From a bacterium (GTDB lineage: Bacteria > Sumerlaeota > Sumerlaeia > SLMS01), in NCBI GenBank assembly GCA_016125005.1, contig WGMQ01000021.1, positions 8,312 through 72,311 on the forward strand: a stretch of 64,000 bases of DNA, in the 5' to 3' direction. Numbering within the stretch: the stretch's first letter is position 1; every line of letters starts with the position of its first letter. The notes beneath the pieces were generated by a model. It was not told the DNA's origin. It ran no database searches and saw nothing but the letters and a program-made list of their open reading frames with translations. This document shows positions 1 to 64,000 of the stretch, piece by piece. The translations under genes were made by a program, and so were the position numbers.

Positions 1-290
1 TTTCGGCTCCCGGTGTCGGTGATCCGGCACTCGGGGGGCAGATTGGGCATGTCGATGTTTTCGTAGTGGATGATCGCGTGGGCACGGGAAGCCGTGTCGT
101 CGTGGAGGGCGATGTCCTGCTCGTGGTCGCGTCCGATGCGCGTTTCCTTCTGGGTGAGCAGGTGCCACTCCATCATGTCGTCCTTGTCGAAGACGACGAG
201 GACGGGCTTTCCGCGGCGCGGCGCTTCCGCGTAGGGGGTCTCCCCAACCTTCTCATTTGAGACCGTATCGTTGGCGTTCATCAATCCTCC
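1..290 (-). CDS. FHA-domain protein, N-terminal part (C-terminus runs off the window edge)
   Basis: Reverse-strand ATG at 288-290 opens MNANDTVSNEKVGETPYAEAPRRGKPVLVVFDKDDMMEWHLLTQKETRIGRDHEQDIALHDDTASRAHAIIHYENID...; the GR-x-DI-x-L-x(n)-SRxHA pattern is the classic FHA signature. The frame stays open to position 1. Confidence 0.5.
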
Positions 291-421
291 TCGGCAGCCT
301 ACGACCGACTATTCACAGTGGGCTTATCCGAAGGGCGGTGCCCCGACAAGGAAAAGCGCCCCTCGTCGCGCGCGAATCCGGATTGCCTGCCAGTCCTCCC
401 CCGGGTCTTGGCCTGCCGGAC

Positions 422-1282
422 TCAGGGAGCAGCGAGCTCGCTCATCTCCGGTCCGACCTCGACCTCGCCGCGGAAACGCATGGTCGCCGGTCCGGAGAGC
501 GTGATGGCGCGGAAGCCATCGGGCTGGGCATCGAAGCCGACTCCGAGGGGAATTCCACCGGTCGGGACCACGACGTAGCGTTGCGGCCCCGTCGCGCCCG
601 CAAGCCATGCGTGGCAGCAGCAGGTGGCCACCGAGCCCGTTCCACACGCCTGGGTTTCCTCCTCGACACCGCGCTCGTAGGTGCGCACATGCAGGCGGTC
701 ACCCACCATTTGAGCGAAGTTCATGTTCGTGCCCGCAGGTGCAAAAGCCGGATCATGGCGCATTTCACGGCCGAGCTGCGCCACATCGACCAAATCCAGG
801 TCCTCCACGAAGACGACCGCGTGAGGAACACCCATCGGAAGGAAAAGAGCCTCCTCAACGGGACGAAGGGGACCGAGCGGGGTACGTCGTTCCGGCAGCC
901 AGGGCGCATCGGGAAAGTCAATGCGCGCGCCGCCGGGGATGATGGCGCCGGTATACGCCCCAGCCCCGGTCATGAAACGCATACTGGTTGGGGCCGCGCC
1001 GAGGTGATGGGCGAAGACCGCGATGCAGCGCGCGCCGTTGCCGCACATTCCGCCAACAGAGCCGTCCGCATTGAGGTAAAGCATCGTGAAGTGAAAGTCC
1101 GGTGAGGGCGGGTCCAGCACCATCAATACCCCATCGGCGCCGATTCCGTGGTGGCGGTTGCAGAGGAGTCGGGCGAGCGCTCCGGCCATGTCCTCCGGCA
1201 GGGGGACCTTTCCGCGCCAGTCAATCCCGACGAAATCGTTTCCCGCACCATCCAGCTTCACGAATGGAACTTTCATTGCCAA
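422..1282 (-). CDS. dapF: diaminopimelate epimerase
   Basis: 286-aa ORF; VKLDGAGNDF near the N-terminus, GNGARC and C-terminal ACGTGSVA motifs typical of DapF (two catalytic Cys). Confidence 0.9.
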   Translation of the reverse strand: MAMKVPFVKLDGAGNDFVGIDWRGKVPLPEDMAGALARLLCNRHHGIGADGVLMVLDPPSPDFHFTMLYLNADGSVGGMCGNGARCIAVFAHHLGAAPTSMRFMTGAGAYTGAIIPGGARIDFPDAPWLPERRTPLGPLRPVEEALFLPMGVPHAVVFVEDLDLVDVAQLGREMRHDPAFAPAGTNMNFAQMVGDRLHVRTYERGVEEETQACGTGSVATCCCHAWLAGATGPQRYVVVPTGGIPLGVGFDAQPDGFRAITLSGPATMRFRGEVEVGPEMSELAAP

Positions 1283-1366
1283 CTCCCGCGTGGTTCCGTG
1301 ACGCTCACGTCGCGCCCGGCCCAGATGTCACCCAAGCCGCGGCATGGTGAAAGGGGTTTTTCCTAC

Positions 1367-2377
1367 ATGATGCGTTCGATTGCGATGCTGTTCGCCATCC
1401 TTGTGATGGTAACGTCTCTGAGCGGTTGTATTATCCTCGCCCCCGGCGGGCTCTTGGGCGGTGCCTCCGATTACCGGGAGATCGAGCTCAAGGACGGATC
1501 CTACGGCAAGAAGATCCTCGTGCTGGATATCGACGGTGTCATCAACAGCGGCGCCAACCAGGCCCCGGGACTTTTCTCGGCCGGCGAGAGCACCGTGAAC
1601 GAGGTGGCGGAGAAGCTCGCCAAGGCGCGCCGCGACAAGTCCATCAAGGCCGTGGTCCTCCGCGTTGACAGCCCCGGGGGCGGCGTCACCGCCAGCGACG
1701 TCGTCTATCGCCTCATCAAGGAATACAAGGAAGAGACCAAGGTTCCCGTTTACGCATCGATGCTCGACATGGCCACCAGCGGCGGCTACTACGTTTCCAT
1801 GGCGGCCGATCGCGTCTATGCCCATCCCACGACCGTGACGGGCTCCATCGGCGTGATCGCCATTTTCCCGCAGTTCCAGGATTTGGGCCGCAAGATCGGC
1901 CTCTACGCAGAGGTCATCAAGTCCGGCGCCAACAAGGACCTGACCGGCGGCTTCGTGAACATGACTCCCGAGCAGCGCCAGATCCTCCAGAACATGATCG
2001 ATGAGATGTACCAGCGCTTCGTCACGGTGGTGAAGGAAGGGCGCCCGAACCTTGAGCGCGACGAGATCCTCAAGCTCGCGGACGGACGGATCTATACGGC
2101 CCAGCAAGCCGTCGACAACAAGCTGATCGACGGGGTGAAGTACACCGACGAGGTGATCGAGCAGGCGAAGCAGGACGTGGGCGCCCGCCGCGCACGCGTC
2201 GTCCTTTATCGGCGCAGCGGTCGTGAGACCGTCTCGAGCTTCTATGCCAAGTCCCCCGCAGTGGCTCCCGCCGCCCAGACAACCGAGACCAACAACAGCT
2301 TGGTCCACGTGGACGCGGGCCAAATGCACCTCCCCGGCGTTGGACAGCCGGTCTTCCAATACATGTGGACGCCGTAA
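1367..2377 (+). CDS. sppA: signal peptide peptidase SppA (S49 protease), membrane-anchored
   Basis: Start taken at the tandem ATGATG at 1367 (the tracked ORF from 1148 overlaps dapF). N-terminal TM segment, then KKILVLDIDGVI...VVLRVDSPGGGVTASD...GSIGVIA, the S49/ClpP-fold SppA signature. Confidence 0.85.
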   Translation: MMRSIAMLFAILVMVTSLSGCIILAPGGLLGGASDYREIELKDGSYGKKILVLDIDGVINSGANQAPGLFSAGESTVNEVAEKLAKARRDKSIKAVVLRVDSPGGGVTASDVVYRLIKEYKEETKVPVYASMLDMATSGGYYVSMAADRVYAHPTTVTGSIGVIAIFPQFQDLGRKIGLYAEVIKSGANKDLTGGFVNMTPEQRQILQNMIDEMYQRFVTVVKEGRPNLERDEILKLADGRIYTAQQAVDNKLIDGVKYTDEVIEQAKQDVGARRARVVLYRRSGRETVSSFYAKSPAVAPAAQTTETNNSLVHVDAGQMHLPGVGQPVFQYMWTP

Positions 2378-2461
2378 GTGACTCGCGATTGTCGTTTGCA
2401 GAACCGTCGGTTAACCGTCTCCAATAACGTCGGCCCCTAGGCCCAAAGGATTGATGCCAGT

Positions 2462-3433
2462 ATGATGACAAGAAAACTCACTTGGGGATTGGTACTGCTT
2501 GGCGGCTGTGCACTGCTCAGTGCCTGCGGACAGTCCCCGGTCGCATCCACGGACACTGCCGCACTCGTCACCAACCAATACGTCGTTCCCGACGGCGCGC
2601 CCGTCCCGATCAAGGTCATGTCGTGGAATCTGGAGCACTTCGTCGACCCGTTTGACGACCCCTACGTCAAGAATGAGAAGGAGGATACTCCCGAGGTGAA
2701 GCCAAGCGAGGTCCTCCAGAGCCTCGCCTACTCCATCAAGGAGATCAATCCGGACGTCATGATCCTTGAGGAGGTGGAGAGCGATCGCGCGGTGCGACTC
2801 TTCCTCGACAGCTTCCTTCCCGGCCACGACTACAAGTACTACGCAGGCGTGGAGGCGATGGACTGGTATCAGAACGTGGTGATCGTCAGCCGCCTGCCCA
2901 TCGGCCGCATCGTGTCCCTTCGCGAGCGGGAAATCACCAGCGCCACGCAGAATCGTACCCGCAACGACATCAACAACCGCCTGCTGGGCGCCGAGATCCT
3001 GGGTCCGGGACGGAGCCGCTTTTTCGTGGCGGGCCTCCATTTGAAGGCCGGTCGCCCTGATGCCGATGTAGAGTGGCGCAAGCTCCAGGCGGGCATCGTA
3101 CAGGAAATGCTGGCCCACGAGAGCGCTGCCGAGCCGGGACTCCCGATCCTTGTTGCCGGAGACATGAACATGCTGCCGAAGTCGGAGGAATACGTCGCGC
3201 TGACTGAAGGCGGGTCGATCAAGCTCCAGTCCCCGTTTGAGAAGTGGGGCTTCCCCTTCACCCATACCGCTGACGCGCCCGAGCGGACCTTCGACTACAT
3301 CTTCCACAACAGCGCCATGGAGGCCTTCTACGCCGCTGAGAGCGCTTCTGTTCCTACCCCCCTCTCGCCGCAGGACATGCGCAAGATCAGCGATCACCTC
3401 CCCGTTGTGGCGACCTATAACATTCCCCAGTAG
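2462..3433 (+). CDS. endonuclease/exonuclease/phosphatase (EEP) family lipoprotein
   Basis: Signal peptide with lipobox (LLSAC-G); EEP-like WNLEHF...ILEEV...VAGDMNM...SDHLPV motifs. Predicted secreted or outer-surface nuclease/phosphatase. Confidence 0.7.
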   Translation: MMTRKLTWGLVLLGGCALLSACGQSPVASTDTAALVTNQYVVPDGAPVPIKVMSWNLEHFVDPFDDPYVKNEKEDTPEVKPSEVLQSLAYSIKEINPDVMILEEVESDRAVRLFLDSFLPGHDYKYYAGVEAMDWYQNVVIVSRLPIGRIVSLREREITSATQNRTRNDINNRLLGAEILGPGRSRFFVAGLHLKAGRPDADVEWRKLQAGIVQEMLAHESAAEPGLPILVAGDMNMLPKSEEYVALTEGGSIKLQSPFEKWGFPFTHTADAPERTFDYIFHNSAMEAFYAAESASVPTPLSPQDMRKISDHLPVVATYNIPQ

Positions 3434-3521
3434 CCCACCGGCATCAACTCTGCTTCATGTTGGGGGCGGGCAGGAATAACTGCCCGCCCTTTCCATTTCA
3501 GCCCAAGAAGGGTCAGGCTCC

Positions 3522-4136
3522 ATGTCCATGCGCATCACCCGCGTCTATACACGATCCGGCGACGACGGCCACACGGGCCTTGTCGGGGGTCAACGCGTTC
3601 CCAAGACCAACCCGCGGATTCAGGCCTACGGAACCACGGACGAACTGGCTTCCTTCATCGGCTGGGCACGGCAGGAACTGGCCGCAGAGCGCGATCTGCT
3701 CAAGGTTCCCGCGGATGCGGAACTGATCGACAAGTTGCTCGAGTACCTCGGCAACAAGCTCTTCACGCTGGGGGGGGACCTTGCCACCCGCATCGAGGAT
3801 CGCCACCCCATGATGCCCGTCATCGTCGATGAGGATATCGCCTGGCTGGAACAAGTGTGTGATCGCTACAACGAGCCGCTGCCGCCGCTGAAGGACTTTA
3901 TCCTCCCCGGTGGATCGCGCACCGCAGCGGCGCTTCACGTGGCCCGGACCATCGCCCGCCGGGCCGAACGCGAAGTCCTTCACCTGCAAGCGGTCGAGGA
4001 CACGGCAGGACTCCCGGGGCGCTATCTCAACCGGCTTTCCGATGCGCTTTTCGTGGTCGCCCGTTGGGTGAATCATCGGATGGGGATCGCAGAGGTGATC
4101 TGGCGCCGGGACTTGGCCGTCCCTCCCCTTCCCTGA
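3522..4136 (+). CDS. cob(I)yrinic acid a,c-diamide adenosyltransferase, PduO type
   Basis: N-terminal ITRVYTRSGDDGHTGL motif (TRxGDxGxT) followed by the helical PduO-type ATR bundle. Confidence 0.85.
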   Translation: MSMRITRVYTRSGDDGHTGLVGGQRVPKTNPRIQAYGTTDELASFIGWARQELAAERDLLKVPADAELIDKLLEYLGNKLFTLGGDLATRIEDRHPMMPVIVDEDIAWLEQVCDRYNEPLPPLKDFILPGGSRTAAALHVARTIARRAEREVLHLQAVEDTAGLPGRYLNRLSDALFVVARWVNHRMGIAEVIWRRDLAVPPLP

Positions 4137-4137
4137 C

Positions 4138-4156
4138 ATGCGCAATTCCTGCGCAT
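4138..4156. promoter_or_regulatory. perfect 7-5-7 palindrome ATGCGCA-attcc-TGCGCAT just after the PduO stop and upstream of the secretion operon
   Basis: Read directly from the sequence. No T-run follows, so it looks more like an operator or binding site than an intrinsic terminator. Confidence 0.35.
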
Positions 4157-4212
4157 ACCAACACCCTCCGTTTGCGCAGCCTCTTCCAGGCTCACCTCGA
4201 GAATCCGGGCTT

Positions 4213-4240
4213 TTGAGCAGTTTCGCGACTGTCATACAAT
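4213..4240 (+). promoter_or_regulatory. candidate sigma-70-like promoter of the secretion operon (-35 TTGAGC, 16-nt spacer, -10 TACAAT)
   Basis: TTGAGC at 4213-4218 and TACAAT at 4235-4240, about 70 nt upstream of the EF-hand gene ATG with its GGAGA Shine-Dalgarno. Confidence 0.3.
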
Positions 4241-4310
4241 CTGCTTAACCAGAAGGGTGAAATGCCGCAGCTCTTCAGGCGGTAAACTTCATCACTCGGA
4301 GAAAGCAGTC

Positions 4311-4970
4311 ATGAGGACATCGTGGACAATTCGGGCATGGGTTCTGGCTGTGGCCACCTCCCTAATCATCATCCCCGCCGTGGGTACCTGCCAGGACGAG
4401 GCGCCCGCAGAGGGCGGACGTCGCGGTCGTGGTAACTTCGATCCCGCTCAGATGTTTGCGCGCATGGACGCCAACGGCGACGGCACCATCGAGAAGTCCG
4501 AATTCCGCGGGCCGGAAGATCGCTTCGGCGATCTCGACAAGGACAAGGACGGCAAGGTCACCAAGGCTGAGTTCGACGAGGCGCGCGCCAGTTGGGGCAA
4601 CCGTCGCGAAGGCGGACGCGGTCCCGGTGGACCCGGTGGTTTTGGTGGATTGAATGCCGAGGCCATCATCGAGAAGCTTGGTCTCAGCACCGAGGAATCC
4701 GCGGTGCTCAAGCCCCGCATCGAGAAGCTGGTAACCATGGTCAACAGCGCGCGTCCCGGCCGCAATAACCAGATGCCCGAGATGGAGGCGCTCCGCACCA
4801 CCGTTGAGTCGGCGGACTCCACTCCCGAGCAGATCAGCAAGGCCGTCGCCGACCTGCGCAAGGCTCGCGAAGCACGCGCTGCTGAGCTGAAGACCGCCCG
4901 CGAGGAACTGCGCGAACTCCTCACCCCGAAGCAGGAAGCCATCCTCATCGTCGACGGCCTCCTCGACTAA
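4311..4970 (+). CDS. secreted EF-hand calcium-binding protein, first gene of the secretion operon
   Basis: Signal peptide; two canonical EF-hand loops DANGDGTIEKSEF and DKDKDGKVTKAEF. ATG at 4311 has a GGAGAAAG Shine-Dalgarno. Stops 9 nt before gspE. Confidence 0.65.
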   Translation: MRTSWTIRAWVLAVATSLIIIPAVGTCQDEAPAEGGRRGRGNFDPAQMFARMDANGDGTIEKSEFRGPEDRFGDLDKDKDGKVTKAEFDEARASWGNRREGGRGPGGPGGFGGLNAEAIIEKLGLSTEESAVLKPRIEKLVTMVNSARPGRNNQMPEMEALRTTVESADSTPEQISKAVADLRKAREARAAELKTAREELRELLTPKQEAILIVDGLLD

Positions 4971-4979
4971 CGGACAATC

Positions 4980-6692
4980 ATGACAAACGCGACCCAGCCA
5001 GCCAGCACCCCCAAGCTCGAAGAGCAGCCTATCCTCCAGCGCATGGTTGCCGCCCGCCAGATTCCCTCCGGCGACGCGGCCCAGTTCCTTGCCGCCTTTC
5101 GCGGTGAGGTGGCCACGGAGGAGGAGGTGCTGGCCTGGCTGGCCGCCGAGTACGATTGTCTATACAACGACCTGGAGGGCGCGGCGCCTGAGCGCGAGAC
5201 GCTCGCCCTCTTTCCTCCCCGCCTCCTGCTGAAGGAAGGCATTCTTCCCCTGCGCCGCGACGGCGAAGTGATCGAGGCCGCCACCAGTCGCCTTTTTGCG
5301 CCCGAGGCCTTCGACAGCCTTCGTGTCGTCACCGGCCTCACCATTCGCCCTGTCCTCTCCCCCACCGTCGCGATTCAGCGCGAGACGAAGAAGTGGCTGG
5401 GTGTCGGCGCCGATACCATCGGCACCATCGAGGAGGAAGAGGGTCTTCAGGTTGTCTCCGACGAGGGCGCCGAGGACGGCGACCTGGACGATGCCGCCGA
5501 GGATGCCTCTATCATCCGCTTCGTCAACCAGGTGCTGACCGACGCGGTAAACCTGCGTGCGTCCGACATCCATCTGGAACCGTTCGAGGACGAGCTGCGC
5601 CTACGCTATCGTATAGACGGCCTGCTTCAGGAAATTCCAGTCCCCGCCAGCCTCAAGCGATTCCAGCCCGCCATCGTTTCCCGCATCAAGATCCTCAGCC
5701 AGTTGGACATTGCCGAGAAGCGCCTCCCGCAGGACGGACGCATCAAGATCCGCCTGGAGCAGAAGGAAATCGACGTCCGCGTTTCGCTGATTCCCATGCT
5801 CTACGGCGAAGGCGTCGTCATGCGCCTCCTGCGCCAGGACCGTTCCATCGCGGGCCTCGGTGAAATGGGCATGGCACCGCGCGACGTGAGCGTCTTCCGC
5901 CAATTGCTCGATGTGCCCCACGGCATCGTGCTCGTCACCGGCCCGACCGGCAGCGGCAAGTCCACCACGCTCTATTCCGCCCTCAGCGAGATCAACGATC
6001 AGGTCCGCAAGATCATCACCATCGAGGACCCGGTCGAGTATCACATCAAGGGCGTGAACCAGATTCAGGTGAACGAGAAGACGGGCCTTACCTTCGCCCG
6101 CGGCCTCCGCTCGATCCTGCGTCACGATCCCGACGTGGTGCTGATCGGCGAAATCCGCGACAACGAGACGGCCCGCATCGCCGTGCAGGCGTCCCTCACG
6201 GGTCACTTGGTCTTTTCGACGCTGCATACCAACGACGCCCCCGGCGCCCCGACCCGCCTGATCGACATGGGGATCGAACCCTATCTCGTCGCCTCCTCCC
6301 TTGAAGGCATCATGGCCCAGCGCCTCGTCCGTGTCCTGTGTCGTTCTTGTCGCCGCGAGGACACCACTTCCGCAAGCCGTCTATACGCCCGCCAGATGGG
6401 CATTGCCGACAGTGCACGTCTATACGTACCCGAGGGCTGCGAGAAGTGCCGCCGCACCGGCTACGATGGACGACGTGGCATCTTTGAACTCATGCGCCTC
6501 GACGATTCGCTGCGCGAGATGATCCTCCATTCCCGTTCCTCCGTCGCGCTGCGTGATGCGGCGCGCCTGGCGGGAATGCGGACCCTTGCCGAAGACGGCA
6601 CACGCCTTGTGGGCGAAGGGGTCACATCCTTCGACGAAGTGCTTCGCGTGAGTCGCGTTGAGGGCAACGCGGCTAAGAACGAGGCTGGCTGA
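4980..6692 (+). CDS. gspE: type II secretion / type IV pilus assembly ATPase
   Basis: Walker A GPTGSGKST, Asp box, His box and a C-terminal tetracysteine (CRSC...CEKC) zinc motif; GspE/PilB family. Confidence 0.9.
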   Translation: MTNATQPASTPKLEEQPILQRMVAARQIPSGDAAQFLAAFRGEVATEEEVLAWLAAEYDCLYNDLEGAAPERETLALFPPRLLLKEGILPLRRDGEVIEAATSRLFAPEAFDSLRVVTGLTIRPVLSPTVAIQRETKKWLGVGADTIGTIEEEEGLQVVSDEGAEDGDLDDAAEDASIIRFVNQVLTDAVNLRASDIHLEPFEDELRLRYRIDGLLQEIPVPASLKRFQPAIVSRIKILSQLDIAEKRLPQDGRIKIRLEQKEIDVRVSLIPMLYGEGVVMRLLRQDRSIAGLGEMGMAPRDVSVFRQLLDVPHGIVLVTGPTGSGKSTTLYSALSEINDQVRKIITIEDPVEYHIKGVNQIQVNEKTGLTFARGLRSILRHDPDVVLIGEIRDNETARIAVQASLTGHLVFSTLHTNDAPGAPTRLIDMGIEPYLVASSLEGIMAQRLVRVLCRSCRREDTTSASRLYARQMGIADSARLYVPEGCEKCRRTGYDGRRGIFELMRLDDSLREMILHSRSSVALRDAARLAGMRTLAEDGTRLVGEGVTSFDEVLRVSRVEGNAAKNEAG

Positions 6693-7912
6693 TGGGCATG
6701 TACTCGTACAGGGCTGTCGGCCCCGCGGGGATGACCGAGGGCCAGATCGAAGCGGGAGGCCGCCAGGAGGCGCTTCGGCTCCTCGAAGGACGCGGCCTGC
6801 GTCCCATCCGTGTCGACGACAGCGTGGCACGCCCTGCGCAGGCGAGCGGCAGTGGTTGGAACCTGCTTCCCAGCCAGGTCACCGCCCGCGACCTCGAACG
6901 TTTCACACGCCAGCTTTCCAGCCTTCTCGCCGCGGGCGTTCCCCTGAGCCGCTGTCTTTCGATTTTGGGTCGCGACGGTTCCCGTCCCGCGGCCGTTGCC
7001 GCATGGCGCCAGCTCCGTGACATGGTGGTCGATGGCGTGGCGCTCGCCGATGCGATGGCGCGGCAGCCGACGGTCTTCCCGCGTGTCTATACAGCCATGG
7101 TTCGGGCCGGCGAGGCGGGTGGATTCCTCCCGCTCGTGCTCGGCCAGGTGGCTGATTTCCAGGCGCGCGACAAGGAACTGCGCTCGCGCCTTGTCTCCGC
7201 CATGACCTACCCGGCGGTCCTGCTGCTGCTCACCATCGCCGTGCTGATCTTCCTCATGACCTTCTTCATCCCGCGCTTTCAGGTCATGTTCGAGGGTCTC
7301 GGCGCGCCGCTCCCCGCGTTGACAAACGTCATCATCGCGGCGAGCGAGATCGTCCGCTCCTACGGCTTCATCGTGACCGGCGTACTCATCGTCGGCGTGG
7401 TTGCGGCACGGCAGTGGCTCGCGTCCGACGAAGGTCGCCGCGCCTGGCAATCACTTGTCCTCAAGATGCCGGTCTACGGCCCGCTTGCCGGTCGCCTGGC
7501 CGCCACGCGCTTCTGCCGCATGCTCGGCACGCTGACCAAGTCCGGTGTCGAGCTCATCGCCGCCCTGCAAATCGCCCGCGAATCGCTCGGCAATCAGATC
7601 CTCGCGGATGCCCTCACCACCGCCATCGAGCGCGTCCGCAAGGGCGAGTCACTGGCCAAGGGCCTCGCACTCTGCCCTGACCTTTTTCCCCCGACCATCA
7701 TCGAAATGATCGCCGTGGCGGAGGAGTCGGGCAATCTGGACACCGAATTGGTGCGCCTCGCCGAGGAATCGGAGAAGGAACTCGACGCACAACTTCGCCT
7801 CGCGGTCGCGCTCGCAGAACCGGCGCTTCTCTTCATCATGGCCTCGTTCATCGGGACGATCTTTGTCGGCATGGTCCTGCCGATTTTCACCATCCAAGAC
7901 TACATCAAGTAA
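6692..7912 (+). CDS. gspF: type II secretion inner-membrane platform protein
   Basis: 406 aa, duplicated GspF/PilC domain, three TM segments; the ATG overlaps the gspE TGA (TGATG). Confidence 0.9.
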   Translation: MGMYSYRAVGPAGMTEGQIEAGGRQEALRLLEGRGLRPIRVDDSVARPAQASGSGWNLLPSQVTARDLERFTRQLSSLLAAGVPLSRCLSILGRDGSRPAAVAAWRQLRDMVVDGVALADAMARQPTVFPRVYTAMVRAGEAGGFLPLVLGQVADFQARDKELRSRLVSAMTYPAVLLLLTIAVLIFLMTFFIPRFQVMFEGLGAPLPALTNVIIAASEIVRSYGFIVTGVLIVGVVAARQWLASDEGRRAWQSLVLKMPVYGPLAGRLAATRFCRMLGTLTKSGVELIAALQIARESLGNQILADALTTAIERVRKGESLAKGLALCPDLFPPTIIEMIAVAEESGNLDTELVRLAEESEKELDAQLRLAVALAEPALLFIMASFIGTIFVGMVLPIFTIQDYIK

Positions 7913-7934
7913 CCAAACAAAAGGAGCCTCACAC

Positions 7935-8360
7935 ATGATCCGCCAAGGAAGAAACTCACGCCGCCGCGGCTTCTCGCTCGTCGAGATGCTGCTGGTGCTC
8001 GTCATCCTCGCCACGCTGGCCGCCATCGTAATCCCGCGCTTCGCGGGCCGCAGCGAGCAGGCCAAGGTCACCGCCGCGGAGACGCAAATCACCAGCATCT
8101 CCACTGCCCTCGATTCCTTCGAGGTCGACAACGGGTTCTACCCGCCCTCCGGCGAGGGTCTCACCCAGCTGACCACGAAGCCCGACAGTGCGACCAACTG
8201 GCGGGGGCCGTACCTCAAGCAGGGCGTTCCCAACGATCCGTGGGGTGCCGCCTACGTCTACGAGTTCCCCGGCAAGAACAACGAGCAGGGGTATGACCTT
8301 TCGTCCCTGGGTCCCGACGGTCGCGCCGGCACCGACGACGACATCAAGAACTGGAAGTAA
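7935..8360 (+). CDS. gspG: major pseudopilin (prepilin-type N-terminal cleavage/methylation domain)
   Basis: AAGGAG Shine-Dalgarno 9 nt upstream; leader MIRQGRNSRRRG then FSLVEMLLVLVILATLAAIV with Glu at +5; C-terminal GspG-like core (NDPWG...Y). Confidence 0.85.
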   Translation: MIRQGRNSRRRGFSLVEMLLVLVILATLAAIVIPRFAGRSEQAKVTAAETQITSISTALDSFEVDNGFYPPSGEGLTQLTTKPDSATNWRGPYLKQGVPNDPWGAAYVYEFPGKNNEQGYDLSSLGPDGRAGTDDDIKNWK

Positions 8361-8369
8361 CCGACGGCC

Positions 8370-8873
8370 ATGACCTCGCTCCGCCAACAACGCTCGCGAT
8401 CGGGAGGCTTCACACTGCTGGAGCTGATGGTCGTGCTTGCGCTGCTGGCGCTGGCGGGGGCGCTGGTCGCACCCAACCTGAAGGGTCTCGCCCAGGGCCG
8501 CGGTCCCGAGGAGGAGTCCAGACGCCTCCTCGCTGCTCTGACCCACGCGCGGGACCTGGCGCGGAACAAGGGCGACCGCATCGTTTTCTGGGTGGCCGCC
8601 GACGGGAAAAGCTACGGTCTCCGCGAGACCCGTTCGGGTCGCGATGCATTTGTCTATACAGTTGGCGAGCGCCTTCGCGTGCAGGCCTTCGACGCAGAAT
8701 CGAAGGCAGTGGAGCAGCAGGAGGCGGACGCTTCCTTCTGGCCCGACGGCCTACCCGATGACGCGGCGACACCTCGGTTTCAGTTGCTGGAAAATGAGAC
8801 GGAAGTCGCCAACCTGACGCTCGACACCAACACACGCCGATACGTCCTGACGGTGGCCGCCAATGCGCCCTGA
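8370..8873 (+). CDS. minor pseudopilin, GspH-like
   Basis: Prepilin leader ...SGG|FTLLELMVVLALLAL with Glu+5; size and position after gspG fit GspH. Confidence 0.6.
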   Translation: MTSLRQQRSRSGGFTLLELMVVLALLALAGALVAPNLKGLAQGRGPEEESRRLLAALTHARDLARNKGDRIVFWVAADGKSYGLRETRSGRDAFVYTVGERLRVQAFDAESKAVEQQEADASFWPDGLPDDAATPRFQLLENETEVANLTLDTNTRRYVLTVAANAP

Positions 8874-9237
8874 TCGCGGACAGAACGCCATGACCTTCGC
8901 CGAGTTGCTCGCCGCCATGACCATCATCGCCATCGTGATGCCCGTCATGGTCGGCGCGGTCCTGTTTGCGAACCGGACCGCGGTGATGGGCTCGCGCCGT
9001 GCGGAGGCGGCGTGGCAGGCTGATCAACTCATGCAGGAGGCCATCGCCACGGGAACTTGGCAGGACGGCGACGAGGAAGGTGAACTCAGCAACGGCATGA
9101 CCTGGCGTCGGGAGACCGATGACTGGGATGTGGAGGCACTCTCCACCGTGACCGTGTCCGTCGACTATACGGTGCAGGGAACTGTCTATACAGAGTCCGT
9201 CGTGCGTGCTGTCCGGGTGCCGGAGGCAGAAGAATGA
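8863..9237 (+). CDS. minor pseudopilin, GspI-like
   Basis: Short leader MRPDRGQNA then MTFAELLAAMTIIAIV with Glu+5; the alternative start at 8890 is in the same frame. Overlaps the GspH-like gene by 11 nt. Confidence 0.55.
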   Translation: MRPDRGQNAMTFAELLAAMTIIAIVMPVMVGAVLFANRTAVMGSRRAEAAWQADQLMQEAIATGTWQDGDEEGELSNGMTWRRETDDWDVEALSTVTVSVDYTVQGTVYTESVVRAVRVPEAEE

Positions 9238-9905
9238 ACCGCCGCCGCGCCTTCACCTTGATTGAAGTCCTGATCTCGCTGGCGATTGCCGGTGTGTTGC
9301 TGGCTGCGGTCATCTCGGCCTTGATCGGTTCTATTCGCCTGCGCCGCACCGCCGAACGTCTGGAAACGGAATCAGAGCCCCTTGCCTGGTTCCGCTCCAC
9401 CGTCCGACGCGACTTCGCCAACGCCGTCGTTCCGTCCGGCATCCTTGCTGGCTCCTTCATCGTCACCTCGTCGGGTGAGGAGGAATCCTCCCGCGATCAC
9501 ATTTGGTTCTATACCACTGCGGGCGTCGTGACCGACGCGGCACCGTGGGGCGATGTGCGCAAGGTAGAGTATTTCCTCGATGAGGAGTCTCCTGCCGAGG
9601 GGGAGGAGGAGGCTTATCCTCTCATCCGCCGCGAGACGTTCAATCTCCTCTCCACCGTTGCCGACGAGACGACCTGGCGCGACACGGTGCTGGAGGCGAA
9701 GGCCACCGGCTTTTCCATCGAATGCAGTGACGGCGAGGAGTGGACTGAGTCCTGGGATTCCACTGTCGTGGAAAACGAGAATCCCACGGCAGTGCGCCTC
9801 ACTGTCTATACAGCAAGTGCTGAGCCGCGCGTCGTCGTGCAGGAGATCGTCACACAGCCCCGCCCCGTGGCCGCTGTGGCCGCTGCAGGTGGAGGCACGC
9901 CATGA
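9234..9905 (+). CDS. minor pseudopilin, GspJ-like
   Basis: Leader MNRRRA then FTLIEVLISLAIAGVLLA with Glu+5; 223 aa. Confidence 0.55.
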   Translation: MNRRRAFTLIEVLISLAIAGVLLAAVISALIGSIRLRRTAERLETESEPLAWFRSTVRRDFANAVVPSGILAGSFIVTSSGEEESSRDHIWFYTTAGVVTDAAPWGDVRKVEYFLDEESPAEGEEEAYPLIRRETFNLLSTVADETTWRDTVLEAKATGFSIECSDGEEWTESWDSTVVENENPTAVRLTVYTASAEPRVVVQEIVTQPRPVAAVAAAGGGTP

Positions 9906-11242
9906 GACTCGACCGCCGCGGCATCGTGTTCGTCGTCCTGCTGTGGGCTATCATGGCCCTAACAACCGTCGCCATCTACTTTGCCCATTCCTCGCGCCTT
10001 GTCTATCTCGCCAGCGAATCAGCCGCCGCAGGCTATCAGGCCGAGAATGCGATTTCCTCCGCCGTCGAGTATTTCCTCTATGCGATCCAGACGGAGGAGC
10101 CGGAAGGCAAGTATCTCGACCTGGAGACCGACGGCTACGAGGTGAGTCAAGTACCCCTCGGTGAGGCCCGGTTCTGGTTCCTCGGCTGGGATCGCAACGC
10201 CCTAACCGAGCCATCATCACCTGTCTATACAGCGGTCGACGAAGCAGCGAAGCTCAACATCAACACCGCCGATCAGGAAATGCTCGCAGCGCTCCCGGGC
10301 ATGACCAGCGAGTTGGCTGCGGCCATCGTCGATTGGCGTGATACCGACGAGGAACTTTCCTCGGAAGGCGCAGAGTCGGCCGACTATCTCACGCTCGACA
10401 CCCCCTACGCCGCAAAGAACTCGGAGTTCGAAAGCATCGACGAAATCCGCCTCCTCCACGGCGCCGATCCGGAGATCCTCTACGGCGAGGACCGGAACAT
10501 GAACGGCGTGCTCGACCAGAACGAAAACGACGGTGACGCCTCCTGGCCGCCCGACAACGAGGACGGTATCCTCCAGACGGGCATCATGCGCTACATCACG
10601 GTTTTTTCGCGCGAACCCAACACGAAGAGCGACGGATCGAACAAGGTGAACCTGCGCGGCCAAAGTGCCCGCAGCGACTTGCAGACGCTGGTCAGCGAGC
10701 GACTCGGCGGCGATGTCTTCAACCAGATAATCGCCAACGCGGGGAACAACCTGGGACGACCTGACAGCGTCCTTGCCTTCTATCTTTCCAGCGGTCTTTC
10801 CGAGGCCCAGTTCCGCGAGATCGAGAACGACCTCACCGTCTCGGAGGGCGAGTATCGCATCGGTGCCGTGAACGTGGTGACGGCGCCGCTCGCGGTGCTT
10901 GCGTGCCTGCCGGGAATCACCGGCGAGAAGGCAGAGGAGATCGTCAATGCGCGCCTCAGCCTCACCGACGAGCAGCGCGAGAGCGTGCTCTGGCTTACCA
11001 CGATTCTTGACCCCGACACCTGCCGATTGGTCGGACCGCACATCACGGCGCAGAGTTGGCAGTACGGTCTGGACATCGTCGCCGTGGGTCGCAACGGGCG
11101 CGGCTTCCGCCGCGAATTCGTCGTGGTTGATGTCGAGGACCCGCCGACCGTGATTTTCCGCCGCGATCGATCCCGCGAGGGCTGGCCGCTCGGCGATGAA
11201 GAATTGGAATCCCAAACCGAAGGAGTCGCTTCCAGCCGATGA
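9902..11242 (+). CDS. gspK: minor pseudopilin GspK
   Basis: N-terminal TM without Glu+5 (typical of GspK); KLNINTADQEMLAALPGM...AAIVDWRD helix-hairpin-helix/SAM-like GspK signature. Confidence 0.75.
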   Translation: MRLDRRGIVFVVLLWAIMALTTVAIYFAHSSRLVYLASESAAAGYQAENAISSAVEYFLYAIQTEEPEGKYLDLETDGYEVSQVPLGEARFWFLGWDRNALTEPSSPVYTAVDEAAKLNINTADQEMLAALPGMTSELAAAIVDWRDTDEELSSEGAESADYLTLDTPYAAKNSEFESIDEIRLLHGADPEILYGEDRNMNGVLDQNENDGDASWPPDNEDGILQTGIMRYITVFSREPNTKSDGSNKVNLRGQSARSDLQTLVSERLGGDVFNQIIANAGNNLGRPDSVLAFYLSSGLSEAQFREIENDLTVSEGEYRIGAVNVVTAPLAVLACLPGITGEKAEEIVNARLSLTDEQRESVLWLTTILDPDTCRLVGPHITAQSWQYGLDIVAVGRNGRGFRREFVVVDVEDPPTVIFRRDRSREGWPLGDEELESQTEGVASSR

Positions 11243-12633
11243 TTTCCTTGTCCCAAGCGACAATCCGGGAACGCACGCGCAGGTTGCTGCTGTGCGAGTT
11301 CCGTCCCGATGGCGCGATGCTGTGTGAGTACGCGGTTGGCTCGGCGGGAGCGCGCCAGACCGCGGCGCTTTCCGCCGCCATCCCCGGCGATCCCTGCGGT
11401 CCTGACGCGGCCACGTTCGGCGCCCAGCTTCGCCTGCTCATGCAGGAGCACAAGCTTCGCGGCGGCGCGTGCCTCGTGCTGGTCCCGCTCTCGTGGGTCG
11501 TGACGCACAGCTTCGAAACGCCCGCGCTCTCAGACGCGGACCTGCAATCCATGATCACCCTTGAGGCCGAGAAGGTTTTCCCCTTCGGGCCGTCGGAGCA
11601 GGTCCTCGGCAACTCCGTCATCCGTCCTTCGGAATCGGCAGCCGTCGTCACGCTGGTGGCCATGCAGGCGACACGGCTCGATGCACTGGAGCGTGCGCTT
11701 CGCGGTGCGGGCCTCGGCCCTGTGGCCATCGCCGTCCAAGGCTTTGACGACAGCACCGAAGCCGCGAGTGCGCGCCTCCTGACGGGCCCTTCCGGCCTGC
11801 TGCTCTCGGTGAGCCAGAGCGGTTCCGTCGTGGCGCTGCGCCACCTTTGCGACGCGACGGCGCTCGGCGACCTGGCCGAGCCAGCGCGCCGCGCTGATCT
11901 CGTGCGCGAGGTGAAGATGTCCCTCCGCGCGCTTCCGCAGGCCCTGGGTGCCGCACCGACTGCCATCGTGCTCGAATGGGATCAGGGGCTTCAGGAAAGC
12001 CAGATCGCACCGCTCGCCGAACAGTTCCGCAAAAGTGGCTTCGACCTGCAAAGCCGCCGGGTGACCGAAGGCGAGCAGCGCGTCCGCCTGATCGAGCGCT
12101 GGGCGAAGGAGCATCGCCTCGCGGTGAACCTGCTTCGCCCCCGCCTGTCGCGCTGGGAACGCACCTTCCGCGCGATGAACCGCCGCGGCCTACTGGTCCG
12201 TGCCGTGGCGGGTGCGGGCACCCTGGTGGCCCTCGTGGCGCTGCTGTTCCTCTACCGTGGCTGGCGTGCCTCCTCGCTCGAATCACAGTGGAGCCGCATG
12301 GAATCAGACGTCGCCGTGGTCGAGGGGCTCGAACAGGACATTCGCGCATGGCGGGCCTGGTACAACCCGGCCGTTCCCACGCTCGACCTGATGAAGTCGC
12401 TGACCGAGGCATTCCCCTCCGGTGGCGATGTCTATACAAAGACGCTTCAGATTCGTGACCAACGTGAAGTGATCTGCACCGGCACGGCCAAACGACGGGA
12501 GGATTTTGTGAAGTTTCAGGAGAAACTCGGTGCCACGGCGGGAGTCAGTGGATTGCAGGTCCAGCAGCTTCGCGGCGAGGAGCCCGTGCAGTTCAGCCTT
12601 ACGTTCCGCTGGGCAGGAAGGGGTGGCGCATGA
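11239..12633 (+). CDS. GspL-like assembly protein (cytoplasmic actin-like domain, TM, periplasmic domain; PilM/PilN-like fusion)
   Basis: 464 aa; one central TM (LLVRAVAGAGTLVALVALLFLY); position and topology match GspL. Confidence 0.5.
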   Translation: MISLSQATIRERTRRLLLCEFRPDGAMLCEYAVGSAGARQTAALSAAIPGDPCGPDAATFGAQLRLLMQEHKLRGGACLVLVPLSWVVTHSFETPALSDADLQSMITLEAEKVFPFGPSEQVLGNSVIRPSESAAVVTLVAMQATRLDALERALRGAGLGPVAIAVQGFDDSTEAASARLLTGPSGLLLSVSQSGSVVALRHLCDATALGDLAEPARRADLVREVKMSLRALPQALGAAPTAIVLEWDQGLQESQIAPLAEQFRKSGFDLQSRRVTEGEQRVRLIERWAKEHRLAVNLLRPRLSRWERTFRAMNRRGLLVRAVAGAGTLVALVALLFLYRGWRASSLESQWSRMESDVAVVEGLEQDIRAWRAWYNPAVPTLDLMKSLTEAFPSGGDVYTKTLQIRDQREVICTGTAKRREDFVKFQEKLGATAGVSGLQVQQLRGEEPVQFSLTFRWAGRGGA

Positions 12634-13163
12634 GCAACGATGCACGCAGGAAGCTCCTGATTGTCCTGGCGGGTTGCGGCGTCGGCCTCTTCCTGCTGGA
12701 TGCGGCAGTGCTCCGTCCGCTGGGCAATGCCTGGCAAAGTCAGGGGGAGCGCATCGCTACGGGCAGCCAGCAGGTGGAGCGCGGGAATGCCCTGCTTGAT
12801 CGACGCGATTCCACGAGCGGTCGTTGGAAGAGCATGAAGGACGGCTCGCTCCCGAAGGATACCGCCAAGGCCGAGTCGCTTGTGCTGAGTGCCATCGGCA
12901 ATTGGGCCGGACGTAGTGGGCTCACGGTGTCGAATATTCGCCCGCGCTGGGTCGTGATGAAGAACGTGGGCGACCGGTTCGAAGTCCGCCTGTCCGCCGA
13001 TGGCGACCTTGAGCGAGTCACGCGGTTCATCTATGAGTTGGAGACCGATAGTCTGCCGCTCGCGGTGGAGGAAACGCTCATCCGGTCGAAGACTGACTCT
13101 GGCGACGACCTGAGTCTTGAACTGCGCTTTTCGGCGCTTCGGATCGGGGGAACCGGCGCATGA
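12630..13163 (+). CDS. GspM/PilO-like bitopic inner-membrane protein
   Basis: 177 aa with an N-terminal TM (LLIVLAGCGVGLFLL) then a periplasmic domain; operon position. Confidence 0.45.
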   Translation: MSNDARRKLLIVLAGCGVGLFLLDAAVLRPLGNAWQSQGERIATGSQQVERGNALLDRRDSTSGRWKSMKDGSLPKDTAKAESLVLSAIGNWAGRSGLTVSNIRPRWVVMKNVGDRFEVRLSADGDLERVTRFIYELETDSLPLAVEETLIRSKTDSGDDLSLELRFSALRIGGTGA

Positions 13164-13696
13164 GACTCGTTGCTGTTGGTTGCCTTATCCTGGTCGCAGC
13201 CGTCGCGCTGGTCGGTGCGCAGGAATCCCGCAAGCCCGCGTCCGCGCGGTCCTTCTCCGACTACAACATCCTGCTCCAGCGGAACATCTTCAGCGCCAAG
13301 CGTCGCGCACCGGTCGTGGGCACACGCTCGACTGGGCCTGTCTCCACGGCGCCCACCATCGAGACGGTGACGCTCGTTGGTGTGGTGCTCCGTGACACGG
13401 GAAACATCGCGATCTTCGCCTCTGCGCTCAGTTCCGAGAGCGGTTCTCGAAACCCCGGTGAATCGGTGGCAGGGTTTCGTATAGACGAGATCAGGACGAC
13501 CTCCATCACCATGACGCGTGATGAGAAGAAGCTGGAATGGACGGTGGGGGGAATCCTCCGCCGTATAGACGGTGGCGATTGGTACCTCCCCGAGGCACCA
13601 GGCGCCGCCAGCGACATCACCGCCGATCCCGCCGCCGAGGCGGCAATCCTGAAACGTATGCGCGCCCGCCGGGCGCAGGAGGCCAGCAATGAGTAA
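13160..13696 (+). CDS. GspC/PilP-like secretin-interacting periplasmic protein (putative)
   Basis: 178 aa, N-terminal TM/signal anchor, then a predicted beta-rich domain; sits directly before the secretin genes. Confidence 0.4.
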   Translation: MRLVAVGCLILVAAVALVGAQESRKPASARSFSDYNILLQRNIFSAKRRAPVVGTRSTGPVSTAPTIETVTLVGVVLRDTGNIAIFASALSSESGSRNPGESVAGFRIDEIRTTSITMTRDEKKLEWTVGGILRRIDGGDWYLPEAPGAASDITADPAAEAAILKRMRARRAQEASNE

Positions 13697-15410
13697 GTAC
13701 CGACGTCTTTCCGCCCTGATCCTCTCCGGTGCGCTGGTGTTCCCACTCCTTGCGCAACCGGATCAAGCCCCGGAGCCGACACCGGAAGAGACCCCGGCAC
13801 CCACGCCGGAGCCTACGCCTGAACCGACTCCAGAGCCGACGCCGGAACTCATCCTCCTGGCACCCGTCGAGCCCGGTCCGCCCGATGAATCAGGCGCACC
13901 CCCTGCCGATATGGAGGGCGCTCCACCCGCAGGGATCGACACACCGGAGATGAATGGTTCCGCGATGGACTTCGAGGCCCAGATGCGCCTTCGTCGCCGC
14001 GACTCCGAGATGGAAGGCTCATCGTCCGGCTCTTCGCAGACCTCCGCCGAACCGACGCCGATTCCCAAGCTCATCAGCCTCAACTTCAAAGGCGCGCCCC
14101 TCAATACGGTGCTCGACTACCTCGCGGAGAGCACCGGCTACTCGGTCGTGCGCGGCACCACGGTCGAAGGCACTGTCGACGTCATCAGTCCGACCGCGCT
14201 CTCCACAGAGGATGCGTTGGAACTCGTCACCACGGTCCTCTACCAGCGCGGCTACGCGGCGCTTCGCGTCGGCAAGACGCTGACCATCGTGAAGCGCGAT
14301 GACGCCAGCAAGCGCAACGTCCCGGTCCGTCAGGGGGCCGATCCCGAGGAGATTCCCCTCAGTGACCAGATCGTGACGCAGATCATCCCGGTGCGCTACA
14401 GCCGCGCCAGCGAACTGGTCGACAACATCAAACCCCTCCTGCCCGAGAACTCGATCATCACGGCAAACCAGGGGAGCAACGCCATCATCCTGACCGACTC
14501 GCAGATGAACGTGCGTCGCGTGGTCGAGATCATCTCGGCGCTCGACAAGTCCTTCTCCGAGATCACGACGGTGCGCGCCTTCACGCTTCAGTATGCCGAC
14601 GCGAAGGCGACCGCGACGCTCATCACGACCCTCTTCCAATCGAACACCGCGACAGGGCAGAACGGACGCAACAACGGCGGTACCCAGTTCCGCGGCCCGG
14701 GCGGCCCCTTCGGCGGGAACCGCGGGGGCGACAGCTCCAGCTCCGATTCGTCCGCCGCGGCGCTTCAGGCTTCCTCTCGCATCGCCGCCGGTGCGGACGA
14801 GCGAACCAACACGCTGGTCGTGGCGGCGCCTGGAGCCCTGATGCCTGCCATCGAGGAGCTCCTCACGCAGATCGACAAGTCGACGGACGTCCTCACCGAG
14901 GTACGCGTCTTCCCCCTCAAGTACGCTGACGCCCAGGAGATGGCCACGCTGGTGACCAGTGTGTTCGCCCCGAGCAGTACAACAACCACCAGCGGCAGCA
15001 ATAACAACAATCGGGGCCAGCGCTTCTTCCAGTTCGGTGGCTTTGGCGGTTTCCGGGGACAAGGTGGCAACAGCCAGCAGACAGCGGGTCAGAGTGAGCG
15101 CCAACAGGCTGAGGATTCCGTCGTCGCCGTCGCGGACACGCGCACCAACTCGATCGTCGTGAGCGCCGTCGGAAGCGTGCTGGACCAGGTCGAGCAGGTC
15201 GTCAAGGGTCTCGACCGCGATCCATCCGGCACGAAGAAGGTCCACGTCTACGAGTTGAAGAACGCGCGCCCCGAGGAGGTCTCGGCCCTCATCGAGGAGA
15301 TGTTTGGCACCTCGACCTCGTCGTCGACCACGACGCGATCCTCGAACAATAACACGCGCTCGAACAACACGGGGACGCGGAACAATAATAACCGGAACAC
15401 GGGGAACTGA
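13689..15410 (+). CDS. secretin N-terminal module (N0-N1-N2 plus the first half of N3), separate ORF with its own signal peptide
   Basis: Signal peptide, then a (PEPT)n linker, an N0 domain (LISLNFKGAPLNTVLDYLAESTGYSVV) and repeated secretin N-domain beta-alpha units (IIPVRYSRASELVDNIKPLL; VRAFTLQYADAKATATLITTLF; VRVFPLKYADAQEMATLVTSVF; VHVYELKNARPEEVSALIEEMF). Each unit is interrupted by a Gly/Asn/Ser-rich low-complexity loop. The ORF stops at TGA 15408-15410. Confidence 0.7.
   Translation: MSKYRRLSALILSGALVFPLLAQPDQAPEPTPEETPAPTPEPTPEPTPEPTPELILLAPVEPGPPDESGAPPADMEGAPPAGIDTPEMNGSAMDFEAQMRLRRRDSEMEGSSSGSSQTSAEPTPIPKLISLNFKGAPLNTVLDYLAESTGYSVVRGTTVEGTVDVISPTALSTEDALELVTTVLYQRGYAALRVGKTLTIVKRDDASKRNVPVRQGADPEEIPLSDQIVTQIIPVRYSRASELVDNIKPLLPENSIITANQGSNAIILTDSQMNVRRVVEIISALDKSFSEITTVRAFTLQYADAKATATLITTLFQSNTATGQNGRNNGGTQFRGPGGPFGGNRGGDSSSSDSSAAALQASSRIAAGADERTNTLVVAAPGALMPAIEELLTQIDKSTDVLTEVRVFPLKYADAQEMATLVTSVFAPSSTTTTSGSNNNNRGQRFFQFGGFGGFRGQGGNSQQTAGQSERQQAEDSVVAVADTRTNSIVVSAVGSVLDQVEQVVKGLDRDPSGTKKVHVYELKNARPEEVSALIEEMFGTSTSSSTTTRSSNNNTRSNNTGTRNNNNRNTGN
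13776..13850 (+). repeat. tandem Pro-Glu-Pro-Thr coding repeat (PEPTPEETPAPTPEPTPEPTPEPTPE) in the secretin N-module linker
   Basis: Direct reading of the gagccgac / ccggag(c)c triplet-based repeats. Confidence 0.6.
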
Positions 15411-15418
15411 GCGCGATC

Positions 15419-16498
15419 ATGAGAAACGGAACCCAATTGTTCGTCGCCGCCATGGCGGCAGCCGCCCTGATCTCGGGCCAGCAGGCATCGGCACAGCCGG
15501 GCGAAGGAGGTCGCCAGGGAACCCGTGGCAACCTCGGCACCACGCTCGCGAAGGATGCCGTCGTCAAGTATGACCCGGAGACCAACTCGATCATCGTCAT
15601 TACCGACGACGACACGAACGAGCAAATCGCCCAACTCATCAACAAGCTGGACCAGCCCACACCGCAGGTCCTCATCAACGTGCTGTTCCTTGAGGTGACC
15701 TACACCAACGACCTCGACTACGGCCTTGAGGCTTCCTTCAACTGGAACAATGGCCGCGGCGTCGCGGAGAGCGACTTCGGCCTCGCGGGCGCGTCGCAAG
15801 GCGGCTTTCTGCGTATCCTGCAGGACGATATCTCGGTGACCATGCGGGCGCTTGCCGAGCGCGGCAAGCTGGAGGTCCTTTCGCGTCCGTCGGTCCTCGC
15901 ACGCAACAACGAGGAAGCCACCATCACCATCGGCCAGGAAGTCCCCTTCATCCGCAACTCGCGCGTGACGGACAACGGCCAGACCATCAACACCATCGAG
16001 TACGAGGACATCGGCATCATCCTCACGGTGACGCCGTCGATCAGCCCCGAGGGCCTGGTCGAGATGGAGGTCGCGCCGGAGATTTCAACGCTCACCAGCC
16101 AGACCGTTCCCATCACCGACACGACCAACGCCCAGGTCATCGCCAAGCGCTCAGCCAGCACCCGCGTGGTCGTTGCCGACGGGAAGACCGTTGTCATCGG
16201 CGGCCTGATGGAGGACAACTTCACCGAATCGGTTCGCAAGCTGCCACTGCTCGGCGACATTCCCGTGCTTGGTCCGTTGCTCTTCAGCCGCACGATCAAG
16301 AACAAGAGCAAGACCGAGCTGCTGATCTTCCTGACCCCAAGCGTCGTCACCGGGATCGAGGATCTGAGCCGCACCACCGACGAGGAACGTGCCCGCCTGC
16401 GCTTGGTCGACAAGGCCTTCAAGGGTGTCGACACCACACGCTATATCGACTCGCTCGAGAAGCCGTCCGAGTCGACCGAGGGCGAAGAGAAGAAGTAA
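15419..16498 (+). CDS. gspD: secretin C-terminal module (second half of N3, then secretin/gate domain), own signal peptide
   Basis: MRNGTQLFVAAMAAAALISGQQASA|QP signal peptide; AVVKYDPETNSIIVITDDDTNEQIAQLINKLD completes an N-domain; then the canonical secretin core (VLINVLFLEV...LSRPSVLARNNEEATITIGQEVPF...VVIGGLMED...LPLLGDIPVLGPLF...TELLIFLTPSVV). Confidence 0.8.
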   Translation: MRNGTQLFVAAMAAAALISGQQASAQPGEGGRQGTRGNLGTTLAKDAVVKYDPETNSIIVITDDDTNEQIAQLINKLDQPTPQVLINVLFLEVTYTNDLDYGLEASFNWNNGRGVAESDFGLAGASQGGFLRILQDDISVTMRALAERGKLEVLSRPSVLARNNEEATITIGQEVPFIRNSRVTDNGQTINTIEYEDIGIILTVTPSISPEGLVEMEVAPEISTLTSQTVPITDTTNAQVIAKRSASTRVVVADGKTVVIGGLMEDNFTESVRKLPLLGDIPVLGPLLFSRTIKNKSKTELLIFLTPSVVTGIEDLSRTTDEERARLRLVDKAFKGVDTTRYIDSLEKPSESTEGEEKK

Positions 16499-16522
16499 CG
16501 AGACGGAGCGAGGCATCGTCGC

Positions 16523-18076
16523 ATGGTGACGTTCGAGACACGCGAGAAGAGGCTGTTGCCGATCAGGGTCACGCTCGTGGCCCTGTGGGTGGCACTGGCC
16601 GTGTGGCTTGGCGTCGAGCACATGCACACGCAACGCAAGGCTCGGACGGCGTTGCTCCAGCGGGCCCGCGACATCTCGGACACGATCGCGCTGATCAGCC
16701 GCTCAAGTCGCTCTGGCCTGATTCGCGAAGACCGCCTTAATCGCGCACTCAGCGAACTCGTGCAGTGGGATTTGCTCGAGGCCATTGTCCTCCTGAACGC
16801 CCGTGGCGAGACCGTGGCATCCGCTGGTCACACGGAGCGTTACGATCCCAAGACGCTCGAACTCGGCGCGGTGCGCTGGTCCGAGGACTCGGTCATCGTG
16901 ATGAACCTCGTCGACCTTGGCTCCGAGCCGGGAAGCGAACCGCAGACCCGCAATCCCACCATCGTCATCCCGGCACCGGATCGGGAGGACCAACGCTTCC
17001 GCCCGCCGGGCGACCGCGATACAAGCGGCACGCTTGAGCGCCGCGAAATGCCCATGGGACCGCCGCCTCCACCCCCACCTGACGATAGGGTGACGTCCGG
17101 CCCGCTCCGCCAACAGCAACGACCGGCCCGCCCCCCGTGGGCACGCGATTCGTCGGGACGCCCGCCATGGATGAGCGAAAGCGAGTTCCGCGACCTGATC
17201 GAGCGCCGCGGCTTCCACAGCTTCGTGCTGATCCTCAACGCACGCCCCATGCGCGACGACCTCGCCGCAGACCGAAACCTGCGCCTCATTGTGGCGGTCA
17301 TCAGCCTGCTTGGCGTCGCCGGTCTGTTGGCGGGGCTGACGCAATGGAGTCGCTCCACCAGCCTCCTTCTCAAGCTGGTGCAGAGCCAGCAGCAGAACGA
17401 GTCCCTTCGCGAGTTGAACCTGGCCGCCGCAGGTCTGGCTCATGAGACACGCAATCCGCTCAACGTCGTGCGCGGCGTCGCGCAACTCATCGATCACGAC
17501 CCTGCCTCCCCTCCCGAGATTCGCGACCGTGTCCGTCAGATCATGGAAGAGATCGACATGGTCACGTTCCGGCTCAATGAGTTCATCCGCTACTCGCGCC
17601 CACCACAGCCGCACCTTTCCGCGACCAACCCGACGACGGTCGCGGAGAACGTTCGTACTGCCCTGCAAAGCGACATCGAGGGACGCGACGTCACCATCGA
17701 GGTGGAGACCGCCTCCTATCGTGTGGAAGCGGACGAGATGCTGCTGCGCCAGTTGCTCTTCAACCTCATGATGAACGCGGTGCAGGCCGTCTGCGAACCG
17801 GGTCGCATCCGCGTGCACGCCGAGCCCGGCGAAGGCGGGCAGTTGCGCCTGATCGTGGACGACAACGGCCCCGGCGTCGCGGAGGACTTGCGCCAGGAAG
17901 TCTTCCGCCCCTACTTCACCACCAGCGACCGGGGCAGCGGACTCGGTCTCGCTGTCGTGCGCCAGATCTGCGTCGCACACGGTTGGAACATTGAGTGCAC
18001 CACGGCACCCCTTGGCGGAGCCCGGTTTGTCCTCAGCGGCCTGCGAATGACCACCACACCACCGGCCACCTCATGA
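16523..18076 (+). CDS. sensor histidine kinase (PilS-like) with two TM segments and a Pro-rich periplasmic loop
   Basis: HisKA H-box LAHETRNPLNVV and an HATPase_c domain (N, G1 DDNGPG, G2 GSGLGLAV boxes); TM segments near residues 15-35 and about 250. Confidence 0.8.
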   Translation: MVTFETREKRLLPIRVTLVALWVALAVWLGVEHMHTQRKARTALLQRARDISDTIALISRSSRSGLIREDRLNRALSELVQWDLLEAIVLLNARGETVASAGHTERYDPKTLELGAVRWSEDSVIVMNLVDLGSEPGSEPQTRNPTIVIPAPDREDQRFRPPGDRDTSGTLERREMPMGPPPPPPPDDRVTSGPLRQQQRPARPPWARDSSGRPPWMSESEFRDLIERRGFHSFVLILNARPMRDDLAADRNLRLIVAVISLLGVAGLLAGLTQWSRSTSLLLKLVQSQQQNESLRELNLAAAGLAHETRNPLNVVRGVAQLIDHDPASPPEIRDRVRQIMEEIDMVTFRLNEFIRYSRPPQPHLSATNPTTVAENVRTALQSDIEGRDVTIEVETASYRVEADEMLLRQLLFNLMMNAVQAVCEPGRIRVHAEPGEGGQLRLIVDDNGPGVAEDLRQEVFRPYFTTSDRGSGLGLAVVRQICVAHGWNIECTTAPLGGARFVLSGLRMTTTPPATS

Positions 18077-19431
18077 CACGAATGCCCGAAAACACGCCCG
18101 TCCTGATCGTCGACGATGACGAGAACCAGCGGCGACTTCTCTCCGGCTGCCTCGCGCAGCACGGCTATGCAACCCTAACGGCGGCGGACGGGCTGGATGC
18201 GCTGGATCGGCTCGCCCGCGACCCCGTGGCGATGATCATCTCCGACATGCGGATGCCGCGCATGACCGGGCTGGACCTTCTCCGTGCGGCACGGGAGCGA
18301 GGCTACGATTTCCCGTTCCTGTTGGTGACGGCCTTCCCAGACGTGCGTGACGCCGTCGGCGCCATGCGCGACGGAGCGGTGAATTATCTGGAGAAGCCCA
18401 TCGATCTCGACGAGCTGCTGACCTCGGTTCGCACGGCACTCGGTAGAAGGATCTCCTCGGAAATCGCTCGCCCCGACGTGGCGATTCCTCCCGGCGTCAT
18501 CGCCGACAGCCCCCCCATGCGCAGCATCCTGCGCGACGTGGCGCTCGTTGGGCCGACCGATTCGCGCGTGCTCCTCACAGGCGAAAGCGGCACCGGCAAG
18601 GAGGTCATCGCCGACGCGCTCCATCGCATCAGCCCTCGCGCGCGCCAGCCCTTCCTCAAGGTCAACTGCGCGGCTATTCCCGAGAACCTCCTTGAAAGCG
18701 AGCTGTTCGGTCACGAAAAGGGCGCCTTCTCCGGTGCGGTGGCCCGTCGCGTAGGTGTCTTCGAGGAAGCGGACGGCGGCACCATCCTGCTCGACGAAAT
18801 CGGCGACATGCCGATGGCCCTTCAGGCCAAGCTCCTCCGCGTCATCCAGGACGGCGTCTTCCGCCGCATCGGCGGCTCGCAGACCCTCCACACCGACATC
18901 CGCCTCATCGCTTCAACGAACCGCGATCTGGAACAGGACATGATCGCGGGGCGCTTTCGCGAGGACCTTTTCTTCCGCCTCAACGTGTTCGAGATCCACC
19001 TTCCGCCGCTGCGCGAACGTCCCGAGGACATCATCCCCCTGGCCACGCACTTCGCCTCGGGATTCCTCGGCGGCAAGGTCCGCTTCTCCCCCGCAGCCGT
19101 CGCGCTACTCAGCGCCTATCGCTGGCCCGGAAACGTGCGCGAGCTGCGCAACGCCATGGAGCGCGCGGTCCTGGTGGCCCGCAGCGAGGTCATCCTCCCC
19201 GAACATTTCCCGCCCCGCCTCCAAACCCGCGACCACACGGCACCCGTGCAGCCTGCCTCCTCCGGCATGATCGCTGACGTCGAGCGCTCCCTGATCCTTC
19301 AGACCCTGAAGGCCAATCGCTACAACCGATCCGAATCGGCACGGGAACTCGGCATCAGCCGCCGCGCGCTCCTGTACAAGCTCCAGCGCCTCCGCGAAAT
19401 GGGCTTCGACGTCGACGGTGAGGCTCGGTAA
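18073..19431 (+). CDS. sigma-54-dependent response regulator (NtrC/PilR family)
   Basis: ATG overlaps the kinase TGA (ATGA). REC domain (LIVDDDE...D), AAA+ sigma-54 activator core (GESGTGKE, GAFSGA, ESELFGHEKGAF) and a C-terminal Fis-type HTH. Confidence 0.9.
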   Translation: MTRMPENTPVLIVDDDENQRRLLSGCLAQHGYATLTAADGLDALDRLARDPVAMIISDMRMPRMTGLDLLRAARERGYDFPFLLVTAFPDVRDAVGAMRDGAVNYLEKPIDLDELLTSVRTALGRRISSEIARPDVAIPPGVIADSPPMRSILRDVALVGPTDSRVLLTGESGTGKEVIADALHRISPRARQPFLKVNCAAIPENLLESELFGHEKGAFSGAVARRVGVFEEADGGTILLDEIGDMPMALQAKLLRVIQDGVFRRIGGSQTLHTDIRLIASTNRDLEQDMIAGRFREDLFFRLNVFEIHLPPLRERPEDIIPLATHFASGFLGGKVRFSPAAVALLSAYRWPGNVRELRNAMERAVLVARSEVILPEHFPPRLQTRDHTAPVQPASSGMIADVERSLILQTLKANRYNRSESARELGISRRALLYKLQRLREMGFDVDGEAR

Positions 19432-19544
19432 AGCCTCAATGTCGGTCACGCACAATTGTTTGCTTGCCATCCGTCAGCGGAATGGTAAACATCCCCCTGC
19501 GTGCTGGGGAGCACGCCGACATTTATTCACACGGGGGAATTACC

Positions 19545-21761
19545 ATGAAACGAAGTGCTATTCTCGCATTGGGTCTGGCGCTGTGCGCCGGATGGGCGCA
19601 GGCATCGGAGCAGTGGCTCTACGCCGCAGACACTTCCACGGGCATCATCTATGGCACACCGGTGGAGAGCGCTGGATCGCAACCGCTTATGCCGATTTCC
19701 GGCTACGCGACCGTCACCGCTACTCGCTTGGTCTACCTGAATGCGGACGAAGTCATTTTCGAGCCGCTGGGCACCGGGATTCTGGCGCACTTGGTCCTGT
19801 CGACAGGGACGCTCACCGAACTGGGCCCCTATGCGGGTAGCCCTGTCATGCTGCGGACGCACCCAGATGGCAACGGGGTCACGCTCATGAGCACGGTCGG
19901 CTCCCAAATTCGCCTGACTACACTGACTCGCGCCGCGGCGGGCGCCGATTTTGACTCCGACTTTGTAGAGTTCCCCGTCCCCGCGTCGGCCACCGGCCGC
20001 GCATTCCTACCGGCGCCCGACGGGGACGGGTGGCTCCTGCTCGACTGGGGCACCGCGCTTAACGCGGAGAGCCAGTTCGTGCCCATCAGCCGTGTGTGGA
20101 AGATTGGAACCGATGCATCGGCAACCGAGCTGACCTCTTTCCCGCTGCAATACACTCGCATCGAACCGGCGCCGAACAACCGAATCGCGCTTTTCGCCAC
20201 CGGTTCCCCGGCGCAGCTTCTGGAGGCCGACGGCACACCGGTCAGCCCGCTGGGCCTGGCGCCGGAAATCGAGCAAGGCACAATCGAGACGATAGCCCTC
20301 GGCGAGACGCCGCGGGCCGCCGCGGTGCTCAACTCGGCAACCAGCGGGCGTGGGTCCTTCGCCGTGCAGGAAGGCGCCACCACCGACACGCTTCAGATTC
20401 TCCAGCCCCCCTTCACCTTGGGAGACGAGAACATCACCCTGCAAGGGGCCGCCAGCTTGTCCCAGGTCGACTCCAACACGTGGAATTATCACGATTCGGT
20501 CATGGGCGGCATCCGCCAGTTTGATCGCAGCACCCGCAAGGCGAAGCAGTACTTCAATCTCCACCGCGGCACCGGCCCTGTCATGAACGAGATCCGTGCG
20601 ATCACGGTGGGCGGCGACCATCAGCTCTACGTCTTGAACCGCGCTGATCTGGGGATGCAGATCCTGCGGGTGGACCCAGCCACCGGCGATAGAACCGAGG
20701 TCTGCCTGATCACCGGGCGCGATCTGGAACCCACCATCGGCAACCAGCTTCCCAACCAGTTCTATCTGATGGAGCGGACTGCCGCGATCTCCACCGCCAC
20801 CGATTCGCGTCTGGGGATTCGGGTCCTCCATGCCATCGTGGACGAGGGAAGTGTGGCGTTTCAGGAAGGCCCCATCGCCGATATCGCCCATTCAGTGGCT
20901 GATGTGTCGGTCAGTTCCGGGGGTGTGGGCTCGGTCCTGATCTCTTCCAACAACGAGGGTGGCTACGTGCATCTGGACCTTTCGAGTGCCAGGCGCGCCA
21001 ACACCTCCTTCGAGGTGCCCCTCCAGAATTGGGTGCTCAATACCCAAAGCAACACCTACGACGCCACCTACGCGCTCCCGCCGGAGATTTCGCAGGCGAC
21101 CAGCCTTGCCTTCCGCACCACCCGCTCGCTCGGCCAAAGCACCATCGACCTGCGGGACCTGGGCTTCACGCTCCCAGGGGAATCGGGGATGCGGCATGTG
21201 GTCCCCAGCGTCATTGGTCAGTTCGCACCGAGCACCTCATACGGCGCAGCATTCAGCACCAAGGACCTGCCGATTCAGGAAGGTGATCTTCAGGTCTCCC
21301 TCCAGTTCTTCGGCTCCACGGCGGGCATCCTCCCCCTCGAGCTCAAGGGCGAGATGCTCACCAACGGCATGATCCTGATCCCCTCGACCGTCGACCAGCC
21401 GCGCGTTGCCGTCATCCAGCCGACCATCCAGCGCATGAGCACGCTTTCGCCGTCACCGCTGCTCGAAGGCATCGATCAGACCGTGCAGCTTTCTGGTGCG
21501 GATACCGAGGTAGCCGGCCTGCTGCGGATCAGTTCCGCAGTCCGTGTCCCGGGTAGCACTTCGGATATCCTCGCGTTTTCTCGAGAGGGCTGGCGGCTCC
21601 TCCACATCGACGCGTTTACGGGTGAGGTGACCTCGCTGGGCTCCATCGAACCAGACGTCATCAATGGTCGCCTGCTCGGTAACTCACCGGATCCTTGGGT
21701 CGAGCTGACTACTGGGCTGATGTCGACGCCTGCATCGGTGACCGGTTGGGCACTTGATTGA
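19545..21761 (+). CDS. large secreted protein of unknown function (candidate secretion cargo)
   Basis: Start moved to MKRSAILALGLALCAGWAQA (signal peptide) at 19545; 738 aa; no recognisable catalytic motif. Confidence 0.55.
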   Translation: MKRSAILALGLALCAGWAQASEQWLYAADTSTGIIYGTPVESAGSQPLMPISGYATVTATRLVYLNADEVIFEPLGTGILAHLVLSTGTLTELGPYAGSPVMLRTHPDGNGVTLMSTVGSQIRLTTLTRAAAGADFDSDFVEFPVPASATGRAFLPAPDGDGWLLLDWGTALNAESQFVPISRVWKIGTDASATELTSFPLQYTRIEPAPNNRIALFATGSPAQLLEADGTPVSPLGLAPEIEQGTIETIALGETPRAAAVLNSATSGRGSFAVQEGATTDTLQILQPPFTLGDENITLQGAASLSQVDSNTWNYHDSVMGGIRQFDRSTRKAKQYFNLHRGTGPVMNEIRAITVGGDHQLYVLNRADLGMQILRVDPATGDRTEVCLITGRDLEPTIGNQLPNQFYLMERTAAISTATDSRLGIRVLHAIVDEGSVAFQEGPIADIAHSVADVSVSSGGVGSVLISSNNEGGYVHLDLSSARRANTSFEVPLQNWVLNTQSNTYDATYALPPEISQATSLAFRTTRSLGQSTIDLRDLGFTLPGESGMRHVVPSVIGQFAPSTSYGAAFSTKDLPIQEGDLQVSLQFFGSTAGILPLELKGEMLTNGMILIPSTVDQPRVAVIQPTIQRMSTLSPSPLLEGIDQTVQLSGADTEVAGLLRISSAVRVPGSTSDILAFSREGWRLLHIDAFTGEVTSLGSIEPDVINGRLLGNSPDPWVELTTGLMSTPASVTGWALD

Positions 21762-21863
21762 TCGAAGCGCCCAACCGCTTCCACTTGCTCCACAACATGA
21801 GGTGCGGAAAGGTGGACCGTCATTGGTCCACCTTTTCTTTTTGCCGCGAGGAACCACGCCCTG

Positions 21864-24446
21864 ATGAAACCATACGCCACTGTCCTGCAAGGCCTTGCCT
21901 TTGCCCTGATTCTTGGACCGGTGCTGGCCGACGAGCCTGCCGCATCGGACCCTGCCGCGGCGCTCGCCTCCGGCAAGCTGGTCATTCACTACCATCGTTT
22001 CGACGGCAATTACGATACCCCGGGCCTTTGGACCTGGGATGGGCGAAAGCAGAAGGAGCCTACCTCGCCCGAGGTCCTTTCCTCCGGGAAGACCGATTAC
22101 GGCGCTTGGTTCGCCGTCGACCTTGCCGAGTTCGGCAACGACGACGGTCCCGAGGAGCGGATCGGGTTCATCCCGCGGTTACGGCGTGACTGGAACATGA
22201 AGGACGGCAGTGATCGCTACTGGACGCCCGAACTGGGACGCGAGGTCTGGTTGATCGGCAACGACCCGCGCATCTATACGGTGCGACCCGACACCTCCCC
22301 CAAGATCGATCAGGCCTACGTCGACTCGGCCCGCCAGGTGACCCTCGTGCTCTCGACGGCGCTCCCCGCCGCCGAGGCCAAGCCCGGCACCTTCACCGTG
22401 ACCGACAGCGACAAGAAGAACTATCCGGTCAGCGCCGTGCAGCTTGTCTCCGCCAAGGACGGCGCCAGCAAGTTGGTCGAGGTGAGTCTTGCCGAGGATC
22501 TAGACTTCCTGAGCCAGACAGTGACCGTTTCCAGCGAGGCCTATCGTCCGGCCGACGCGGTGCTCCGACGCGTGCTCGACGACAAGTCCCGCTTCTTTTC
22601 CAGCGAACCCATGGGCGCTGTCTATACGCCCGAGGCAACGACCTTCCGCCTCTTCTCCCCCACCACCCGCGAAGTCAGGCTGGTGCTGTACGACAATGCG
22701 ACGGGCAAGGATGGCCGCAAGGAAGTCCCCATGACTCGCGGCACCAACGGCGTCTGGTCGGCTGAGGTGAAGGGTAATCTGGAGGGACGCCACTACAAGT
22801 ATCTGGTGACCAGCCAGCGCTATGACACGCAGGAGATCAACGACCCCAACGCGACCAATACCACCGGCGACGACGGCAACGCCCGCATCACCAACGTGCG
22901 CGCCCTTGACCCACCCGGTTTCCGTCCCATCAAGCGCCCCGACTACGGCAAATCGCCGACGGACGCCATCATCTACCAGATGCACGTCCGCGACTTCACC
23001 GTGCTCGCCAGTTCCGGCGTCTCGGCCGATAACCGTGGCAAGTATCTTGGCCTGACCGAGTCGGACACGCACCTGCCCAGCGACGAGGGAATCAAGACCG
23101 CCTTGGCCCACCTGAAGGAACTGGGCGTGACCCATGTCCAGATCCAGCCCTTCCACGACTGGGACAATGACGAGGACAAGCCGGAGTACAACTGGGGCTA
23201 CATGACCGCCTTCTTCAACTCTCCTGAGGGCTCCCTCTCCAGCGACATCCGCTCCACAGCCCGCATCCGCGAAGTGAAGCAGATGGTGCAGGCCATCAAG
23301 GAAGCAGGTCTGGGCGTGATCCTGGACGTCGTCTATAACCACACGGGCGTTCAGAACACCTTCGAGCACTCGGCGCCCGGCTACTTCCTGCGGATGCGCC
23401 CCGACGGCTCGTTTTGGAACGGGTCCGGCACGGGGAACGAACTGCGCACCGAGGCCCCGATGGCCCGGCGATTCGTCATCGACTCGCTCAAGTACTGGGT
23501 GGACGAGTATGGCATCGACGGCTTCCGCTTTGACCTGATGGGACTGATCGATCTGGAGACCCTCAAACAGGCCAAGACGGAGCTGAGGGCTCTCTATCCC
23601 GAGATCATGTTCTACGGCGAGCCTTGGGCCGCAGCCGGTCCCGACGGCGTTGGGGTCGCCCAGATCGTCTACAAGGATGTGCTGAAGGGCACGGGGATCG
23701 CCGCATTCAACGATCACTTCCGCGATGCGCTCAAGGGATCACCGGACGGCAACGATCCCGGCTACATCGTCAACGGCACGCGCCGCGACGGCGTCATCCG
23801 CGGCATCGCCGGTTCCATCGACGACTGGACCACGAGCCCCATCCAGTCCATCAACTACGCCGACGTCCACGACAACCTGATCCTGCATGACAAGATCAAG
23901 TACTCGGCTCCGGATGCCACGGAAGAGGAGCGGGCGCAGATGCAGATGCTCAGCGGCGGCATCCTCGCCGTCTCGCAAGGCATCATGCTGGTCCACACCG
24001 GCGCGGACTTCCTTCGCAGCAAGAAGGGCGAGCACAACAGCTACAACGCAGGCGACGAGATCAATGGCGTCCACTGGGAGTTGAAGAAGCAGCACCACGA
24101 CGTCTTCGAGTTCTATAAGGGCGTCATCGCGATTCGCAAGGCTCACCCGATGTTCCGCCTTGGCTCCGCCGAGGAGGTCCGCAAGCGCGTCAAGTTCATG
24201 GAGGATCAGCGCCCCAACGCCGAGTCCATCGTCTTCACGGTGAGCGGTGAAGGCCTGGAAGGCGAGACGTGGAAGGAATCATGTGTCCTGATCAACCCCA
24301 CCGCCGAGCCTGTCTACTTTGAGATCCCCGGCGACGATCCGTGGAACGTATTTGTCCTCGGTGACAAGGCAGGGACCGAGAGCCTCGGCGAACAGCGCGG
24401 CAGCCTTGAGGTTCCCGGACGCGGAATGGCCGTCCTCGGCCGCTGA
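21864..24446 (+). CDS. pullulanase-type GH13 debranching enzyme, secreted
   Basis: Signal peptide; GH13 regions YNHTG, GFRFDLMG, YGEPW and a conserved His/Asp region; pullulanase-like N-terminal CBM/E-set domains. Pullulanase is the prototype type II secretion substrate. Confidence 0.85.
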   Translation: MKPYATVLQGLAFALILGPVLADEPAASDPAAALASGKLVIHYHRFDGNYDTPGLWTWDGRKQKEPTSPEVLSSGKTDYGAWFAVDLAEFGNDDGPEERIGFIPRLRRDWNMKDGSDRYWTPELGREVWLIGNDPRIYTVRPDTSPKIDQAYVDSARQVTLVLSTALPAAEAKPGTFTVTDSDKKNYPVSAVQLVSAKDGASKLVEVSLAEDLDFLSQTVTVSSEAYRPADAVLRRVLDDKSRFFSSEPMGAVYTPEATTFRLFSPTTREVRLVLYDNATGKDGRKEVPMTRGTNGVWSAEVKGNLEGRHYKYLVTSQRYDTQEINDPNATNTTGDDGNARITNVRALDPPGFRPIKRPDYGKSPTDAIIYQMHVRDFTVLASSGVSADNRGKYLGLTESDTHLPSDEGIKTALAHLKELGVTHVQIQPFHDWDNDEDKPEYNWGYMTAFFNSPEGSLSSDIRSTARIREVKQMVQAIKEAGLGVILDVVYNHTGVQNTFEHSAPGYFLRMRPDGSFWNGSGTGNELRTEAPMARRFVIDSLKYWVDEYGIDGFRFDLMGLIDLETLKQAKTELRALYPEIMFYGEPWAAAGPDGVGVAQIVYKDVLKGTGIAAFNDHFRDALKGSPDGNDPGYIVNGTRRDGVIRGIAGSIDDWTTSPIQSINYADVHDNLILHDKIKYSAPDATEEERAQMQMLSGGILAVSQGIMLVHTGADFLRSKKGEHNSYNAGDEINGVHWELKKQHHDVFEFYKGVIAIRKAHPMFRLGSAEEVRKRVKFMEDQRPNAESIVFTVSGEGLEGETWKESCVLINPTAEPVYFEIPGDDPWNVFVLGDKAGTESLGEQRGSLEVPGRGMAVLGR

Positions 24447-24470
24447 TCTCCGGCGATCAGGAGCAAATAA

Positions 24471-24508
24471 GGGCCGCGGTCAACTCGACCGCGGCCCTTT
24501 GCATTATT
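24471..24508. terminator. rho-independent terminator shared by the convergent pullulanase and hflX genes
   Basis: GGGCCGCGGTC-aactc-GACCGCGGCCC perfect 11-bp stem followed by TTTGCATTATT. Confidence 0.6.
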
Positions 24509-25847
24509 CGAGGAAATCCTCAACACGGTGGCGGTGTTTCGCCGCCAGTTCCACTTCCATGTGAACGCCGTCCTCCTCGTAGGCCTCGTGACGCACGTGA
24601 CCTTCGCGGTGGAGGAACCCCACCAGATCATGCCGTGAATGAGGGACCACGAGAGTGAAGGGAACCAGCCCCTCGCGCGTGAAGTCCGCCAGGTGCTCGA
24701 CCAGTTCGTCGATCCCCTGACCGGTCAGGCCGCTCACCATCACATTCGGTGTCGCGTGGGCACGAAGCTCTGCCAGGACGATGGGATCGATGGGACGATC
24801 AATCTTGTTCAGCACGTAGAGGGTCGGTCGATTAAGGACGTTGATTTCCTCGAGCACCTTGTGAGTTGCGCGCAGGTGATCGAGGGCCTGGGGGTGTGAC
24901 GCATCCACCACATGCAGCAGCATGTCGGCGAGTTGCGACTCCTCAAGTGTTGCCATGAAGGCGTCCACCAGCATGTGCGGCAGCTTGCGGATGAAGCCCA
25001 CCGTGTCGGTCAGGAGCAGTTCCTGATTGTTGGGCAGATTGACGCGCCGCGTGGTCGGGTCGAGCGTGGCGAAGAGCTTGTCCTCGGCCAGCACGCCGGC
25101 CTTGGTCATGTAGTTGAGGAGCGTCGACTTCCCTGCATTCGTATAGCCGATGATCGCGGCGGTCGGCACGGGCTTCCCTTGGCGACGGGCACGCATGGTG
25201 GCGCGGGAGCGGCGAACTTCCTTCAACTCGCGCTTGAGCTTCAGGATGTCCTCGCGGACCATACGCCGATCGACTTCGATCTGCGCTTCGCCGGCGCCGC
25301 CGGTAAAGCCACCACCGCCGCGCTGGCGCTCAAGGTGCGTCCACGCACGCTTGAGCCGCGGCAGCGAGTACTCGAGCCGCGCCAACTGCACTTGCAACCG
25401 AGCTTCGCGGGTCTGGGCGCGCTGCTGGAAAATATCCAGGATCACCTCGCGCCGGTCGATCACGGCGAGACCGGTTAACTTCTCCCAGTTTCGCTGCTGG
25501 GCGGGGGTCAAATCGTCATCGATGATGATGAGGTTTGCCTGCGCCATCTCGGCGCGGGCCTTGATTTCCTCGGCCTTGCCGGTACCGAGGAGGTACTGTG
25601 GCGTCGGCGACTGGACGGCGGCAATTTCCTCGCCGAGCACTGGCGTGCCCATGGTGGCCACCAGTTGCGTCAATTCTTCCAAGTGTTCCTGGGCGCTGGT
25701 CGGTGTATCTTCCCGGCGCCTGACTCCGACAAGGTAGGCTCTGAGCGGATCGGAACTCGTCTCTTTAGTGGTCTCAAACAAGCAGGTAGGGTATCCTGGA
25801 ACGTGCGATGTGCTGACAGGTGGAATTGTGCAATGGCCACCGGGCAA
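24504..25847 (-). CDS. hflX: GTPase HflX
   Basis: HflX N-domain, then G-domain GYTNAGKSTLLN...DTVGF...NKID. The exact start is uncertain; an in-frame TTG near 25790 is an alternative. Confidence 0.8.
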   Translation of the reverse strand: MPGGHCTIPPVSTSHVPGYPTCLFETTKETSSDPLRAYLVGVRRREDTPTSAQEHLEELTQLVATMGTPVLGEEIAAVQSPTPQYLLGTGKAEEIKARAEMAQANLIIIDDDLTPAQQRNWEKLTGLAVIDRREVILDIFQQRAQTREARLQVQLARLEYSLPRLKRAWTHLERQRGGGGFTGGAGEAQIEVDRRMVREDILKLKRELKEVRRSRATMRARRQGKPVPTAAIIGYTNAGKSTLLNYMTKAGVLAEDKLFATLDPTTRRVNLPNNQELLLTDTVGFIRKLPHMLVDAFMATLEESQLADMLLHVVDASHPQALDHLRATHKVLEEINVLNRPTLYVLNKIDRPIDPIVLAELRAHATPNVMVSGLTGQGIDELVEHLADFTREGLVPFTLVVPHSRHDLVGFLHREGHVRHEAYEEDGVHMEVELAAKHRHRVEDFLE

Positions 25848-26423
25848 AGAGCAACCCCCCTCTTGCGAGGGGGGCTGAAGCGTCTGGTGGTGAGCGGGAG
25901 AGGATCAGAGAGAACTAACAGGTGGGTTTGTGTTAGGTAGGAAGGTGTCCCTTGAGAGGGAGCGAGGGAATGATGTGAGGTGGGAAGTTCCCGGGTTATC
26001 CGGGGTGGAAGGCCTCATCCCTGCTGCTGATCCACCAAGACTGAGCAAATGGGCAATTGAACGATGCTTGACTCCTTCATCTTTCTGGTCATTTGACCCT
26101 GGCGCCATTCGGAAGGTTTGGTTGTAAGACCTTGCCTTCATGAGGATAAGTAGAGCGCAATCCGTGCCAGTTTAGCGTGGGGCCAAAAGCTCCCCCTGTC
26201 GCCTCTGCACCGCCGCATGGGGACCCGGTGCGACGACATGCTACGCCACTCGGTGCAGCCCCGCGACGAAAGCGTCCGTCAGTGGATGCCAACGCCTTCG
26301 GGATGTTTGCGGAATCTATATGCGGAAATCCCCGGCCCTGTGCAGGGCACACTAGCCAACATGCTATCGATAGCGTGCGGGATGTGAGCGGCCCGTGGTC
26401 GGAACGGCCTGATCCCGCTAGCC

Positions 26424-28058
26424 TCAGCTGGTCGTCTTGGGCTCGAAGAAAGGGACCTTATCCTTGGACGTGGAGATCTCCATGTTGTCCTCGGCGGCTT
26501 TTGCCTTCCGGTTCCGCTCCGCTTCCTCGGGCAGCAGTTCCTGCTGAAGGAACTTTTCGAAGGCCTCAACAATGGCTGGGTCGAAGTGCTTGCCGCTGGT
26601 CGAGCGAATCCGATCGCCTGCCTGGGTGAAGGTCATCGGCTTGTTATAGCTGCGCTGGCTCGTCATGGCGTCGAGCGCGTCTGCGAGAGCGATGATGCGC
26701 CCCTCGAGCGGGCATTCCTCGCCCTTCAGTCCGTCGGGGTAACCGGTCCCGTCCCACTTCTCATGGTGCCCGCGAATATACGGTAGCAGGTCGTGGAGGA
26801 ACGTGATCGGACGGAGGATCTTCTCGCCCATCTCCACGTGATCCTTGATCGTGTGATATTCCGTGTCGGTCAAGGCGCCGGGCTTGTTGATGATCCCTTC
26901 CTTAATGCCGATCTTGCCGATGTCGTGCAGGTCCGCCGCCATCTTGAGGCGCCCGAGCCGGTAGTCGTCCAACCCCATCCGCTTGCCGATGCCGACGCTA
27001 TAGCGGCTCACGCGGGCCGTGTGACCCATCGTGTAGGAGTCCTTGGCCTCGATCGCATTGACCAGTGCCTGGAGCGTCTGGATGTAGTGCGCTTGCAGCG
27101 TGTCGCACAGGTTCGCATTCTCAATCGCAATGGCGCACTGGTTGGCGAACGCCGTGACCAACTCGGCGTCCAAATCGTCGTAGTGGACGTTGGCCATGCG
27201 GTTCTGGAAGTAGAGCGCGCCGAGCACGTTGTCGCCCGTGATGAGGGGGGCGCACATGACGCTCTTGACCGAGAAGCCAATGATCGACTCGCTGCTCGAC
27301 AGGCGGGAATCCTGCGCCGCGTCGTTTGCGATCAGTGTGCACTTTTCCTGGATGGCGCGATCAAGCACGGTGCGACTAATCGTCACGCTGGGCTCCTCGT
27401 CGCTGTCGCGCGAAGCCGCGTGACGCACCACCATCGATTTCTTCTCCGAGTCCTGCAGGAGGACCACCAGATTCTCGGCCCCCTCAAACACGTCGAACAG
27501 GCTCTTGCTGATGTGCGGCAGAAGCTCGGGGATCGAGACGATCTTGGTCATCGTCTGGGAGATGGCGAAAATAGTCTGGAGGCCATTAAGGAGGCGCTCC
27601 GTGCGCGCCAGCGTCTTCTTCTCCTCCTCGGAGATATTCGGCTGGTTCTCGGCGTAGTAGCGGAAGATCGATGAGAACTTGCCGGCCAGGTCCTCGATGC
27701 GCACCTTCTGAGTGCTGACCTTGCTGGTGACCGCCGACTCCACGTTGCTCATGAAGTTGATGGTGCGGAAGTCGTCTTCCTGAAGGAGCGCAAACTCGTT
27801 GCTGCCCAGCTTCAAAACGTCCCCGTGCTGGATCTCCGCCTCGCTGACACGCTCACCATTCAGGAAGGTGCCGTTGGTCGACTTGTTGTCGTTGAAGTAA
27901 AGCCGTCCGTCACGGACCACGAAGGTGCCATGCACGCGGGAGACCTTGGGATCGTCCAGCATGATACCACAGGTCGCCTCGCGCCCCACGGTGGTGGGCC
28001 CGTTGATTGTCAGAGTGCGACCCTTCGCGGGCCCATTCTGGCAGGTCAGTTGGAACAT
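26424..28058 (-). CDS. FHA-GAF-HD-GYP three-domain protein (predicted phosphothreonine-gated c-di-GMP phosphodiesterase)
   Basis: Start moved to MFQLTCQNGPAKGRTLTINGPTTVGREATCGIMLDDPKVSRVHG (FHA domain); central GAF domain; C-terminal HD-GYP with HD...HHEKWDGTGYP. Confidence 0.8.
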   Translation of the reverse strand: MFQLTCQNGPAKGRTLTINGPTTVGREATCGIMLDDPKVSRVHGTFVVRDGRLYFNDNKSTNGTFLNGERVSEAEIQHGDVLKLGSNEFALLQEDDFRTINFMSNVESAVTSKVSTQKVRIEDLAGKFSSIFRYYAENQPNISEEEKKTLARTERLLNGLQTIFAISQTMTKIVSIPELLPHISKSLFDVFEGAENLVVLLQDSEKKSMVVRHAASRDSDEEPSVTISRTVLDRAIQEKCTLIANDAAQDSRLSSSESIIGFSVKSVMCAPLITGDNVLGALYFQNRMANVHYDDLDAELVTAFANQCAIAIENANLCDTLQAHYIQTLQALVNAIEAKDSYTMGHTARVSRYSVGIGKRMGLDDYRLGRLKMAADLHDIGKIGIKEGIINKPGALTDTEYHTIKDHVEMGEKILRPITFLHDLLPYIRGHHEKWDGTGYPDGLKGEECPLEGRIIALADALDAMTSQRSYNKPMTFTQAGDRIRSTSGKHFDPAIVEAFEKFLQQELLPEEAERNRKAKAAEDNMEISTSKDKVPFFEPKTTS

Positions 28059-28166
28059 CGATAGCACGGAAAAAAAGGTCCTGTTTGGGCGGATGAATCG
28101 CGCGGGGCGGTGAGGATTATTCGCGCCCGAGCACACCATGTTGTCAAGGACGGCATGGGGTGTTTC

Positions 28167-28883
28167 TCAGCCCAGCGACTCGATCAGCCCCCGGAGCTCG
28201 TCGTCGATCTCGGCGGGGTCGGCCACAGTCTCCGCAACGCGTGCGCGGAGTTCCTCACGATAGCGTTTCCTCATGCGTGAAACGGCCATCTTCACCGCAT
28301 CCACCGTCATGCCAAGAACGGCCGCCGCCTCCGCGTGACGCTCGGCTTCCTCCCCACGGGCGATCTGAGGGTGAAGCCGTTCGAACAGCGCCCCGCGACC
28401 TTCCTTCTCGTAACGACGACGCAGCGCCGCCAGCGAATCCTCCATGAGCGCCAACGCCCATTGTCGTCGATAGGACTTTTCCGGCGTCATGGCGTCGACC
28501 GGCTCCAGCGCCAAGGCTCGCTCAACCGCATCGACTTCCAGCGGAAGGACCGGTACTCCCCCGCCACGCTTTGCCGCACCGTCCCGACGGCGCACGTCCG
28601 CCACGAAGTGATTCAGCGCCGCCAGCAGGTAGGTCCGAAACCGCCCTCGCTCCTGTTCGGGAGTTCCGACGCCGCCCTTCTCAAGCAGCGACGCGATGAA
28701 GCCCTGCGTCAGGTCCATGGCCGAGTCGGGGTCGTTTCCGATCCGCCGCAGGTAACAGTACACTGGCTTCCAGTAGAGGACACACAGTTCGCCCAAGGCA
28801 CGCTTGGCGTCACTGCCCGGTGCCTGCCGCGCAGCGAGGACCAGGGACCACCTGGTTGTCCGAAATGGAGCCTGAGTGGTCAC
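28167..28883 (-). CDS. ECF-type RNA polymerase sigma factor (TRWSLV N-terminal motif family)
   Basis: MTTQAPFRTTRWSLVLAA start typical of PVC-group ECF sigmas, followed by sigma-70 region 2 and region 4 helices. Confidence 0.7.
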   Translation of the reverse strand: MTTQAPFRTTRWSLVLAARQAPGSDAKRALGELCVLYWKPVYCYLRRIGNDPDSAMDLTQGFIASLLEKGGVGTPEQERGRFRTYLLAALNHFVADVRRRDGAAKRGGGVPVLPLEVDAVERALALEPVDAMTPEKSYRRQWALALMEDSLAALRRRYEKEGRGALFERLHPQIARGEEAERHAEAAAVLGMTVDAVKMAVSRMRKRYREELRARVAETVADPAEIDDELRGLIESLG

Positions 28884-29017
28884 GCTTCGAGCCTCCGAAC
28901 TGGGTAGACCAAAGATTCACGTCCGACTGTCATGGGGTCAATAAGACTGCCGCCTCCCCGTGAAGGGAGGCGGCAGGGGTGGAGCGGTTGTGTTGAGTCG
29001 CCCGTGGGCGAGTCAGC

Positions 29018-30598
29018 TTAGTAGTTGGACCAGTCGCTGACGGTGCTGTTGGTCGTCAGGTAGGACGGACGGAAGGGGACAGGGGCTGTGGAGCCACTGG
29101 CCACAGCAGCGCGGCCCGACTTCAGGTCGACGGTGAAGCTGTAGGCAGCGGCGTTGGTAACATCGAGGCCGGGGTAGTTCGGGCTGAATCCGATGTGGTG
29201 TGTGAGACCACGGGGGTTGACTTCGACCTGCTCGTCAGCGGCCTGAGCCCAGCTGCCGGTCCAAGTGGCTGTACGAGCGGCGACCTTCCACTCGAGGCCA
29301 GTTCCACCGAGAAGCGCGGTGAAGGTACCACTCCACACGCCGTCACCGATGCTGCTCAGTTCCATTCCTGCGCCGCTCGGGGTCGGGGTCCAGTCGCCGA
29401 GAGAAGCGTCGCCGGTCAGGAACTCAGACTGGAGCGCACCAACGATTTCCGCGTCCGTGAAGACGTTGAGGAGCGAGTGGGTCGCGTCGTCGTTCACGAC
29501 GGAGATGAAGTCGGAGGCGGGGAGGAAGCCGTCAGAGTAGGTGTTACGGTCGAAGTACACGCGAACGGACTGGTTCGGCGTGGTCGTGTTGAAGGTGTAG
29601 CCGTCGGGGCCGGTGGCACCAGCGGTGAGTTCAACGGCACCTGCCGGCCAGACTGTGGTGTTCTCGTCGTAAACGCGGACCCAGTGGTCGCCAGCGGTCG
29701 GGATCACGAAGGTCTTGGCGTAAAGGTTGGGGCTGATGACATCCATCTTTTCGGCGGGGGTATATCCCTGCGCCGTGGAGTCGAAGCTGACGTAATAGCC
29801 CGGGTCGATGACGACAGCGGACTGGACGTCAACCTTCACGCGACCCGTTTCGATGTTGAGAAGGATCTGGGCGGTGTCAGCGGTGCTGAGAATGTTGATT
29901 GAAAGGTTGCTGCCGCCGTCGAGGCCGCTCTGGCCAATCTTCGGGTCGTAATCGCCGTCAGCCTCAATGATGAGGCCTTCGTAGGTACCGGCAGGGATAC
30001 CAGTCCAAACAGGGGTGGCCCAAATGTTATCGCCGAGAGTGCCGTTGCCGGCGTCGGTCAGAGCAACGCCCGTTGCATAGGTCCAGTCGGTGCCGGCGCC
30101 GATTTCGCTCTGAATGGAGCCGTGGAAGCGCCATTCACCGGCCGTGGCCGTGAAGACGAGCGCCGTGGCGCTGCTGCCAACAAAGCCTTCGGACGGATCG
30201 GGAAGATATCCATCACCGAATGCAGAGTTGCGAGCGTTGAAGGTGATGGCCGTGTTTGGGTCGGCGGGAGCGCGGAGCACGTTGGCCGGGCCTGACGGGA
30301 TCACAGAGCCAAAGCCGCTGGTGGCAATCTTGTAGTAGTAGAAGGTGCCGGGCGTCAGTGAGTGGTTGGGGACAGCGCCAGAAGCACCGTTGATCGTGAT
30401 GCTGGCCGTTCCGCCGGAGAAGGCGGGGAGTGCCAGATCACCGGCAACACCGATGGTACCACCATCAAAGCGAGCGGCAGTGCCCGGGGACCAGTCGGCA
30501 TCCGTCACGGTGCCCGTGATGTAATACTGGGCTGAAGCGCTGGAGGCCAGTGCGGCCACCGAAAGCGCCAAAAGCGAAATGAAGCTCGAAACGCGCAT
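29018..30598 (-). CDS. secreted Gly/Thr-rich beta-rich protein of unknown function
   Basis: Clear signal peptide MRVSSFISLLALSVAALASSASA|QYY; 526 aa; no recognisable motif. Immediately downstream of a prepilin-like gene. Confidence 0.5.
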   Translation of the reverse strand: MRVSSFISLLALSVAALASSASAQYYITGTVTDADWSPGTAARFDGGTIGVAGDLALPAFSGGTASITINGASGAVPNHSLTPGTFYYYKIATSGFGSVIPSGPANVLRAPADPNTAITFNARNSAFGDGYLPDPSEGFVGSSATALVFTATAGEWRFHGSIQSEIGAGTDWTYATGVALTDAGNGTLGDNIWATPVWTGIPAGTYEGLIIEADGDYDPKIGQSGLDGGSNLSINILSTADTAQILLNIETGRVKVDVQSAVVIDPGYYVSFDSTAQGYTPAEKMDVISPNLYAKTFVIPTAGDHWVRVYDENTTVWPAGAVELTAGATGPDGYTFNTTTPNQSVRVYFDRNTYSDGFLPASDFISVVNDDATHSLLNVFTDAEIVGALQSEFLTGDASLGDWTPTPSGAGMELSSIGDGVWSGTFTALLGGTGLEWKVAARTATWTGSWAQAADEQVEVNPRGLTHHIGFSPNYPGLDVTNAAAYSFTVDLKSGRAAVASGSTAPVPFRPSYLTTNSTVSDWSNY

Positions 30599-30670
30599 GA
30601 GTTTTCCCTTTCTTGCGTGGAGAGTGTCCCAGGGGGGCGATGAGGCCCCGCTGTTAGATCCTGAGTTTGG

Positions 30671-31345
30671 TTAGTTCTTGCCCGTGCCGGAACGATCACT
30701 GAAGACCACGATATCGCCGTAGGACACGGTGCCGTTCGTGGGATCGTAAACGCGGGCCTTGTCCGCGCTCCAACCGGCGCGCTGAGCAGAGATGCCGGCG
30801 TCACGATCATCAAGATTGTCCGGACCAACAGACTTCATCAGCCACTCGCCGGAACGGGAGACGGCCACAGCACCGGGGGTGAGGGCGCCTTGGGCGATGT
30901 AGTAGAGACGGTCGCTGTTGTAGTTCGGGTCGTTCGTGCTTGGATCGTTTAGGAAGCGGCGCACGTAAAGGTAGGACTTCACCGTGGAGGCCACCTTGGG
31001 GTCGGAGGAACTGGCAGAACCGTAGTTCTCCTTCCAGGGCGAGGCGGGAATTGAGGTCAGATAGGAGATCGGGGTGGTCAGGCGGAGGATCGATCGCTTG
31101 CCTGTTGCCAGAGCAGCGATACCCTGATCCGTTTCCGGATAGCGGTTATTGTCGACGTAATACGACTCCAAGCCGGTCCGAATCGTTCGCATGTCGGCCA
31201 GCGTCCGGCTTACCTTGGAGCGGACCTGCGCTTCAAGGAAGTTGGGGACGGCGATTGCCGCCAGGATCGCGATGATCGCGACGACGATCAGGAGCTCGAT
31301 AAGCGTGAAGCCTGACCGACGGTTCAAAATTGGCGCTACTTTCAT
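30671..31345 (-). CDS. prepilin-type N-terminal cleavage/methylation domain protein with DUF1559-like C-terminal domain
   Basis: Start moved to MKVAPILNRRSG|FTLIELLIVVAIIAILAAIAVPNF (Glu+5); the C-terminal part resembles the PVC-specific H-X9-DG/DUF1559 family. Confidence 0.7.
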   Translation of the reverse strand: MKVAPILNRRSGFTLIELLIVVAIIAILAAIAVPNFLEAQVRSKVSRTLADMRTIRTGLESYYVDNNRYPETDQGIAALATGKRSILRLTTPISYLTSIPASPWKENYGSASSSDPKVASTVKSYLYVRRFLNDPSTNDPNYNSDRLYYIAQGALTPGAVAVSRSGEWLMKSVGPDNLDDRDAGISAQRAGWSADKARVYDPTNGTVSYGDIVVFSDRSGTGKN

Positions 31346-31490
31346 GGGGGACACCAATCCTCTCAAAAAGTTAAGTGCAAACTCTTGCGGTTTTTGCACT
31401 GGCATTTGATTGGTTATCTCTAGTAACCCCGCCGGTCAAGACAAATGTTGGACAGTCCCAAGGTTCTTTTTCCCGCACCAGACGGGGCTT

Positions 31491-32609
31491 CTAGCAAGTT
31501 TTTATTGATCCGCTCGAACAATCGCCCAGCCCGGTCCAAGCCTGTGCAAGCCTTCTCCCCGTCACGGGCGCCAGCAGGATTCCATTGCGAAAGTGTCCGA
31601 GTGCAACAAGCAGGTTTGCGCGCCCTTGTGCGAGCCCCATCAACGGTTCACCATTTCCCATCCTGGGACGGAAACCAATCCACGATTCGGAGATGGGAAT
31701 GCGGCGGAGTCCGGGGGCCAGTTCCACCGCCAGACGGTGCAAGTCACGGTTCACACCGCCGTCCACGCTGGGGCTGAATCCGACGTCTTCCATGGTGGCG
31801 CCGACGACGATTCCCTGTCCGCTCCGCGGCGCCAGATAGATGTGGTGTTCGTGGACGACATGACGGAGCCAGCCGTCGGGAACGTCGAAGCGGGCAATCT
31901 GTCCCTTGATGGGTGTCACGTCGAGGTGGAGGCCGAAGAGTTCCCCGAGGTGGTGGGACCAGGCGCCGGTGGCCAACAGGGCCTGCACGGGCTCGACGCG
32001 GGTTTCGTCGTCGAGGAGCACGGCAGTGAGGGTCGCTTCTTCGAATTCCACGGCGCGTAGTCTCTGGCGAATGAAGCTGCCGCCCCGGCGAAGGAACTCG
32101 GCGCTCAGCGCATCGTGCATCAGGCGGGGATTGACGATGCCGCCGGGGATGCGCAGGGCAGCTGTGCACCTGCCTCCGTGAAGGGCCGGCTCAGCCTCGT
32201 GGAGGGCGGCGCCGGAAAGTTCCTCGATCTCGGCAAAGCGCGAGGCGAACTCTGCGATGCGCCGCGAGCGTGCCTGCGAGGCATCGCTGGCGGGGATGAG
32301 GAGCCCTCGCGGTTCCACTCGCGGGCCGTGCGGGCAGAATCGTGCGAGGAACTCGGGATAATAATCGAATGACTCCATGGAGAGTCGAAAGAGGTCGCTT
32401 TCCTCTTCGAACTCGGCCAGGGGCGCGAGCATGCCGGCGGCAGCGCGGGACGCGATACCGGGGTTGGTGGGGGCGTCGAGGATGCTGACGCGCAGCGCGG
32501 GGCTCGTCTCCATGATGTGGAGCGCGCAACTCAGGCCGATGACGCCCCCTCCGATCACCAGCAGATCGGTGGTCAATGTGGTAACGATGGGGCTCGTGAC
32601 CGGCTTCAT
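31491..32609 (-). CDS. FAD-dependent oxidoreductase (glycine/D-amino-acid oxidase, ThiO-like)
   Basis: N-terminal dinucleotide-binding LLVIGGGVIGLSCA (GxGxxG) and DAO-family C-terminal G(H)xRNG-like region. Confidence 0.65.
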   Translation of the reverse strand: MKPVTSPIVTTLTTDLLVIGGGVIGLSCALHIMETSPALRVSILDAPTNPGIASRAAAGMLAPLAEFEEESDLFRLSMESFDYYPEFLARFCPHGPRVEPRGLLIPASDASQARSRRIAEFASRFAEIEELSGAALHEAEPALHGGRCTAALRIPGGIVNPRLMHDALSAEFLRRGGSFIRQRLRAVEFEEATLTAVLLDDETRVEPVQALLATGAWSHHLGELFGLHLDVTPIKGQIARFDVPDGWLRHVVHEHHIYLAPRSGQGIVVGATMEDVGFSPSVDGGVNRDLHRLAVELAPGLRRIPISESWIGFRPRMGNGEPLMGLAQGRANLLVALGHFRNGILLAPVTGRRLAQAWTGLGDCSSGSIKTC

Positions 32610-32843
32610 GGGATTCCTGGGGGCCGTGGGGGATGCTTACTGCGTCGGGTCAATTGGAGCATCCGAATGGCGGGGCTCAACAAGGATCATGAGGCGGAGG
32701 CAAAGAAGCTGTGGAATGGCGGGTTCCGTGGCCCGTCTTGGCCTTGACAGGCCCTCGCTCCCACCCTTTGACTCTCCCGGCTTTGTGAACCAATTCACAA
32801 TCTTGGTAGTATCATCCCCCGCGAACGGTCACCCGGCGCCCCA

Positions 32844-33260
32844 ATGAACGCGATACCAGTCCTCGCCTACACACCGCTTGATCAGGCCTATGTGCCGGTT
32901 CTGGTCATGCTGGTCATTGCCCTAGCCTTCGGGCTTGGGACGATGATCGTCTCCCCGTTTTTCGGCAAGAACAAGCCGAACGCAGCCAAAATGGAACCTT
33001 ATGAGTGCGGTATCCCCACCGTGGGGACGTCGCGCATTCAGGTTTTCGTGCGGTTTTACCTCGTGGCGCTGCTGTTCCTGCTATTTGACATGGAAATTGT
33101 GTACATCGTGGTGTGGGCGCTGGCGATGACGAATCCGGCCAATGCCCAAGTACCGGGCTTCGTGTGGTTTTCGATGCTCGTCATGTTTGCCTACACGGCG
33201 ATCCTGCTCGTCGGCCTGATCTACGAGTGGAAGAAAGGGGTCCTCAATTGGAACAAGTAA
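32844..33260 (+). CDS. nuoA: NADH-quinone oxidoreductase subunit A
   Basis: 138 aa, three TM helices, conserved EPYECG motif. Confidence 0.85.
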
Positions 33261-33805
33261 AGGGTAGTGGAATCCTGACGGCATCGGCCGGCACCACGGT
33301 GATCCCCGGTGTTGGTGTTCAGGAGGGCGAGTCGGACTTCGTCACCCTCCAGTCGCCGGAAAATGCACTCACCAAGACGCTGAGCGACGCCATTGCCTAT
33401 GCGCGCCGCAATTCGATCTGGCCGCTGATGATGGGGCTGAGCTGCTGCGGTATCGAAATGATGGCTACCGCTGCCTCGCGCTTTGACTTGTCGCGCTTCG
33501 GCTCCGAGGTGTTCCGTCCCTCGCCCCGCCAGGCGGACCTGATGATCGTGGCCGGCACGGTGACCAAGAAGATGGCTCCCGTGGTGCGTCGCCTTTATGA
33601 CCAGATGGCCGAGCCCAAGTGGGTCATCGCCATGGGCGCCTGCTCTTCCTGCGGCGGCATGTACAACGTCTACTCGGTGCTTCAGGGCGTCGACGAGATC
33701 GTTCCCGTGGACGTCTACGTGCCCGGCTGCCCGCCGCGCCCCGAGGCCCTCATCTACGGCATCATGCAACTCCAGAAGAAGATCGGCCGCGAACCGATCT
33801 TCTGA
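33247..33805 (+). CDS. nuoB: NADH-quinone oxidoreductase subunit B
   Basis: CCxxE...GxCxxxGG...CPP cluster-N2 ligands ([24 protein letters not shown]). Start set at in-frame TTG 33247; in-frame GTG 33299 is an alternative. The tracked ATG at 33113 would overlap nuoA by 150 nt and was not used. Confidence 0.8.
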
Positions 33806-33835
33806 TTTCCCTCCGTCCAGAAAGGTAGCCCAGGC

Positions 33836-34408
33836 GTGGCTGTTGACCTCAACAAGCTTCAGGAACTCCTCCGCAACAAGATGAGCGAGTACTATGGCGA
33901 CAAGGTGTATTCCATCACCATCGCCCACGGTGAACTCGTCATGGTCGTCGACCGGGCCATCATCGTCCAGGCTTGCACGACTCTGCGCGACGATCCCGAC
34001 TTTCAGTTCGACTTCCTCTCCTACGTGACGGCCATCGACTGGTCGGCCATGAACAAGCAGCCGCGCTACGAGGTGATCTACCAGCTCCTGTCGCTGAAGA
34101 AGACGCACCGGATGCGCGTCAAGGCTGGCGTCCCCGATTCGGATCCCGCCATTGACACGGTTTGTGACGTGTGGCCGGGCGCCAACTGGATGGAGCGCGA
34201 GACCTTCGACATGTTCGGCATCATTTTCCGCGGTCACCCGGACCTGCGCCGCATCCTGATGCCGGAGGACTGGGAAGGGCACCCGCTCCGCAAGGAGTTC
34301 CCCCTCGGCGGCGTGAAGTCCTTCTACTTCAAGCGCTCCACCGAGCCGCGCGCCGGCGAGCCAAAGAACCTGGTCCCGCGCGTTCGCGAGCAGCTCTCGG
34401 ATATCTGA
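33836..34408 (+). CDS. nuoC: NADH-quinone oxidoreductase subunit C (30 kDa)
   Basis: GTG start; ANWMERETFDMFGIIFRGHPDLRRIL signature of NuoC/Nqo5. Confidence 0.85.
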   Translation: MAVDLNKLQELLRNKMSEYYGDKVYSITIAHGELVMVVDRAIIVQACTTLRDDPDFQFDFLSYVTAIDWSAMNKQPRYEVIYQLLSLKKTHRMRVKAGVPDSDPAIDTVCDVWPGANWMERETFDMFGIIFRGHPDLRRILMPEDWEGHPLRKEFPLGGVKSFYFKRSTEPRAGEPKNLVPRVREQLSDI

Positions 34409-34427
34409 CGACCAACAGAAGGCTTCC

Positions 34428-35639
34428 ATGACAACCAAGCGCATCGTAGAGCATACATTCGAAAGCCTCGAGAGCATGTCGCTCAACATGGGCCCCCAGC
34501 ACCCGTCGACCCACGGCGTGCTCCGGGTGGTTCTGGAACTCGACGGCGAAATCATTGAGAAGGCCACCTGCCACCTTGGCTACCTGCACCGGGCCAAGGA
34601 AAAGCACGCCGAGCACAAGACCTATCACCAGTTCATCCCCTACACGGACCGCATGGACTACCTTTCCCCGATGACCAACAACACGGCCTTCTGCATGACC
34701 GTGGAAAAGGCGCTGGGCTTGGAAGTCACGCAACGCTGCAAGTACATGCGCACGCTTCTCTGCGAGCTGGCCCGCATGTCCTCCCACCTGCTGTGGCTCG
34801 GCACGGGCGCGCTCGAACTGGGCGCCATGACGATCTTCCTCTGGTCCTTTACCCAGCGTGAGAAGCTCTACGACATCTTCGAGTGGATCTCGGGAGCGCG
34901 CTTCACCGTCAGCTACATGCGCGTCGGTGGTGTGGCGCGTGCCGATTATCCCGAGTGGCGCCGCATGGTGAAGGACTTCCTGAACCAATACATGGCCGCC
35001 CACAAAGAGTTCGAGACGATGCTGAACGGGAACGAGATCTTCCTGAACCGCGTCGTGGATGTGGGTCGTATCTCGGCGCAGGACGCCATCGCCCTGAGCC
35101 TCTCCGGCCCGTCGCTGCGTGCCTCTGGCATCGATTGGGACGCCCGTCGTGACACCCCCTACCTCGCCTACGAGGAAATGGACTTCGATGTCCACATCGA
35201 GACGAAGGGCGACTGCATGGCCCGCTACGTCGTCCGCATGAATGAGATCGTCGAATCGTGGAAGATCTGCTGCCAGGCGCTCGAGAAGCTGGAGAAATGC
35301 GCGAATCAGCCAATGAACATCGACAATCCCAAGGTGATCTTCCCGCCGAAGGAGAACGTCAAGAAGTCGATGGAGGACTTGATCCATCACTTCCTGCTCG
35401 CCTCCGAGGGCTTCAAGGTTCCTCCGGCAGAGGTGTATCAGGCCATTGAATCACCGAAGGGCGAATTGGGCTTCTTCCTCGTCTCCGACGGCGGACCGAA
35501 GGCCTATCGCCTCGGCGTGCGGAGCCCAAGCTTCATCAACCTTCAGGGTCTTGAATCCATGTCGATCGGACACACCATCTCGGACATCGTGGCGATCATC
35601 GCCTCGCTGGACCCGGTGATGGGTGAAGTCGATCGCTAA
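34428..35639 (+). CDS. nuoD: NADH-quinone oxidoreductase subunit D (49 kDa)
   Basis: NMGPQHPSTHGVLR N-terminal signature and C-terminal ...IASLDPVMGEVDR typical of NuoD/Nqo4. Confidence 0.9.
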   Translation: MTTKRIVEHTFESLESMSLNMGPQHPSTHGVLRVVLELDGEIIEKATCHLGYLHRAKEKHAEHKTYHQFIPYTDRMDYLSPMTNNTAFCMTVEKALGLEVTQRCKYMRTLLCELARMSSHLLWLGTGALELGAMTIFLWSFTQREKLYDIFEWISGARFTVSYMRVGGVARADYPEWRRMVKDFLNQYMAAHKEFETMLNGNEIFLNRVVDVGRISAQDAIALSLSGPSLRASGIDWDARRDTPYLAYEEMDFDVHIETKGDCMARYVVRMNEIVESWKICCQALEKLEKCANQPMNIDNPKVIFPPKENVKKSMEDLIHHFLLASEGFKVPPAEVYQAIESPKGELGFFLVSDGGPKAYRLGVRSPSFINLQGLESMSIGHTISDIVAIIASLDPVMGEVDR

Positions 35640-35748
35640 GCGGGCGGCGCACACCGTGCAGCTTGAATGCAAAACCGAAGGGGCAGCCGGGGGACCGCGC
35701 TGCCCCTTCGCTCGTTTACTGGGCACACGGCGGGGACGCGCGGCCCTG

Positions 35749-35904
35749 ATGACGCTGGTCTTGCTTGGGGTGACGCACTACTTCGGCAACGGCTGGGTGT
35801 CCGATGCGGCCTTCGTGCTGATGTGGCTTCTGGCGCTCGGCCTGTGCGGCTGGGTCCTCCTCCCCACTCGCGCCCGCAAGGCCCCAAAAGTTGAACCCGT
35901 GTAA
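35749..35904 (+). CDS. small two-helix membrane protein (speculative)
   Basis: MTLVLLGVTHYFGNGWVSDAAFVLMWLLALGLCGWVLLPTRARK. Hydrophobic, but the region is also compatible with non-coding sequence after nuoD. Confidence 0.2.
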   Translation: MTLVLLGVTHYFGNGWVSDAAFVLMWLLALGLCGWVLLPTRARKAPKVEPV

Positions 35905-36057
35905 TTTTTTCAAGGCCGGAAGCAAACCGCCGCACCGACGGTCCAGTCTATCAGCATGTGGGCACTTGACCCGGCGACGCCAAATCCCATCGATTGTCGC
36001 AGCCGATACTCTACCCCCAGGCGCCGACCGCCTGGCGACCCCCTAGGAGACCTCTCC

Positions 36058-36822
36058 ATGATTCGCAGAACCTTCCTCGGCACGGCACTGGCCCTTGCGG
36101 CCGCCTTGACCTTCACGACCTCTGCCAATGCCCAGACCGATCGCGGCCCGGAACTCGACGCCTCGAAGGACTACTTCGCCCGGATGATCACCAACAAGGG
36201 CGACATCTACCTCAAGCTGTACGATGACAAGGCCCCCGTCACGGTGAAGAACTTCGTGAACCTGGCCGAGGGCACCGGCGAGTTCCGCGACCCGAAGTCC
36301 GGCAAGTGGGTCAAGCGCCCCTACTTCAACGGCATTCAGTTCCACCGCGTGATCCCGAACTTCATGATCCAAGGTGGCGACCCGACCGCGACCGGCCGCG
36401 GCGGCCCGGGCTATAACTTCCGCGATGAATTTGTCCCAGAACTGAACTTCACCAAGCCCGGCATCCTGGCCATGGCCAACAGCGGCCCCAACACCAATGG
36501 CTCCCAGTTCTTCATCACGGACGCCGCCACCGACTGGCTGAACCAGAAGCACTCGATCTTTGGCGAGGTGCTGGAAGGCACCGACGGCATCAACGTGGTG
36601 AAGTCCATCGCCAACGCCCCCCGTGACGCCGGCGACCGCCCCACTTCCCCCATCGTGATCGAACGTCTCATCATTGCCAAGCTCGACACCGGCGCCAGCG
36701 CTGCCTCGGCGTTGGAAGCACTCAAGGCCGCTCCCGAGACCGCACCCGCCACCGAAGCCGCTCCGGCAGCCCCCGCCAAGACCGACGAGGCCCCGGCCGC
36801 GACTCCCGCCACCGCCCCGTAA
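36058..36822 (+). CDS. cyclophilin-type peptidyl-prolyl cis-trans isomerase with Tat-like signal and Ala/Pro-rich C-terminal tail
   Basis: TAGGAGA Shine-Dalgarno, then MIRRTFLGTALALAAALTFTTSANA (RRxFL twin-arginine-like). Cyclophilin core (FHRVIPNFMIQGGDP...ANSGPNTNGSQFFIT); tail of Ala/Pro/Thr/Glu low complexity. Confidence 0.85.
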   Translation: MIRRTFLGTALALAAALTFTTSANAQTDRGPELDASKDYFARMITNKGDIYLKLYDDKAPVTVKNFVNLAEGTGEFRDPKSGKWVKRPYFNGIQFHRVIPNFMIQGGDPTATGRGGPGYNFRDEFVPELNFTKPGILAMANSGPNTNGSQFFITDAATDWLNQKHSIFGEVLEGTDGINVVKSIANAPRDAGDRPTSPIVIERLIIAKLDTGASAASALEALKAAPETAPATEAAPAAPAKTDEAPAATPATAP

Positions 36823-36919
36823 CGAAAGGCAGCAACCAGTGACACCACGGTCCCCCGGCAAGCGTGAGGCTGGCCGGGGGATTATTCTTGGGAGCGCGTG
36901 GCGTCGGCGAAAACGAAGC

Positions 36920-38020
36920 CTACTGGTAGAGCAACCAGTCTTGCGCGGAGAGCGTCGCGGCAGGGGCGGCAAGGGCCTTCACCACCGTATCGAAGACCGC
37001 CGCCTTGGCCGCTGGCGTCGGCACCGTCACGGCAATGAACTCGCACTCATGCTGGAGGGGGAGCGTGACGGTTGCGTTGACCGTCTCGTAACCCTCCAAC
37101 TCGACGGTAAATGTCACTGGAGTGGTCGGCATGGCCGTGGAGGGGCGTAGTTGGGTGCCGAAAGTCACCAGACTCCCGTTCGGTGCGACGAAGTCGGCGG
37201 GATAGTCCGGATAGACAGCGGGATGATAGGGCCAAGGCCACCCGGGGTAGTCATTTGTGCACCAAAAGGCCTTCACATCATGCGGAAAAGTCCCGTAGAA
37301 GTCACGATAGGGATAGACTGCCGCCACGAGAGAGGACAAATGATCGGTAAACGTCAGCGTCGCGGTAGAGTCGATGTCCACCATGTTGGGAACGCACATG
37401 GAAGGGATCAGCACACCCGCTTGGCTGGTGTCTTCCATCACCATGAAGCTAACGGTCGCGATGGAAGATGGATCAGTGTACGGAGTGTTCTGGCCGATCT
37501 CGCCCGAATTCGAGCGCACGATATCCAGGTCCCATCCGGTAGCATCCACGGGAACGCCGATGGTCAGCGCCTCCACCGTGCTCGAGTTTCGGAGATCCGG
37601 CATCGCGAAGTTGACGAAACACTCCCCCTCGATCACGCCGTAGCTGGGAATGGTGTAGGTATACTCATATTCGCGACCGGGGGTAGCGTCTACAGGAAGC
37701 GGCGGGAATGTTTGGCTGGAAATGCCTACAACCCCGCCAGAGCCGCTACAAGTCTGCTGAAGAAAGACAGTCCCTGTGTCCTTCCAGCGCAGCTCGATTT
37801 CGGAACCGGCGAGGTAGCTGGAAGCGGCGGCGGACTTCTCGGCGCGAATGACTCCCTTACCCGACACCGTGTCGACGAGGTTGACGTTGATGGTAATCCA
37901 ACGTGGGTCCGTGTCATCGTGGCCCGGCGTGGGAATCCAGACGGCATGAGCACTAGTGGTCAAGAGTACGAGCAGCGCCAAGGCACAAAGAGCGATGAAT
38001 GTTTTACGACATGTCTTCAT
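36920..38020 (-). CDS. secreted protein of unknown function
   Basis: Signal peptide MKTCRKTFIALCALALLVLLTTSAHA; 366 aa; Trp/Tyr/Pro-rich segment; no recognisable motif. Confidence 0.5.
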   Translation of the reverse strand: MKTCRKTFIALCALALLVLLTTSAHAVWIPTPGHDDTDPRWITINVNLVDTVSGKGVIRAEKSAAASSYLAGSEIELRWKDTGTVFLQQTCSGSGGVVGISSQTFPPLPVDATPGREYEYTYTIPSYGVIEGECFVNFAMPDLRNSSTVEALTIGVPVDATGWDLDIVRSNSGEIGQNTPYTDPSSIATVSFMVMEDTSQAGVLIPSMCVPNMVDIDSTATLTFTDHLSSLVAAVYPYRDFYGTFPHDVKAFWCTNDYPGWPWPYHPAVYPDYPADFVAPNGSLVTFGTQLRPSTAMPTTPVTFTVELEGYETVNATVTLPLQHECEFIAVTVPTPAAKAAVFDTVVKALAAPAATLSAQDWLLYQ

Positions 38021-38073
38021 GATGCGATCCTCCCCTGGATCGAATGGAAAAAGGTGAATGGTTCCGCGGACAA

Positions 38074-40098
38074 TCAGTCAGCCACTTCCGTGATGCGCAC
38101 GGAGGTGCCTGACGAACTTCCGCTCTTCGGATCGACAATGACGATTTCGACCATCTCCCCCTTAACGGGCTCGGAAGGAAGCCCCGCGTCCGTCCCCAAA
38201 TCCGCTTCAATGGTAACAATCCCCGACCCGGGGGCAACGCCAGAGGCCAGCCGCAATGCATCACCCGTCACCGGCTTCCAGAACGACATGCCGGCTTGGG
38301 GGCCGGATAGCGAGACCCGACGGGTGAAGATCCGACAACGGTCGAGCGCAAAGCCCTCCGCCATGACGGCAAACACTACCTTCTGCTTGGACACGACCAC
38401 TCCCTCCCCATTGAGGATCGGTATCACCCGCGTGGCGGTGAAGGCCGACTGACCCGTCGCCGCAACCTCACGGGTTGCGACCAGACCTGCTTGAACCGTC
38501 GCAACGTCCTTGAACGTGGTTCCCGAATTCCCGGAAACCACATCCTTCGCCGGATCAACCTCCTCCTCGAACTTGATCGTTCTCCACATGATCGAGGCAC
38601 GTTGCTCAGAGCCGATTCCTTCACCGCCATGCAGACCGACGCTCACGCGCAGCGCGTTCTCTTTTAGATCGAAGTAGATGAGTCCCACGCGGTCGGGGTT
38701 TGCGATGGTCTCGTCAAAGGTGGGCGGCTCGCTGCGAGGTTGCAGGTGCAACACATCGCGAACATGAACGACGTCACTGTCGTAACCACTGCCGAGCTTT
38801 TGACCATCTCCCAGCACGACCGAGCCGTTGGCAACGATCGAGGCACGGTTGATGGAACTGGCCGTCTCCACCTCTGTCTCAATCCCGAAGTTGACCACGT
38901 TCGAAACCGGTTCGCCACCACCGAGCGCCTCCAGCAGATCCGGAATGTCGTTCGGGGTCTCGGAGACCCGGATGCCGATGCTTGTGGCAATGACTCCGCA
39001 GGGATCGACGAAGGCTGGGACATCGATGCCGTATGCTTCGCGAATGTGCGACCCTTGGCACCTTTCACTGTCGCCGCATAGCCGGGTGGAGGACTGGGTG
39101 AAAAATGGGGATTCCAAGATCACCACGTTGGCCTGCATGGCCGCCACATAGTTGGCGTTCACCCATGAGCCTTCTACCAATGCGACGACACTGTTGCGGG
39201 CTCCCACAACGAAATCCGCATAGCCTGCCCGATTGCTATGGGGCTTGCCGGCGGCCGCCATGAGCCCGGGGATTTCGTAGTCAGTCTTCTTGTTGTCGAG
39301 CCAAACAGTGCTTTGATTGCCATACATGACACGGATGGCCGCAGGGGTTCGCGTCCAGTCCTCGTCCTCCTTGTAGGTGGCGAAGCGCCCGTCAATCGGG
39401 CCGTAGAGAGTGCCACCAGACTCGCTGGCAATCCAGTTCGAACAGGCCAGCGCATTGAGTTCTGCGCCGGAAACGGTGTTCACCCACATTTGGCGCCGTT
39501 CGTTGGTTGATGCGCCCGATTCGAGCGACAGGGGGTTGTGAAATGCCGTGAAGGCCGCAGCCGCGATGCCGACATGATTGTTGTAGTCGTAGATGCTCTG
39601 CCCGCGAGTGGCAATCGAACGACAATCCGCCCCAAAGACATACTTCTGGCTTGTTACCTCAGCTACGGTAGCAAACTTACGTGATAGTCCTGGGCCGGAT
39701 GCAACATTGGAGATAGCAATGAAGTTGCCAGCAGTCTTGAAAATTATCCGATCAGCATAATCGGCGGCTTGGCTGGCATTCCAGAGTGCACCCTCGTAAA
39801 CGGCCTGAGAAGTCAAGGGCGAGTACTCGTTGGGGAAGGGCGATACCGCTGATGTATCGATAAGGGGATTCAGAGCTCGAGATGGGGTGAGCGTAGTGCG
39901 GGCCGCGTTGACGTTCAGTGGGTAACGACTACCAAAAGTCGCCCACTCCCCCTCAATTAGGCGCTGGTTGATGAGGTCCGCAGTCGGCGTGCTGGCGGGA
40001 ATCGGGGTTGGGGTGGGTGCGGGGGTAACGACGGGACAACTGGTCGCCGTGCAGGAGCACGTCTGTCCCAAAATCCTAGATGCCTGCCCCGCCGTCAC
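38074..40098 (-). CDS. large (674 aa) Thr/Ser/Gly-rich protein of unknown function
   Basis: Longest ORF starts at GTG 40098. The in-frame upstream codons (…THTHTQRAKLLLLCLTVTAGQAS…) look like a signal peptide but no canonical start codon is available; see the (GT)7 finding. Confidence 0.45.
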   Translation of the reverse strand: MTAGQASRILGQTCSCTATSCPVVTPAPTPTPIPASTPTADLINQRLIEGEWATFGSRYPLNVNAARTTLTPSRALNPLIDTSAVSPFPNEYSPLTSQAVYEGALWNASQAADYADRIIFKTAGNFIAISNVASGPGLSRKFATVAEVTSQKYVFGADCRSIATRGQSIYDYNNHVGIAAAAFTAFHNPLSLESGASTNERRQMWVNTVSGAELNALACSNWIASESGGTLYGPIDGRFATYKEDEDWTRTPAAIRVMYGNQSTVWLDNKKTDYEIPGLMAAAGKPHSNRAGYADFVVGARNSVVALVEGSWVNANYVAAMQANVVILESPFFTQSSTRLCGDSERCQGSHIREAYGIDVPAFVDPCGVIATSIGIRVSETPNDIPDLLEALGGGEPVSNVVNFGIETEVETASSINRASIVANGSVVLGDGQKLGSGYDSDVVHVRDVLHLQPRSEPPTFDETIANPDRVGLIYFDLKENALRVSVGLHGGEGIGSEQRASIMWRTIKFEEEVDPAKDVVSGNSGTTFKDVATVQAGLVATREVAATGQSAFTATRVIPILNGEGVVVSKQKVVFAVMAEGFALDRCRIFTRRVSLSGPQAGMSFWKPVTGDALRLASGVAPGSGIVTIEADLGTDAGLPSEPVKGEMVEIVIVDPKSGSSSGTSVRITEVAD

Positions 40099-40130
40099 GG
40101 TCAGGCACAGGAGCAGCAGTTTGGCACGCT

Positions 40131-40145
40131 GTGTGTGTGTGTGAG
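40131..40145. repeat. (GT)7 / (CA)7 dinucleotide microsatellite in a divergent intergenic/5' region
   Basis: gtgtgtgtgtgtgtg read directly; in frame it would encode THTHT immediately upstream of the GTG start of the 674-aa ORF. Confidence 0.9.
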
Positions 40146-40280
40146 TCTGGTTCTCACTTGATTAGCCCTCAGAAGCTGAGATCTGTTCAGCACTCGTTCG
40201 ATGACTTGCGCCTGTGCTCCTCGCCGGTCAACAGATTTTTTCCCGATCTAGAAAACGTCCGTTCCGGAGGGAACTCGCGT

Positions 40281-41264
40281 ATGATCCGCTTACGCCCGCT
40301 CTTGACAGTCTGCGGCCTGTTCGTCGGCATGGTGACCTTTCAGATCGGGCTGTCAGGGTGCGGCCGCGTCCAACCGACGGAAACAAAGGAGGAACTTCAC
40401 GCCATGTCGACGGAATGCCGTCAGTTTCACGAGGAACTGGAGCGGGCAGTGATCCGCGCGGAGGAGCAGCACCAATGCCGCATCGGGGTTTCCTTCCGCG
40501 ATCCGGCCCTTCCGTGCGCGGACTTTTCCTATCGCGGTGGCGAACTGTTCCATGCGGCGAGCACCATGAAGGTCCCTGTCATGATCGAGGTCTTCCGCCG
40601 CGTCGATGCGGGCGAGATCTCGCTCAGCGACACGATGACGCTCAATCCCATGTTCCACAGCATGATCGACGACTCGCCCTATGAGGTCGATCCCGCCAAG
40701 CACCTGAAGCCGCGGCTGGGCCACGAGGTGACGGTGCTGGAACTGGTGGAACAGATGATCGTGGTGTCGGACAATCTGGCGACGAACCTGTTGCTGACGC
40801 GGGTCCGCCCCCAACGGGTGACGGCGCTGCTGCGGGAGGCAGGCGTGAAAGATGGCTATATCCTTCGGTGTCTCATGGACATTCCCGCCTACGAATCCGG
40901 TGTTTCGAATCGGCTCACGGCTGATGGCCTGACGCGCCTCATGCAATGGATCGACGAAGGGAAGGCGGCTAGCCCGGAATCCTGCCGCGAGATGGAGCGC
41001 ATCCTGGAGGCGCAGGAGTACCGGGACTGCATTCCGGCGGGCGTGGGGCCCAAGGCGCGGGTCGGCAACAAGACGGGATCGATCAGCGGCGTGGCGCACG
41101 ACACGGCGATCGTCCACGACGCGGCGGGGGTGTATTACCTGACGATCATGACCGATGGACTGAAGGAAGGAAAGAAGGGGTGCGATGTGATCGCCCCGCT
41201 TGCACAGCTGATCCATCAAGAACGACTGCGGCTGGCAGCACAAGGCCACCAGCCGCAGTCGTAG
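40281..41264 (+). CDS. class A beta-lactamase-like serine hydrolase lipoprotein
   Basis: GGAGGGAA Shine-Dalgarno, then MIRLRPLLTVCGLFVGMVTFQIGLSGCG (lipobox). S-x-x-K (STMK), SDN and KTG motifs in the canonical class-A order. Confidence 0.7.
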   Translation: MIRLRPLLTVCGLFVGMVTFQIGLSGCGRVQPTETKEELHAMSTECRQFHEELERAVIRAEEQHQCRIGVSFRDPALPCADFSYRGGELFHAASTMKVPVMIEVFRRVDAGEISLSDTMTLNPMFHSMIDDSPYEVDPAKHLKPRLGHEVTVLELVEQMIVVSDNLATNLLLTRVRPQRVTALLREAGVKDGYILRCLMDIPAYESGVSNRLTADGLTRLMQWIDEGKAASPESCREMERILEAQEYRDCIPAGVGPKARVGNKTGSISGVAHDTAIVHDAAGVYYLTIMTDGLKEGKKGCDVIAPLAQLIHQERLRLAAQGHQPQS

Positions 41265-41292
41265 GGGTAACGGTTGTCATTACCAGCGATGA

Positions 41293-41502
41293 TTAGCCCT
41301 GAGCGGGGGGCACGTTGCTGGCCTGCTTGCCCTTCGGACCATCGACCTCGTCGTAGGAGACACGCTGGCCTTCCTTGAGGGTGCGAAAGCCGGAGATGTT
41401 GATCTGGGTGTGGTGAACGAAAAGATCACCCCCCTTGTCGTCTGGGGCGATGAATCCAAAGCCCTTCTGATCGTTGAACCACTTAACGGTGCCAGTCTTC
41501 AT
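41293..41502 (-). CDS. cspA: cold-shock protein
   Basis: MKTGTVKWFNDQKGFGFI...VHH, with RNP1 and RNP2 motifs of the CspA family. Confidence 0.9.
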   Translation of the reverse strand: MKTGTVKWFNDQKGFGFIAPDDKGGDLFVHHTQINISGFRTLKEGQRVSYDEVDGPKGKQASNVPPAQG

Positions 41503-41823
41503 TCTCGTCTAGCCTTTTCCTTGCTGCGGTACGGCGCACACCTGCTGTCAGCCAACATCTCGCGCAAGGTAGGGAACTTTTTCGAGAGAGTGCCGAATCA
41601 AACCAGTTGAGTCGCTCATGTCCGTGATCGCCAAAGTGCCACGGTGTTGTCAATGCCAGAGAGCAGATGATGCAAGTTTCTTTGCGGGACGGTTCCGTTG
41701 CCGTGATCCTGCGTCACTGGGCCTTGCCCCGAGTTTCTTTGCGGGGTCGGTCGACAAGTCCTTGAACCACTGAGGTCACGGCCTCCACGCTGGCCGTAGC
41801 GAATCCACTCCCGCCAGGTCCCC

Positions 41824-43155
41824 GTGAAGAAGCTGCTGCTGATCGCCTACGATTTTCCGCCGTCCTCGCTGGGCATCTGGCGCACGCTGAAGTTTTGCCG
41901 CTACATGGGCGAGTTCGGCTGGCATCCGAGCATCCTCACGGTGCGGCCAGTGCGCAGCCCGCGGCATGACATGGGGCCGATGAGTGAGCTTCCTTCGGGC
42001 ATTGAGGTGCGCCGCACCCACTCGCTCGATACGAACCGTCTGGCCTGGATGGCGTCGCAGGCGCTGGCCCGCGTACGCGGGCGCTCCCCCGCATCCGCTG
42101 CGCCGCGCGGCAAGGCCGCGGCGCGCTCGACTTTCGGACCGGGGCGAGCCGTGATGGACGTGCTGCGTTCCTGGCTACTGATTCCCGACGATCGCGCTGG
42201 CTGGTATCCGTTCGCCTTGGCCGAGGGCCGGCGCTGGCTGCGGCAGGAGCGCTTCGACGCCATTTACTCCACCTGCTATCCGCACACGGCCCATGTGGTC
42301 GGTGAACGCTTGGCGCGCGAATCGGGCCTGCCATTTCTTGCCGATTTCCGGGACATCTGGATCGGGAGCTACGTCTTCTATCATCCCGCAACAGCGTGGC
42401 ATGACCGGCTCCAGCGGAATCTGGAACGTCGCGTCGTGAGCCGCGCGGCCCGCGTGGTCACGGCGACCGATCCGATCACGACCGACTTCCGCGAGCGCTA
42501 CCCGGACCTGCCCCCGGAGCGCTTCGCGACCATCACCAACGGCTTCGACACGGGGGATTTCACGTCGCTGCCGGTCAAGCCGGACACGGACCATTTCACG
42601 ATCACCTTCACCGGGACGCTGTTCGGCTCCGCGTCGCCGCGTTCGTACTTCGAGGCGATCGCGCGGGTACTGACCGAGACGCCGCGCTGGCGCGACGCCC
42701 TTCGGCTGCGCTTCGCTGGCTCGATGATCGAGCCCTTCCGCGCCATGATCGGCGAGTTCGGTCTCGACGCGATCACGCGCGTGGACGCCTACCTGCCGCA
42801 CGACGAAGCGCTGACGCTCATGGCCGAGGCGGATGCCTTGCTGCTCATCGTGCCGCCCACGCCGGGGAGCCACATCATGCTGACGCAGAAGGTCTTCGAG
42901 TACGTCGCCGCGCGCCGCCCGGTGCTGGGCCTGGTGCCGGATGGGGCCGCCCGCGATTTCCTTCGCGAGATCGGCGAAGGCACGGTCGTCGACCCCGACG
43001 ACGTGGCCGGAATCGCTGCGGCCATCACGGCCATGCTGTCCGAGTGGGAACGCGCCGGTCGCAAGACGCTGGGAGACAACCCACGGCTGAATCGCTACAC
43101 GCGGCGAGAGCTGACACGCCAACTCTGTACGGAACTGGACGAGATTGCCAAGTGA
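41824..43155 (+). CDS. glycosyltransferase, GT4 (group 1) family
   Basis: GTG start; GT-B fold with C-terminal E-x7-E-like region (VFEYVAARRPVLG) typical of GT4. Confidence 0.65.
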   Translation: MKKLLLIAYDFPPSSLGIWRTLKFCRYMGEFGWHPSILTVRPVRSPRHDMGPMSELPSGIEVRRTHSLDTNRLAWMASQALARVRGRSPASAAPRGKAAARSTFGPGRAVMDVLRSWLLIPDDRAGWYPFALAEGRRWLRQERFDAIYSTCYPHTAHVVGERLARESGLPFLADFRDIWIGSYVFYHPATAWHDRLQRNLERRVVSRAARVVTATDPITTDFRERYPDLPPERFATITNGFDTGDFTSLPVKPDTDHFTITFTGTLFGSASPRSYFEAIARVLTETPRWRDALRLRFAGSMIEPFRAMIGEFGLDAITRVDAYLPHDEALTLMAEADALLLIVPPTPGSHIMLTQKVFEYVAARRPVLGLVPDGAARDFLREIGEGTVVDPDDVAGIAAAITAMLSEWERAGRKTLGDNPRLNRYTRRELTRQLCTELDEIAK

Positions 43156-43192
43156 AGTGGTGGGCCGGAGGCAACTCCGGCCCACGCCTCCA

Positions 43193-43543
43193 TCAGATCG
43201 GGTCAGGCAGGGGCCGCAGCGGGCGGATCTCGACCGTGCCCTTCTCTGCCGGGGGAAGCCGCCGCGCGATGGCGATGGCCTCGTCCAGGTTCTCCACATC
43301 GACGATGTAGTAGCCACCCAGTTGCTCGACGGTTTCCGCGAAGGGGCCGTCGGTCACCTGTTGCCGACCGTTGCGCACCCGCACGCTGGTGGCCACGGCG
43401 ACAGAGTGCAGCGGTGAGGCGGAGACCAGCTTCCCCTCGCCCGCCAGCTCATCGCAGATCGCCATGGACTTCCTCATGCAGGCAACGTGCTCATCCGGCG
43501 TCCAGGTGCTCTCGTCGCCGTAGATCAGGAGCATGTACTTCAT
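43193..43543 (-). CDS. YciI-like (DGPF domain, COG3795) protein
   Basis: MKYMLLIYGDE...TDGPFAETVEQLGGYYI; start taken at the ATG giving MKYMLLIY; it overlaps the upstream stop (TAATG). Confidence 0.7.
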   Translation of the reverse strand: MKYMLLIYGDESTWTPDEHVACMRKSMAICDELAGEGKLVSASPLHSVAVATSVRVRNGRQQVTDGPFAETVEQLGGYYIVDVENLDEAIAIARRLPPAEKGTVEIRPLRPLPDPI

Positions 43544-44409
43544 TACTTGCAACCCCCATCGGGGGCCGTTTCGCCTTCGACCATCACCATCCAGCCGAGG
43601 CCGAACTTGTCGGTGACCTGACCGTAGAGGGGCGACCAGAAGGTCTTCATCAGGGGCATGTCCACCTTGCCGCCCTCCGCCAGAGCGTTAAAGGCCAGAT
43701 TGGCCTCGGATACTCCCTTGACCGTGAGGCTGAGGCGGAATCCGGAGAAATTGCTCACATCATTACAGCCGTCCGAGGCCATGACCACGAGCTTGCCGAT
43801 GCGGAGGGAAGCATGCATGATCTTCTTCTCGAAGCCGGCCGGCAGCATCCCAGCGGGGATGGGATCGGGGCTCTGGTCAAAGCGCAGGACCATCTCGACG
43901 CGTGCCCCAAGGGCCTTCTTGTAGAACTCGATCGCCTCCTCGCAGCAGCCGCCGAAGAACAGGTACGGAGAAGTGGCAGCGTTTTGCAGGGCGATGATGT
44001 CGCGAAGACCCTCTTCCTCCTTCACGAACTTGCCGCTCGGGTCCCACTGGGCGAAGTCCTCGACCTCGTAGAACGGCCGAATCTCGATATCGGACTCCTC
44101 CTCCATCATGGGGTTGGGGCAGCGCTTCACCCATTCGATGGCCTCTTCCATCGACTTCACTTCCCAGAGCCAATAGCCCGCGACCAGTTCCTTGGTCTCG
44201 GTGAAGGGACCGTTGATCAGGGTGCGATCCTTGCCGGAGAATCGGATCCGGACGCCCTGGGAGCTGGGCTTCAGTCCGTCGCCGGACTGCATGATCCCTG
44301 CCTTGACCAACTCCTCGTTGAACTTGCCCATTTCTTCCATCAGTTCCTTGGTCGGCGGGACGCCTGCCTCGGACCCAGCGCTCGCCTTCACCATGACCAT
44401 CACTCGCAT
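43543..44409 (-). CDS. YciI-like (DGPF) domain fused to a VOC/glyoxalase (PhnB-like) domain
   Basis: N-terminal MVMVKASAGSE...INGPFTETKELVAGYWL (YciI-like); C-terminal FFGGCCEEAIEFYKKALGA...HASLRIGKLVVMASD (VOC fold). Confidence 0.65.
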   Translation of the reverse strand: MRVMVMVKASAGSEAGVPPTKELMEEMGKFNEELVKAGIMQSGDGLKPSSQGVRIRFSGKDRTLINGPFTETKELVAGYWLWEVKSMEEAIEWVKRCPNPMMEEESDIEIRPFYEVEDFAQWDPSGKFVKEEEGLRDIIALQNAATSPYLFFGGCCEEAIEFYKKALGARVEMVLRFDQSPDPIPAGMLPAGFEKKIMHASLRIGKLVVMASDGCNDVSNFSGFRLSLTVKGVSEANLAFNALAEGGKVDMPLMKTFWSPLYGQVTDKFGLGWMVMVEGETAPDGGCK

Positions 44410-44521
44410 TGTCCTTCTCCTTTTTTCAGGCCTGCGCGGCCTCGTTTTGTTGGTGCCTCGTCAAGTGATCGATTGGCGAGACCTGAAATCGACACGGTGC
44501 GAAGAAAAAAAAACTGTCGGG

Positions 44522-45778
44522 CTATTCCACGGTGGCAAGTTCCTCGATGCGGCGGCGCAGCAGACGGCGCTCGGGTTCCTGCTGGGAAAGCTCCAGCGCT
44601 CGTCCGAAAGCCTCCGCCGCCTGCACTTTCTCCCCCGCCCGGCGGAGCAACTCGCCGCGGGCCGCGTGGGCGAAATGATAGTCCACCAGCTCGCCCCGCG
44701 CGAGCAAGGCATCGATCTCGGCCAGCCCCGCCGCCGGGCCATCGCGCATGGCGAGCGCCACCGCGCGATTGAGCGCCACCACCGGCGACGGGTCGGCTTC
44801 CAGCAGGACCGTGTAGAGCGCCACGATCTGCGCCCAGTCCGTGCGGTCCGCCGTCCGGGCCTCCGCGTGGACGGCCGAGATAGCCGCCTGGATCGTATAG
44901 ACACCGAAGCTACGGCTGGCGAGTGCCCGTCGCACCAGAACAATGCCTTCGGCGATCAGCTCGCGATCCCAAAGTGCGCGGTCCTGATCCTCCAGCAACA
45001 CGATGTCGCCGTCGCCATTCGACCGCGCGACGCGGCGCGATTCGTGGAGGAGCATGAGCGCGAGCAATCCCATGACTTCGGGATCGGGATGCAGTTCGAG
45101 GAGCAGGCGACCGAGGCGAATGGCCTCGCCACTTAGATCCGCGCGGGTGTGGGACTCGCCCGATGACGCGCAATAGCCCTCGTTGAAGATCAGGTACACC
45201 ACGGCGAGGACCGCATCGAGCCGGTCCGGAAGGTCATCCAGCGACGGGATCGTGTAGGGAATTCGCGCGTCCCGAATCTTGGCCTTTCCGCGTACGATCC
45301 GCTGGGCCATGGCGCTGGGCGAGGTCAGGAATGCGCTGGCGATTTCCTCCGTGGTCAGGCCGCAGACCTCGCGCAGGGTCAGCGGAACCTGTACCTTCGG
45401 GTCGATGGCCGGGTGGCAACAGGTGAAGATCAGCCGCAACCGGTCGTCCTGAATGTCGCGCTCCGCAAGGGACAGATTGGCCGCCTCGATTTCATCGGCG
45501 CGCCGCAGCAACTCAGACTGAAGCCCATCGAGCCGGGAGCTCCGACGCATCAGGTCGATGGCCTTGAAACGCCCCGTCGACACAAGCCACGCCACGGGAT
45601 TGGCCGGAATGCCGTCGCGACGCCAGGTCTCCACCGCCGCTGCGAAGGCCTCGTGAGACGCCTCCTCGGCCAAGTCGAAGTCTCCGAGGATACGCACCAG
45701 GGTGGCGAACACCTTGCCGGAGTCCTCACGGTAGATCCGCGCCAGTTCTCGCTCGGTGGTGTCGTTGTGAGCATTCAC
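44522..45778 (-). CDS. ECF sigma factor with long C-terminal TPR-like extension (COG4941 type)
   Basis: Start set at GTG 45778 (AAGGAG upstream) giving [45 protein letters not shown]; sigma regions 2 and 4, then about 200 aa of helical repeats. This family is known to neighbour YciI-like genes. Confidence 0.75.
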
Positions 45779-46133
45779 TTGCCTTGATTGGCTCCTTCGG
45801 GGATCGCCCGGGATTTGCCGCTGGAGAACGACTCCGGGCAAGTGATGTTTGGGGCTGGAGAGTGCAGGCTCGGGCACCGCGCTTGCATGGAGAAAAGTCA
45901 GCGGAGGGGGGTTGATTCTAGTTGCATGTTTCGATCAACTTCGACGAGGCTTGGACTGCTAACGGGCTTTAGTGAGGCAATTCTCCCAAAGACCCGTTTG
46001 CTCTTGAGCCAACGCACCCGATGTGGGTTGCTCGTGAGGTTGCCAAGGGGGGGACCCGGTCGCGAATATCCTCCGCTCCCAACCGAAGCAGGCCCGAGCA
46101 CCCAAGGGACAGAGAGAGTAAAATAACCCGCCA

Positions 46134-47930
46134 ATGATGGGCTTCAACCCGCAAAACCCGATGATTGTCCAGGGAGATATGTCAATCTTCCTGGAGACCA
46201 ACAACCCTCTGTACACAGAGGTGCGCGACGTACTGGCGCGCTTTGCGGAACTGGAGAAAAGCCCCGACTATGTACACACCTACCGCATCACGCCGCTGAG
46301 CCTGTGGAACGCTGCATCGAGCGGGATGAAGGTGGACGAAATCTGCGATGCACTCCTGAAGTACTCGAAGTACCCGGTGCCCGAGGGCGTCATGGTGCGC
46401 GTCAGGGACCAGGCGAGCCGCTATGGCCAGTTGAAGCTGGTCAAGAAGGACGGGATGCTGGTGCTGGTCGGCCCCGACAAGCCCACGATGGTGCAGATTC
46501 AGCGGTTCAAGCAGGTCAAACCGCTGCTCAAGCGCCAGATTGACGCGACGAGCTTCGAGATCGATGAGGAGAACCGCGGCCTTCTGAAGCAGGCCCTGAT
46601 CAAGGTTGAGTTCCCCGTCGAGGATTTGGCGGGCTATGTTGATGGCGCACCGCTTGCGGTGGAACTGCGCGAGCAGCGTTTGGCGGGGAAGCCCTTCTCG
46701 CTGCGCAGCTACCAGCAGGATGCCGCCGAGATCTTCTACGCATCCGGTGGGGTGACCGGCGGCAGCGGCGTGCTCGTGCTCCCCTGCGGCGCGGGAAAGA
46801 CCGTCATCGGCATCGCCTCCATGTCGAAGGTGAAGCAGAAGACCCTCATCCTGACGACCAACATCACGGCGCTGCGCCAGTGGCGCACCGAGATTCTGGA
46901 CAAGACAACGCTCACCCCGGAGGAGGTCGGCGAGTACTCGGGCGAAGTGAAGGAAATCCGCCCGGTCACCGTTACCACCTACCAGCTGCTGACCTTCCGC
47001 AAGAAGAAGGGGGACGATTTCCTCCACATGGAAATCTTCAATGCGGAGAACTGGGGCCTGATCATCTACGACGAGGTTCACATGCTGCCGGCGCCCATTT
47101 TCCGCTCGGTCGCCAATATCCAGGCGCGCCGCCGCCTCGGACTGACGGCCACGCTGGTGCGCGAGGACGAGATGGAGGAGGACGTGTTCTCCCTCATCGG
47201 CCCGAAGAAGTTCGACGTGCCGTGGAAGAGTCTGGAATCGCAGGGCTGGATCGCGCGGGCCGAGTGCATCGAAGTCCGCGTTCCACTCCCACAGGCCATG
47301 CGCATGGAGTTCGCCACCTCCGACCAGCGGATCCAGTTCCGCCTGGCCTCGGAGAATCCGCTCAAGCTGACGATCATCCACCGCCTGATCAAGAAGCACA
47401 GCGACGACAATATCCTGATCATCGGCCAGTATCTGGACCAACTGGACCTGCTGAGCCGCGAGTTCAACGCCCCCATCATCACGGGCAAGACACCGAACAA
47501 GGAACGCGAGGAGATCTATGCCGCGTTCAAGAAGAAGACTCACAAGATCCTGATCGTCTCGAAGGTGGCAAACTTCGCCATCGACCTGCCGGACGCCAAT
47601 GTGGCGATCCAGGTTTCGGGCACGTTCGGATCACGCCAGGAAGAAGCCCAGCGCCTCGGTCGGGTGCTGCGCCCGAAGGGCGATGGCATCGAGAATATCG
47701 CCCACTTCTACTCCCTCACGACCAAGGACACCAGCGAGCAGGAGTTCGCCAACAAGCGGCAGCGCTTCCTGGCGGAGCAGGGGTACAGCTACAAGATCGA
47801 GTTCGAGGAACTGACCGACGCCGATGAGAAGACGGCAGGTCAACTGTGGGAGGACATGAAGTCGCGTCTGCTTGCCCCCACGAACGAGGACGATGAACCT
47901 GCGGCTGTGCAACCGGCCGCCACCAAGTAA
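46134..47930 (+). CDS. XPB/ERCC3-type SF2 DNA repair helicase (bacterial XPB)
   Basis: N-terminal damage-recognition-like domain, Walker A LPCGAGKT, DEVH box (IIYDEVHMLP), RED motif (TATLVREDE) and helicase C-terminal domain motifs. Confidence 0.85.
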   Translation: MMGFNPQNPMIVQGDMSIFLETNNPLYTEVRDVLARFAELEKSPDYVHTYRITPLSLWNAASSGMKVDEICDALLKYSKYPVPEGVMVRVRDQASRYGQLKLVKKDGMLVLVGPDKPTMVQIQRFKQVKPLLKRQIDATSFEIDEENRGLLKQALIKVEFPVEDLAGYVDGAPLAVELREQRLAGKPFSLRSYQQDAAEIFYASGGVTGGSGVLVLPCGAGKTVIGIASMSKVKQKTLILTTNITALRQWRTEILDKTTLTPEEVGEYSGEVKEIRPVTVTTYQLLTFRKKKGDDFLHMEIFNAENWGLIIYDEVHMLPAPIFRSVANIQARRRLGLTATLVREDEMEEDVFSLIGPKKFDVPWKSLESQGWIARAECIEVRVPLPQAMRMEFATSDQRIQFRLASENPLKLTIIHRLIKKHSDDNILIIGQYLDQLDLLSREFNAPIITGKTPNKEREEIYAAFKKKTHKILIVSKVANFAIDLPDANVAIQVSGTFGSRQEEAQRLGRVLRPKGDGIENIAHFYSLTTKDTSEQEFANKRQRFLAEQGYSYKIEFEELTDADEKTAGQLWEDMKSRLLAPTNEDDEPAAVQPAATK

Positions 47931-47985
47931 CGGCTAACAGCCACGCCAGGCATGACCACGGAGACCCGCCCACAGAGGGCACTTT

Positions 47986-50754
47986 ATGAAACTTAAGAGC
48001 ATCCTGAAGACACTTTCCGTTTCGCATCTCCAGGCGATACAGGACTACTGGACCATCTCTCCGGTCGATCTGTCCGAGGCCTCGAACGACGAGGAGAAGC
48101 AGGGGCTACTCATCGCCAACCTTTATCAGCGTCTCCAGAATCGTTCCCTCTGGGAGAAGGCCTTCGGCCAGCTCTCGCCCGAGCAGGTGAATCTGGTCAA
48201 CTTTCTGGCGATCCACGGCGGCGATCTTGAGAAAAGCGAAGTTGCAACCCGCTTTGCGGAGGGGAACGTCGAGCTGTTGGATGCGATGGTCACGGACCTC
48301 GCCAACAAGGGCATCGTGTTCTATGACTCGGTCCCCGACATTTCCGAGGAGCTGACGCTGGTCGGCATCCCCGAGCCCTTCCTGCGGTACATCGACCTCC
48401 CCAGCTTCTGGGAGGGCTACCTCGGCAACTTCCTGAAGGAACACTCGAACAACGAGCTGAAGCACATGGCCACGCAGGGCCTGCGCCTTCAGCCCGAGAG
48501 CGCCTGCAAGAACTACCTGATCTGGCTCATCCGCAAGCACCTGCTCGACCCGAAGTTCCTGCGTCGCTATGTGGAGCGGATGCCCCCCGGGCCCCTGTCG
48601 GTCTTCCAGCTCATGCAGGAGAAGAAGGGGGTCTGCGTCTATCGCGACCTGCTGGAACTGAACGTGCAGCGTCGCTACGATCATTCGCGCGGCGATGCGA
48701 TCCAGTGGCTGCTGAACACGAGCGGTCTCGTCATCACCGCGGTCGCGGGCGGCAACAAGTACAACAACCTGCTGATGATTCCGCGCGACCTGGTCTATAT
48801 CATTTCGCAAAACTATCTGCCCGACGAACGCACCTTCCTGCAGCTCGACTCGATCTCGGTCGTCACGCGCGAGAACACCCCGTCCGTCATTATCGACAAC
48901 AGCAACACGATCCTCCGCGATCTCGTGTCCTTCTGCAATTTCGTGGACCGCTACCCGGTCAAGGTGTTGGCCACGGGCGGTATTGGGAAGAACGACCTAA
49001 AGAAGGTCCTCCCGGTCCTGAGCCGCTTCAAGTCGCTCAAGTACGCGGAGTTCCTGTCGCTCTTCGCGATCCAGAAGAAGTTTCTGGTTTCGACCGGTGA
49101 TTCCTACCGCGTCTCCGCTGCCTTCCTTTCGTGGCTGGAAAACGCCCAGCAGGCCTATGCGGACCTGATTTCCTGGTGGCTCAAGACCCCCGAGTGGAAC
49201 GAGGAGTTCATCGAGGGGAACACGATCCACGTCGAGCCTCCGCCGCAAGGCCTTACCTCGATTGTGCAGTTCCGCCGCACGGTCCTCGAAGCACTGAACG
49301 AGATGCCGCGCGACCGCTGGGTCGTCTACCAGGGCTTCCTTGAGGAAGGGCTCCCGATGGTGGAGCAGGAGATCCCCGGCCGCAGCGAGCCGCTCAGCTA
49401 CGACAAGCACACCCGCAGCAACGAGGTCGTGGTCGAGTCCATCGTGGCGGAGTGCCTGAACTGGCTGGGTATCCTGACGCTGGGCCTCCAAAGCGAGAAG
49501 GACGCCGAGGGAATCGGCATGCGCCAAGGGGATGGCAAGACCATGAAGGCACGCGGCGGCAGCCGCGGGCGCCCCCGCAAGCAGCATGAGATCGAGTTCG
49601 CCTTCCGTTTCACCGACCTGGGCCGCTTCGTGTTCAACGTCCATCCGGAACACTGGGTGGAGGTCTTCCGCAGCTCCGACGAAAACGTCGTGATGCCGCT
49701 GGCCTACGACGTGAACCATTTCATCGTCCAGCCGACGCACGAGATCATCGTTCCGCCGGACCTGAACCTGCGCACCTTCTATCACCTGAACGAAATCGCC
49801 GCCGTGCGGTCGATCGACGTGATGTCGGTCATGACGATCACGCGCGAGAGCCTGCGCGAGGGCCTCGACCGTGGCCTGCGCGGGGAGGAAATCCTCGAGT
49901 TCCTCAAGAAGAACTCCCGGACGCCGCTCCCCGAGTCCCTGATCCAGCTCATCAAGGACTGCTCGGACAAGCACGGCGAAGTGAACATGGGCTACGCGGG
50001 CGGCTATATCGTGATCGACGATCGCGCCCTTCTGGAGCAGGTCCGCATCAACAAGCGGATCGGCCCCTCCATCAAGGATGTGATCGACAACCGAATCGTC
50101 CTGCTGAACGCCGATGTGGACGTGAAGCGGCTGGCACGCGAACTCCAGAAGCTCGGGTTCATGCCACGACTTGGCAGCGAACATGTGCACCTGAAGGACG
50201 ATGACATGTACCACCTCTCGCTGACGCGCGAGGACATGTACACGCTCATCGCCGCAGTGCGCTATGGCCTCGGGTGCCGCGACCAGCGCGGGCACTTCGT
50301 GGCGGAGGAACGCCTCAACCCGCTGCTCGAACGCCTCAAGCCGGATCCGCGCACGTTCATCTCGCTCAACGAACTGGCGGAACCGCTCGTTCGTACCTGG
50401 ACCAAGAGTGCCGAGGCGGCCATCGAGGCCCAGCTTGAGGAGGTGAAGGAGCAGTACCAGAGCCAGCTCACCCGCATCGTCTCGCACGCGGTGCCGCGAG
50501 GGATCTCGAAGCATAACTTCGACGGCCCCAACCCGGCTACCGAACCGGACGACGTGGAGAAGCTGCTGGACTTCGCCGTCGAGAACGAGTTCGAGGTCGA
50601 GATCAAGTACGTGAAAAGCAACCGCGAGGAGGTCACGGAAGTCGTGGCCCCCGAAAGCGTCGAACGCGACCGCCTGTTGGGCCGCTGCCGCTCGCGCGAA
50701 AACAGCTTCGCCGTCTACAAGATCGACCGCATCGTGGAGGCACGGCTGGTGTAG
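47986..50754 (+). CDS. large (922 aa) XPB-associated protein with C-terminal WYL-like domain
   Basis: 56 nt downstream of the XPB gene. No enzymatic motif recognised in the first 850 aa; the last 70 aa (EVEIKYVKSNREEVTEVVAPESVERDRLLGRCRSRENSFAVYKIDRIVEARL) match the WYL pattern (…IxY…R.V.P…L.G.C…R.F+xDRI). Confidence 0.55.
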   Translation: MKLKSILKTLSVSHLQAIQDYWTISPVDLSEASNDEEKQGLLIANLYQRLQNRSLWEKAFGQLSPEQVNLVNFLAIHGGDLEKSEVATRFAEGNVELLDAMVTDLANKGIVFYDSVPDISEELTLVGIPEPFLRYIDLPSFWEGYLGNFLKEHSNNELKHMATQGLRLQPESACKNYLIWLIRKHLLDPKFLRRYVERMPPGPLSVFQLMQEKKGVCVYRDLLELNVQRRYDHSRGDAIQWLLNTSGLVITAVAGGNKYNNLLMIPRDLVYIISQNYLPDERTFLQLDSISVVTRENTPSVIIDNSNTILRDLVSFCNFVDRYPVKVLATGGIGKNDLKKVLPVLSRFKSLKYAEFLSLFAIQKKFLVSTGDSYRVSAAFLSWLENAQQAYADLISWWLKTPEWNEEFIEGNTIHVEPPPQGLTSIVQFRRTVLEALNEMPRDRWVVYQGFLEEGLPMVEQEIPGRSEPLSYDKHTRSNEVVVESIVAECLNWLGILTLGLQSEKDAEGIGMRQGDGKTMKARGGSRGRPRKQHEIEFAFRFTDLGRFVFNVHPEHWVEVFRSSDENVVMPLAYDVNHFIVQPTHEIIVPPDLNLRTFYHLNEIAAVRSIDVMSVMTITRESLREGLDRGLRGEEILEFLKKNSRTPLPESLIQLIKDCSDKHGEVNMGYAGGYIVIDDRALLEQVRINKRIGPSIKDVIDNRIVLLNADVDVKRLARELQKLGFMPRLGSEHVHLKDDDMYHLSLTREDMYTLIAAVRYGLGCRDQRGHFVAEERLNPLLERLKPDPRTFISLNELAEPLVRTWTKSAEAAIEAQLEEVKEQYQSQLTRIVSHAVPRGISKHNFDGPNPATEPDDVEKLLDFAVENEFEVEIKYVKSNREEVTEVVAPESVERDRLLGRCRSRENSFAVYKIDRIVEARLV

Positions 50755-51046
50755 GGGCGAAAGCCCTCGGCACAGCTCTGGCTGCTCTTTGTGCATTCTC
50801 CTTCTCAAGGATGAAATGGGACACCCAGTTGGACGGCGCGAGGCCGGTGTAAGTTGCGCGAACGTAGGCGCAGGGATACTGAAATCCTTGCCAGGTCCAG
50901 CCAGTACGTTCCATCCTTGATTTGGGAGTCGGGCACAGGCCCGGTGTGTGGTGGCGGGGGACCTTTCCCGTTGACCAGATTGCACTCGGCATGATGCCCT
51001 CCCGGCCTGTCTGCCAAGGGCCAGCAAACCTGCATGGAGTGACCCC

Positions 51047-52852
51047 GTGAGAACACGCGTTGCGATGGTAACAACCTTCAATCCAGGAGCCGCAGGCCCC
51101 CGGTATGTGGCAGGGCACCTGAATGAGCACGGACATGACGTGAAGTTCTTCCACGTCAAGGAGTTGCGCGCCGTCGCAATCCCCACGACCGACTTCGAGA
51201 AGCACGAGGCCCTCAACCGCTTCTCGAATGACGTTCAGTTCATCGCCATCCAGCACCCGGGCGAGGTCCTCTACGTCCCCTATCCCACGGCGATCACCGA
51301 CAAGGAAATCCAGCTTTTCGTCGACGAGCTGAAGGCCTACGATCCGCATATCGTCGGCATCTCGATGTTCAGCGTGACGGTGAACATCGCCCGTCGCCTG
51401 ACCAAGCTGATCCACGAGCAGATCCCCGGCCTCCCGGTCATCTGGGGCGGCATCCACTGCATGGTCCACCCCGAAACCTGCCTTGAGGGCCTGCGCCCGA
51501 ACCCGATTAGCGGCGAGACCAACCCGCTCCAGGTTCCCGACATCGTGTGCGTCACCGAGGGCGAGTACCCGATGACGGAACTGATGAACCGCTGGGACGA
51601 GTTTACCGCGGGGAACGTCCCCGACGTGGCCGGTCTCTGGTTCGTGAAGGGTGGTGAGGTCACCAAGTTCAACAAGAAGCCCTTTGAGCCGAACCTGGAC
51701 AACTACGCTCTGCCTGTCTACGCCCAGAAGGAAGTCCTCATCGACGACGACAAGGTCGATAACAAGTTCGAGGACCCCAAGGGCTTCATCCAGCACCACA
51801 TCTACGTCTTCACCGAGCGCGGCTGCCCGTATTCCTGCTCCTTCTGCATTCACTCGACCATCAACAAGATGGACGAGGGCTACTCCCGCATTCGTCGCCG
51901 CTCGGTCGCCCACGTCATGGGCGAGATCGAGAAGCGCATCGAGGAAAACGACCTCAAGCACTTCATCCTCCACGACGAAATCTTCGCGATCCAGAAGAAG
52001 TGGATCATGGAGTTCGCCGACGAATGGGAGAAGCGCTTCACGAAGCACGGCATCACCTTCACCGGCTATGTGCACCCGATCGCCACCGACGAGGAAATGG
52101 TCGATCGTCTGTTCGAGGTTGGTATGTCGCGTACTGGCATCGCGATCCAGACCGGCAGCGTCCGTACCTCGAAGCTGATGTATGATCGTCCGCTTCACCG
52201 CGAGAAGATCATCCGCATGTCGGAGTACGTTGCGAAGCACAAGTTCGACCTAGTTCAGGTCGAAGTCATTACCGACTCGGCCTACGAGTTGGATGAGGAT
52301 CGTCGCGATACGCTGAATCTGCTCCTCGACATGAAGCCGACCTTCTATGTGGAGACCTTCGGCCTCCAGACCTACTCGACCTCCGAGCTGGCCAACAAGA
52401 AGCGTCTGATGGAAGAAGTGCCGTGGAACGAGCGCCTGTTCTGGAACATGCTCTTCCACCTGACCGGCAACACCTACGTCACTCGTGACACGATCGTCGG
52501 CCTGAGCAACGACCCGCACCTGCGCGAGAACCCGCTGCTTCTCGAGCAGCTCGTGATCGACCTCAAGGCCCAGTACTACCGCTCCCTCAAGGGCCAGCTC
52601 CGTTACGACGACGAGAAGAACCTCGTCACCGCGGACAAGGCCGCCAAGGAGCAGTACGACCCGCGCAAGGAGGCGATCCTTGAGATGCGCCGCCGCTCGC
52701 AGGCCTACAACGGCGCCGAGGGAAGCCTCGAGGAAGAGAACGCACGCCGTGGCGTCACGAACCCCGTCGGCCAGATCGGCGAGGGCGAGTTTTCCGGCTA
52801 CCGCTTCAAGCGTCTCTTCAAGGAGAGCATCAAGAAGCTCCTCAACCGCTGA
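51047..52852 (+). CDS. B12-binding domain radical SAM protein (class B radical SAM)
   Basis: N-terminal cobalamin-binding Rossmann-like region, then the CxxxCxxC radical SAM motif (ERGCPYSCSFC); 601 aa. Confidence 0.8.
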   Translation: MRTRVAMVTTFNPGAAGPRYVAGHLNEHGHDVKFFHVKELRAVAIPTTDFEKHEALNRFSNDVQFIAIQHPGEVLYVPYPTAITDKEIQLFVDELKAYDPHIVGISMFSVTVNIARRLTKLIHEQIPGLPVIWGGIHCMVHPETCLEGLRPNPISGETNPLQVPDIVCVTEGEYPMTELMNRWDEFTAGNVPDVAGLWFVKGGEVTKFNKKPFEPNLDNYALPVYAQKEVLIDDDKVDNKFEDPKGFIQHHIYVFTERGCPYSCSFCIHSTINKMDEGYSRIRRRSVAHVMGEIEKRIEENDLKHFILHDEIFAIQKKWIMEFADEWEKRFTKHGITFTGYVHPIATDEEMVDRLFEVGMSRTGIAIQTGSVRTSKLMYDRPLHREKIIRMSEYVAKHKFDLVQVEVITDSAYELDEDRRDTLNLLLDMKPTFYVETFGLQTYSTSELANKKRLMEEVPWNERLFWNMLFHLTGNTYVTRDTIVGLSNDPHLRENPLLLEQLVIDLKAQYYRSLKGQLRYDDEKNLVTADKAAKEQYDPRKEAILEMRRRSQAYNGAEGSLEEENARRGVTNPVGQIGEGEFSGYRFKRLFKESIKKLLNR

Positions 52853-52882
52853 CAAGCGACTCAGTCCCCCAGATAAACCAAT

Positions 52883-52913
52883 CCCCCGCCAGCGATGGCG
52901 GGGGATTTTTTCG
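52883..52913 (+). terminator. rho-independent terminator after the radical SAM gene (possibly bidirectional)
   Basis: CCCCCGCC-agcgat-GGCGGGGG stem followed by ATTTTTTCG; a GTCTATAC motif copy follows immediately. Confidence 0.75.
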
Positions 52914-52931
52914 TCTATACAGGCAACAGCT

Positions 52932-53714
52932 TCAGCGCGTTCCACGCCACCGAAGCGTCAGCAGGTTGCCGATCCCGGTGATGAGCGCAAACATGGCGAG
53001 GCCCAGCAGCGTTGAGGAAATCACCGCCGCGAAGAGGTAGGACGTCTTGAGCGTCGCATTCGCGAAATAGATCAGATAGCCGAGGCCGAACTTGTTGCCG
53101 CCGAAACCGGCAAAGAACTCGCCGACGATGACGCCGATGACTGAAAGCCCGCTGGAGATTCGCGCCCCGGCGACGATGTAGGGAACGGCACCCGGGAGTT
53201 GCAGCTTCAGCAGCCGTTGGAGTCTGGTCGCGTTGTTCACCTCGAACAGTTCCACCATGTTCGGGTCCAGTGTTGTCAGACCCGTTGTCGTGTTGGTGAT
53301 GATTGGAAAAAGGCTCACGATGAAGGATATAATGACGATGCTTTGGAAGCCGTGGCCGAACCAGAGGATGATGAGCGGCGCGATGGCGACGATGGGTACC
53401 GTCTGGAGAAAAATCGCGTAGGGATAGCCGGCCCGCTGGATCAGCCGCGATTGGGAGAAGACGAAGGCGATCAGGATTCCGACGACAAGGCTGGCCAGAA
53501 GGCCCAGCAGGGCAGCCTTGCCGGTGAGGAGTGCACCGCTCCAGAGAGCGGCCCGGTTTTCCTTGGCAACGTTGAGCACCGCAACCGGCGTCGGCACCAG
53601 ATAGGGTGGCAGCTCCCAGTAAACCACGGCGCCATTCCATGCAATGACGACGAGTGCGAACAGCACGAGCGGTGGAAGAAAGAGGGCCAGGGCGCGATGC
53701 AGGAGCGGATTCAT
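52932..53714 (-). CDS. ABC transporter permease, nitrate/sulfonate/taurine (NitT/TauT) family
   Basis: 260 aa, six TM helices, EAA-like loop; SsuC/TauC-like. Confidence 0.8.
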   Translation of the reverse strand: MNPLLHRALALFLPPLVLFALVVIAWNGAVVYWELPPYLVPTPVAVLNVAKENRAALWSGALLTGKAALLGLLASLVVGILIAFVFSQSRLIQRAGYPYAIFLQTVPIVAIAPLIILWFGHGFQSIVIISFIVSLFPIITNTTTGLTTLDPNMVELFEVNNATRLQRLLKLQLPGAVPYIVAGARISSGLSVIGVIVGEFFAGFGGNKFGLGYLIYFANATLKTSYLFAAVISSTLLGLAMFALITGIGNLLTLRWRGTR

Positions 53715-54499
53715 CGGAAGGACTCCCGCAAGGTCCGGCTAACATCGCCGGTGAGTCGTGCAAAGTCCGGCTCCGCCCGCAGCTCGGCGTTGCGGGGGAA
53801 GCTGAAAGGGACCGGTACCTCGGCGAGGACGCGCCCGGGGCGGGCACTCATGACGACGACCCGTTGGCTGAGGAAGACCGCCTCCGAGACGTTGTGAGTG
53901 ACGAAGATGGCCGTGAAGCGATCCCGGCCCCATAGTGCGAGCAGTTCCTCGTTGAGTCGCTGGCGTGTGATGTCGTCGAGGGCGGCAAAGGGCTCGTCGA
54001 GGATGAGCAGACTCGGCCGGGTCACGAGCGCCCGGGCGAGCGACACCCTCATCTGCATTCCGCCGGATAGCTGGGCGGGATAAAACCGCGCGAAATCACG
54101 AAGTCCCACTAGGTCGATGACCTCGGCGACACGACGGCGGCCTTCGTCGCCGACCCGCCCGCGCAGTTCCAGAGGCAACCGGACGTTCTTTTCCACGGAT
54201 CGCCAAGGGAGCAGGGTGGGCTGCTGGAAGACGAAGCTAATGTCGCGACGGGTTTGCCGACCGGCGAGCTTGGTGTCTCCGCCGATGTGGACAGAACCGC
54301 TTGTTGGCCGCAGGAGCCCCGCAACGAGCCGGAGCATGGTGCTTTTGCCGCAGCCGGATGGTCCGACTACCGAGAGAAACTCCCCATCGCCCACGCGCAG
54401 ATTGAGGTCGTGCAGAGCCTCTACGCCCCGGTCGAAACGGAGGGAGACCTGCTCGAGCGTCACGGAAGTCTGGCGGGCGGAATCGGGGGGAAATGACAT
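53711..54499 (-). CDS. ABC transporter ATP-binding protein (SsuB/TauB-like)
   Basis: Walker A GPSGCGKST, signature LSGGMQMR, Walker B LILDEPF; overlaps the permease start. Confidence 0.85.
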   Translation of the reverse strand: MSFPPDSARQTSVTLEQVSLRFDRGVEALHDLNLRVGDGEFLSVVGPSGCGKSTMLRLVAGLLRPTSGSVHIGGDTKLAGRQTRRDISFVFQQPTLLPWRSVEKNVRLPLELRGRVGDEGRRRVAEVIDLVGLRDFARFYPAQLSGGMQMRVSLARALVTRPSLLILDEPFAALDDITRQRLNEELLALWGRDRFTAIFVTHNVSEAVFLSQRVVVMSARPGRVLAEVPVPFSFPRNAELRAEPDFARLTGDVSRTLRESFR

Positions 54500-54600
54500 G
54501 AGGGGAGTGGGAAGCAGGAACTCAGCCAGTCTACTTCACGAAGAAACCCCCGCGGCTTCGGTGCCGCGGGGGTTCGGTGTCGGTCGATTCGGGGTACAGC

Positions 54601-55359
54601 TTACTCGGAGGTCTTGGCGTCGGCGTCGAGCCCCGGAGTGTCCGCATTGACGCTGAGGTCAACGCTCAGGTTGTTGAGCTCAGCACGGCGGGTCAGTTCG
54701 CGAACAACCTGGAGCAGGTGGAGAAGCGCGGCCTCGTCGGCGCTGAGGTCCTCGCCAGCGACTAGTCGATCCATGATGTCGGCGATGTCGCTGAGCCCCT
54801 GGCCATAGGTGTCGACGTCCTCGCGGATTTCCTCCTCGGAGATCGACTCCTCGATGACCTTGTAGAGGGCGTCCTCGAACTCCTTGGTGCCTTCCTCGGT
54901 CTTCAGCTTGGCGGCGAATTCCTTGATATTGGTGCCGTACTTGGCAATCGTGTCGTCCACGCCCTTGTAGATCTCGTCCTCGTACTTCTGGAGGAGCTTG
55001 GCGGATTCGGTCTTGATGGATTCCTGGAGGGCCTTGCGACCGGCGGGAAGCTGCTCGTCGAGGGCCTTGGTGATCACGTCGTCGAGGATCTTGGGAGCCT
55101 CGCCCTTGATGTAGGCCTGGGCGCTTTCGTTCACGCCTTCAACCTGCTCCTTGATCTTGGAGCCAATGACGGAGGCGACGCCTTCAGGCTCGAGGGCGTC
55201 ACGGGTCAGACCGGACATGAAGCCGAAGTAACCGAGGAGCAACACGATGAAGACGATGCCAACAACAATGGTGACAACCTGAGAGCGACGGGCCTTGTCG
55301 GTCTGAGCGTCGATCTTGGCGGCGAGTGCCGCGATTTTCTGGGAAGTGGTATCAGCCAT
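54601..55359 (-). CDS. single-pass membrane protein with long acidic coiled-coil ectodomain (paralogue 2)
   Basis: N-terminal short basic region, one TM (VVTIVVGIVFIVLLLGYFGF), then Glu/Lys/Asp-rich helical sequence; start overlaps the upstream stop (TAATG). Confidence 0.5.
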   Translation of the reverse strand: MADTTSQKIAALAAKIDAQTDKARRSQVVTIVVGIVFIVLLLGYFGFMSGLTRDALEPEGVASVIGSKIKEQVEGVNESAQAYIKGEAPKILDDVITKALDEQLPAGRKALQESIKTESAKLLQKYEDEIYKGVDDTIAKYGTNIKEFAAKLKTEEGTKEFEDALYKVIEESISEEEIREDVDTYGQGLSDIADIMDRLVAGEDLSADEAALLHLLQVVRELTRRAELNNLSVDLSVNADTPGLDADAKTSE

Positions 55360-56153
55360 TACTGGTTAGCCCCCTTCTTGGGATCTTCGGAGACATGACG
55401 GAGGAACTCGCGGGACTCGGGGTTGAGGAAGTGACGCAGAGCAGTGGTGGCGTAGACACCAAGCGAGTTGGTCAGCTCTTCACGCAGGGCGAGGTCGTCC
55501 ATCTCCTCGATTTCCTTGGGAATCTCGAGCACGCCGAGGTTGTTTCCGATCCGGTTGACGGAGTCGATGTGGACCTTGAAGTGCGTGTTGAGGGAGCGCT
55601 CAACAGCCGAGTTCATGGCTGCGGCGGCGTTGGCCATGATCTTCTCGGCCTCCTCCTGGTCGCGCAGCTCGGGGGCCTCGTCCTTGAGCTTCTCGATGAT
55701 GGAGTTTTCGATGCGCACGCGGCGGGTCTCAAACTCGTTCGCGCCGAACTCGTGCATCTCGCTAAGGAACGCCTCAACCTCGTTGTAGCTCTTGGCGAGA
55801 ATTTCCTGCTCGCGCTCCTGATACTTCTTCATCGCCACGGACTGAAGCATGGGAATGGCTTCCTTGAGGAGAGCCTTGCCTTCTTCCTCCACGGCCGGGA
55901 CGACTGTGGCCTGAATTTCCTTCACCATCGCGTCCTGAAAGGTTGCCCGGTTCTGATAAGCGGTGTACACGGGGGACAGGATCATATACACGCCGACGAC
56001 GGCGGCCGCGGCCACCAAGATGCCAACTGCGCGGGTGACGTTTTTGGCGGTGGCGTTTGCTGCCATCGCGGCGTCGAGTTTGGCGTTGAGTTCGTCTATC
56101 CGTCGGGAAACGTCCTGCTGGTCACCCGACGAAACAGGTCCGTCTGCTGCCAT
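55359..56153 (-). CDS. single-pass membrane protein with long coiled-coil ectodomain (paralogue 1)
   Basis: Start moved to MAADGPVSSGDQQ (GGAGG Shine-Dalgarno 7 nt upstream); TM (AVGILVAAAAVVGVYMIL), then a helical Glu/Lys-rich domain; same architecture as the downstream gene. Confidence 0.5.
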   Translation of the reverse strand: MAADGPVSSGDQQDVSRRIDELNAKLDAAMAANATAKNVTRAVGILVAAAAVVGVYMILSPVYTAYQNRATFQDAMVKEIQATVVPAVEEEGKALLKEAIPMLQSVAMKKYQEREQEILAKSYNEVEAFLSEMHEFGANEFETRRVRIENSIIEKLKDEAPELRDQEEAEKIMANAAAAMNSAVERSLNTHFKVHIDSVNRIGNNLGVLEIPKEIEEMDDLALREELTNSLGVYATTALRHFLNPESREFLRHVSEDPKKGANQ

Positions 56154-56404
56154 GGAGAGACCTCCAGAGAGTGAAATTCCAACTAGTAAAACAGGCTTTG
56201 TACAGCTTGAGCAATGGCGTCGGGGCCACAAGGACAATCTGGCACAAGAGTTTGCCTCGGCAGTGCAAGTTGCAATGGTTGGGACATTGGTCGGTCCACA
56301 TTCACTGGGTGATTTCCGGGCGCCGGAATCCGCCTTGCCTTTGTTCTGCACTAACGGCCCAGTAGCGGGAGTCCAGCCTATCCTGCCGGAGAATTGCCAC
56401 AACG

Positions 56405-57367
56405 GTGCTTGAACCTCGCATTCTTGGCCTCGACCACAAGCCCGGTTGGGATCGCCTCTGGGGTCGCGCCGGTGAACCGCTGGGGCTTTCCTGGGCTTTC
56501 CCGGACCTGGTTGCGGGCTCCCTTGGTGCGGTTCGACGCATCGGCCTCTTCACAAGCGGTGGCGAGATGGTCGCCGGAACTCAGTTTGTGCTGCGCCGCC
56601 ACCGATGGATGACGCTTTGGGCACACGCCGCTCCAGCTCCCTGGGGAGGAATCCTTTGCGATCCCGAGTCCGCCCGTCAGGAGACTTTCCTCCGTGAAGT
56701 GGCGGCGGGGTTGGGCAAGGTCCTTTCGAGGGAGTCGTTGTGGGCACAGCTGATCCTCTCGCCCGAAGTGCGTGACGCGCGTCCGTTCCTCTGGGCGGAT
56801 CCTCACTGGTCGGCACGGGTCCATTACAACTACCTAAATCGGATCGATTCACCGACATCGCTTGAGGAAGGTGCCGAGGGATCGGTTCGCCGTCAGGCGC
56901 GCAAGGCTCGCGAGGCCGGGGTTGAGTTCCGCGAAGGCGCCGATCTGCTGCCTGCCTTTGCACGCCTCTTTGCGGGAACACGCCAGCGGCAGGGCTTCGC
57001 GCGCATTCTGGGGGACGAGGCATTGCGCCAGCTGGCGGATCCAACAACGGGCGGTTGGTTGGTCGGAGTGATGCGTGGAGAAGACATGCTGGCAGGCGCA
57101 GTCATCCGGACAGACCGCGAGCGCGCCTACTATCTTGTCGGCGCGAGTGAGTCCGCGCAGGACGACGGTTCGGGTGCGCCAACGCTGCTGCACATCGAGG
57201 CCACGCGGCGTCTGTTCGAGCGGCGCGGTGCGTTCGTTTGGGACTGGGTCGGGGCCAACACGCCCTCAGTGGCGCAGTTCAAGAAAAAGTTCCGGCCTGA
57301 GCTGGAAATGAGCCTTCGCGTGACGTGGCGAAGAGGCTTGGGCAACCTGATCAGGGTTGGTCGCTGA
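56405..57367 (+). CDS. GNAT-fold acetyltransferase (FemAB-like / Acetyltransf_6-like), putative
   Basis: 320 aa; the C-terminal half (…GEDMLAGAVIRTDRERAYYLVGASE…LLHIEATRRLFERRGAFVWDW…) resembles the FemAB-type GNAT core. GTG start uncertain. Confidence 0.4.
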   Translation: MLEPRILGLDHKPGWDRLWGRAGEPLGLSWAFPDLVAGSLGAVRRIGLFTSGGEMVAGTQFVLRRHRWMTLWAHAAPAPWGGILCDPESARQETFLREVAAGLGKVLSRESLWAQLILSPEVRDARPFLWADPHWSARVHYNYLNRIDSPTSLEEGAEGSVRRQARKAREAGVEFREGADLLPAFARLFAGTRQRQGFARILGDEALRQLADPTTGGWLVGVMRGEDMLAGAVIRTDRERAYYLVGASESAQDDGSGAPTLLHIEATRRLFERRGAFVWDWVGANTPSVAQFKKKFRPELEMSLRVTWRRGLGNLIRVGR

Positions 57368-57557
57368 GGGGGCCAAATCGAAATCAGCAACCGCCGGTGA
57401 CGAAATCGATCAAAAGGAGCGGGCACAGTTCTCGCCGATGAGGAGCTGAGGCGAAGAAATCGCCTTGCACTGCTGCCGCCCGCCCATAAGCTCCCGTCAC
57501 TCGCGTGGTTGGCACAGAAGGTCAATCACTCCCCTACCGATCCCGCTGGAGGTCTCC

Positions 57558-57791
57558 ATGGCAGACAAGGCCAACAAGTTCCCCGAAAACTCTCAGGGCA
57601 AATTCTACGTCGACGACCAGTGCATTGACTGCGACGCCTGCCGTGCAACCGCCCCAGACAACTTCACCCGTCATGACGAGAAGGGTTACTCCTACGTCAT
57701 GAAGCAGCCCGCCAACGACACCGAGTTCCAGCTCTGCGTCGACGCAATGGAAGGCTGCCCCGTGGAAGCCATTGGCAACGACGGCGCCTGA
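57558..57791 (+). CDS. single-cluster 4Fe-4S ferredoxin
   Basis: GGAGGTC Shine-Dalgarno, then MADKANKF...CIDCDAC...CP (C-x2-C-x2-C…CP), 77 aa. Confidence 0.8.
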   Translation: MADKANKFPENSQGKFYVDDQCIDCDACRATAPDNFTRHDEKGYSYVMKQPANDTEFQLCVDAMEGCPVEAIGNDGA

Positions 57792-57828
57792 TTCACAATA
57801 GCATCAGGAAACACAACGGGCGGCGCAT

Positions 57829-57872
57829 GGGTTTGATCCCCACGCGCCGCCGGTTTCTTTTTACTCGGTGCC
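57829..57872 (+). terminator. intrinsic terminator after the ferredoxin gene
   Basis: GGCGGCGC…(17-nt loop)…GCGCCGCC followed by GGTTTCTTTTT. Confidence 0.5.
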
Positions 57873-59378
57873 TTCGACCATCACCAGGATCGGAACGATG
57901 CGCTCGCGACCGCCGTCGTCGCTCGGAATGTTGACGACGCAGTAGGGAAGGTTCTCGCGGAGTCGGTCCTCCGGGCCTGCCCCTTCGATGGCCATGACGG
58001 AGGATCCGCCGCCGTCGAGGTTGATGGCGGATTCGCAACCCACCCAGGCCATGAGAGAGGCCAGCCCCTCCAGCGTCACGCCACAGCTATGCTCACCACT
58101 GCGACGCCCGTCGACGACGACCATCTTCATGCCACCGGCGGACGTGCGTCCCAACGCGGTGCGCGGCGCCCGCGTTTTCTCCACGTCGAAGGGGAAGCGG
58201 GTCGGTGCAGGACCCATGGGGCGGAACTCGCCAGCATTCGGCTCGGCCAGCATGTGATCGGAGGGCACGGCGACTGAGTTCCGCACCAGGAAGGGTCCGG
58301 CGCTAATCATCCAGACCGGCTTCTTTGCGCCGCTGGTCCGTAGCTTCAGGGAAACCTTGCGCGTTCCTCCAGTGGCGAGGACGGCCTTGGCGTGGTCTCC
58401 TTCGACGAGCACCATGACGCCGCCCTTGGGAGGAATCAGTCCCGGCGCGGCGGGCACGGCGGAAATCAGCGTGCTGCCCGTGAACATCAGTGCCGCGGCA
58501 CCGTCCGGGGCGGGAAACTCCGACTGGTCAAAGAAGCGCCACACGGCCCCGTGATGGGGCTCGGCAAAGTGCCCGCGATGGAGCGCGACCGGGCTCAAGC
58601 CTTCGATGTGCAGTTCCACCAGGTCGGTGCCGTAAATTCCCTCCACGATGCTGCCATCGTCGTAACCGATGAAGCCGGGGCGGGATATCCACGGGGGCGA
58701 GAGCACGCGCCCCTTCACCATGTGTCCGCCAAGGGGCTGGTGGAGCGCCGAGACGCCGTCGTTGTACTCCTCTGGGAAGTTGAGGAAGTATCCGGCGTTC
58801 GTGGCGGCCAGAATGTTGGAGGAAGACTGGACGAGACGGGAAGCGGGGAAAGCGGGGAGGAACCGAGCCACTGCATAGCCGCCTGCGGGTTGCTCGACCC
58901 AGCGGGGGTCCAGTTCCGCGAGCGTATCAAGGAAGCGCTCCTCGAAGGCAGTCGCCTTCTCGGCTTCTGCCAGCGCGGCGAGAAGCTCCTCGCGGCGGGC
59001 CGCATCCTCCTCGAAGAAGATTCCACCCATGTTCACGTACAGGCGGCTTTCCTTCACGTTGGAGGCGCTGTTGTCGCGGAGGGCACCCTTGGCAAATGTT
59101 GTGGCCCAGTAGGCGTTCTCGACCTCGGGAAGTTCGAGAAGATCCGGATACTCGCCGGCAAGGCGGGGGCTGATGGTCGCCTTGGCGTGGGAGTCGATGG
59201 TGAGTTCGTTGACGCAGAGACCCTCGTGCCGTGTCGCAGGGCCGTTGGGGCCCTGTTCCTCGACCAGGAACTGGAACCGGCGACGGCGCCAGAAAACGCC
59301 AGGCGCGAGATTCTTGGTATGGTCCTCGGTGAGTTGGAAGTCCTGACGCAGGACATTCATCCCGAGGATGCGGGACAT
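57861..59378 (-). CDS. phosphodiester glycosidase (NAGPA-like) family protein
   Basis: C-terminal AINLDGGGSS motif and surrounding region typical of the phosphodiester glycosidase family. Start moved to MSRILGMNV (59378); the tracked start at 59669 would abut larB and was not used. Confidence 0.55.
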   Translation of the reverse strand: MSRILGMNVLRQDFQLTEDHTKNLAPGVFWRRRRFQFLVEEQGPNGPATRHEGLCVNELTIDSHAKATISPRLAGEYPDLLELPEVENAYWATTFAKGALRDNSASNVKESRLYVNMGGIFFEEDAARREELLAALAEAEKATAFEERFLDTLAELDPRWVEQPAGGYAVARFLPAFPASRLVQSSSNILAATNAGYFLNFPEEYNDGVSALHQPLGGHMVKGRVLSPPWISRPGFIGYDDGSIVEGIYGTDLVELHIEGLSPVALHRGHFAEPHHGAVWRFFDQSEFPAPDGAAALMFTGSTLISAVPAAPGLIPPKGGVMVLVEGDHAKAVLATGGTRKVSLKLRTSGAKKPVWMISAGPFLVRNSVAVPSDHMLAEPNAGEFRPMGPAPTRFPFDVEKTRAPRTALGRTSAGGMKMVVVDGRRSGEHSCGVTLEGLASLMAWVGCESAINLDGGGSSVMAIEGAGPEDRLRENLPYCVVNIPSDDGGRERIVPILVMVEGTE

Positions 59379-59688
59379 GACGGCGGAGTCGATCAGGTTA
59401 TGGCTGAGCACGGTCTTGCGGAACAACCTCTGCGTTGTGGATTTCAGGAGACGGAACACGAAAATACCCCGGCGTATTGAGGGCGCCAAGGAGCGGAGCA
59501 AAGCTGAAACGTCCGTCTTGGCACCGAAGGGTTTGCGAAATGGGTGCCCGGTGCAAGGGAGAGGTGAGGGGCATGAGCATCCGCTGTCTGCCCGGTGCCG
59601 ATTGACGCCGGGGTGGGAGTACGAATGCTTGACGGGTGCGGGCGTCAAACTCTGGCGGTCGGCATGCAATCAAGGGAGACGGTTCGAG

Positions 59689-60447
59689 ATGGAATCATCA
59701 CCGGTGCGGCGCATTCTGGATGACCTGGCGGCCGGCCGTATCTCGGCGGATGTGGCCGAGAAGCAGCTCGCGGCAGGTCAGATCGGAGAGATGGGGTTCG
59801 CGGCCCTGGATCTGTGGCGCGAGGCGCGCCGCGGGCGTCCCGAGGTGGTTTTTGGCGAGGGCAAGACGGCGGAGCAAATCGCGGCGATCGCCCTGCGAAT
59901 GACTCAGGCTGGCCAGAATGTCCTGGTTACCCGGGTCGATGCCGCCAAGCGAGCAGCCGTTGCGGCGCTGGTCGGAGAGATTCCCCACGTTGAGTCGGAG
60001 GCGGGTCGGCTCATGCAGTTCCGTGTCCAGGAGACGAAGCCGCGCGGTGGGTTGGTGGCGGTCCTGGCGGCGGGAACCAGCGATTTGCCCGTGGCGGAGG
60101 AGGCAGCCTGTACCGCGGAGTGGCTCGGCAGTCCGGTGGAGCGGGCCTACGACGTGGGGGTGGCGGGTTTGCACCGGTTGCTTGCGCGGGGCGAGTTGCT
60201 CCGCAAGGCGCGGGTTCTGGTGGTTGTGGCGGGGATGGAGGGGGCGCTCCCGACGGTCGTTAGCGGTCTGGTGGCGCGTCCGGTAATCGCCGTGCCCACG
60301 AGTGTGGGGTACGGGGCAAGTTTCCGGGGATTGTCGGCACTTCTGACGATGCTGAACAGCTGTTCAAGTGGGGTTTCGGTGGTCAACATCGACAACGGGT
60401 TCGGCGCCGGGTACCTGGCCGACATGATCAATGAGGGTGGGGGATGA
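59689..60447 (+). CDS. larB: nickel-pincer cofactor biosynthesis protein LarB (PurE-like carboxylase/hydrolase)
   Basis: AGGGAG Shine-Dalgarno; LarB-type N-terminal extension (ILDDLAAGRISADVAEKQL), then a PurE-like domain with AGTSDLPVA and GMEGALP motifs. Confidence 0.7.
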   Translation: MESSPVRRILDDLAAGRISADVAEKQLAAGQIGEMGFAALDLWREARRGRPEVVFGEGKTAEQIAAIALRMTQAGQNVLVTRVDAAKRAAVAALVGEIPHVESEAGRLMQFRVQETKPRGGLVAVLAAGTSDLPVAEEAACTAEWLGSPVERAYDVGVAGLHRLLARGELLRKARVLVVVAGMEGALPTVVSGLVARPVIAVPTSVGYGASFRGLSALLTMLNSCSSGVSVVNIDNGFGAGYLADMINEGGG

Positions 60448-61052
60448 ACCCAGAGTTGCAGTCGAAGGGATTGGTCGTCGGGCTCGACGCCTGGATGGTG
60501 CTGTTTGGTGCGATTCCCGACGTGGGAGTGGGCGACGTGGTGTGGTTTGCCCTGAGGGCAATCCCAGTGGTCGCAGAGCTCGGGTGCCACGATGCGGGCA
60601 TCTGTCATCTGGGGTTGAACTACTACACGCTTGGTGGGGTGCTGCGCCGCGGCGACGCGGGAGTAATGACGCTGGAAACCGAGCTTGGCCCGCTCCACGT
60701 CACGGGCGGTGCGCTACCGCATGCATGGGTCGATGAGGATGTCAGGGGAGAATTTGAGCTGGTCGTCGACGCGGATGCTCCCGACCGTGGTCGCGCCCTT
60801 CATCCTTGGCGGGTGCGCTCGATCACGCGGGAGACATCGAACTGGCGGGATCGCCGCACGGAGGAGAACCGCCCCATCAGGCCCGGGCGTCGCCTGCTGA
60901 AGTTCTCGGATCTGCTAAAACGCCCCGGGTTGCGCTTTCAGGGGAGCGAGGTTGATCGCTCCAACGCCGTGGGGGACGATGGCGGTCTGGCACATTACAA
61001 CATCGTGGTGGAACCGGCCGGCAAAGGGACGACCTGCGGGGGCGATTCCTGA
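60444..61052 (+). CDS. hypothetical protein
   Basis: ATG overlaps the larB TGA (ATGA); 202 aa; no recognisable motif. Confidence 0.35.
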   Translation: MNPELQSKGLVVGLDAWMVLFGAIPDVGVGDVVWFALRAIPVVAELGCHDAGICHLGLNYYTLGGVLRRGDAGVMTLETELGPLHVTGGALPHAWVDEDVRGEFELVVDADAPDRGRALHPWRVRSITRETSNWRDRRTEENRPIRPGRRLLKFSDLLKRPGLRFQGSEVDRSNAVGDDGGLAHYNIVVEPAGKGTTCGGDS

Positions 61053-61183
61053 TACCGCCAGGTCATTGCGTGGGGACATCATCCTGCGAAGAGCCTTGCC
61101 CAGTCTCTGGTTGCGAGTAGTGTCCGTCGCGAAGTGGCGCCGGATTTGCTCCCGGTGCTGTCAGCTTCTGCCGCGGAGAAATC

Positions 61184-61690
61184 ATGCATCCGATCCTGGC
61201 CCTACGAGCCTTCTTCCGAGTCCTGTTCCAAGGCGAACCGCCCGTCTCGATGCCGGTGGCTCCGGCGCCTGCTGTGGCCCCCCCGGCACCAGCACCGGCG
61301 TTCGCCCATTCGACCGAGCCCGCCATCCAACTATTGGCACTGCTCCAGAAGGAAGGCCGACTGATGGATTTCCTGCGCGAGGACATCGGTTCATACAAGG
61401 ACGCGGAGATCGGCGCGGCGGTGCGTGACATCCATCGGGGATGTCGTTCAGTGCTGGAGCGCCATGCCACACTGCGCGCCGTGGTGACCCAGAAGGAAGG
61501 GCAGTCGATCGACGTGCCCGCGGGCTTTGATCCATCGCAGATTGCCCTTCAGGGGAACGTGAGCGGCGCCGGTCCCTTTCGCGGCACGGTGGCTCATCCG
61601 GGGTGGTATGTGGAGGCGCTGAAGTTGCCAACGGTTCCTCCCGGAGCGGACCCCAAGGTGGTGGCGCCCGCCCAGGTGGAGGTGCGCTGA
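61184..61690 (+). CDS. DUF2760-like protein (Hsp70-neighbourhood family)
   Basis: 168 aa, N-terminal hydrophobic helix, a Pro/Ala linker, then a conserved core (LLALLQKEGRLMDFLREDIGSYKDAEIGAAVRDIHRGC); directly precedes and overlaps an Hsp70-like gene. Confidence 0.5.
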   Translation: MHPILALRAFFRVLFQGEPPVSMPVAPAPAVAPPAPAPAFAHSTEPAIQLLALLQKEGRLMDFLREDIGSYKDAEIGAAVRDIHRGCRSVLERHATLRAVVTQKEGQSIDVPAGFDPSQIALQGNVSGAGPFRGTVAHPGWYVEALKLPTVPPGADPKVVAPAQVEVR

Positions 61691-63552
61691 TGAGCAGTCG
61701 CTTCTCCATCGGCATCGACCTTGGGACAACCAACACCGCCTTGGCCTTCGTGGACACGGTGATCAGCCCGGACTCGCCGGACGAGGCGATGGTGGCAACC
61801 TTTCCCGTGGAGCAGGTGGTCGCCGCAGGGGCCGTCGACCAGCGCGAGACGCTTCCGAGCGCGGTGTATGTGGCGAGCGGGACCGAGGTTCCCGCCGGAT
61901 CGTTGAACCTCCCGTGGCGCGCGGAGGAGAAGGTCGTGGTGGGGCACTTTGCCCGCGAATTGGGTGCGCGCATCCCGACGCGCTTCATCCATTCGAGCAA
62001 GAGTTGGCTTTGCCACGGCGGCGTCGACCGCGAGGCGCCGATCCTGCCGCCCGGATCGCCGGAGGAGGATGCGCGGCGCTCCCCCGCCACCGTGGCCACG
62101 CTGATCCTCAAGCATCTGGCGGAAGCCTGGGACAATACGATGGCAGCGGAGGATCCATCGCTGGCGCTGGCCAATCAGGAGATCACGCTCTGCGTCCCGG
62201 CGAGCTTCGATGCGGGTGCGAGGAACCTCACGGTGGCGGCCGCAGAGCGCGCGGGCTTCCGACACCTGCATCTGCTGGAGGAACCGCAGGCCGCCTTTCA
62301 CAGCTGGATCGAGTCGGCAGGGCGGCAGTGGCGGTCACAGGTGCGTACCGGCGACTTGGTGTTGGTCGTGGACGTGGGCGGCGGCACCTCCGACTTCTCG
62401 TTGATCGGCGTGACGGAAAAGGATGGCGAGTTGGAGCTACGCCGCGTGGCCGTGGGCGACCACATCCTGCTTGGCGGCGACAACATGGACCTGGCGCTGG
62501 CGTACAGCGTGGCCGGGCGCCTGGAGAAGGAACGCGACAAGAAGCTGGACGCGTGGCAGATGATCGCGCTCGTGCAGCAATGCCGCACGGCGAAGGAGGC
62601 GCTGCTGAGCGACCCGTCCCTCGAATCTGCACCCATCGCGATTCTGGGCCGCGGCACATCCGTAATCGGCGGCACGATTCGCACGGAGCTGCCGCGTGCG
62701 GGGCTGGACGAGTTCCTGCTCGACGGCTTCTTTCCGCTCTGTGCCCCAACCGACCAGCCCGCGCGGGCGCGCCGCTCCGGCTTCCGCGAGACAGGGCTCC
62801 CCTACGCAACGGACCCGGCCATCACGCGTCATCTGGCCGCATTCCTTGTCAAGAACGGGCCGAGCGTTGCAGAGGTTTTCCCGGACCGCACACCAGCGCC
62901 GGGGCAGCCGATCCTTCCGACGGCGATCCTCTTCAACGGCGGTGTCTTCAAGGCTCAGCCACTGGCCGACCGCATCATCCAAACACTTGCCGCGTGGTCC
63001 CGCAGCGTCGGCGGCGAGGCCCCTCGTGTGCTGAACCACAGCGATCTGGACCTGGCGGTGGCACGCGGTGCCGCGTACCTCGGTCTGGCGCGACGCGGCC
63101 GCGGCGTCCGCATTCGCGGCGGCAGCGCCCGCAGCTACTACATCGGCATCGAGACCGCCGCCCCCGCCGTTCCCGGCATGGCGCCTCCGCTCAAGGCCAT
63201 GTGCGTGGTTCCCTACGGCATGGAAGAAGGCACCGCGGCGCAGATTTCAGGCCGCGAAATCGACCTCTGCATCTGGACGGGTGAGCCCGCCGCCTTCCGA
63301 TTCCTTTCCAGCACGACCCGTCGCCATGATCAGCCGGGACAGGTCTTCGATGTGGATGGTGAGGACTTCGAGGAGCACAACGCCATCGAGACCACGCTTC
63401 CCTCCGTAGGCGGAAGCGAGGGCGAGGCGGTCGAGGTGGACCTTCGGTCGCACCTGACCGAGATCGGCGTCCTCAATCTGTCTTGCGTGGATCGGCAATC
63501 GGGAAAAGAATACCTTCTCGAGTTCAACGTGCGGCAGCAATCCGCGGACTAA
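61690..63552 (+). CDS. non-canonical Hsp70/actin-fold ATPase (HscC/YegD-like)
   Basis: Start at MSSRFSIGIDLGTTNTALAFV (overlapping the upstream TGA). Hsp70 nucleotide-binding signatures (IGIDLGTTN; VDVGGGTSDFSLI; LLGGDNMD), but a divergent C-terminal region. Confidence 0.8.
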   Translation: MSSRFSIGIDLGTTNTALAFVDTVISPDSPDEAMVATFPVEQVVAAGAVDQRETLPSAVYVASGTEVPAGSLNLPWRAEEKVVVGHFARELGARIPTRFIHSSKSWLCHGGVDREAPILPPGSPEEDARRSPATVATLILKHLAEAWDNTMAAEDPSLALANQEITLCVPASFDAGARNLTVAAAERAGFRHLHLLEEPQAAFHSWIESAGRQWRSQVRTGDLVLVVDVGGGTSDFSLIGVTEKDGELELRRVAVGDHILLGGDNMDLALAYSVAGRLEKERDKKLDAWQMIALVQQCRTAKEALLSDPSLESAPIAILGRGTSVIGGTIRTELPRAGLDEFLLDGFFPLCAPTDQPARARRSGFRETGLPYATDPAITRHLAAFLVKNGPSVAEVFPDRTPAPGQPILPTAILFNGGVFKAQPLADRIIQTLAAWSRSVGGEAPRVLNHSDLDLAVARGAAYLGLARRGRGVRIRGGSARSYYIGIETAAPAVPGMAPPLKAMCVVPYGMEEGTAAQISGREIDLCIWTGEPAAFRFLSSTTRRHDQPGQVFDVDGEDFEEHNAIETTLPSVGGSEGEAVEVDLRSHLTEIGVLNLSCVDRQSGKEYLLEFNVRQQSAD

Positions 63553-63585
63553 CCCCGCACGGGCCGTTCGATCCGGGAGGTCATT

Positions 63586-64000
63586 ATGGCAGTCTCGTTG
63601 CTGGCGGGCCGCTCCGGTTCCGGCAAGACACACCACATCCTTGAGGAAGTCTGCGCTGCCTGCGCAGCCGATCCCTTCGGCGCGCCGATCTTCCTGCTGG
63701 TTCCTGAACAGGCCTCCTACCAGACCGAGAAGGCTCTGCTGACCCACGGCCCCATTCGTGGCTACACCCGGGTGCAGGTGCTGAGCTTTGCCCGTCTTGC
63801 CCAGTTTGTCTATACGACGAACCCGGCACCGACACTGCCGGTCCTCACCAACCAACACCGCGACTTCCTGGTTCTTCTCCTCCTTCATCGCTGGCGTCGC
63901 GAACGACCGGGCACGTTCCTGGACACGCCCGGCATCGAGGACTCCCTCACGCAACTGGTCGCAGAGGCGCGGCATCAGGCCGTTGAAGCCACCGATCTGC
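63586..64000 (+). CDS. addB: ATP-dependent helicase/nuclease subunit B (AddB/RexB), N-terminal part
   Basis: GGGAGG Shine-Dalgarno; MAVSLLAGRSGSGKTHHILEEV...APIFLLVPEQASYQTEKALL closely parallels the AddB N-terminus (…FLVGRSGSGKT…IIFLVPDQMTF…). Runs off the window end. Confidence 0.7.
   Translation, partial: MAVSLLAGRSGSGKTHHILEEVCAACAADPFGAPIFLLVPEQASYQTEKALLTHGPIRGYTRVQVLSFARLAQFVYTTNPAPTLPVLTNQHRDFLVLLLLHRWRRERPGTFLDTPGIEDSLTQLVAEARHQAVEATDL

Follow-up and report, generated by a model that had tools for sequence, protein, structure and literature searches.

An exact, block-confined 10-mer in a Sumerlaeota type II secretion operon and in phage contigs as a candidate array of protein-binding sites

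Recurrent short words in bacterial and phage DNA

The uptake sequences of Neisseria (DUS) and the Pasteurellaceae (USS) are exact 9-12-mers that occur about once per kb and in both orientations, occupy tolerated frames in genes at an amino-acid cost at variable positions, differ between lineages as 'dialects' and are also present in resident phages. HIP1 of cyanobacteria (GCGATCGC) is a hugely over-represented 8-mer found largely in coding sequence, where it imposes a tripeptide. The stoperators of cluster A mycobacteriophages are short asymmetric sites for the L5 gp71-type immunity repressor, with more than 20 repeats per phage genome, which lie outside promoters, silence whole gene blocks and have a lineage-restricted specificity (PMC9283540). 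Frame-independent, intragenic roadblocks are known from CcpA cre boxes inside ORFs, where the bound repressor stops elongation (PMC3463425). Operators of the HutC type follow the consensus GT(A/C)TA(T/G)AC, with sites reported for CelR of C. difficile (AAATGTCTATACATTTAA; bioRxiv 10.1101/2021.06.26.450058), GmuR of Bacillales (tAAATGTaTAGACAttTa; PMC3585215) and NagR of B. thuringiensis (agatGTATAGACttgt; PMC6141813), and predicted for MSMEG_0650 of M. smegmatis (TGGTCTATACCA; PMC2018728). Native NagR sites are non-palindromic without exception (PMC4333415).

The word studied here is the exact 10-mer YGTCTATACR, with the core 8-mer GTCTATAC. The host genome was surveyed over a stretch of 64 kb from an uncultured Sumerlaeota bacterium, referred to as the window. 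Judged by sequence, HutC/GntR operators, published or predicted, have this 8-mer as their core. The core is identical to that of the HutC-subfamily sites (NagR/DasR dre, GmuR, CelR, BguR; GTCTATAC / GTATAGAC), T...A flanks accompany it in CelR and GmuR, and native sites of the subfamily are typically non-palindromic as well. However, HutC-subfamily operators measure 14-20 bp with conserved arms, whereas the conserved length here is only 10 bp. They number one or two per promoter and vary over the regulon as degenerate sites, whereas an operon here has about 13 exact copies, each inside a gene and none at a promoter. A search of the window for a GntR gene or another obvious binder gene gave none. 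The cre roadblocks are single sites, whereas the word forms arrays of a dozen. HIP1 resembles the word as an over-represented 8-mer, located mostly in coding DNA, that imposes a tripeptide, but it is GC-rich, perfectly palindromic and spread over the whole genome.

An exact word concentrated in the secretion operon

The window contains 17 copies of GTCTATAC, 13 on the plus and four on the minus strand, as counted in the initial annotation, and the estimate made there of less than one expected copy also stands (about 0.2-0.6). Dinucleotide shuffles of the window give 0.17 copies (maximum 1) and an order-3 Markov model gives 0.64; GTCTATAC is the top over-represented 8-mer of the window. Within-gene codon shuffling yields 0.42 expected copies, and synonymous resampling with every protein kept yields 1.67 (maximum 5 in 300 trials), compared with 16 copies in coding sequences. 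The proposed flanks, a 5' pyrimidine and a 3' purine, are present at 17/17 window copies and at 13/13 copies of a second secretion cluster (L089, see below), and outside these flanks no conservation was found over the 30 sites. The symmetry of the flanks argues for recognition of the duplex, not of a single strand. The 12 one-mismatch variants in the window, of which only five had been listed (one at 22271 that in fact starts at 22272), are not enriched (about 9.7 expected), nor are other GTNTANAC words, and the palindromic forms GTCTAGAC and GTATATAC are hardly used, despite a codon accessibility about equal to that of the non-VYT frames. Specificity this sharp is seen more typically with uptake sequences or with restriction-type recognition.

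Beyond the initial annotation, the word is found to be extremely clustered locally, to occur in a second lineage and to be carried by phages. The type II secretion genes gspE-F-G-H-I-J-K-L-M-N (4980..13696, plus strand; about 1.4 copies per kb) hold 12 of the 17 copies, and a thirteenth lies directly upstream in pduO, which places 13 copies within 10 kb (3543-13570) and four in the remaining 54 kb (binomial P = 4e-8; 13 was reached in 0 of 20,000 simulations of the scan statistic). No copy is present in the genes for the split secretin, histidine kinase and sigma-54 regulator downstream (13689-19431), in core genes of the window (nuoBCD, hflX, XPB helicase and others) or at any of the secretion-operon promoters checked in the window. 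The gene names given earlier agree with Pfam (PduO-type adenosyltransferase, GspE/F/G/H/J/K, L/M-like proteins, pullulanase, a sigma factor with DUF6596 and the AddB N-terminus).

The copy in pduO (3543..3550, plus strand, sense, phase 0) spells residues 8-10, a conserved I/VYT motif. Four copies are found in gspE. Three are sense and in phase 1 on the plus strand, at 5158..5165 (TGT-CTA-TAC, encoding CLY where orthologues have CRF, CAF or LGF), 6379..6386 and 6418..6425 (both RLY); the fourth, at 5611..5618 on the minus strand, is antisense and reads CGT-ATA-GAC for a conserved RID. The plus-strand copies of the following genes all encode VYT. In gspF (7085..7092) this motif is conserved, and the relative L087 has GTCTACAC; in the gspH-like pseudopilin gene (8652..8659, previously placed at 8653) it replaces TYQ/THQ; the gspI-like gene carries it at 9184..9191; in gspJ (9804..9811) L087 has VYP, encoded by GTCTATCC; in gspK (10223..10230) it stands in place of V-F/Y-G, the Gly of which is mostly conserved; and in the gspL-like gene (12430..12437) it replaces VTA/VSA. 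The gspN-like ORF (13160-13696) holds two antisense, minus-strand copies encoding RID, one in place of TIE (13479..13486) and one with synonymous rare codons (13563..13570). The copies outside the cluster are isolated: in the pullulanase gene (22620..22627, plus strand), where the copy encodes VYT and is not conserved among pullulanase relatives; in the minus-strand sigma-factor gene (44895..44902, minus strand, sense to the gene); and in the N-terminal domain of addB (63808..63815, plus strand). The only intergenic copy of the window (52913..52920, plus strand) lies between convergent genes and, as noted before, begins 1 nt past a terminator hairpin.

Sense GTC-TAT-ACN (VYT) accounts for ten copies, not 13 as first reported, and the word spells 10 of the 11 VYT tripeptides that the window encodes. 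The two CGT-CTA-TAC copies described in gspE were correctly identified, but the xGT-CTA-TAC copies total three, the third starting with TGT; the division into three antisense CGT-ATA-GAC copies and one intergenic copy is unchanged. The window thus uses the frames s0 (VYT), s1 (xLY) and a1 (RID), to which the second lineage and the phages add a2 (xYR) and s2 (xSI). Each frame is used 30-150 times over the codon-usage expectation, and the antisense copies exceed expectation by a factor of more than 100 (three versus 0.02 expected in the window, four versus 0.007 in L089), which agrees with the original view of a constraint on the nucleic-acid word and not on a peptide. Present in four reading frames and on both strands, the word is a signal in double-stranded DNA. 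It is also written in at a cost. Where residues are conserved, it imposes rare codons (CGT-ATA-GAC, CTA, AGA); orthologues lacking it use ordinary codons for identical or similar residues; at variable positions it alters amino acids, as in GspK. The orientation skew to which attention had been drawn is uninformative: a codon model alone gives about 9:1 sense to antisense, and the observed ratios are 22:7 in the two secretion clusters and 12:6 for copies inside phage A genes (see below).

Occurrence in relatives and phages

The secretion cluster of L089, which belongs to a non-sister Sumerlaeota lineage, contains 13 copies of the same 10-mer in 10.4 kb. Three are at positions orthologous to window copies (5611 in gspE, 7085 in gspF and 9184 in the gspI-like gene) and one is 2 nt off the gspE copy at 6418, in another frame; most positions differ. 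Copy density is therefore maintained while positions turn over. Six other related secretion clusters that were examined, including that of the nearest relative of the window, contain no copy. The two carriers are not sisters, and such a patchy spread fits a mobile binder. Since L089 was picked up through a GspE search, its richness in the word gives no evidence of specificity for secretion genes, for which the evidence comes from the window alone.

Two phage contigs carry the word at about 0.7-1.4 copies per kb, and their tetranucleotide usage correlates better with Sumerlaeota loci (r = 0.74-0.88) than with Verrucomicrobia loci (0.3-0.65). In phage A, 27 copies are spread across an 18.5-kb contig, using all five possible frames and intergenic DNA; six lie in short intergenic gaps, some as tandem pairs. 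The word is absent from the primase relatives of phage A. In prophage B, of which 30.8 kb of a 47.9-kb contig was examined, 14 of the 15 copies fall within about 13 kb of structural genes, while 5.4 kb to one side and the final 8.5 kb to the other are free of copies. As a further link to the host, prophage B belongs to the JGI sample series common to L090 and L096. It encodes a tandem HTH_17 protein, which has no homologue in the window or phage A. A Type ISP restriction-modification enzyme adjoins prophage B, and a Type I system adjoins the closest pullulanase homologue.

The array of phage A, with its tandem pairs in short intergenic gaps, is reminiscent of stoperators. However, those of L5 are 13-mers that lie mostly between genes and strictly follow the direction of transcription, whereas the word is a 10-bp quasi-palindrome, mostly intragenic, in either orientation and two to three times denser; in addition, one array here is in a host operon, and the repressor is putative.

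A candidate array of binding sites and its alternatives

The sequences show an exact word that works on the level of DNA, whatever its orientation or frame, and that is limited to blocks and to certain lineages, shifts in position and is present in phages. The best explanation, which we hold tentatively (probability about 0.45), is that the copies form arrays of sites for a single DNA-binding protein that is sequence-specific, probably associated with phages, and would silence whole transcription blocks. YGTCTATACR would be its recognition site in double-stranded DNA. Since the word is a quasi-palindrome of the half-sites YGTCT and YGTAT, the protein would be expected to bind as a dimer, or as a pseudo-dimer with two domains; a HutC/GntR-type regulator and a tandem helix-turn-helix protein are possible candidates. 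Selection may have raised the density to about one site per 0.7-1 kb inside particular gene blocks, such that the protein, when present, would occupy the entire block and halt transcription by roadblock or coating. Phage genomes and the type II secretion operon of the host make up the blocks, so that the protein is probably associated with phages, or at least mobile; the operon seems to have been pulled into its network. The 'regulatory-protein site' of the initial annotation is thus the best fit among the candidates it listed. Regulon sites are usually degenerate, and the non-enrichment of one-mismatch variants counts against such a site; the promoter-free placement, with the sole intergenic window copy between convergent genes, also counts against an array. 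A precedent is the L5-type repressor, which halts elongation at the more than 20 asymmetric 13-mers that it binds across the genome of the phage (PMC9283540).

The main rival, also proposed initially and still live, although in our judgement unlikely, is a DUS-like 'self' word occurring about once per kb throughout the genome of some Sumerlaeota lineage and maintained by biased uptake and recombination; phages of that lineage would carry it, and both the 10-kb block of the window and that of prophage B would have come in from such genomes by mosaic transfer. Many properties are those of DUS/USS: an exact 10-mer without an excess of variants, a density of about one per kb, both orientations, all tolerated intragenic frames, amino-acid changes where residues are variable, dialect-like patchiness, occurrence in phages and a copy abutting a terminator. 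The block edges inside an operon and inside a prophage are as for recombination tracts, and the richness of L089, found through GspE, may be genome-wide. However, DUS/USS are genome-wide and enriched in core genes, whereas most core genes in the 64 kb lack the word. Across the gspN/gspD border no phylogenetic discontinuity relative to L001 and L087 was found in the word-rich block, and its synonymous codon usage is not unusual (G = 64, where 10-kb blocks range from 33 to 160). Competence genes were not found, and this reading would leave the match with the HutC operator core to chance. We know of no uptake sequence that is quasi-palindromic with symmetric flanks, of no competence in the phylum Sumerlaeota and of no type II secretion system that serves DNA uptake.

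Far less probable is a HIP1-like word linked to methylation or restriction, in which a methyltransferase or a linked repair bias fixes near-cognate sites. The restriction-enzyme-like sharpness, a patchiness as for mobile restriction-modification systems and the Type ISP and Type I neighbours mentioned above are in its favour, but repair bias converts single-mismatch neighbours only, giving no 30-150-fold excess or multi-base rewrites, and would act genome-wide instead of in 10-kb blocks. Sites of Type ISP, Type I and Type III enzymes are shorter or bipartite, phages normally avoid restriction targets whereas here they accumulate the word, and the window lacks a methyltransferase gene. Still less can be said for a Chi-like signal for the AddAB helicase-nuclease that shields phage DNA and selected regions from degradation, even with addB at the window end, an overall window density of one per 3.8 kb and the ability of phages without nuclease inhibitors to accumulate Chi. 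The Y/R flanks are symmetric, the copies are extremely clustered instead of spread through the core genome, and orientation, mixed in phage A, shows no strand polarity beyond codon effects. The sense bias lies within the prediction from codon accessibility, which disfavours the Chi- or KOPS-like signal suggested earlier and equally an mRNA-level element of the secretion transcript. The latter (a rare-codon pause, sRNA seed or endoribonuclease site, all previously considered) is close to refuted: 10 of the 13 cluster copies are on the sense strand and ten window copies share the frame GTC-TAT-ACR, but the antisense enrichment and the use of every possible frame and of intergenic DNA in phage A oppose it.

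In favour of the binding-site reading, the word is also found in other GC-rich viral contigs, within classical clustered palindromic operators: L386 has three copies of GGTGTCTATACACC inside 70 bp, and L343 has operator pairs spaced 23-24 bp.

A clustered 10-bp word in a type II secretion operon

The window contains 17 copies of the 8-mer GTCTATAC, 13 on the forward strand and four on the reverse strand; no other 8-mer in it is more strongly over-represented. The expected number of copies is 0.17 for dinucleotide shuffles, 0.64 for an order-3 Markov model, 0.42 for codon shuffling within genes and 1.67 when synonymous codons are redrawn with the proteins fixed. The excess reported in the initial annotation thus stands far above shuffle, Markov and codon expectations. 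One of the copies starts at 8652 and not, as listed there, at 8653. All 17 copies are preceded by a pyrimidine and followed by a purine, which identifies the 10-mer YGTCTATACR as the actual unit; TGTCTATACA by itself is found seven times. One-mismatch variants number 12 against ∼9.7 expected and are therefore not enriched.

The 10-mer deviates from a palindrome at a single pair; its half-sites are YGTCT and YGTAT. No information is present beyond position ±5 in 30 sites, taken from the window and from L089, a second word-rich Sumerlaeota secretion cluster. The asymmetry of the 10-mer is real. GTCTATAC is the sole GTNTANAC word to be enriched, and GTCTAGAC and GTATATAC, for which the codon model gives an accessibility about equal to that of the frames not encoding the tripeptide VYT, are both absent from the window and occur once and not at all, respectively, in L089.

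Thirteen of the 17 copies lie within positions 3543–13570 (binomial P = 4e-8), a number reached in none of 20,000 scan simulations. Twelve of these fall in a single operon, gspE–gspN, comprising the type II secretion genes E, F, G, H, I, J and K and L-, M- and N-like genes. Sixteen of the window copies are intragenic, none is situated at a promoter, and the region upstream of gspE contains no copy. The split secretin, a histidine kinase, a sigma-54 regulator and ∼40 kb of housekeeping genes carry zero or single copies, with none in nuoBCD, hflX and the XPB-like helicase genes. The latter region (46134–50754) consists of an XPB/ERCC3-like helicase gene followed by a gene for a 922-aa protein with a Helicase_C_3 domain, which may form a helicase-partner pair. 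A one-off variant of the word, GACTATAC, is located at 9163–9170, 21 nt upstream of the exact gspI copy, and is also present in gspE of L089 (1405–1412).

The word acts at the DNA level and is neither a peptide nor an mRNA signal. The word spells ten of the 11 VYT tripeptides encoded in the window, but a peptide-level VYT motif is ruled out by its presence in other frames and on the other strand. Ten copies read VYT (GTC-TAT-ACR), three read xGT-CTA-TAC in gspE, three are antisense (CGT-ATA-GAC) and one is intergenic, a division that replaces the 13 VYT and two gspE copies counted originally. A codon-usage model of the window predicts 0.29 copies in sense phase 0, where ten are observed, 0.021 in sense phase 1 (three observed) and 0.020 in antisense phase 1 (three observed). 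These non-VYT and antisense copies, far in excess of codon expectation, bear out the earlier proposal that the constraint is on the nucleic-acid word. The codon model also predicts a sense-to-antisense ratio of ∼9:1, since the word can be read in antisense frames only with a stop codon or with very rare codons. The secretion clusters of the window and L089 together contain 22 sense and seven antisense copies, the latter against ∼0.04 expected, so that the transcribed strand is not preferred. The orientation skew, previously regarded as a possible signal, is no larger than codon accessibility predicts, and orientation is mixed in the phage contig described below.

Comparison with orthologues reveals how the word is accommodated in coding sequence. 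At conserved residues it is reached only by synonymous shifts to rare codons, as in the RID tripeptide of GspE, where CGC-ATC-GAC is changed to CGT-ATA-GAC. The VYT of GspF is spelled GTC-TAC-ACG in the related cluster L087. At variable positions TYQ, TYS, VYP, VFG and VTA have all been converted to VYT, and the rewriting at GspK replaces a mostly conserved glycine.

Distribution of the word in related secretion clusters and in phages

The window is part of a 91-kb NCBI contig (protein MBI1290747.1). The closest relatives of the window organism are Candidatus Sumerlaeota/Sumerlaeia genomes with ∼73–76% GspE identity, and a metagenome scan yielded only distant relatives of the window. The word is not enriched in 80 GspE loci from species-representative genomes, and six syntenic Sumerlaeota clusters (L001, L087, L088, L091, L092 and L093) contain zero copies. 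L089 (Logan SRR35364711, 10.4 kb, GC 69%), which belongs to the same strain as L090 (JGI sample 3300044940), has 13 exact copies, all with the Y...R flanks. Conservation at orthologous positions, suggested earlier as a check, is found for three L089 sites (GspE RID, GspF VYT and GspI VYT), and one further L089 site is displaced by 2 nt from its window counterpart. Counted over both clusters, ∼20 sites are specific to one lineage, which indicates that density is kept while positions turn over. In a GspE+F+K+L tree the window groups with the word-free L001, followed by L087, with L089 basal, so that the two word carriers are non-sister. The L089 organism is represented by these 10.4 kb, found through a GspE search, and its richness in the word is therefore no proof of specificity for secretion genes in that organism. 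L096 and L097, possible relatives from the same samples, have a different GC content and may belong to another organism; a single copy is present in their 12.7 kb.

One-mismatch variants are enriched in L087 (seven versus 1.7 expected from dinucleotide shuffles), at positions that include 12136, 14893, 12256 and 19438. Those at 12136 and 14893 are orthologous to window copies, i.e., GspF VYT (GTCTACAC) and GspJ VYP (GTCTATCC). The L087 variants may be decayed ancestral copies or pre-adapted sites.

Two further features of these clusters were observed. The GspD secretin is encoded by two ORFs (N0 and Secretin_N, then the secretin core) in the window (13689–15410 and 15419–16498), and likewise in L087 (18811–21437), L091 (10486–13129), L092 (12874–15500) and L093 (18031–20567); its occurrence in the window and four related clusters makes this a conserved split and no frameshift artefact. 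Directly 5′ of gspE, five clusters have an EF-hand calcium-binding gene, identified by Pfam matches of which some are weak (window 4257–4970, L087 9251–9892, L089 502–1188, L091 793–1386 and L092 3299–3805). In L089 the C-terminus of an AraC-family regulator (1–297) is encoded immediately 5′ of the EF-hand gene and the secretion cluster; the window has no counterpart of this regulator.

A scan of IMG/VR for two word copies close together revealed several GC-rich contigs with many copies. Phage A (IMGVR_UViG_3300045922_000220; 18.5 kb, GC 65%) carries 27 copies, 22 in locus L220 and five in the remaining contig, most but not all with the Y...R flanks. Its genes encode terminase, portal, scaffold and capsid proteins, a primase-helicase, a helicase, a Sak4-like protein and RusA. 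The 22 copies of L220 occupy five reading frames, both strands and short intergenic gaps, and include tandem pairs; the 18 intragenic ones comprise 12 sense and six antisense copies. Three tandem copies spaced 21–24 nt apart (L220 2382–2434) are found in the C-terminal part of the Sak4-like ORF, in an uncertain frame. Relatives of the phage A primase (≤63% identity) do not contain the word.

Prophage B (IMGVR_UViG_3300044941_000536; 47.9 kb, GC 67%), whose sample series also yielded L090 and L096, encodes an integrase, a 908-aa putative tape measure protein (judged by eye) and a tail-morphogenesis (Phage_tail_S) protein. Fifteen copies are present in the 30.8 kb read, 14 of them in ∼13 kb of structural genes; 5.4 kb on one side of these and the final 8.5 kb on the other are free of the word. 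The word-free side includes the sole candidate immunity repressor, a 138-aa protein with two near-identical HTH_17 (excisionase/MerR-like) repeats (contig ∼27921–28337, L403 4235–4648). As a single-chain pseudo-dimer, this protein could read a quasi-palindrome with slightly different half-sites; neither the window nor phage A encodes a homologue. The same flank contains a Type ISP restriction-modification enzyme of >1,560 aa (contig ∼29682–34383, to the end of L403), with Mrr-like nuclease, helicase, coupler, N6-methyltransferase and specificity domains. Tetranucleotide usage of both phage contigs correlates with that of Sumerlaeota loci with r = 0.74–0.88, above the values for Verrucomicrobia loci.

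In three other GC-rich viral contigs the word is part of ordinary clustered operators (L343 3102–3132, 6468–6499 and 8283–8313; L386 673–749; L359 4144–4199). Here longer palindromes, among them GGTGTCTATACACC and TGTCTATACACGAC, are centred on the 8-mer and occur in pairs or triplets; 70 bp hold three copies of GGTGTCTATACACC, and pairs elsewhere are 23–24 bp apart. Taken together, the distribution is genuine and far from random: a 10-bp duplex-DNA word, confined to blocks and shared with phages.

Proposed function and alternative explanations

Exact short words at ∼1 per kb are either genome-wide signals, such as uptake sequences, Chi and HIP1, or phage-wide repressor sites, the stoperators. 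To our knowledge, no such array has been described within, and confined to, one cellular operon. The array reported here occupies all tolerated frames of the coding sequence, and phage genomes are filled with the same word. The HutC-subfamily GntR operator has the consensus GT(A/C)TA(T/G)AC, and sites with the same core are the C. difficile CelR site AAATGTCTATACATTTAA (bioRxiv 10.1101/2021.06.26.450058), the Bacillales GmuR site tAAATGTaTAGACAttTa (PMC3585215), the B. thuringiensis NagR site (PMC6141813) and a predicted M. smegmatis site TGGTCTATACCA (PMC2018728); native NagR sites are all non-palindromic (PMC4333415). GTCTATAC fits the core GT-M-TA-K-AC exactly and is identical to the CelR, GmuR and B. 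thuringiensis NagR cores. However, HutC/GntR operators extend over 14–20 bp with conserved palindromic arms, which are lacking in the 30 word sites, and are found at promoters, a few per operon, whereas the word is intragenic with 12 copies in one operon. The 64-kb window and the phage fragments contain no GntR/UTRA regulator gene. The HutC-type core is a resemblance and not a sign of membership. In cluster A mycobacteriophages, a monomeric two-domain repressor binds >20 asymmetric 13-mers genome-wide and stops elongation (PMC9283540). Similarly, the word forms arrays of dispersed copies of one asymmetric site, exceeding 20 in phage A (27 in 18.5 kb; prophage B has 15 in 30.8 kb), but stoperators are co-oriented with transcription and the word is not, neither in L220 (12 sense, six antisense) nor in the secretion clusters (22 and seven). 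The word is thus a variant of known site arrays, stoperator-like and with a HutC-type core, but belongs to neither family, since defining features of both were tested and are not shared.

From the observed sequence pattern we infer a protein, its family and a silencing effect. The reading preferred here, with a probability of about 0.45, is that a single duplex-binding protein recognizes the 10-mer, and that dense blocks of sites let the bound protein block or coat the whole block. The binder is predicted to be a dimer or a two-domain pseudo-dimer; selection would have raised the site density to about one per 0.7–1 kb in particular transcription blocks, and the targets of the binder would include the host secretion operon. 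By analogy, the cluster A stoperator array appears to be the nearest described system. The word-filled phages, the absence from phage relatives and the patchy occurrence in hosts suggest that the binder is mobile and probably phage-borne. Counting against such a binding array are the exactness of the sites, in which they differ from regulons, their lack of orientation, in which they differ from L5 stoperators, the absence of a site at a promoter, and the absence of an identified binder in the DNA read. A more specific scenario, which we consider unlikely, is that the stoperator-like word of a phage repressor was written ∼13 times into the host type II secretion/pseudopilus operon, apparently independently in at least two non-sister lineages and at the cost of rare codons and residues, and that the phage protein would switch the machinery off. 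This could serve receptor shut-down or superinfection exclusion in lysogens, and would wire the host operon into the prophage immunity network through intragenic site arrays. If the binding array is real, a 9-kb operon would be silenced without a promoter operator, and a host secretion system would be tied directly to phage regulation in a phylum without a cultured model.

A genome-wide, uptake-sequence-like word of a donor lineage, with blocks spread by mosaic transfer, would account for the exactness, density and dialect-like distribution of the word, the phage copies and the block borders. Like DNA uptake sequences, the word is exact and occurs in both orientations in tolerated frames. Nevertheless, this explanation is doubtful: uptake sequences are genome-wide, roughly even and enriched in core genes, whereas 13 of the 17 copies in the window are packed into 10 kb, core genes of the window lack copies, no relatedness break to L001 and L087 is seen at the border of the word-rich block, and codon usage of the block is not unusual. 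If true, uptake-sequence-like systems would for the first time extend beyond the Proteobacteria; under either reading, the word offers an inexpensive way to link phages with hosts in metagenomic data. A word linked to methylation or repair is improbable, as it leaves the multi-base rewrites and the blocks unexplained. Chi is strand-polar, co-oriented with replication and recognized as single strand, and a Chi-like signal is still less probable in view of the symmetric Y/R flanks, an orientation that follows codon accessibility, and the mixed orientation in phage A. An mRNA-level element is hardly credible given the antisense copies of the two secretion clusters (seven versus ∼0.04).

Rejected candidates and neighbouring repeats

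Local duplication or a repeat family is ruled out by the unrelated flanks, and transposon or excision footprints by a length that is unchanged with respect to orthologues. The word is similar to the Tn5 mosaic end lacking 3 bp. An assembly or sequencing artefact or adaptor remnant was rejected, as the copies are in frame without indels, encode conserved residues (GspE RID, GspF VYT) and recur in independent NCBI, Logan, JGI and IMG/VR assemblies. A literature search for the bare word returned primer noise only. For −10, extended −10, ECF or sigma-54 elements a second conserved element is absent at any distance, and a promoter scan gave nothing at the word sites. Shufflon-type recombination sites do not agree with 10 conserved bp and sites in essential genes. 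Recent import of gspE–gspN from a diverged lineage is at odds with unbroken identity to L001/L087 and normal codon usage; a donor may have been very close to the recipient. A secretion regulon co-regulated with pullulanase was dismissed because the pullulanase copy is not kept in relatives. The contig of the closest pullulanase homologue (69% identity) has no word copy; in this contig a Type I restriction-modification system (HsdM, HsdS) adjoins the homologue (L094 8121–10768, L095 7706–10353).

An analogy with the top 8-mers of the loci L066, L006 and L027 was likewise rejected, as these are tandem or REP-like intergenic repeats. They belong to unrelated Verrucomicrobia and Binatia loci and lie near the secretion clusters there. 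The repeats of L066 (7104–7174, 13808–13830 and 14417–14440), L006 (2850–4610) and L027 (9903–9927 and 13754–13777) comprise tandem heptamer arrays (CATTCGT), REP-like palindromes (CCCTCTCC...GGAGAGGG) and CATGTAAC tandem arrays.

Follow-up and report, generated by a model that had tools for sequence, protein, structure and literature searches.

A ten-base word recurs within the type II secretion genes of diverged Sumerlaeota-like bacteria

One short word, YGTCTATACR, is found in about a dozen copies inside the coding regions of the type II secretion (T2SS) operon of at least two Sumerlaeota-like bacteria that have diverged deeply. One of these operons lies in the window, the 64-kb stretch of DNA analysed here (W), which is also the part of its source genome covered by our counts; related contigs and loci with which it was compared are designated by L-numbers. 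Our tentative interpretation is that the copies form an array bound by a protein that recognises this sequence in duplex DNA and would act on the body of the operon; we assign this reading a probability of about 0.4.

An initial annotation had drawn attention to a motif whose letters its text does not spell out. The motif behind it is GTCTATAC, found in 17 exact copies in the window (13 on the plus and 4 on the minus strand), against an expectation of 0.17 and a maximum of one in any dinucleotide shuffle. New here is that the unit is a 10-mer, Y-GTCTATAC-R: a pyrimidine precedes and a purine follows the core in 17/17 copies of the window, and in 33/33 when those of W, L082 and L087 are taken together. 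Nothing is conserved beyond ±1 of the core, the sequences around the copies are unrelated, and each single-substitution neighbour of the core occurs 0-3 times in the window, which is the background level. Coding DNA holds 32 of the 33 copies, and promoter-type spacers hold none. YGTCTATACR is a sharp, exact unit, and none of the known motif systems fits it.

As the annotation had reported, 12 of the 17 copies lie between positions 5158 and 13570, in the gspE-gspC part of the operon (Table 1), and its tally by gene was also borne out (four in gspE, one in gspF, one in each of the GspH-, GspI-, GspJ-, GspK- and GspL-like genes and two, both antisense, in the GspC-like gene). Under uniform placement, a span of this size received at least 12 copies once in 200,000 simulations. 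The 12 copies in 8.4 kb represent a hyper-enrichment of about 540 times expectation, whereas the five in the remaining 55.6 kb represent a moderate one of about 34 times; densities are about one per 0.7 kb in the operon and one per 11 kb around it, an approximately 16-fold excess over the neighbours, which include poorly conserved hypothetical genes without copies. The base composition of the operon is ordinary. The edges of the cluster do not match those of the operon, nor is the operon filled: no copy was found in the EF-hand first gene, gspG, gspM or the 2.8-kb split secretin of the W operon (P = 0.011), or in gspD, kinase or regulator in either W or L082. Beyond the earlier account, a thirteenth copy (3543) precedes the operon by 0.7 kb and a fourteenth (22620) is in the downstream pullulanase gene. 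That the word is enriched in unrelated housekeeping genes, both in W outside the operon and in L097, indicates that it is not a signal private to the operon.

Table 1. The secretion tract and the copies of the word in the window
Positions	Strand	Word	Gene or region	Reading	Remarks
4980..13696	+		gspE-gspC tract of the T2SS operon (GspE, F, G, H-, I-, J-, K-, L-, M-, C-like genes)		12-copy cluster; from Pfam assignments, copy positions, clustering statistic, per-gene counts
5157..5166	+	tGTCTATACa	gspE	sense, TGT-CTA-TAC, C-L-Y	orthologues read CAF/CRF
5610..5619	-	cGTCTATACg	gspE	antisense; coding strand CGT-ATA-GAC, R-I-D	homologous codon in L087 also has copy
6378..6387	+	cGTCTATACg	gspE	sense, R-L-Y	
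6417..6426	+	cGTCTATACg	gspE	sense, R-L-Y	L087 copy at same spot, 2 nt off, V-Y-T frame (independent origin)
7084..7093	+	tGTCTATACa	gspF	sense, V-Y-T	common to L087; pre-adapted site (L085 differs by 1 nt)
8651..8660	+	tGTCTATACa	GspH-like	V-Y-T	
9183..9192	+	tGTCTATACa	GspI-like	V-Y-T	common to L087 inside identical 18-nt stretch; motif-free orthologues differ at 5-6/8 nt
9803..9812	+	tGTCTATACa	GspJ	V-Y-T	
10222..10231	+	tGTCTATACa	GspK	V-Y-T	codon 108 of 446
12429..12438	+	tGTCTATACa	GspL/PilM-like	V-Y-T	
13478..13487	-	cGTCTATACg	GspC-like	antisense, R-I-D	
13562..13571	-	cGTCTATACg	GspC-like	antisense, R-I-D	
3542..3551	+	cGTCTATACa	PduO-type cobalamin adenosyltransferase	V-Y-T	0.7 kb upstream of operon
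22619..22628	+	tGTCTATACg	pullulanase	V-Y-T	downstream; candidate T2SS substrate
44894..44903	-	tGTCTATACg	minus-strand ECF sigma/DUF6596	sense there, V-Y-T	
52912..52921	+	cGTCTATACa	intergenic, between convergent genes		sole intergenic copy; right after intrinsic terminator of radical-SAM gene
63807..63816	+	tGTCTATACg	addB (AddB N-terminal domain)	V-Y-T	

Several regularities that had been read into the cluster were not supported. The supposedly even spacing is close to random (coefficient of variation 0.84 against 0.93 under the null, 37th percentile). The rule of one copy per pseudopilin gene has P = 0.07 for the number of single-copy genes, is broken by the major pseudopilin gene gspG, which has none, and does not recur in L087 (H 0, G 2, K 2). 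Placement in the C-terminal half of the pseudopilins fails for the GspK-like copy.

The word, as GTC-TAT-AC(A/G), accounts for ten of the window's 11 V-Y-T tripeptides, and it is also read as x-L-Y (with CTA) or, antisense, as R-I-D (with ATA). TAT, ACA, CTA and ATA are minority codons, yet they are forced by the word. The annotation was thus right that V-Y-T is not a conserved pseudopilin motif; it had also counted the gspE copies correctly, but one of the four (5611) is antisense and the other three read x-L-Y instead of V-Y-T. Most copies coincide with residues unlike those in all orthologues, and at most sites the motif-free orthologues are at least four of eight nucleotides away from the word. 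The copies originated by point substitution, with no indels. We conclude that selection or drive operates at the nucleotide level, and that V-Y-T is a by-product of selection on nucleic acid and not a protein motif.

Across the T2SS genes of three lineages (W, L082 and L087), 21 of 28 copies (75%) are sense and seven antisense. The antisense copies are as well formed as the sense ones, in that they keep the Y/R flanks, incur amino-acid changes and, in one case, are conserved between W and L087. The sense excess of 13:3 is in line with the coding-opportunity bias of ordinary one-mismatch sites (11:1), the test for sense bias giving P = 0.07 against 0.6. All five stop-free frames are used, and opposite orientations interleave within 0.5 kb. 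On any single strand both GTCTATAC and GTATAGAC are enriched, whereas the palindromic hybrids GTCTAGAC and GTATATAC are not (0-1 copies); among the 16 GT-N-TA-N-AC words examined, enrichment was confined to GTCTATAC and its complement. The word is therefore independent of orientation, and its use of five frames together with the lack of hybrid enrichment argues that an asymmetric duplex is read, not the mRNA. No Rfam family matched at the word and no consistent local hairpin was found. The proposal that the motif co-regulates one polycistronic mRNA, through processing, ribosome pausing or anti-termination, is not upheld by the antisense copies, the hybrids or the Rfam search.

The annotation had regarded absence of the motif from the operon of close relatives as telling against its view. 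Among the relatives compared, the word is present in L087 and L082 and missing from at least six other Sumerlaeota operons. The orthologous T2SS contig of L087, a distant relative, has 13 copies in 10.4 kb against 0.02 expected, and L082 has three against 0.01. No copies were found in L002, L085, L103, L086 or L083, and the remaining Sumerlaeota loci have a single gspF copy, in L064, without the Y flank. L097 carries five copies in 15.3 kb (0.06 expected), in nuo, cellulase and other genes; four of the five are antisense, and two have the Y/R flanks. Specificity for the operon is demonstrated in W only, since the L087 and L082 contigs carry almost no DNA other than T2SS genes as an internal control. 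The word recurs in two other lineages at mostly independent positions: three copies (in gspE, gspF and gspI) stand at homologous codons in W and L087, which gained the rest independently. The GspI proteins of W and L087 are 46% identical, and the gspI site, which was not pre-adapted, lies in that gene's best-conserved 30-nt stretch. To account for so patchy a distribution, the reader must have been lost repeatedly or have spread horizontally.

On the reading that we prefer, a predicted sequence-specific protein, encoded outside the window, would recognise the asymmetric duplex either way round. Selection would repeatedly write the word into the gspE-gspC coding sequence, in whichever stop-free frame the local protein tolerates and at the price of rare codons and amino-acid replacements, and the operon bodies of W and L087 would by now have come to hold about 12-13 sites, one per 0.7-0.8 kb. 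This array may act on the operon as a unit, most plausibly through operon-wide silencing, road-blocking or bridging, and the binder would be of a global, nucleoid-associated type with sparser sites elsewhere too, as in the pullulanase gene. We infer a protein reader that binds DNA and does not modify it, with repression or architecture as its effect. Placement that ignores promoters, as in architectural or road-block sites, and long-term maintenance of the three homologous-codon sites favour this reading; against it, the sites of classical regulators sit in promoters, where the word has none. Neither the window nor the related contigs yielded a candidate gene for the reader.

The main rival to a protein-bound site array is a genome-wide word of the uptake-sequence or Chi type, read by DNA-uptake or AddAB recombination machinery, with drive or selection everywhere and the operon as a local hot spot (for example, where alleles are often replaced) or a segment acquired from a relative in which the word is dense throughout the genome; we consider this rather unlikely. 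It would account for a word that is exact, lineage-restricted, present in either orientation and truly over-represented in unrelated genes (five copies each in W outside the operon and in L097). DNA uptake sequences (Haemophilus USS, Neisseria DUS) are likewise exact, short, lineage-specific words in both orientations that inflate the frequency of the tripeptide they encode, as this word does V-Y-T. They too are made by point substitution in ORFs, in favoured frames and at poorly conserved residues (PMC2817400, PMC2346458). However, they occur about once per kb genome-wide, and their density correlates poorly with gene function (PMC2817400), whereas the present word is concentrated in one operon of ordinary composition. 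Chi, read by AddAB or RecBCD, is also an over-represented asymmetric octamer; the word outside the operon has a Chi-like density of about one per 3-11 kb, its strand ratio is about 3:1 (13:4 in W), and AddB is encoded in the window. Chi, however, is recognised on a single strand and keeps to the direction of replication over long stretches, unlike the interleaved orientations seen here, which do not resemble KOPS either, and the symmetric Y...R flanks and the 12-copy cluster are features of the word and not of Chi. An imported tract would be expected to show mismatched cluster and operon edges, and the T2SS proteins have no relative above 76% identity, with NuoD relatives at 93-95%. Yet L089 and L090, the close NuoD relatives, have 0-1 copies in about 10 kb, and the relaxed flanks in L097 also count against a genome-wide word, although they may mean a different reader specificity.

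It is doubtful that the word is the target of an orphan or phase-variable DNA methyltransferase, the dense array making the operon methylation-sensitive and placing secretion under epigenetic on/off control. A duplex recognised in both orientations, sharp discrimination at single bases and degenerate but symmetric Y...R ends are what restriction-modification-type recognition typically shows, and there are adenines on both strands, but no methyltransferase gene was found in the window and such targets are not normally enriched, let alone about 500-fold in one operon. Contiguous asymmetric targets of 8-10 bp are unusual. We give less credence still to an element acting at the RNA or transcription level, on the polycistronic mRNA or the non-template strand, be it an sRNA seed target, a site for an RNA-binding protein or endoribonuclease, or an ops-like loading or pause site for a NusG paralogue. 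Besides the majority of sense copies, a Y before and an R after the core could be tolerated by G.U wobble to a guide 5'-UGUAUAGACG-3', and in structure prediction the word comes out less paired than the control positions (0.64 against 0.43). Watson-Crick complementarity between the -1 and +1 bases holds for 15/15 operon copies of W and L082, but for 6/13 in L087. The costly, conserved antisense copies, the coding-opportunity bias, the unenriched hybrids, the lack of a consistent hairpin or Rfam match and the predominantly antisense copies of L097 all oppose such an element. The classic targets of RfaH-type factors are long operons for envelope structures, and ops is, like the word, a short (about 12 nt) exact element tied to long operons for extracytoplasmic structures; it is, however, a single 5'-leader element on the non-template strand, whereas the word has many intragenic copies on both strands and none in the 5' leader, and the window has no NusG paralogue. 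The annotation's alternative of a DNA-level signal for shuffling pseudopilin genes survives as to the DNA level and not as to recombination. Sites at which gene segments are shuffled, inverted or deleted, as in shufflons or invertons, are very improbable, even though the dyad arms YGT/ACR around an asymmetric 4-bp centre, CTAT, resemble a miniature recombinase core site, both orientations occur, and exchanges among the six V-Y-T copies of W gspF, H, I, J, K and L, all in one frame, would stay in frame. The conserved 10 bp are far below what recombinases need, copies arose by point substitution and lie within essential single-copy genes (gspE, gspF), synteny is unrearranged and free of indels among W, L082, L087, L085 and L002, and no gene for a recombinase lies close by. 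Chance, codon usage, shared protein motifs and assembly artefact are refuted as the source of the pattern. V-Y-T is conserved in GspF (FPRVYTAMV) and PduO (VYTRxGD), and single chance copies occur at the GspF site in several Verrucomicrobiota, but no shuffle reached the observed counts, and the copies use disfavoured codons, several frames and both strands, have unrelated flanks and are present in independent assemblies from different sequencing runs.

For an array of protein-bound sites, parS/ParB clusters (and also matS, NBS and ram sites) offer a parallel, with some ten near-palindromic sites in about 10 kb, inside genes, in any frame or orientation and without regard to promoters, and a few sparser sites elsewhere. 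The word is nevertheless asymmetric, only 10 bp long and unrelated to the conserved 16-bp parS, and its cluster follows the secretion operon across lineages and not a chromosomal landmark; no parS was found in the window, and no parAB genes nearby. HutC/GntR operators, the dre sites of NagR/DasR (idealised GTGGTCTAGACCAC), have similar dyad-like ends, and the core fits GT-N-TA-N-AC, one base from the dre core GTCTAGAC. Their regulons concern polysaccharide and amino-sugar use (PMC4333415), a theme compatible with T2SS and pullulanase. However, the specific contacts of NagR are with the outer positions, -7 to -4, and dre sites lie in promoters, whereas the word has no conservation beyond ±5 from its centre, invariant inner N positions, no enrichment of the dre core and no promoter site. 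At intragenic road-block operators (CcpA cre in ORFs; lacO2), the operon is repressed by proteins that bind within, or coat, the transcribed region, and the E. coli gsp operon, silenced by H-NS, is a precedent for a nucleoid protein silencing T2SS and its substrate. Such repression relies on one or two sites, or on AT-rich tracts of degenerate sequence, whereas the word provides a dozen exact 10-mers at the expense of the protein.

A k-mer census of the window identified the octamer GTCTATAC (reverse complement GTATAGAC), of which 17 exact copies are present, 13 of them on the + and 4 on the - strand; dinucleotide-preserving shuffles gave an expectation of 0.17 and a maximum of 1. Each of its 24 single-substitution neighbours occurred 0-3 times. 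The base 5' of this core was C or T and the base 3' of it was A or G in 17/17 copies in the window and in all 16 copies of two related type II secretion system (T2SS) operons, on contigs L082 and L087 (33/33 in total), and no conservation was found beyond these two positions. Divided as YGT-CTAT-ACR, the word YGTCTATACR is almost palindromic, around a centre that is asymmetric and invariant. At a conserved GspF site in Verrucomicrobiota, chance copies reading V-Y-T broke the Y/R rule, and a literature search for the word returned primers only. Relative to the genes of the window, 13 copies were sense, 3 antisense and 1 intergenic, the last directly 3' of an intrinsic terminator. Twelve of the 17 copies fell within the T2SS operon, in a span that held as many in 1 of 200,000 uniform placements of 17 points. 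The concentration at the secretion operon reported in the initial annotation was thus confirmed by the census, by simulation and by Pfam gene assignments. Another word, AGGAAATC, also had 17 copies in the window, against about 0.9 expected from base composition, but was set aside as an ordinary (K/E)-E-I codon word; its sites were dispersed on both strands.

Pfam searches assigned the operon genes to GspE, GspF, GspG, three N-methyl pseudopilins (H-, I- and J-like), GspK, a PilM/GspL-like protein, GspM and a GspC-like protein, followed by the secretin in two ORFs, a histidine kinase and a sigma-54-dependent response regulator. The kinase and regulator pair directly 3' of the secretin is conserved, as is a gene for a secreted EF-hand (calcium-binding) protein, the first gene before gspE. 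In all the Sumerlaeota-like operons listed, the GspD secretin is encoded by two adjacent ORFs (an N0/Secretin_N part and a Secretin part); this conservation indicates that the split is real and not a frameshift error. The 12-copy cluster ended short of the operon edges, and no copy was found in the EF-hand gene, gspG, gspM or the split secretin of the source lineage (P = 0.011). The spacing of the copies, described earlier as even, was no more regular than random. Likewise, the proposal of one copy per pseudopilin gene drew little support, being weak in the source operon (P = 0.07), with the major pseudopilin gene lacking a copy and the pattern in L087 being different. A second, GspG-like pseudopilin gene of the window carried no copy, so the word does not characterize pseudopilin genes as such. 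This gene adjoins one for a 550-aa protein with a pullulanase X25 domain, which also lacks the word; one 1-mismatch site lies in this region. Several other explanations of the placement were rejected. GC skew tracked gene strand and the composition of the operon was ordinary, as opposed to what an origin, a terminus or a genomic island would give. The distance to the next start codon, considered for an internal promoter or enhancer, was at most 320 nt in 8/12 copies in the source operon but in only 3/13 in L087, and the word is a poor -10 match. Codon alignments had no indels at any copy, against a transposon footprint.

Coordinates of the features discussed, in the window or in the related contigs (L numbers) fetched for comparison
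Feature	Sequence	Coordinates	Remark
Promoter-like site	window	4213-4240
EF-hand protein gene	window	4257-4970
EF-hand protein gene	L085	4243-4884
EF-hand protein gene	L087	502-1188
T2SS operon	window	4980-16498
gspE	window	4980-6692
12-copy cluster	window	5158-13570
Operon copies compared for flank complementarity	window	5157-13571
Operon copies compared for flank complementarity	L082	2677-6704
Split secretin GspD	window	13689-15410 + 15419-16498
Split secretin GspD	L082	7118-9831
Split secretin GspD	L085	13803-16429
Split secretin GspD	L103	5136-7799
Second pseudopilin gene	window	30671-31435	minus strand
Second pseudopilin gene with X25-domain protein gene	window	29018-31435	minus strand
1-mismatch site	window	30902
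nuoD	window	34416-35639
AddB N-terminal domain	window	63553-63999	window end falls inside addB
AGGAAATC sites, examples	window	5764, 24511, 46951, 54826	both strands
Part of an apparent AraC-type regulator gene	L087	1-297	upstream of operon
Copies of the word	L097	146, 5184, 7313, 8571, 12917	nuoD, nuoF, cellulase gene, other genes
Uma2-family genes	L090	7919-9186
Uma2-family genes	L091	2538-3098
Uma2-family genes	L097	5561-6187
Uma2-family genes	L098-L101
gspG-spacer repeat arrays	L009	9851-9978, 11264-11333
gspG-spacer repeat arrays	L015	11287-11378
gspG-spacer repeat arrays	L029 and L035	12647-12697, 13394-13459
gspG-spacer repeat arrays	L038	5508-5657
gspG-spacer repeat arrays	L056	11305-11326

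The word leaves a clear imprint on the encoded proteins. Sense copies in the window are read as GTC-TAT-ACN (V-Y-T; n = 10) or xGT-CTA-TAC (x-L-Y; n = 3), and antisense copies appear in the mRNA as CGT-ATA-GAC (R-I-D). TAT, ACA, CTA and ATA are minority codons in this genome of 63% GC, and 10 of the 11 V-Y-T tripeptides in the window are encoded by the word. In codon alignments with orthologous operons, most copies fell on residues unlike those of every orthologue, for example C-L-Y against CAF/CRF in GspE, TVYT against RQYS/TTYS in GspI, and R-I-D against QIK/TIE in GspC. At most motif sites, motif-free orthologues differed from the word at 4 or more of 8 bases. The rare codons and the residues that differ from the orthologues indicate that V-Y-T is secondary to selection at the nucleic-acid level, which bears out the earlier view that the tripeptide is not a pseudopilin motif in its own right.

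From four results, the molecule that is read is probably duplex DNA and not mRNA or the non-template strand. Across the three operons (source, L082 and L087), 7/28 T2SS copies are antisense; these keep the Y/R flanks and are costly in changed amino acids and in rare ATA/AGA codons; one of them is conserved from the source lineage to L087. The copies occupy every one of the five frames that contain no stop codon, three in sense (V-Y-T, x-L-Y and x-S-I-x) and two in antisense (R-I-D and x-Y-R-x); the remaining frame gives a TAG stop. Ordinary 1-mismatch sites show a comparable excess of sense (11 against 1 antisense), and the excess of sense copies does not differ significantly from the 3-of-5 frame expectation (P = 0.07). 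Finally, each strand taken alone is enriched in GTCTATAC and also in GTATAGAC, and the hybrids GTCTAGAC and GTATATAC, like all other GT-N-TA-N-AC words, have 0-1 copies each. A reader of single strands that tolerates changes at both inner positions should accept the hybrids, so this result argues against it and fits a duplex reader of an asymmetric site. Moreover, no Rfam match was found in the window. Control of one polycistronic mRNA through processing, pausing or anti-termination, as previously suggested, is therefore not supported, since antisense copies are equally selected, known RNA families do not match and the hybrids are not enriched. A known structured RNA was rejected on the same Rfam result and because a mini-hairpin of 3 bp was rarely predicted by folding. 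Extension of the word into a hairpin or palindrome was also rejected. The -1 and +1 bases were Watson-Crick complementary (T..A or C..G) in 15/15 operon copies of the source lineage and L082, and where the coding frame forced C at one flank the free flank was G (6/6), but complementarity was seen in only 6/13 copies in L087, and the five non-operon copies of the window have T..G or C..A. This complementarity is a feature of the source lineage and L082.

The word is unevenly distributed among relatives. It is absent from the operon (L002) of the nearest GTDB genome, a Candidatus Sumerlaeota MAG with a GspF 71% identical to that of the source, and from the L085, L103, L086, L083, L068, L071 and L075 operons, including the nearest to L087 (L103). 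A single gspF copy in L064 lacks the Y flank and resembles the chance copies of Verrucomicrobiota. The two other lineages with the word in their T2SS operon are known from Logan assemblies only. In L082, from run SRR24204713 and with a GspK 66% identical to that of the source, 11.85 kb contain 3 copies, all sense, where 0.01 are expected. L087, from run SRR35364711 (GspE 72%, GspK 47%, GC 69%), carries 13 copies over 10.4 kb, of which 9 are sense and 4 antisense; the expectation is 0.02. Since the GspE proteins of the source, L087, L085, L002 and P0122 (a further GspE relative) are roughly equidistant (71-76%), the scattered occurrence of the word amounts to a patchy distribution across a deep radiation. 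The source operon and L082 have no copy in common. Three copies, however, lie at exactly homologous codons in the source operon and L087 (GspE R-I-D, GspF V-Y-T and GspI V-Y-T). The GspF site was pre-adapted, as L085 is one base away from the word there; the GspI site was not, as the motif-free orthologues all differ at 5-6 of the 8 bases. Comparison of gspI in the two lineages places the GspI site in the best-conserved 30-nt stretch (25/30 identical, rank 3 of 366), in proteins that are 46% identical. At one spot in gspE, the word takes the x-L-Y frame in the source and, 2 nt off, the V-Y-T frame in L087, indicating independent origins. The overall picture is one in which copies are continually gained and turned over under a directional force, with a few old ones maintained. 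Two scans of metagenome DNA with the gspI and gspF patches common to the source and L087 gave 0 matches. Upstream of the L087 operon, translation revealed a C-terminal helix-turn-helix part, apparently of an AraC-type regulator; its position is occupied in the source by a PduO adenosyltransferase gene, and the two are not syntenic.

Two layers of enrichment can be distinguished in the DNA examined, 64 kb from the source genome together with short contigs of metagenomes. Outside the operon, the source has 5 copies in 55.6 kb, about 34x expectation, all with Y/R flanks. They lie in the genes for the PduO adenosyltransferase, a pullulanase, an ECF sigma factor and AddB, and after the terminator; pullulanase is a classic T2SS substrate. 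Non-T2SS DNA of relatives was sampled through nuo-operon contigs fetched by NuoD homologues. L089 and L090 (NuoD 93% identical) had 1 and 0 copies, respectively, in about 10 kb, and L093-L096 (NuoD 82%) had none. In contrast to 0.06 expected, L097, a Sumerlaeota-like lineage from run SRR29704194 with a NuoD of 82% identity, had 5 copies in 15.3 kb of housekeeping DNA, 4/5 of them antisense and 2/5 keeping the Y/R rule; its nuoD copy recurs in L098-L102 and is present in six independent samples. There is thus a moderate genome-wide excess of the word in at least two lineages. In the source operon the density is about 16-fold above the rest and about 540x expectation. Operon specificity is demonstrated in the source lineage only, the L087 and L082 contigs having almost no flanking DNA; no copy was found in 1.2 kb upstream in L087 or in the 4.7 kb of L082 that encode the secretin, kinase and regulator. 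Several relatives have Uma2-family (PF05685) putative endonuclease genes between nuoD and nuoE, where the source has a small ORF and a cyclophilin gene.

Best supported is the view that YGTCTATACR is a recognition word on duplex DNA, under positive selection or drive and concentrated in the gspE-gspC tract. The mechanism that we prefer, with a probability of roughly 40%, is an array of sites for a putative sequence-specific DNA-binding protein acting on the body of the operon. Such a binder would be of a global, nucleoid-associated kind and would silence, road-block or bridge the operon body. The silencing of the E. coli gsp operon by H-NS and the road-blocks formed at cre sites within genes provide functional precedents. 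A binder array would account for the independence of orientation, the indifference to promoters and the sparse sites elsewhere, including the one in the pullulanase gene, as well as for copy numbers that are similar (12-13) in two lineages although the positions have turned over. For every family of known sites considered, some defining properties are found in the word and others are not, and this mixed outcome leaves it unassigned to any of them; we therefore file the word among clustered cis-acting DNA sites, outside every named family. GTCTATAC fits the GT-N-TA-N-AC core of the dre operators of HutC/GntR regulators, but the outer half-sites (+/-4 to +/-7), which carry the specific contacts of NagR (PMC4333415), are not conserved, 0/33 copies lie in promoter-type spacers, and the window has no GntR-family match. 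Like parS clusters, the word has several sites within about 10 kb (12 in 8.4 kb) that are intragenic and free in orientation, but the 16-bp parS palindrome TGTTNCACGTGAAACA occurs in the window only with 3 mismatches, at chance level, and no ParA or ParB match was found there.

The main rival, possible though clearly less likely than a binder array, holds that the word is spread genome-wide, like uptake sequences or Chi. Like uptake sequences (USS/DUS), the word is exact, short and over-represented in both orientations (source and L087), and accumulates within ORFs in a favoured frame, V-Y-T being dominant, and at poorly conserved residues, as published for uptake sequences (PMC2817400, PMC2346458). 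The AddB N-terminal domain encoded at the window end, in a gene with one copy of the word, bears on a Chi-like role. However, uptake sequences occur at about 1 per kb genome-wide, nearly independently of gene function, whereas in the source 12 copies occupy 8.4 kb and the other 55.6 kb contain 5, a provisional comparison based on 64 kb of genome. Chi sites keep one orientation relative to replication over long distances; for the word, the strand ratios are 13:4 in the source, 9:4 in L087 and 3:2 in L097, its orientations interleave within 0.5 kb, and GC skew follows gene strand. Uptake and Chi words are not operon-specific; this rival requires a hot spot or an imported tract. Some support for import comes from the cluster edges falling within the operon and from the identities of the proteins: in the collections searched, no T2SS relative of the source exceeded 76% (maxima of 76% for GspE and 73% for GspK), against public relatives at 93-95% for NuoD. 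Either the operon has evolved unusually fast, or it was replaced or imported in the source lineage. A methyltransferase target seems unlikely, and an RNA-level or ops-like element slightly more so: ops acts on the non-template strand, against the equally selected antisense copies, and is expected in the 5' leader, but no copy lies between the promoter-like site and the first genes, and no NusG/KOW match was found among the window proteins. Recombination sites are very improbable. Shufflons and invertons have repeats of at least 12-19 bp, a recombinase and rearranged variants, but the word is conserved over 10 bp only, the five operons compared are all collinear, and the window has no recombinase gene; the initial annotation's signal for shuffling pseudopilin genes is discounted on these grounds. 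Chance is scarcely credible.

Tentatively, and with a likelihood well below that of the binder array, the word may be an address label for the operon body: a dedicated candidate reader, protein or nucleic-acid-guided, would recognize the exact 10-bp duplex word, about 12 copies of which would be selected in T2SS coding sequence of deeply diverged Sumerlaeota, and the system would have been lost or replaced in sister lineages. If so, operon-level control or locus organisation would be encoded within genes and not in promoters, with the proteins bent to fit. Regulatory or architectural DNA signals are usually sought between genes; here, an exact 10-bp word within coding DNA has been imposed a dozen times on one operon, overriding codon preference and amino-acid conservation, and at least some copies have persisted over very deep divergence. 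Were the reader a DNA-binding protein, it would address an operon as a whole in a way that is new, and proteins would evolve under a constraint of a new class. If the word is instead uptake- or Chi-like, a hot spot on the scale of an operon would be unprecedented, and to our knowledge no such word was previously known in this candidate phylum. Either way, the prediction is that one protein of these uncultured bacteria binds YGTCTATACR. Tripeptide "motifs" of pseudopilins may also be shadows of DNA signals.

A de novo scan of 80 orthologous loci also returned lineage-specific octamers in Verrucomicrobiota, which were rejected as parallels because they derive from arrays of tandem 6-7-nt repeats, a separate phenomenon. 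In the T2SS loci of this group, the spacers flanking gspG contain inverted arrays of such repeats, with units that vary by lineage (GAACATC, CAACATC, GGATTA/AGATTA or CGGATTT). The arrays look like long hairpins built of repeats around the gene for the major pseudopilin.

What the first reader, a model, noticed from the sequence alone, without database searches (positions are those of the whole stretch)
13689..16498. Secretin encoded as two ORFs, split inside the last N-domain, each half with its own signal peptide
ORF 13689-15410 carries a signal peptide, the N0 domain and three and a half periplasmic N-domain beta-alpha units. ORF 15419-16498 starts in a different frame with a textbook signal peptide (MRNGTQLFVAAMAAAALISGQQASA|QP). 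Its first structured element (AVVKYDPETNSIIVITDDDTNEQIAQLINKLD) is exactly the missing second half of the N-domain begun by VHVYELKNARPEEVSALIEEMF at the end of ORF 1. A single frameshift cannot join them: the downstream frame has a TAA at 15389-15391 before ORF 1 ends. The break lies inside a low-complexity loop that also interrupts the two preceding N-domains. A two-polypeptide secretin whose N3 domain must reassemble in trans in the periplasm would be unusual; secretins are normally single chains.
Basis: partly seen in the sequence, partly recalled or inferred. Interest (0 to 1): 0.7.

Follow-up and report, generated by a model that had tools for sequence, protein, structure and literature searches.

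The report
Two-gene secretin, split within a domain
The outer-membrane channel (secretin GspD) of this bacterium's type II secretion system is encoded as two adjacent genes, each with its own export signal, cut in the middle of a small periplasmic domain; the same cut is conserved in all 64 related genomes examined, so it is an old natural "split protein" and not an error.

Summary
ORF 13689-15410 encodes a signal peptide, N0, three complete Secretin_N domains and the beta1-alpha1 half of a fourth. ORF 15419-16498 encodes a second signal peptide, the beta2-beta3-alpha2 half, and the secretin pore.

Joined in silico, the two halves match the whole Pfam Secretin_N profile (54 bits, against 29 for the C-half alone).

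The split is conserved. In 64 of 64 assessable related loci (labelled Sumerlaeota, Verrucomicrobiota, Lentisphaerae, Omnitrophota) the N-half gene lies directly upstream of the C-half gene. The two genes sit in all three relative frames, 3-159 nt apart. In 63 of 64 loci the C-half starts with a signal-peptide-like segment.

Fused relatives, mostly Planctomycetota, have a 40-110 aa low-complexity loop exactly where the break lies. They form one clade, which fits a single ancient fission.

One Sumerlaeia lineage has a second fission at the homologous loop of an earlier N-domain, giving three genes.

Assembly error, pseudogene and recoding are effectively excluded. Reassembly of the domain in trans is strongly suggested but not shown.

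I found no paper describing this. The nearest precedents are the rhizobial T3SS RhcC1/RhcC2 and the mitochondrial GspD/GspDN pieces. I rate it a new variant of a known kind.

The parts
4980..13163 (+). Upstream genes of the same type II secretion operon: GspE (4980-6692), GspF (6692-7912), GspG (7863-8360), pseudopilins (8370-8873 and on), GspJ (9234-9905), GspK (9902-11242), GspL/PilM-like (11239-12633), GspM-like (12630-13163).
   Evidence: Pfam hits T2SSE, T2SSF, T2SSG, N_methyl, T2SSJ, T2SSK, PilM_2 and T2SSM_b. NCBIfam GspM, E 3e-8. The same gene order is seen in L001, L002, L083 and L084.
13160..13696 (+). 178-aa protein directly upstream of the N-half gene. It is a possible GspC-like connector.
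   Evidence: No Pfam hit. A weak NCBIfam GspC_delta hit (E 2.5e-4, below the cut-off). A gene of 180-215 aa sits at this position in L001, L002, L083 and L084.
13689..15410 (+). gspD-N, the N-half of the secretin (573 aa). It has a signal peptide (aa 1-22), a Pro/Glu/Thr-rich linker, N0, three complete Secretin_N domains, the beta1-alpha1 half of the last N-domain, and a polar tail.
   Evidence: The NCBI record calls a shorter 499-aa product without a signal peptide (P0270). The 573-aa start at 13689 supplies one.
15234..15305 (+). N3a: beta1-alpha1 of the split domain (ORF1 aa 516-539, KKVHVYELKNARPEEVSALIEEMF).
   Evidence: Pfam Secretin_N profile 1-25 is matched only when this piece is joined to ORF2. 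AF2 places a strand at chimera 409-412 and a helix at 418-429, pLDDT about 75. The piece is conserved in 65 N-halves as strongly as the complete preceding domain.
15306..15410 (+). Low-complexity N/S/T/R tail of the N-half (aa 540-573) and its TGA stop. It is the remnant of the alpha1-beta2 loop.
   Evidence: tail median 43 aa across loci. pLDDT is below 50.
15411..15418 (+). 8-nt spacer between the two genes.
   Evidence: No promoter-like site and no + strand terminator-like site lie between the genes.
15419..15493 (+). Signal peptide of the C-half (aa 1-25, MRNGTQLFVAAMAAAALISGQQASA, predicted cut before QP).
   Evidence: The hydrophobic core has mean Kyte-Doolittle hydropathy 2.5 over 10 aa. 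An equivalent segment is present in 63 of 64 split loci and 114 of 120 homologues. An x-x-[AGSTC]-Q site is present in 61 of 64.
15494..15553 (+). Gly/Arg/Thr-rich linker of the mature C-half (aa 26-45). It is the other remnant of the loop.
   Evidence: pLDDT below 50.
15554..15652 (+). N3b: beta2-beta3-alpha2 of the split domain (ORF2 aa 46-78, DAVVKYDPETNSIIVITDDDTNEQIAQLINKLD).
   Evidence: Pfam Secretin_N profile 26-69. Invariant residues D52, T55, S57, I59, D63, T66, I70, L77 and D78 in 15 homologues. AF2 pLDDT is 83-96.
15653..16498 (+). Secretin pore domain and C-terminal helices of gspD-C.
   Evidence: Pfam Secretin, E 4e-48. phmmer to solved GspD chains, E 4e-39. Foldseek best match PulD 6hcg, E 1e-30.
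16523..19431 (+). Histidine kinase (16523-18076) and sigma-54-type response regulator (17995-19431). They are syntenic with the operon in relatives.
   Evidence: Pfam. The same pair follows the secretin genes in L001, L002 and L083.

Best explanation
This is an ancient, fixed gene fission of the type II secretion secretin GspD.

**Where the cut lies.** It falls in the long disordered loop between alpha1 and beta2 of the membrane-proximal N-domain ('N3', fold beta-alpha-beta-beta-alpha). A stop codon, a short spacer, a start codon and a new Sec signal peptide now sit where fused relatives have only loop.

**How it would work.** Both genes are co-transcribed as the last structural genes of a complete T2SS operon. 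Both products are exported separately.
- GspD-N is a soluble periplasmic chain: N0, three N-domains, beta1-alpha1 and a polar tail.
- GspD-C carries a linker, beta2-beta3-alpha2 and the outer-membrane pore.

The two half-domains then complement each other to rebuild N3. This ties the periplasmic vestibule, and through N0 the inner-membrane platform, non-covalently to the pore. The expected complex has 15 + 15 chains.

**Shown:** the two ORFs, the half-domain content, the conservation of the split, the signal-peptide-like starts, the loop at the equivalent site of fused relatives, and a second independent fission at the same kind of loop.

**Inferred:** cleavage of the signal peptides, trans-complementation, stoichiometry, and any functional advantage.
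For: **Domain content.**
- ORF1 has N0 plus 3 Secretin_N. ORF2 has Secretin_N 26-69/69 plus Secretin.
- The joined halves match the full Secretin_N profile at 54.3 bits, against 29 bits for the C-half alone.
- NCBIfam GspD model TIGR02517: ORF1 covers profile 1-334 (211 bits); ORF2's best stretch covers 403-597 (235 bits, two stretches).

**Conservation.**
- The top 120 C-half homologues are all 306-420 aa.
- The top 120 N-half homologues are all 460-612 aa and lack a Secretin domain.
- 64 of 64 assessable loci from a scan of species-representative genomes have the adjacent pair.
- The spacer is 3-159 nt (median 36), and the relative frames are 29/18/15.
- Synteny is the same in L001, L002, L083 and L084.

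**Signal peptides.**
- 63 of 64 C-halves start with a K/R-containing, hydrophobic, AxA|Q-type segment.
- Only 2 of 118 fused homologues have an internal hydrophobic segment of 12 aa with mean hydropathy of at least 2.3.

**The half-domain is under constraint.** The N-half ends with the consensus KVFVYSLENADVDNVAEILRGMFE. Its conservation equals that of the complete preceding domain, and it keeps the hydrophobic pattern seen in fused proteins.

**Fused relatives.** They carry a 40-110 aa low-complexity loop at exactly this site. They form one clade in a neighbour-joining tree of the pore domain.

**Recurrence.** L033 has three ORFs. The extra cut is in the alpha1-beta2 loop of an earlier N-domain and again has a new signal peptide. 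L039 shows the same middle piece.

**Structure.**
- The AF2 model of the joined chain (mean pLDDT 74.8) predicts beta1-alpha1 at pLDDT about 75. A disordered 431-479 segment holding the junction follows. Beta2-beta3-alpha2 (83-96) and the pore come next.
- The best structural matches are T2SS GspD/PulD.
Against: No experimental data exist for any member.

Signal peptides were judged by hydropathy and motif only.

The AF2 model is a covalently joined single chain. Its alignment has the N-half rows partly out of register. The single-sequence model was poor (pLDDT 35.8).

The tree is neighbour-joining without support values or an outgroup, so 'one fission' is only the simplest reading.

Only the best 80 of at least 574 related genome loci were inspected.

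Nothing explains why the split is kept.
Confidence: 0.78

Rival explanations
1. The two proteins are real, but the half-domains do not rebuild one N3 domain within a protomer. GspD-N might be a free periplasmic adaptor that docks by other means, such as its conserved tail. Alternatively beta1-alpha1 might pair with the beta2-beta3-alpha2 of a neighbouring protomer (a domain-swapped ring), or the halves might adopt other folds.
For: Trans-complementation was not verified: there are no coordinates and no multimer prediction. The N-half tail carries a semi-conserved N-P-L-x-N-R motif. It ends in Arg in 39 of 65 loci and 81 of 120 homologues, although Arg makes up about 9% of the tails. This hints at an additional contact. 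A 17:17 secretin-partner complex held by beta-strand addition is known for BfpB-BfpG (PMC12531336).
Against: Both halves keep the sequence pattern of a normal Secretin_N domain, and together they match the full profile. DSSP assigns a strand to beta1 in the AF2 models, and its pLDDT (about 75) stands out from disordered flanks. An isolated beta-alpha unit is unlikely to be stable on its own.
Confidence: 0.15
2. A single full-length secretin is made by programmed recoding (ribosomal frameshift or stop-codon read-through) across the junction.
For: In the window, ORF2's frame is open from 15392 and overlaps the end of ORF1 by 16 nt. In 29 of 62 loci the two genes are in the same frame.
Against: The relative frame varies (29/18/15) and the spacer is 3-159 nt, so no single recoding rule fits. 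My reading of 15392-15407 shows no X XXY YYZ slippery site. A fused product would carry an internal signal peptide, which only 2 of 118 natural fused proteins resemble. The signal peptide is conserved in 63 of 64 loci.
Confidence: 0.02
3. Sequencing or assembly error, or a recent pseudogenising lesion in this genome only.
For: A one-base indel inside 15392-15407 would fuse the frames. The window comes from a metagenome-type record ('bacterium', GC173_05885).
Against: The split is found in 64 of 64 related loci from independent assemblies, including contigs of 10.5 Mb and 3.8 Mb. Homologues at 52-82% identity all have the short length. Both halves are conserved at the protein level, and the C-half has its own signal peptide.
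Confidence: 0.01

Closest known systems
Classical single-chain T2SS secretin GspD/PulD/XcpQ (for example PDB 5wq7, 6hcg, 5wln)
   Same: Same domain order: N0, N-domains, N3, secretin pore. Same operon context (GspC-like, E, F, G, J, K, L, M). These are the best sequence and fold matches. The fused relatives, mostly Planctomycetota, are 45-54% identical in the pore domain.
   Different: Here the chain is cut inside the last N-domain and the second piece has its own signal peptide. There is one more Secretin_N domain than the classical N1-N3, and long low-complexity loops sit in three of them. Each half scores below the TIGR02517 cut-off on its own.
Split secretin of rhizobial-type T3SS: RhcC1 (NolW) and RhcC2, and HrcIIC1/HrcIIC2 in Pseudomonas syringae
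   Same: A secretin encoded as separate N-terminal and C-terminal genes, conserved within a family of systems. The function of the split is unknown (PMC3574062).
   Different: This is a type III system, so the fission was an independent event. The two genes are not adjacent: they are separated by a TPR gene or lie in different segments (PMC3574062). I did not test where the break falls relative to an N-domain, or whether RhcC2 has a signal peptide.
Mitochondrial T2SS-derived system: GspD, GspDL and GspDN1-3 in some protists
   Same: The secretin is broken into several polypeptides. [quoted passage not shown] This is the same kind of intradomain half-split seen here.
   Different: These are eukaryotic nuclear genes with mitochondrial targeting. 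[quoted passage not shown] No relationship by descent to the bacterial split family was tested.
BfpB-BfpG (and TcpC-TcpQ) secretin complexes of type IVb pili
   Same: A secretin ring with a second, separately exported periplasmic protein bound 1:1 (17:17) by beta-strand addition (PMC12531336).
   Different: BfpG is a whole N0-like domain that binds outside the N3 ring. It is not a fragment of a domain of the secretin itself.

Membership tests
T2SS secretin GspD | C-terminal secretin pore domain (PF00263) | tested here: met
   ORF2 aa 144-310, E 4.2e-48. phmmer to 5wq7 gives E 3.8e-39.
T2SS secretin GspD | N0 domain followed by repeated Secretin_N (N1-N3) domains | tested here: met
   N0 at aa 131-196 and three Secretin_N stretches in ORF1. 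The last domain is completed by ORF2 aa 40-83.
T2SS secretin GspD | All domains on one polypeptide with one signal peptide | tested here: not met
   There are two ORFs in different frames, each with a signal-peptide-like start. The arrangement is conserved in 64 of 64 loci.
T2SS secretin GspD | Passes the NCBIfam equivalog model TIGR02517 (cut-off 351 bits) | tested here: not met
   ORF1 scores 211 bits (profile 1-334). ORF2 scores 235 bits (best stretch 403-597). Each is below the cut-off on its own.
T2SS secretin GspD | Encoded in a T2SS gene cluster with GspE, F, G, J, K, L and M | tested here: met
   with the same order in relatives.
T2SS secretin GspD | Forms a roughly 15-mer gated outer-membrane channel | not testable with these tools
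   Only a monomer model was possible. Its best fold matches are 15-mer GspD/PulD chains.
Rhc-type split T3SS secretin (RhcC1/RhcC2) | Part of a type III secretion cluster, homologous to SctC | tested here: not met
   The context is T2SS. The SctC models score far below the GspD model: 41 and 112 bits against 211 and 235.
Rhc-type split T3SS secretin (RhcC1/RhcC2) | Secretin encoded by two genes | tested here: met
   The feature is described for Rhc in PMC3574062.
Mitochondrial GspD/GspDN set | Separate proteins that correspond to halves of a Secretin_N domain | tested here: met
   for this locus. PMC8134430 describes it for GspDN2 and GspDN3.
Mitochondrial GspD/GspDN set | Eukaryotic genes; pore piece without N3 | tested here: not met
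   This is a bacterial operon, and the C-half keeps the second half of N3.

The most novel reading that the evidence does not exclude
The alpha1-beta2 loop of secretin N-domains may be a general 'breakable joint'. Periplasmic complementation of half-domains would then be a selected assembly device: a pore that inserts first, and a detachable vestibule that plugs in later and can be exchanged or released.

The recurrence of the cut would make this a principle and not an accident. It occurs once at the base of a multi-phylum clade, again in a Sumerlaeia lineage (three genes), and in the half-domain GspDN2/GspDN3 proteins of the mitochondrial system.

It would also raise the possibility that the fragmented mitochondrial secretin had a bacterial split ancestor.
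Probability: 0.12. Interest if true: 0.85.

Novelty: new variant of a known kind. Interest (0 to 1): 0.68.

Why it matters
Secretins are treated as single-chain homo-oligomers. [quoted passage not shown]

A clade spanning several phyla builds its T2SS channel from two exported chains joined through a split domain. That has three consequences:
- It gives structural biologists a natural case of fragment complementation in the periplasm.
- It offers a handle on how the periplasmic vestibule couples to the pore and how secretins assemble.
- It explains why these genes are labelled 'hypothetical' or 'secretin N-terminal domain-containing protein', and why each half falls below the GspD model cut-off. 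This may lead automated surveys to under-count T2SS in these phyla.

It also gives a bacterial parallel to the fragmented mitochondrial secretin.

Tried and rejected
- **Akkermansia Amuc_1098-1102 cluster.** I followed this lead because one hit was labelled Akkermansia. Amuc_1098 is a 907-aa single-chain PilQ with TPRs, which is a different secretin (PMC4960237). The 'Akkermansia' label on L009 is probably a misassigned MAG; I did not check this.
- **AF2 on the joined chain without an alignment.** The model was uninformative (pLDDT 35.8).
- **AF2 with fused orthologues taken from genome loci.** I therefore spent the last homologue search on retrieving fused proteins.
- **Quality of the alignment finally used (A4).** It has the N-half rows partly shifted by one repeat, with termini stretched. 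The model of the N-domains should be read with care.
- **Coordinates.** They were not available in the sandbox, so contacts could not be measured.
- **Sigma-54 promoter search.** A -24/-12 consensus search gave 6 matches against 4.6 expected, none near the operon.
- **Promoter and terminator scan of 13000-17000.** Nothing lies between the two genes.
- **Literature.** Six searches found no description of a split GspD in these bacteria. The library lacks most subscription journals, so this is not proof of absence.
- **Motif search for the C-half domain.** A first regular-expression search failed for many loci. It was replaced by coordinates from phmmer.


Full report
**1. The observation**

The window has two + strand ORFs, 13689-15410 (573 aa) and 15419-16498 (359 aa). 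They are in different frames and 8 nt apart, and a TAA lies at 15389-15391 in the second frame.

Pfam finds an N0 domain (aa 131-196) and three Secretin_N stretches in ORF1. In ORF2 it finds only the second half of Secretin_N (profile 26-69 of 69, aa 40-83), followed by the Secretin pore domain (aa 144-310).

I joined the end of ORF1 to mature ORF2. One Secretin_N match then runs from profile position 1 to 69 across the junction. With the loop removed, the 80-aa construct scores 54.3 bits (E 1.6e-14), against 29 bits for the ORF2 half alone. ORF1 therefore ends with beta1-alpha1 (KKVHVYELKNARPEEVSALIEEMF, aa 516-539) and ORF2 supplies beta2-beta3-alpha2 (aa 46-78).

Both ORFs begin with a basic, then hydrophobic, then A|QP segment. 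I judged these by hydropathy and motif only.

ORF2's frame is open from 15392 and ORF1 stops at 15408, so an indel inside 15392-15407 could fuse the frames.

**2. Surroundings**

The two ORFs close a complete type II secretion operon:
- GspE, GspF, GspG, pseudopilins, GspJ and GspK
- a PilM/GspL-like protein and a GspM-like protein
- a 178-aa protein with a weak GspC match
- then the two secretin genes

A histidine kinase and a sigma-54-type response regulator follow. No promoter-like or + strand terminator-like site separates the two secretin genes. The minus-strand ORFs over this region are the usual shadows of a G+C-rich coding strand.

The NCBIfam GspD model is covered at 1-334 by ORF1 (211 bits). 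ORF2's best stretch covers 403-597 (235 bits). Each is below the 351-bit cut-off. The source records name the two products 'hypothetical protein'.

**3. Is it an error?**

No.
- The 120 best homologues of ORF2 (52-100% identity) are all 306-420 aa.
- The 120 best homologues of the structured part of ORF1 are all 460-612 aa, with N0 and Secretin_N but never a Secretin domain.
- A scan of one genome per species found at least 574 related loci, and I analysed the best 80.
- Of those 80 plus two loci fetched earlier, 64 carry the N-half gene directly upstream of the C-half gene. Sixteen carry one fused ORF. Two are cut by a contig end.
- The split loci are labelled Sumerlaeota, many Verrucomicrobiota (Opitutaceae, Chthoniobacterales, Pedosphaera, Limisphaerales), Lentisphaerae/Victivallales and Omnitrophota.
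- The spacer is 3-159 nt (median 36), and the second gene lies in all three relative frames (29, 18, 15). This excludes a shared artefact and any single recoding rule.
- Two contigs of 10.5 and 3.8 Mb show the same pair in the same gene order, as do L001 and L002.

**4. Anatomy of the break across the family**

In 63 of 64 split loci the C-half opens with a signal-peptide-like segment: K/R residues, then a 10-residue window of mean hydropathy at least 2.0. In 61 of 64 an x-x-[AGSTC]-Q site follows.

A Gly/Ser/Thr/Asn/Arg-rich linker comes next. It is followed by the conserved block DAxIxYDPETxSLIVITDEETNxxIxQxIxxLDxPxPQVLIKV.

The N-halves end with the consensus KVFVYSLENADVDNVAEILRGMFE. This is conserved as strongly as the complete N-domain before it. 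A polar tail of 34-67 aa follows.

The fused relatives show the same beta1-alpha1, then 40-110 aa of low-complexity loop, then the same beta2-beta3-alpha2. They are mostly labelled Planctomycetota, with two labelled Sumerlaeota and two others. Only 2 of 118 fused homologues contain an internal hydrophobic segment (12 aa, mean hydropathy at least 2.3).

The break is therefore a stop, a start and a signal peptide inserted into a loop that was already long and disordered. The two preceding N-domains of ORF1 have equivalent loops.

**5. History**

In a neighbour-joining tree of the pore domain, all fused proteins form one clade. A single branch separates them from all split proteins. All other known secretins are single chains. 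The simplest reading is therefore one old fission, followed by vertical descent and some transfer. The tree has no support values or outgroup, so this is an inference.

The Sumerlaeia locus L033 has three genes:
- piece 1 ends with beta1-alpha1 of an earlier N-domain
- piece 2 starts with a new signal peptide (MKNLRTTTGALMVAAMLAGLTDAQA|Q) and the matching beta2-beta3-alpha2, and itself ends with beta1-alpha1
- piece 3 is the usual C-half

L039 shows the same middle piece. The same kind of loop has therefore been cut twice independently.

**6. Structure**

A single-sequence AF2 run of the joined chain was poor. With an alignment of 34 fused proteins, 56 C-halves and 56 N-halves, the joined chain gave mean pLDDT 74.8. 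The model shows, in chimera numbering:

| Element | Residues | pLDDT |
|---|---|---|
| N0, then three complete N-domains | 22-398 | mostly high |
| beta1 / alpha1 of the split domain | 409-412 / 418-429 | about 75 |
| disordered stretch holding the junction | 431-479 | below 50 |
| beta2-beta3-alpha2 | 486-515 | 83-96 |
| pore | from 521 | mostly high |

Foldseek's best matches are PulD and GspD (E 1e-30 to 1e-21).

There are three caveats:
- The chain is artificially joined.
- The N-half rows of the alignment are partly out of register.
- I could not read coordinates, so the packing of the two halves is not verified.

**7. Mechanism proposed**

Both chains are exported by Sec. The C-half forms the outer-membrane ring. 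The N-half docks by completing the N3 domain, and so links the pore to the periplasmic and inner-membrane parts.

The gene structure, its conservation and the constraint on both half-domains are shown. Cleavage, complementation, stoichiometry and benefit are inferred.

The main rival accepts two proteins but a different mode of contact: a domain swap between neighbouring protomers, or docking through the tail. The tail has a semi-conserved N-P-L-x-N-R motif. It ends in Arg in 39 of 65 loci and 81 of 120 homologues, against about 9% Arg in the tails. I cannot explain that.

**8. Comparison with what is known**

Six literature searches found no description of a split GspD in these phyla. The library is incomplete. 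The precedents are:
- **Rhizobial-type T3SS secretin, RhcC1/RhcC2.** It is split into non-adjacent genes, and its significance is unknown (PMC3574062).
- **Mitochondrial T2SS-derived system.** GspDN2 and GspDN3 are the C- and N-terminal halves of a Secretin_N domain (PMC8134430). [quoted passage not shown]
- **BfpB-BfpG.** This is a 17:17 secretin-partner ring held by strand addition (PMC12531336).

The present case is a T2SS secretin by domain content, context and fold. It fails the single-chain feature, so I file it as a new variant of a known kind.

**9. Verdict**

The finding is real, conserved and well supported as a two-gene secretin split within a domain. The trans-assembly step awaits a multimer prediction or an experiment. 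Interest 0.68.

Noticed in passing
L033:1516-5062 and L039:313-2682: In two Sumerlaeia genomes the secretin is in three genes. A second cut lies in the alpha1-beta2 loop of an earlier N-domain, again followed by a new signal peptide.
   Followed up: partly
window 15306-15407, and the N-half tails of L001-L082: The N-half tail has a semi-conserved N-P-L-x-N-R motif. Its last residue is Arg in 39 of 65 loci and 81 of 120 homologues, although Arg is about 9% of the tails. The window's own tail ends ...NTGN. The mature C-half almost always starts with Gln. Unexplained.
   Followed up: partly
proteins P0133, P0157, P0162, P0173 and others: The representative search returned secretin-domain proteins of 3000-5500 aa with 8-18 matched stretches. 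These are giant secretins, possibly with many repeated N-domains.
   Followed up: no
window 13689-13910: The public record calls the N-half as 499 aa (GC173_05880), starting at Met75 without a signal peptide. The ATG at 13689 gives a 573-aa product with a signal peptide and a Pro/Glu/Thr-rich linker of about 100 aa.
   Followed up: partly
window 16523-19431: A histidine kinase and a sigma-54-type response regulator follow the secretin genes here and in L001, L002 and L083. This suggests dedicated regulation of this T2SS. No -24/-12 promoter stood out.
   Followed up: partly
window 4257-4970: A gene just upstream of gspE encodes a protein with EF-hand calcium-binding motifs and a weak LTXXQ match (below the Pfam cut-off).
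   Followed up: no
L021 and L022, start of the C-half: In this lineage the C-half signal sequence contains a lipobox-like L-I-G-C / L-A-C. The C-half may be a lipoprotein there.
   Followed up: no
L083:8284-9642: A reverse-transcriptase gene (RVT_1) is inserted on the opposite strand between the C-half gene and the histidine kinase in a 10.5-Mb contig.
   Followed up: no
L009: The locus is labelled 'Akkermansia muciniphila' MAG and carries the split T2SS secretin. The well-known Amuc_1098 of A. muciniphila is a different, single-chain 907-aa PilQ (PMC4960237). The label may be a misassignment.
   Followed up: partly
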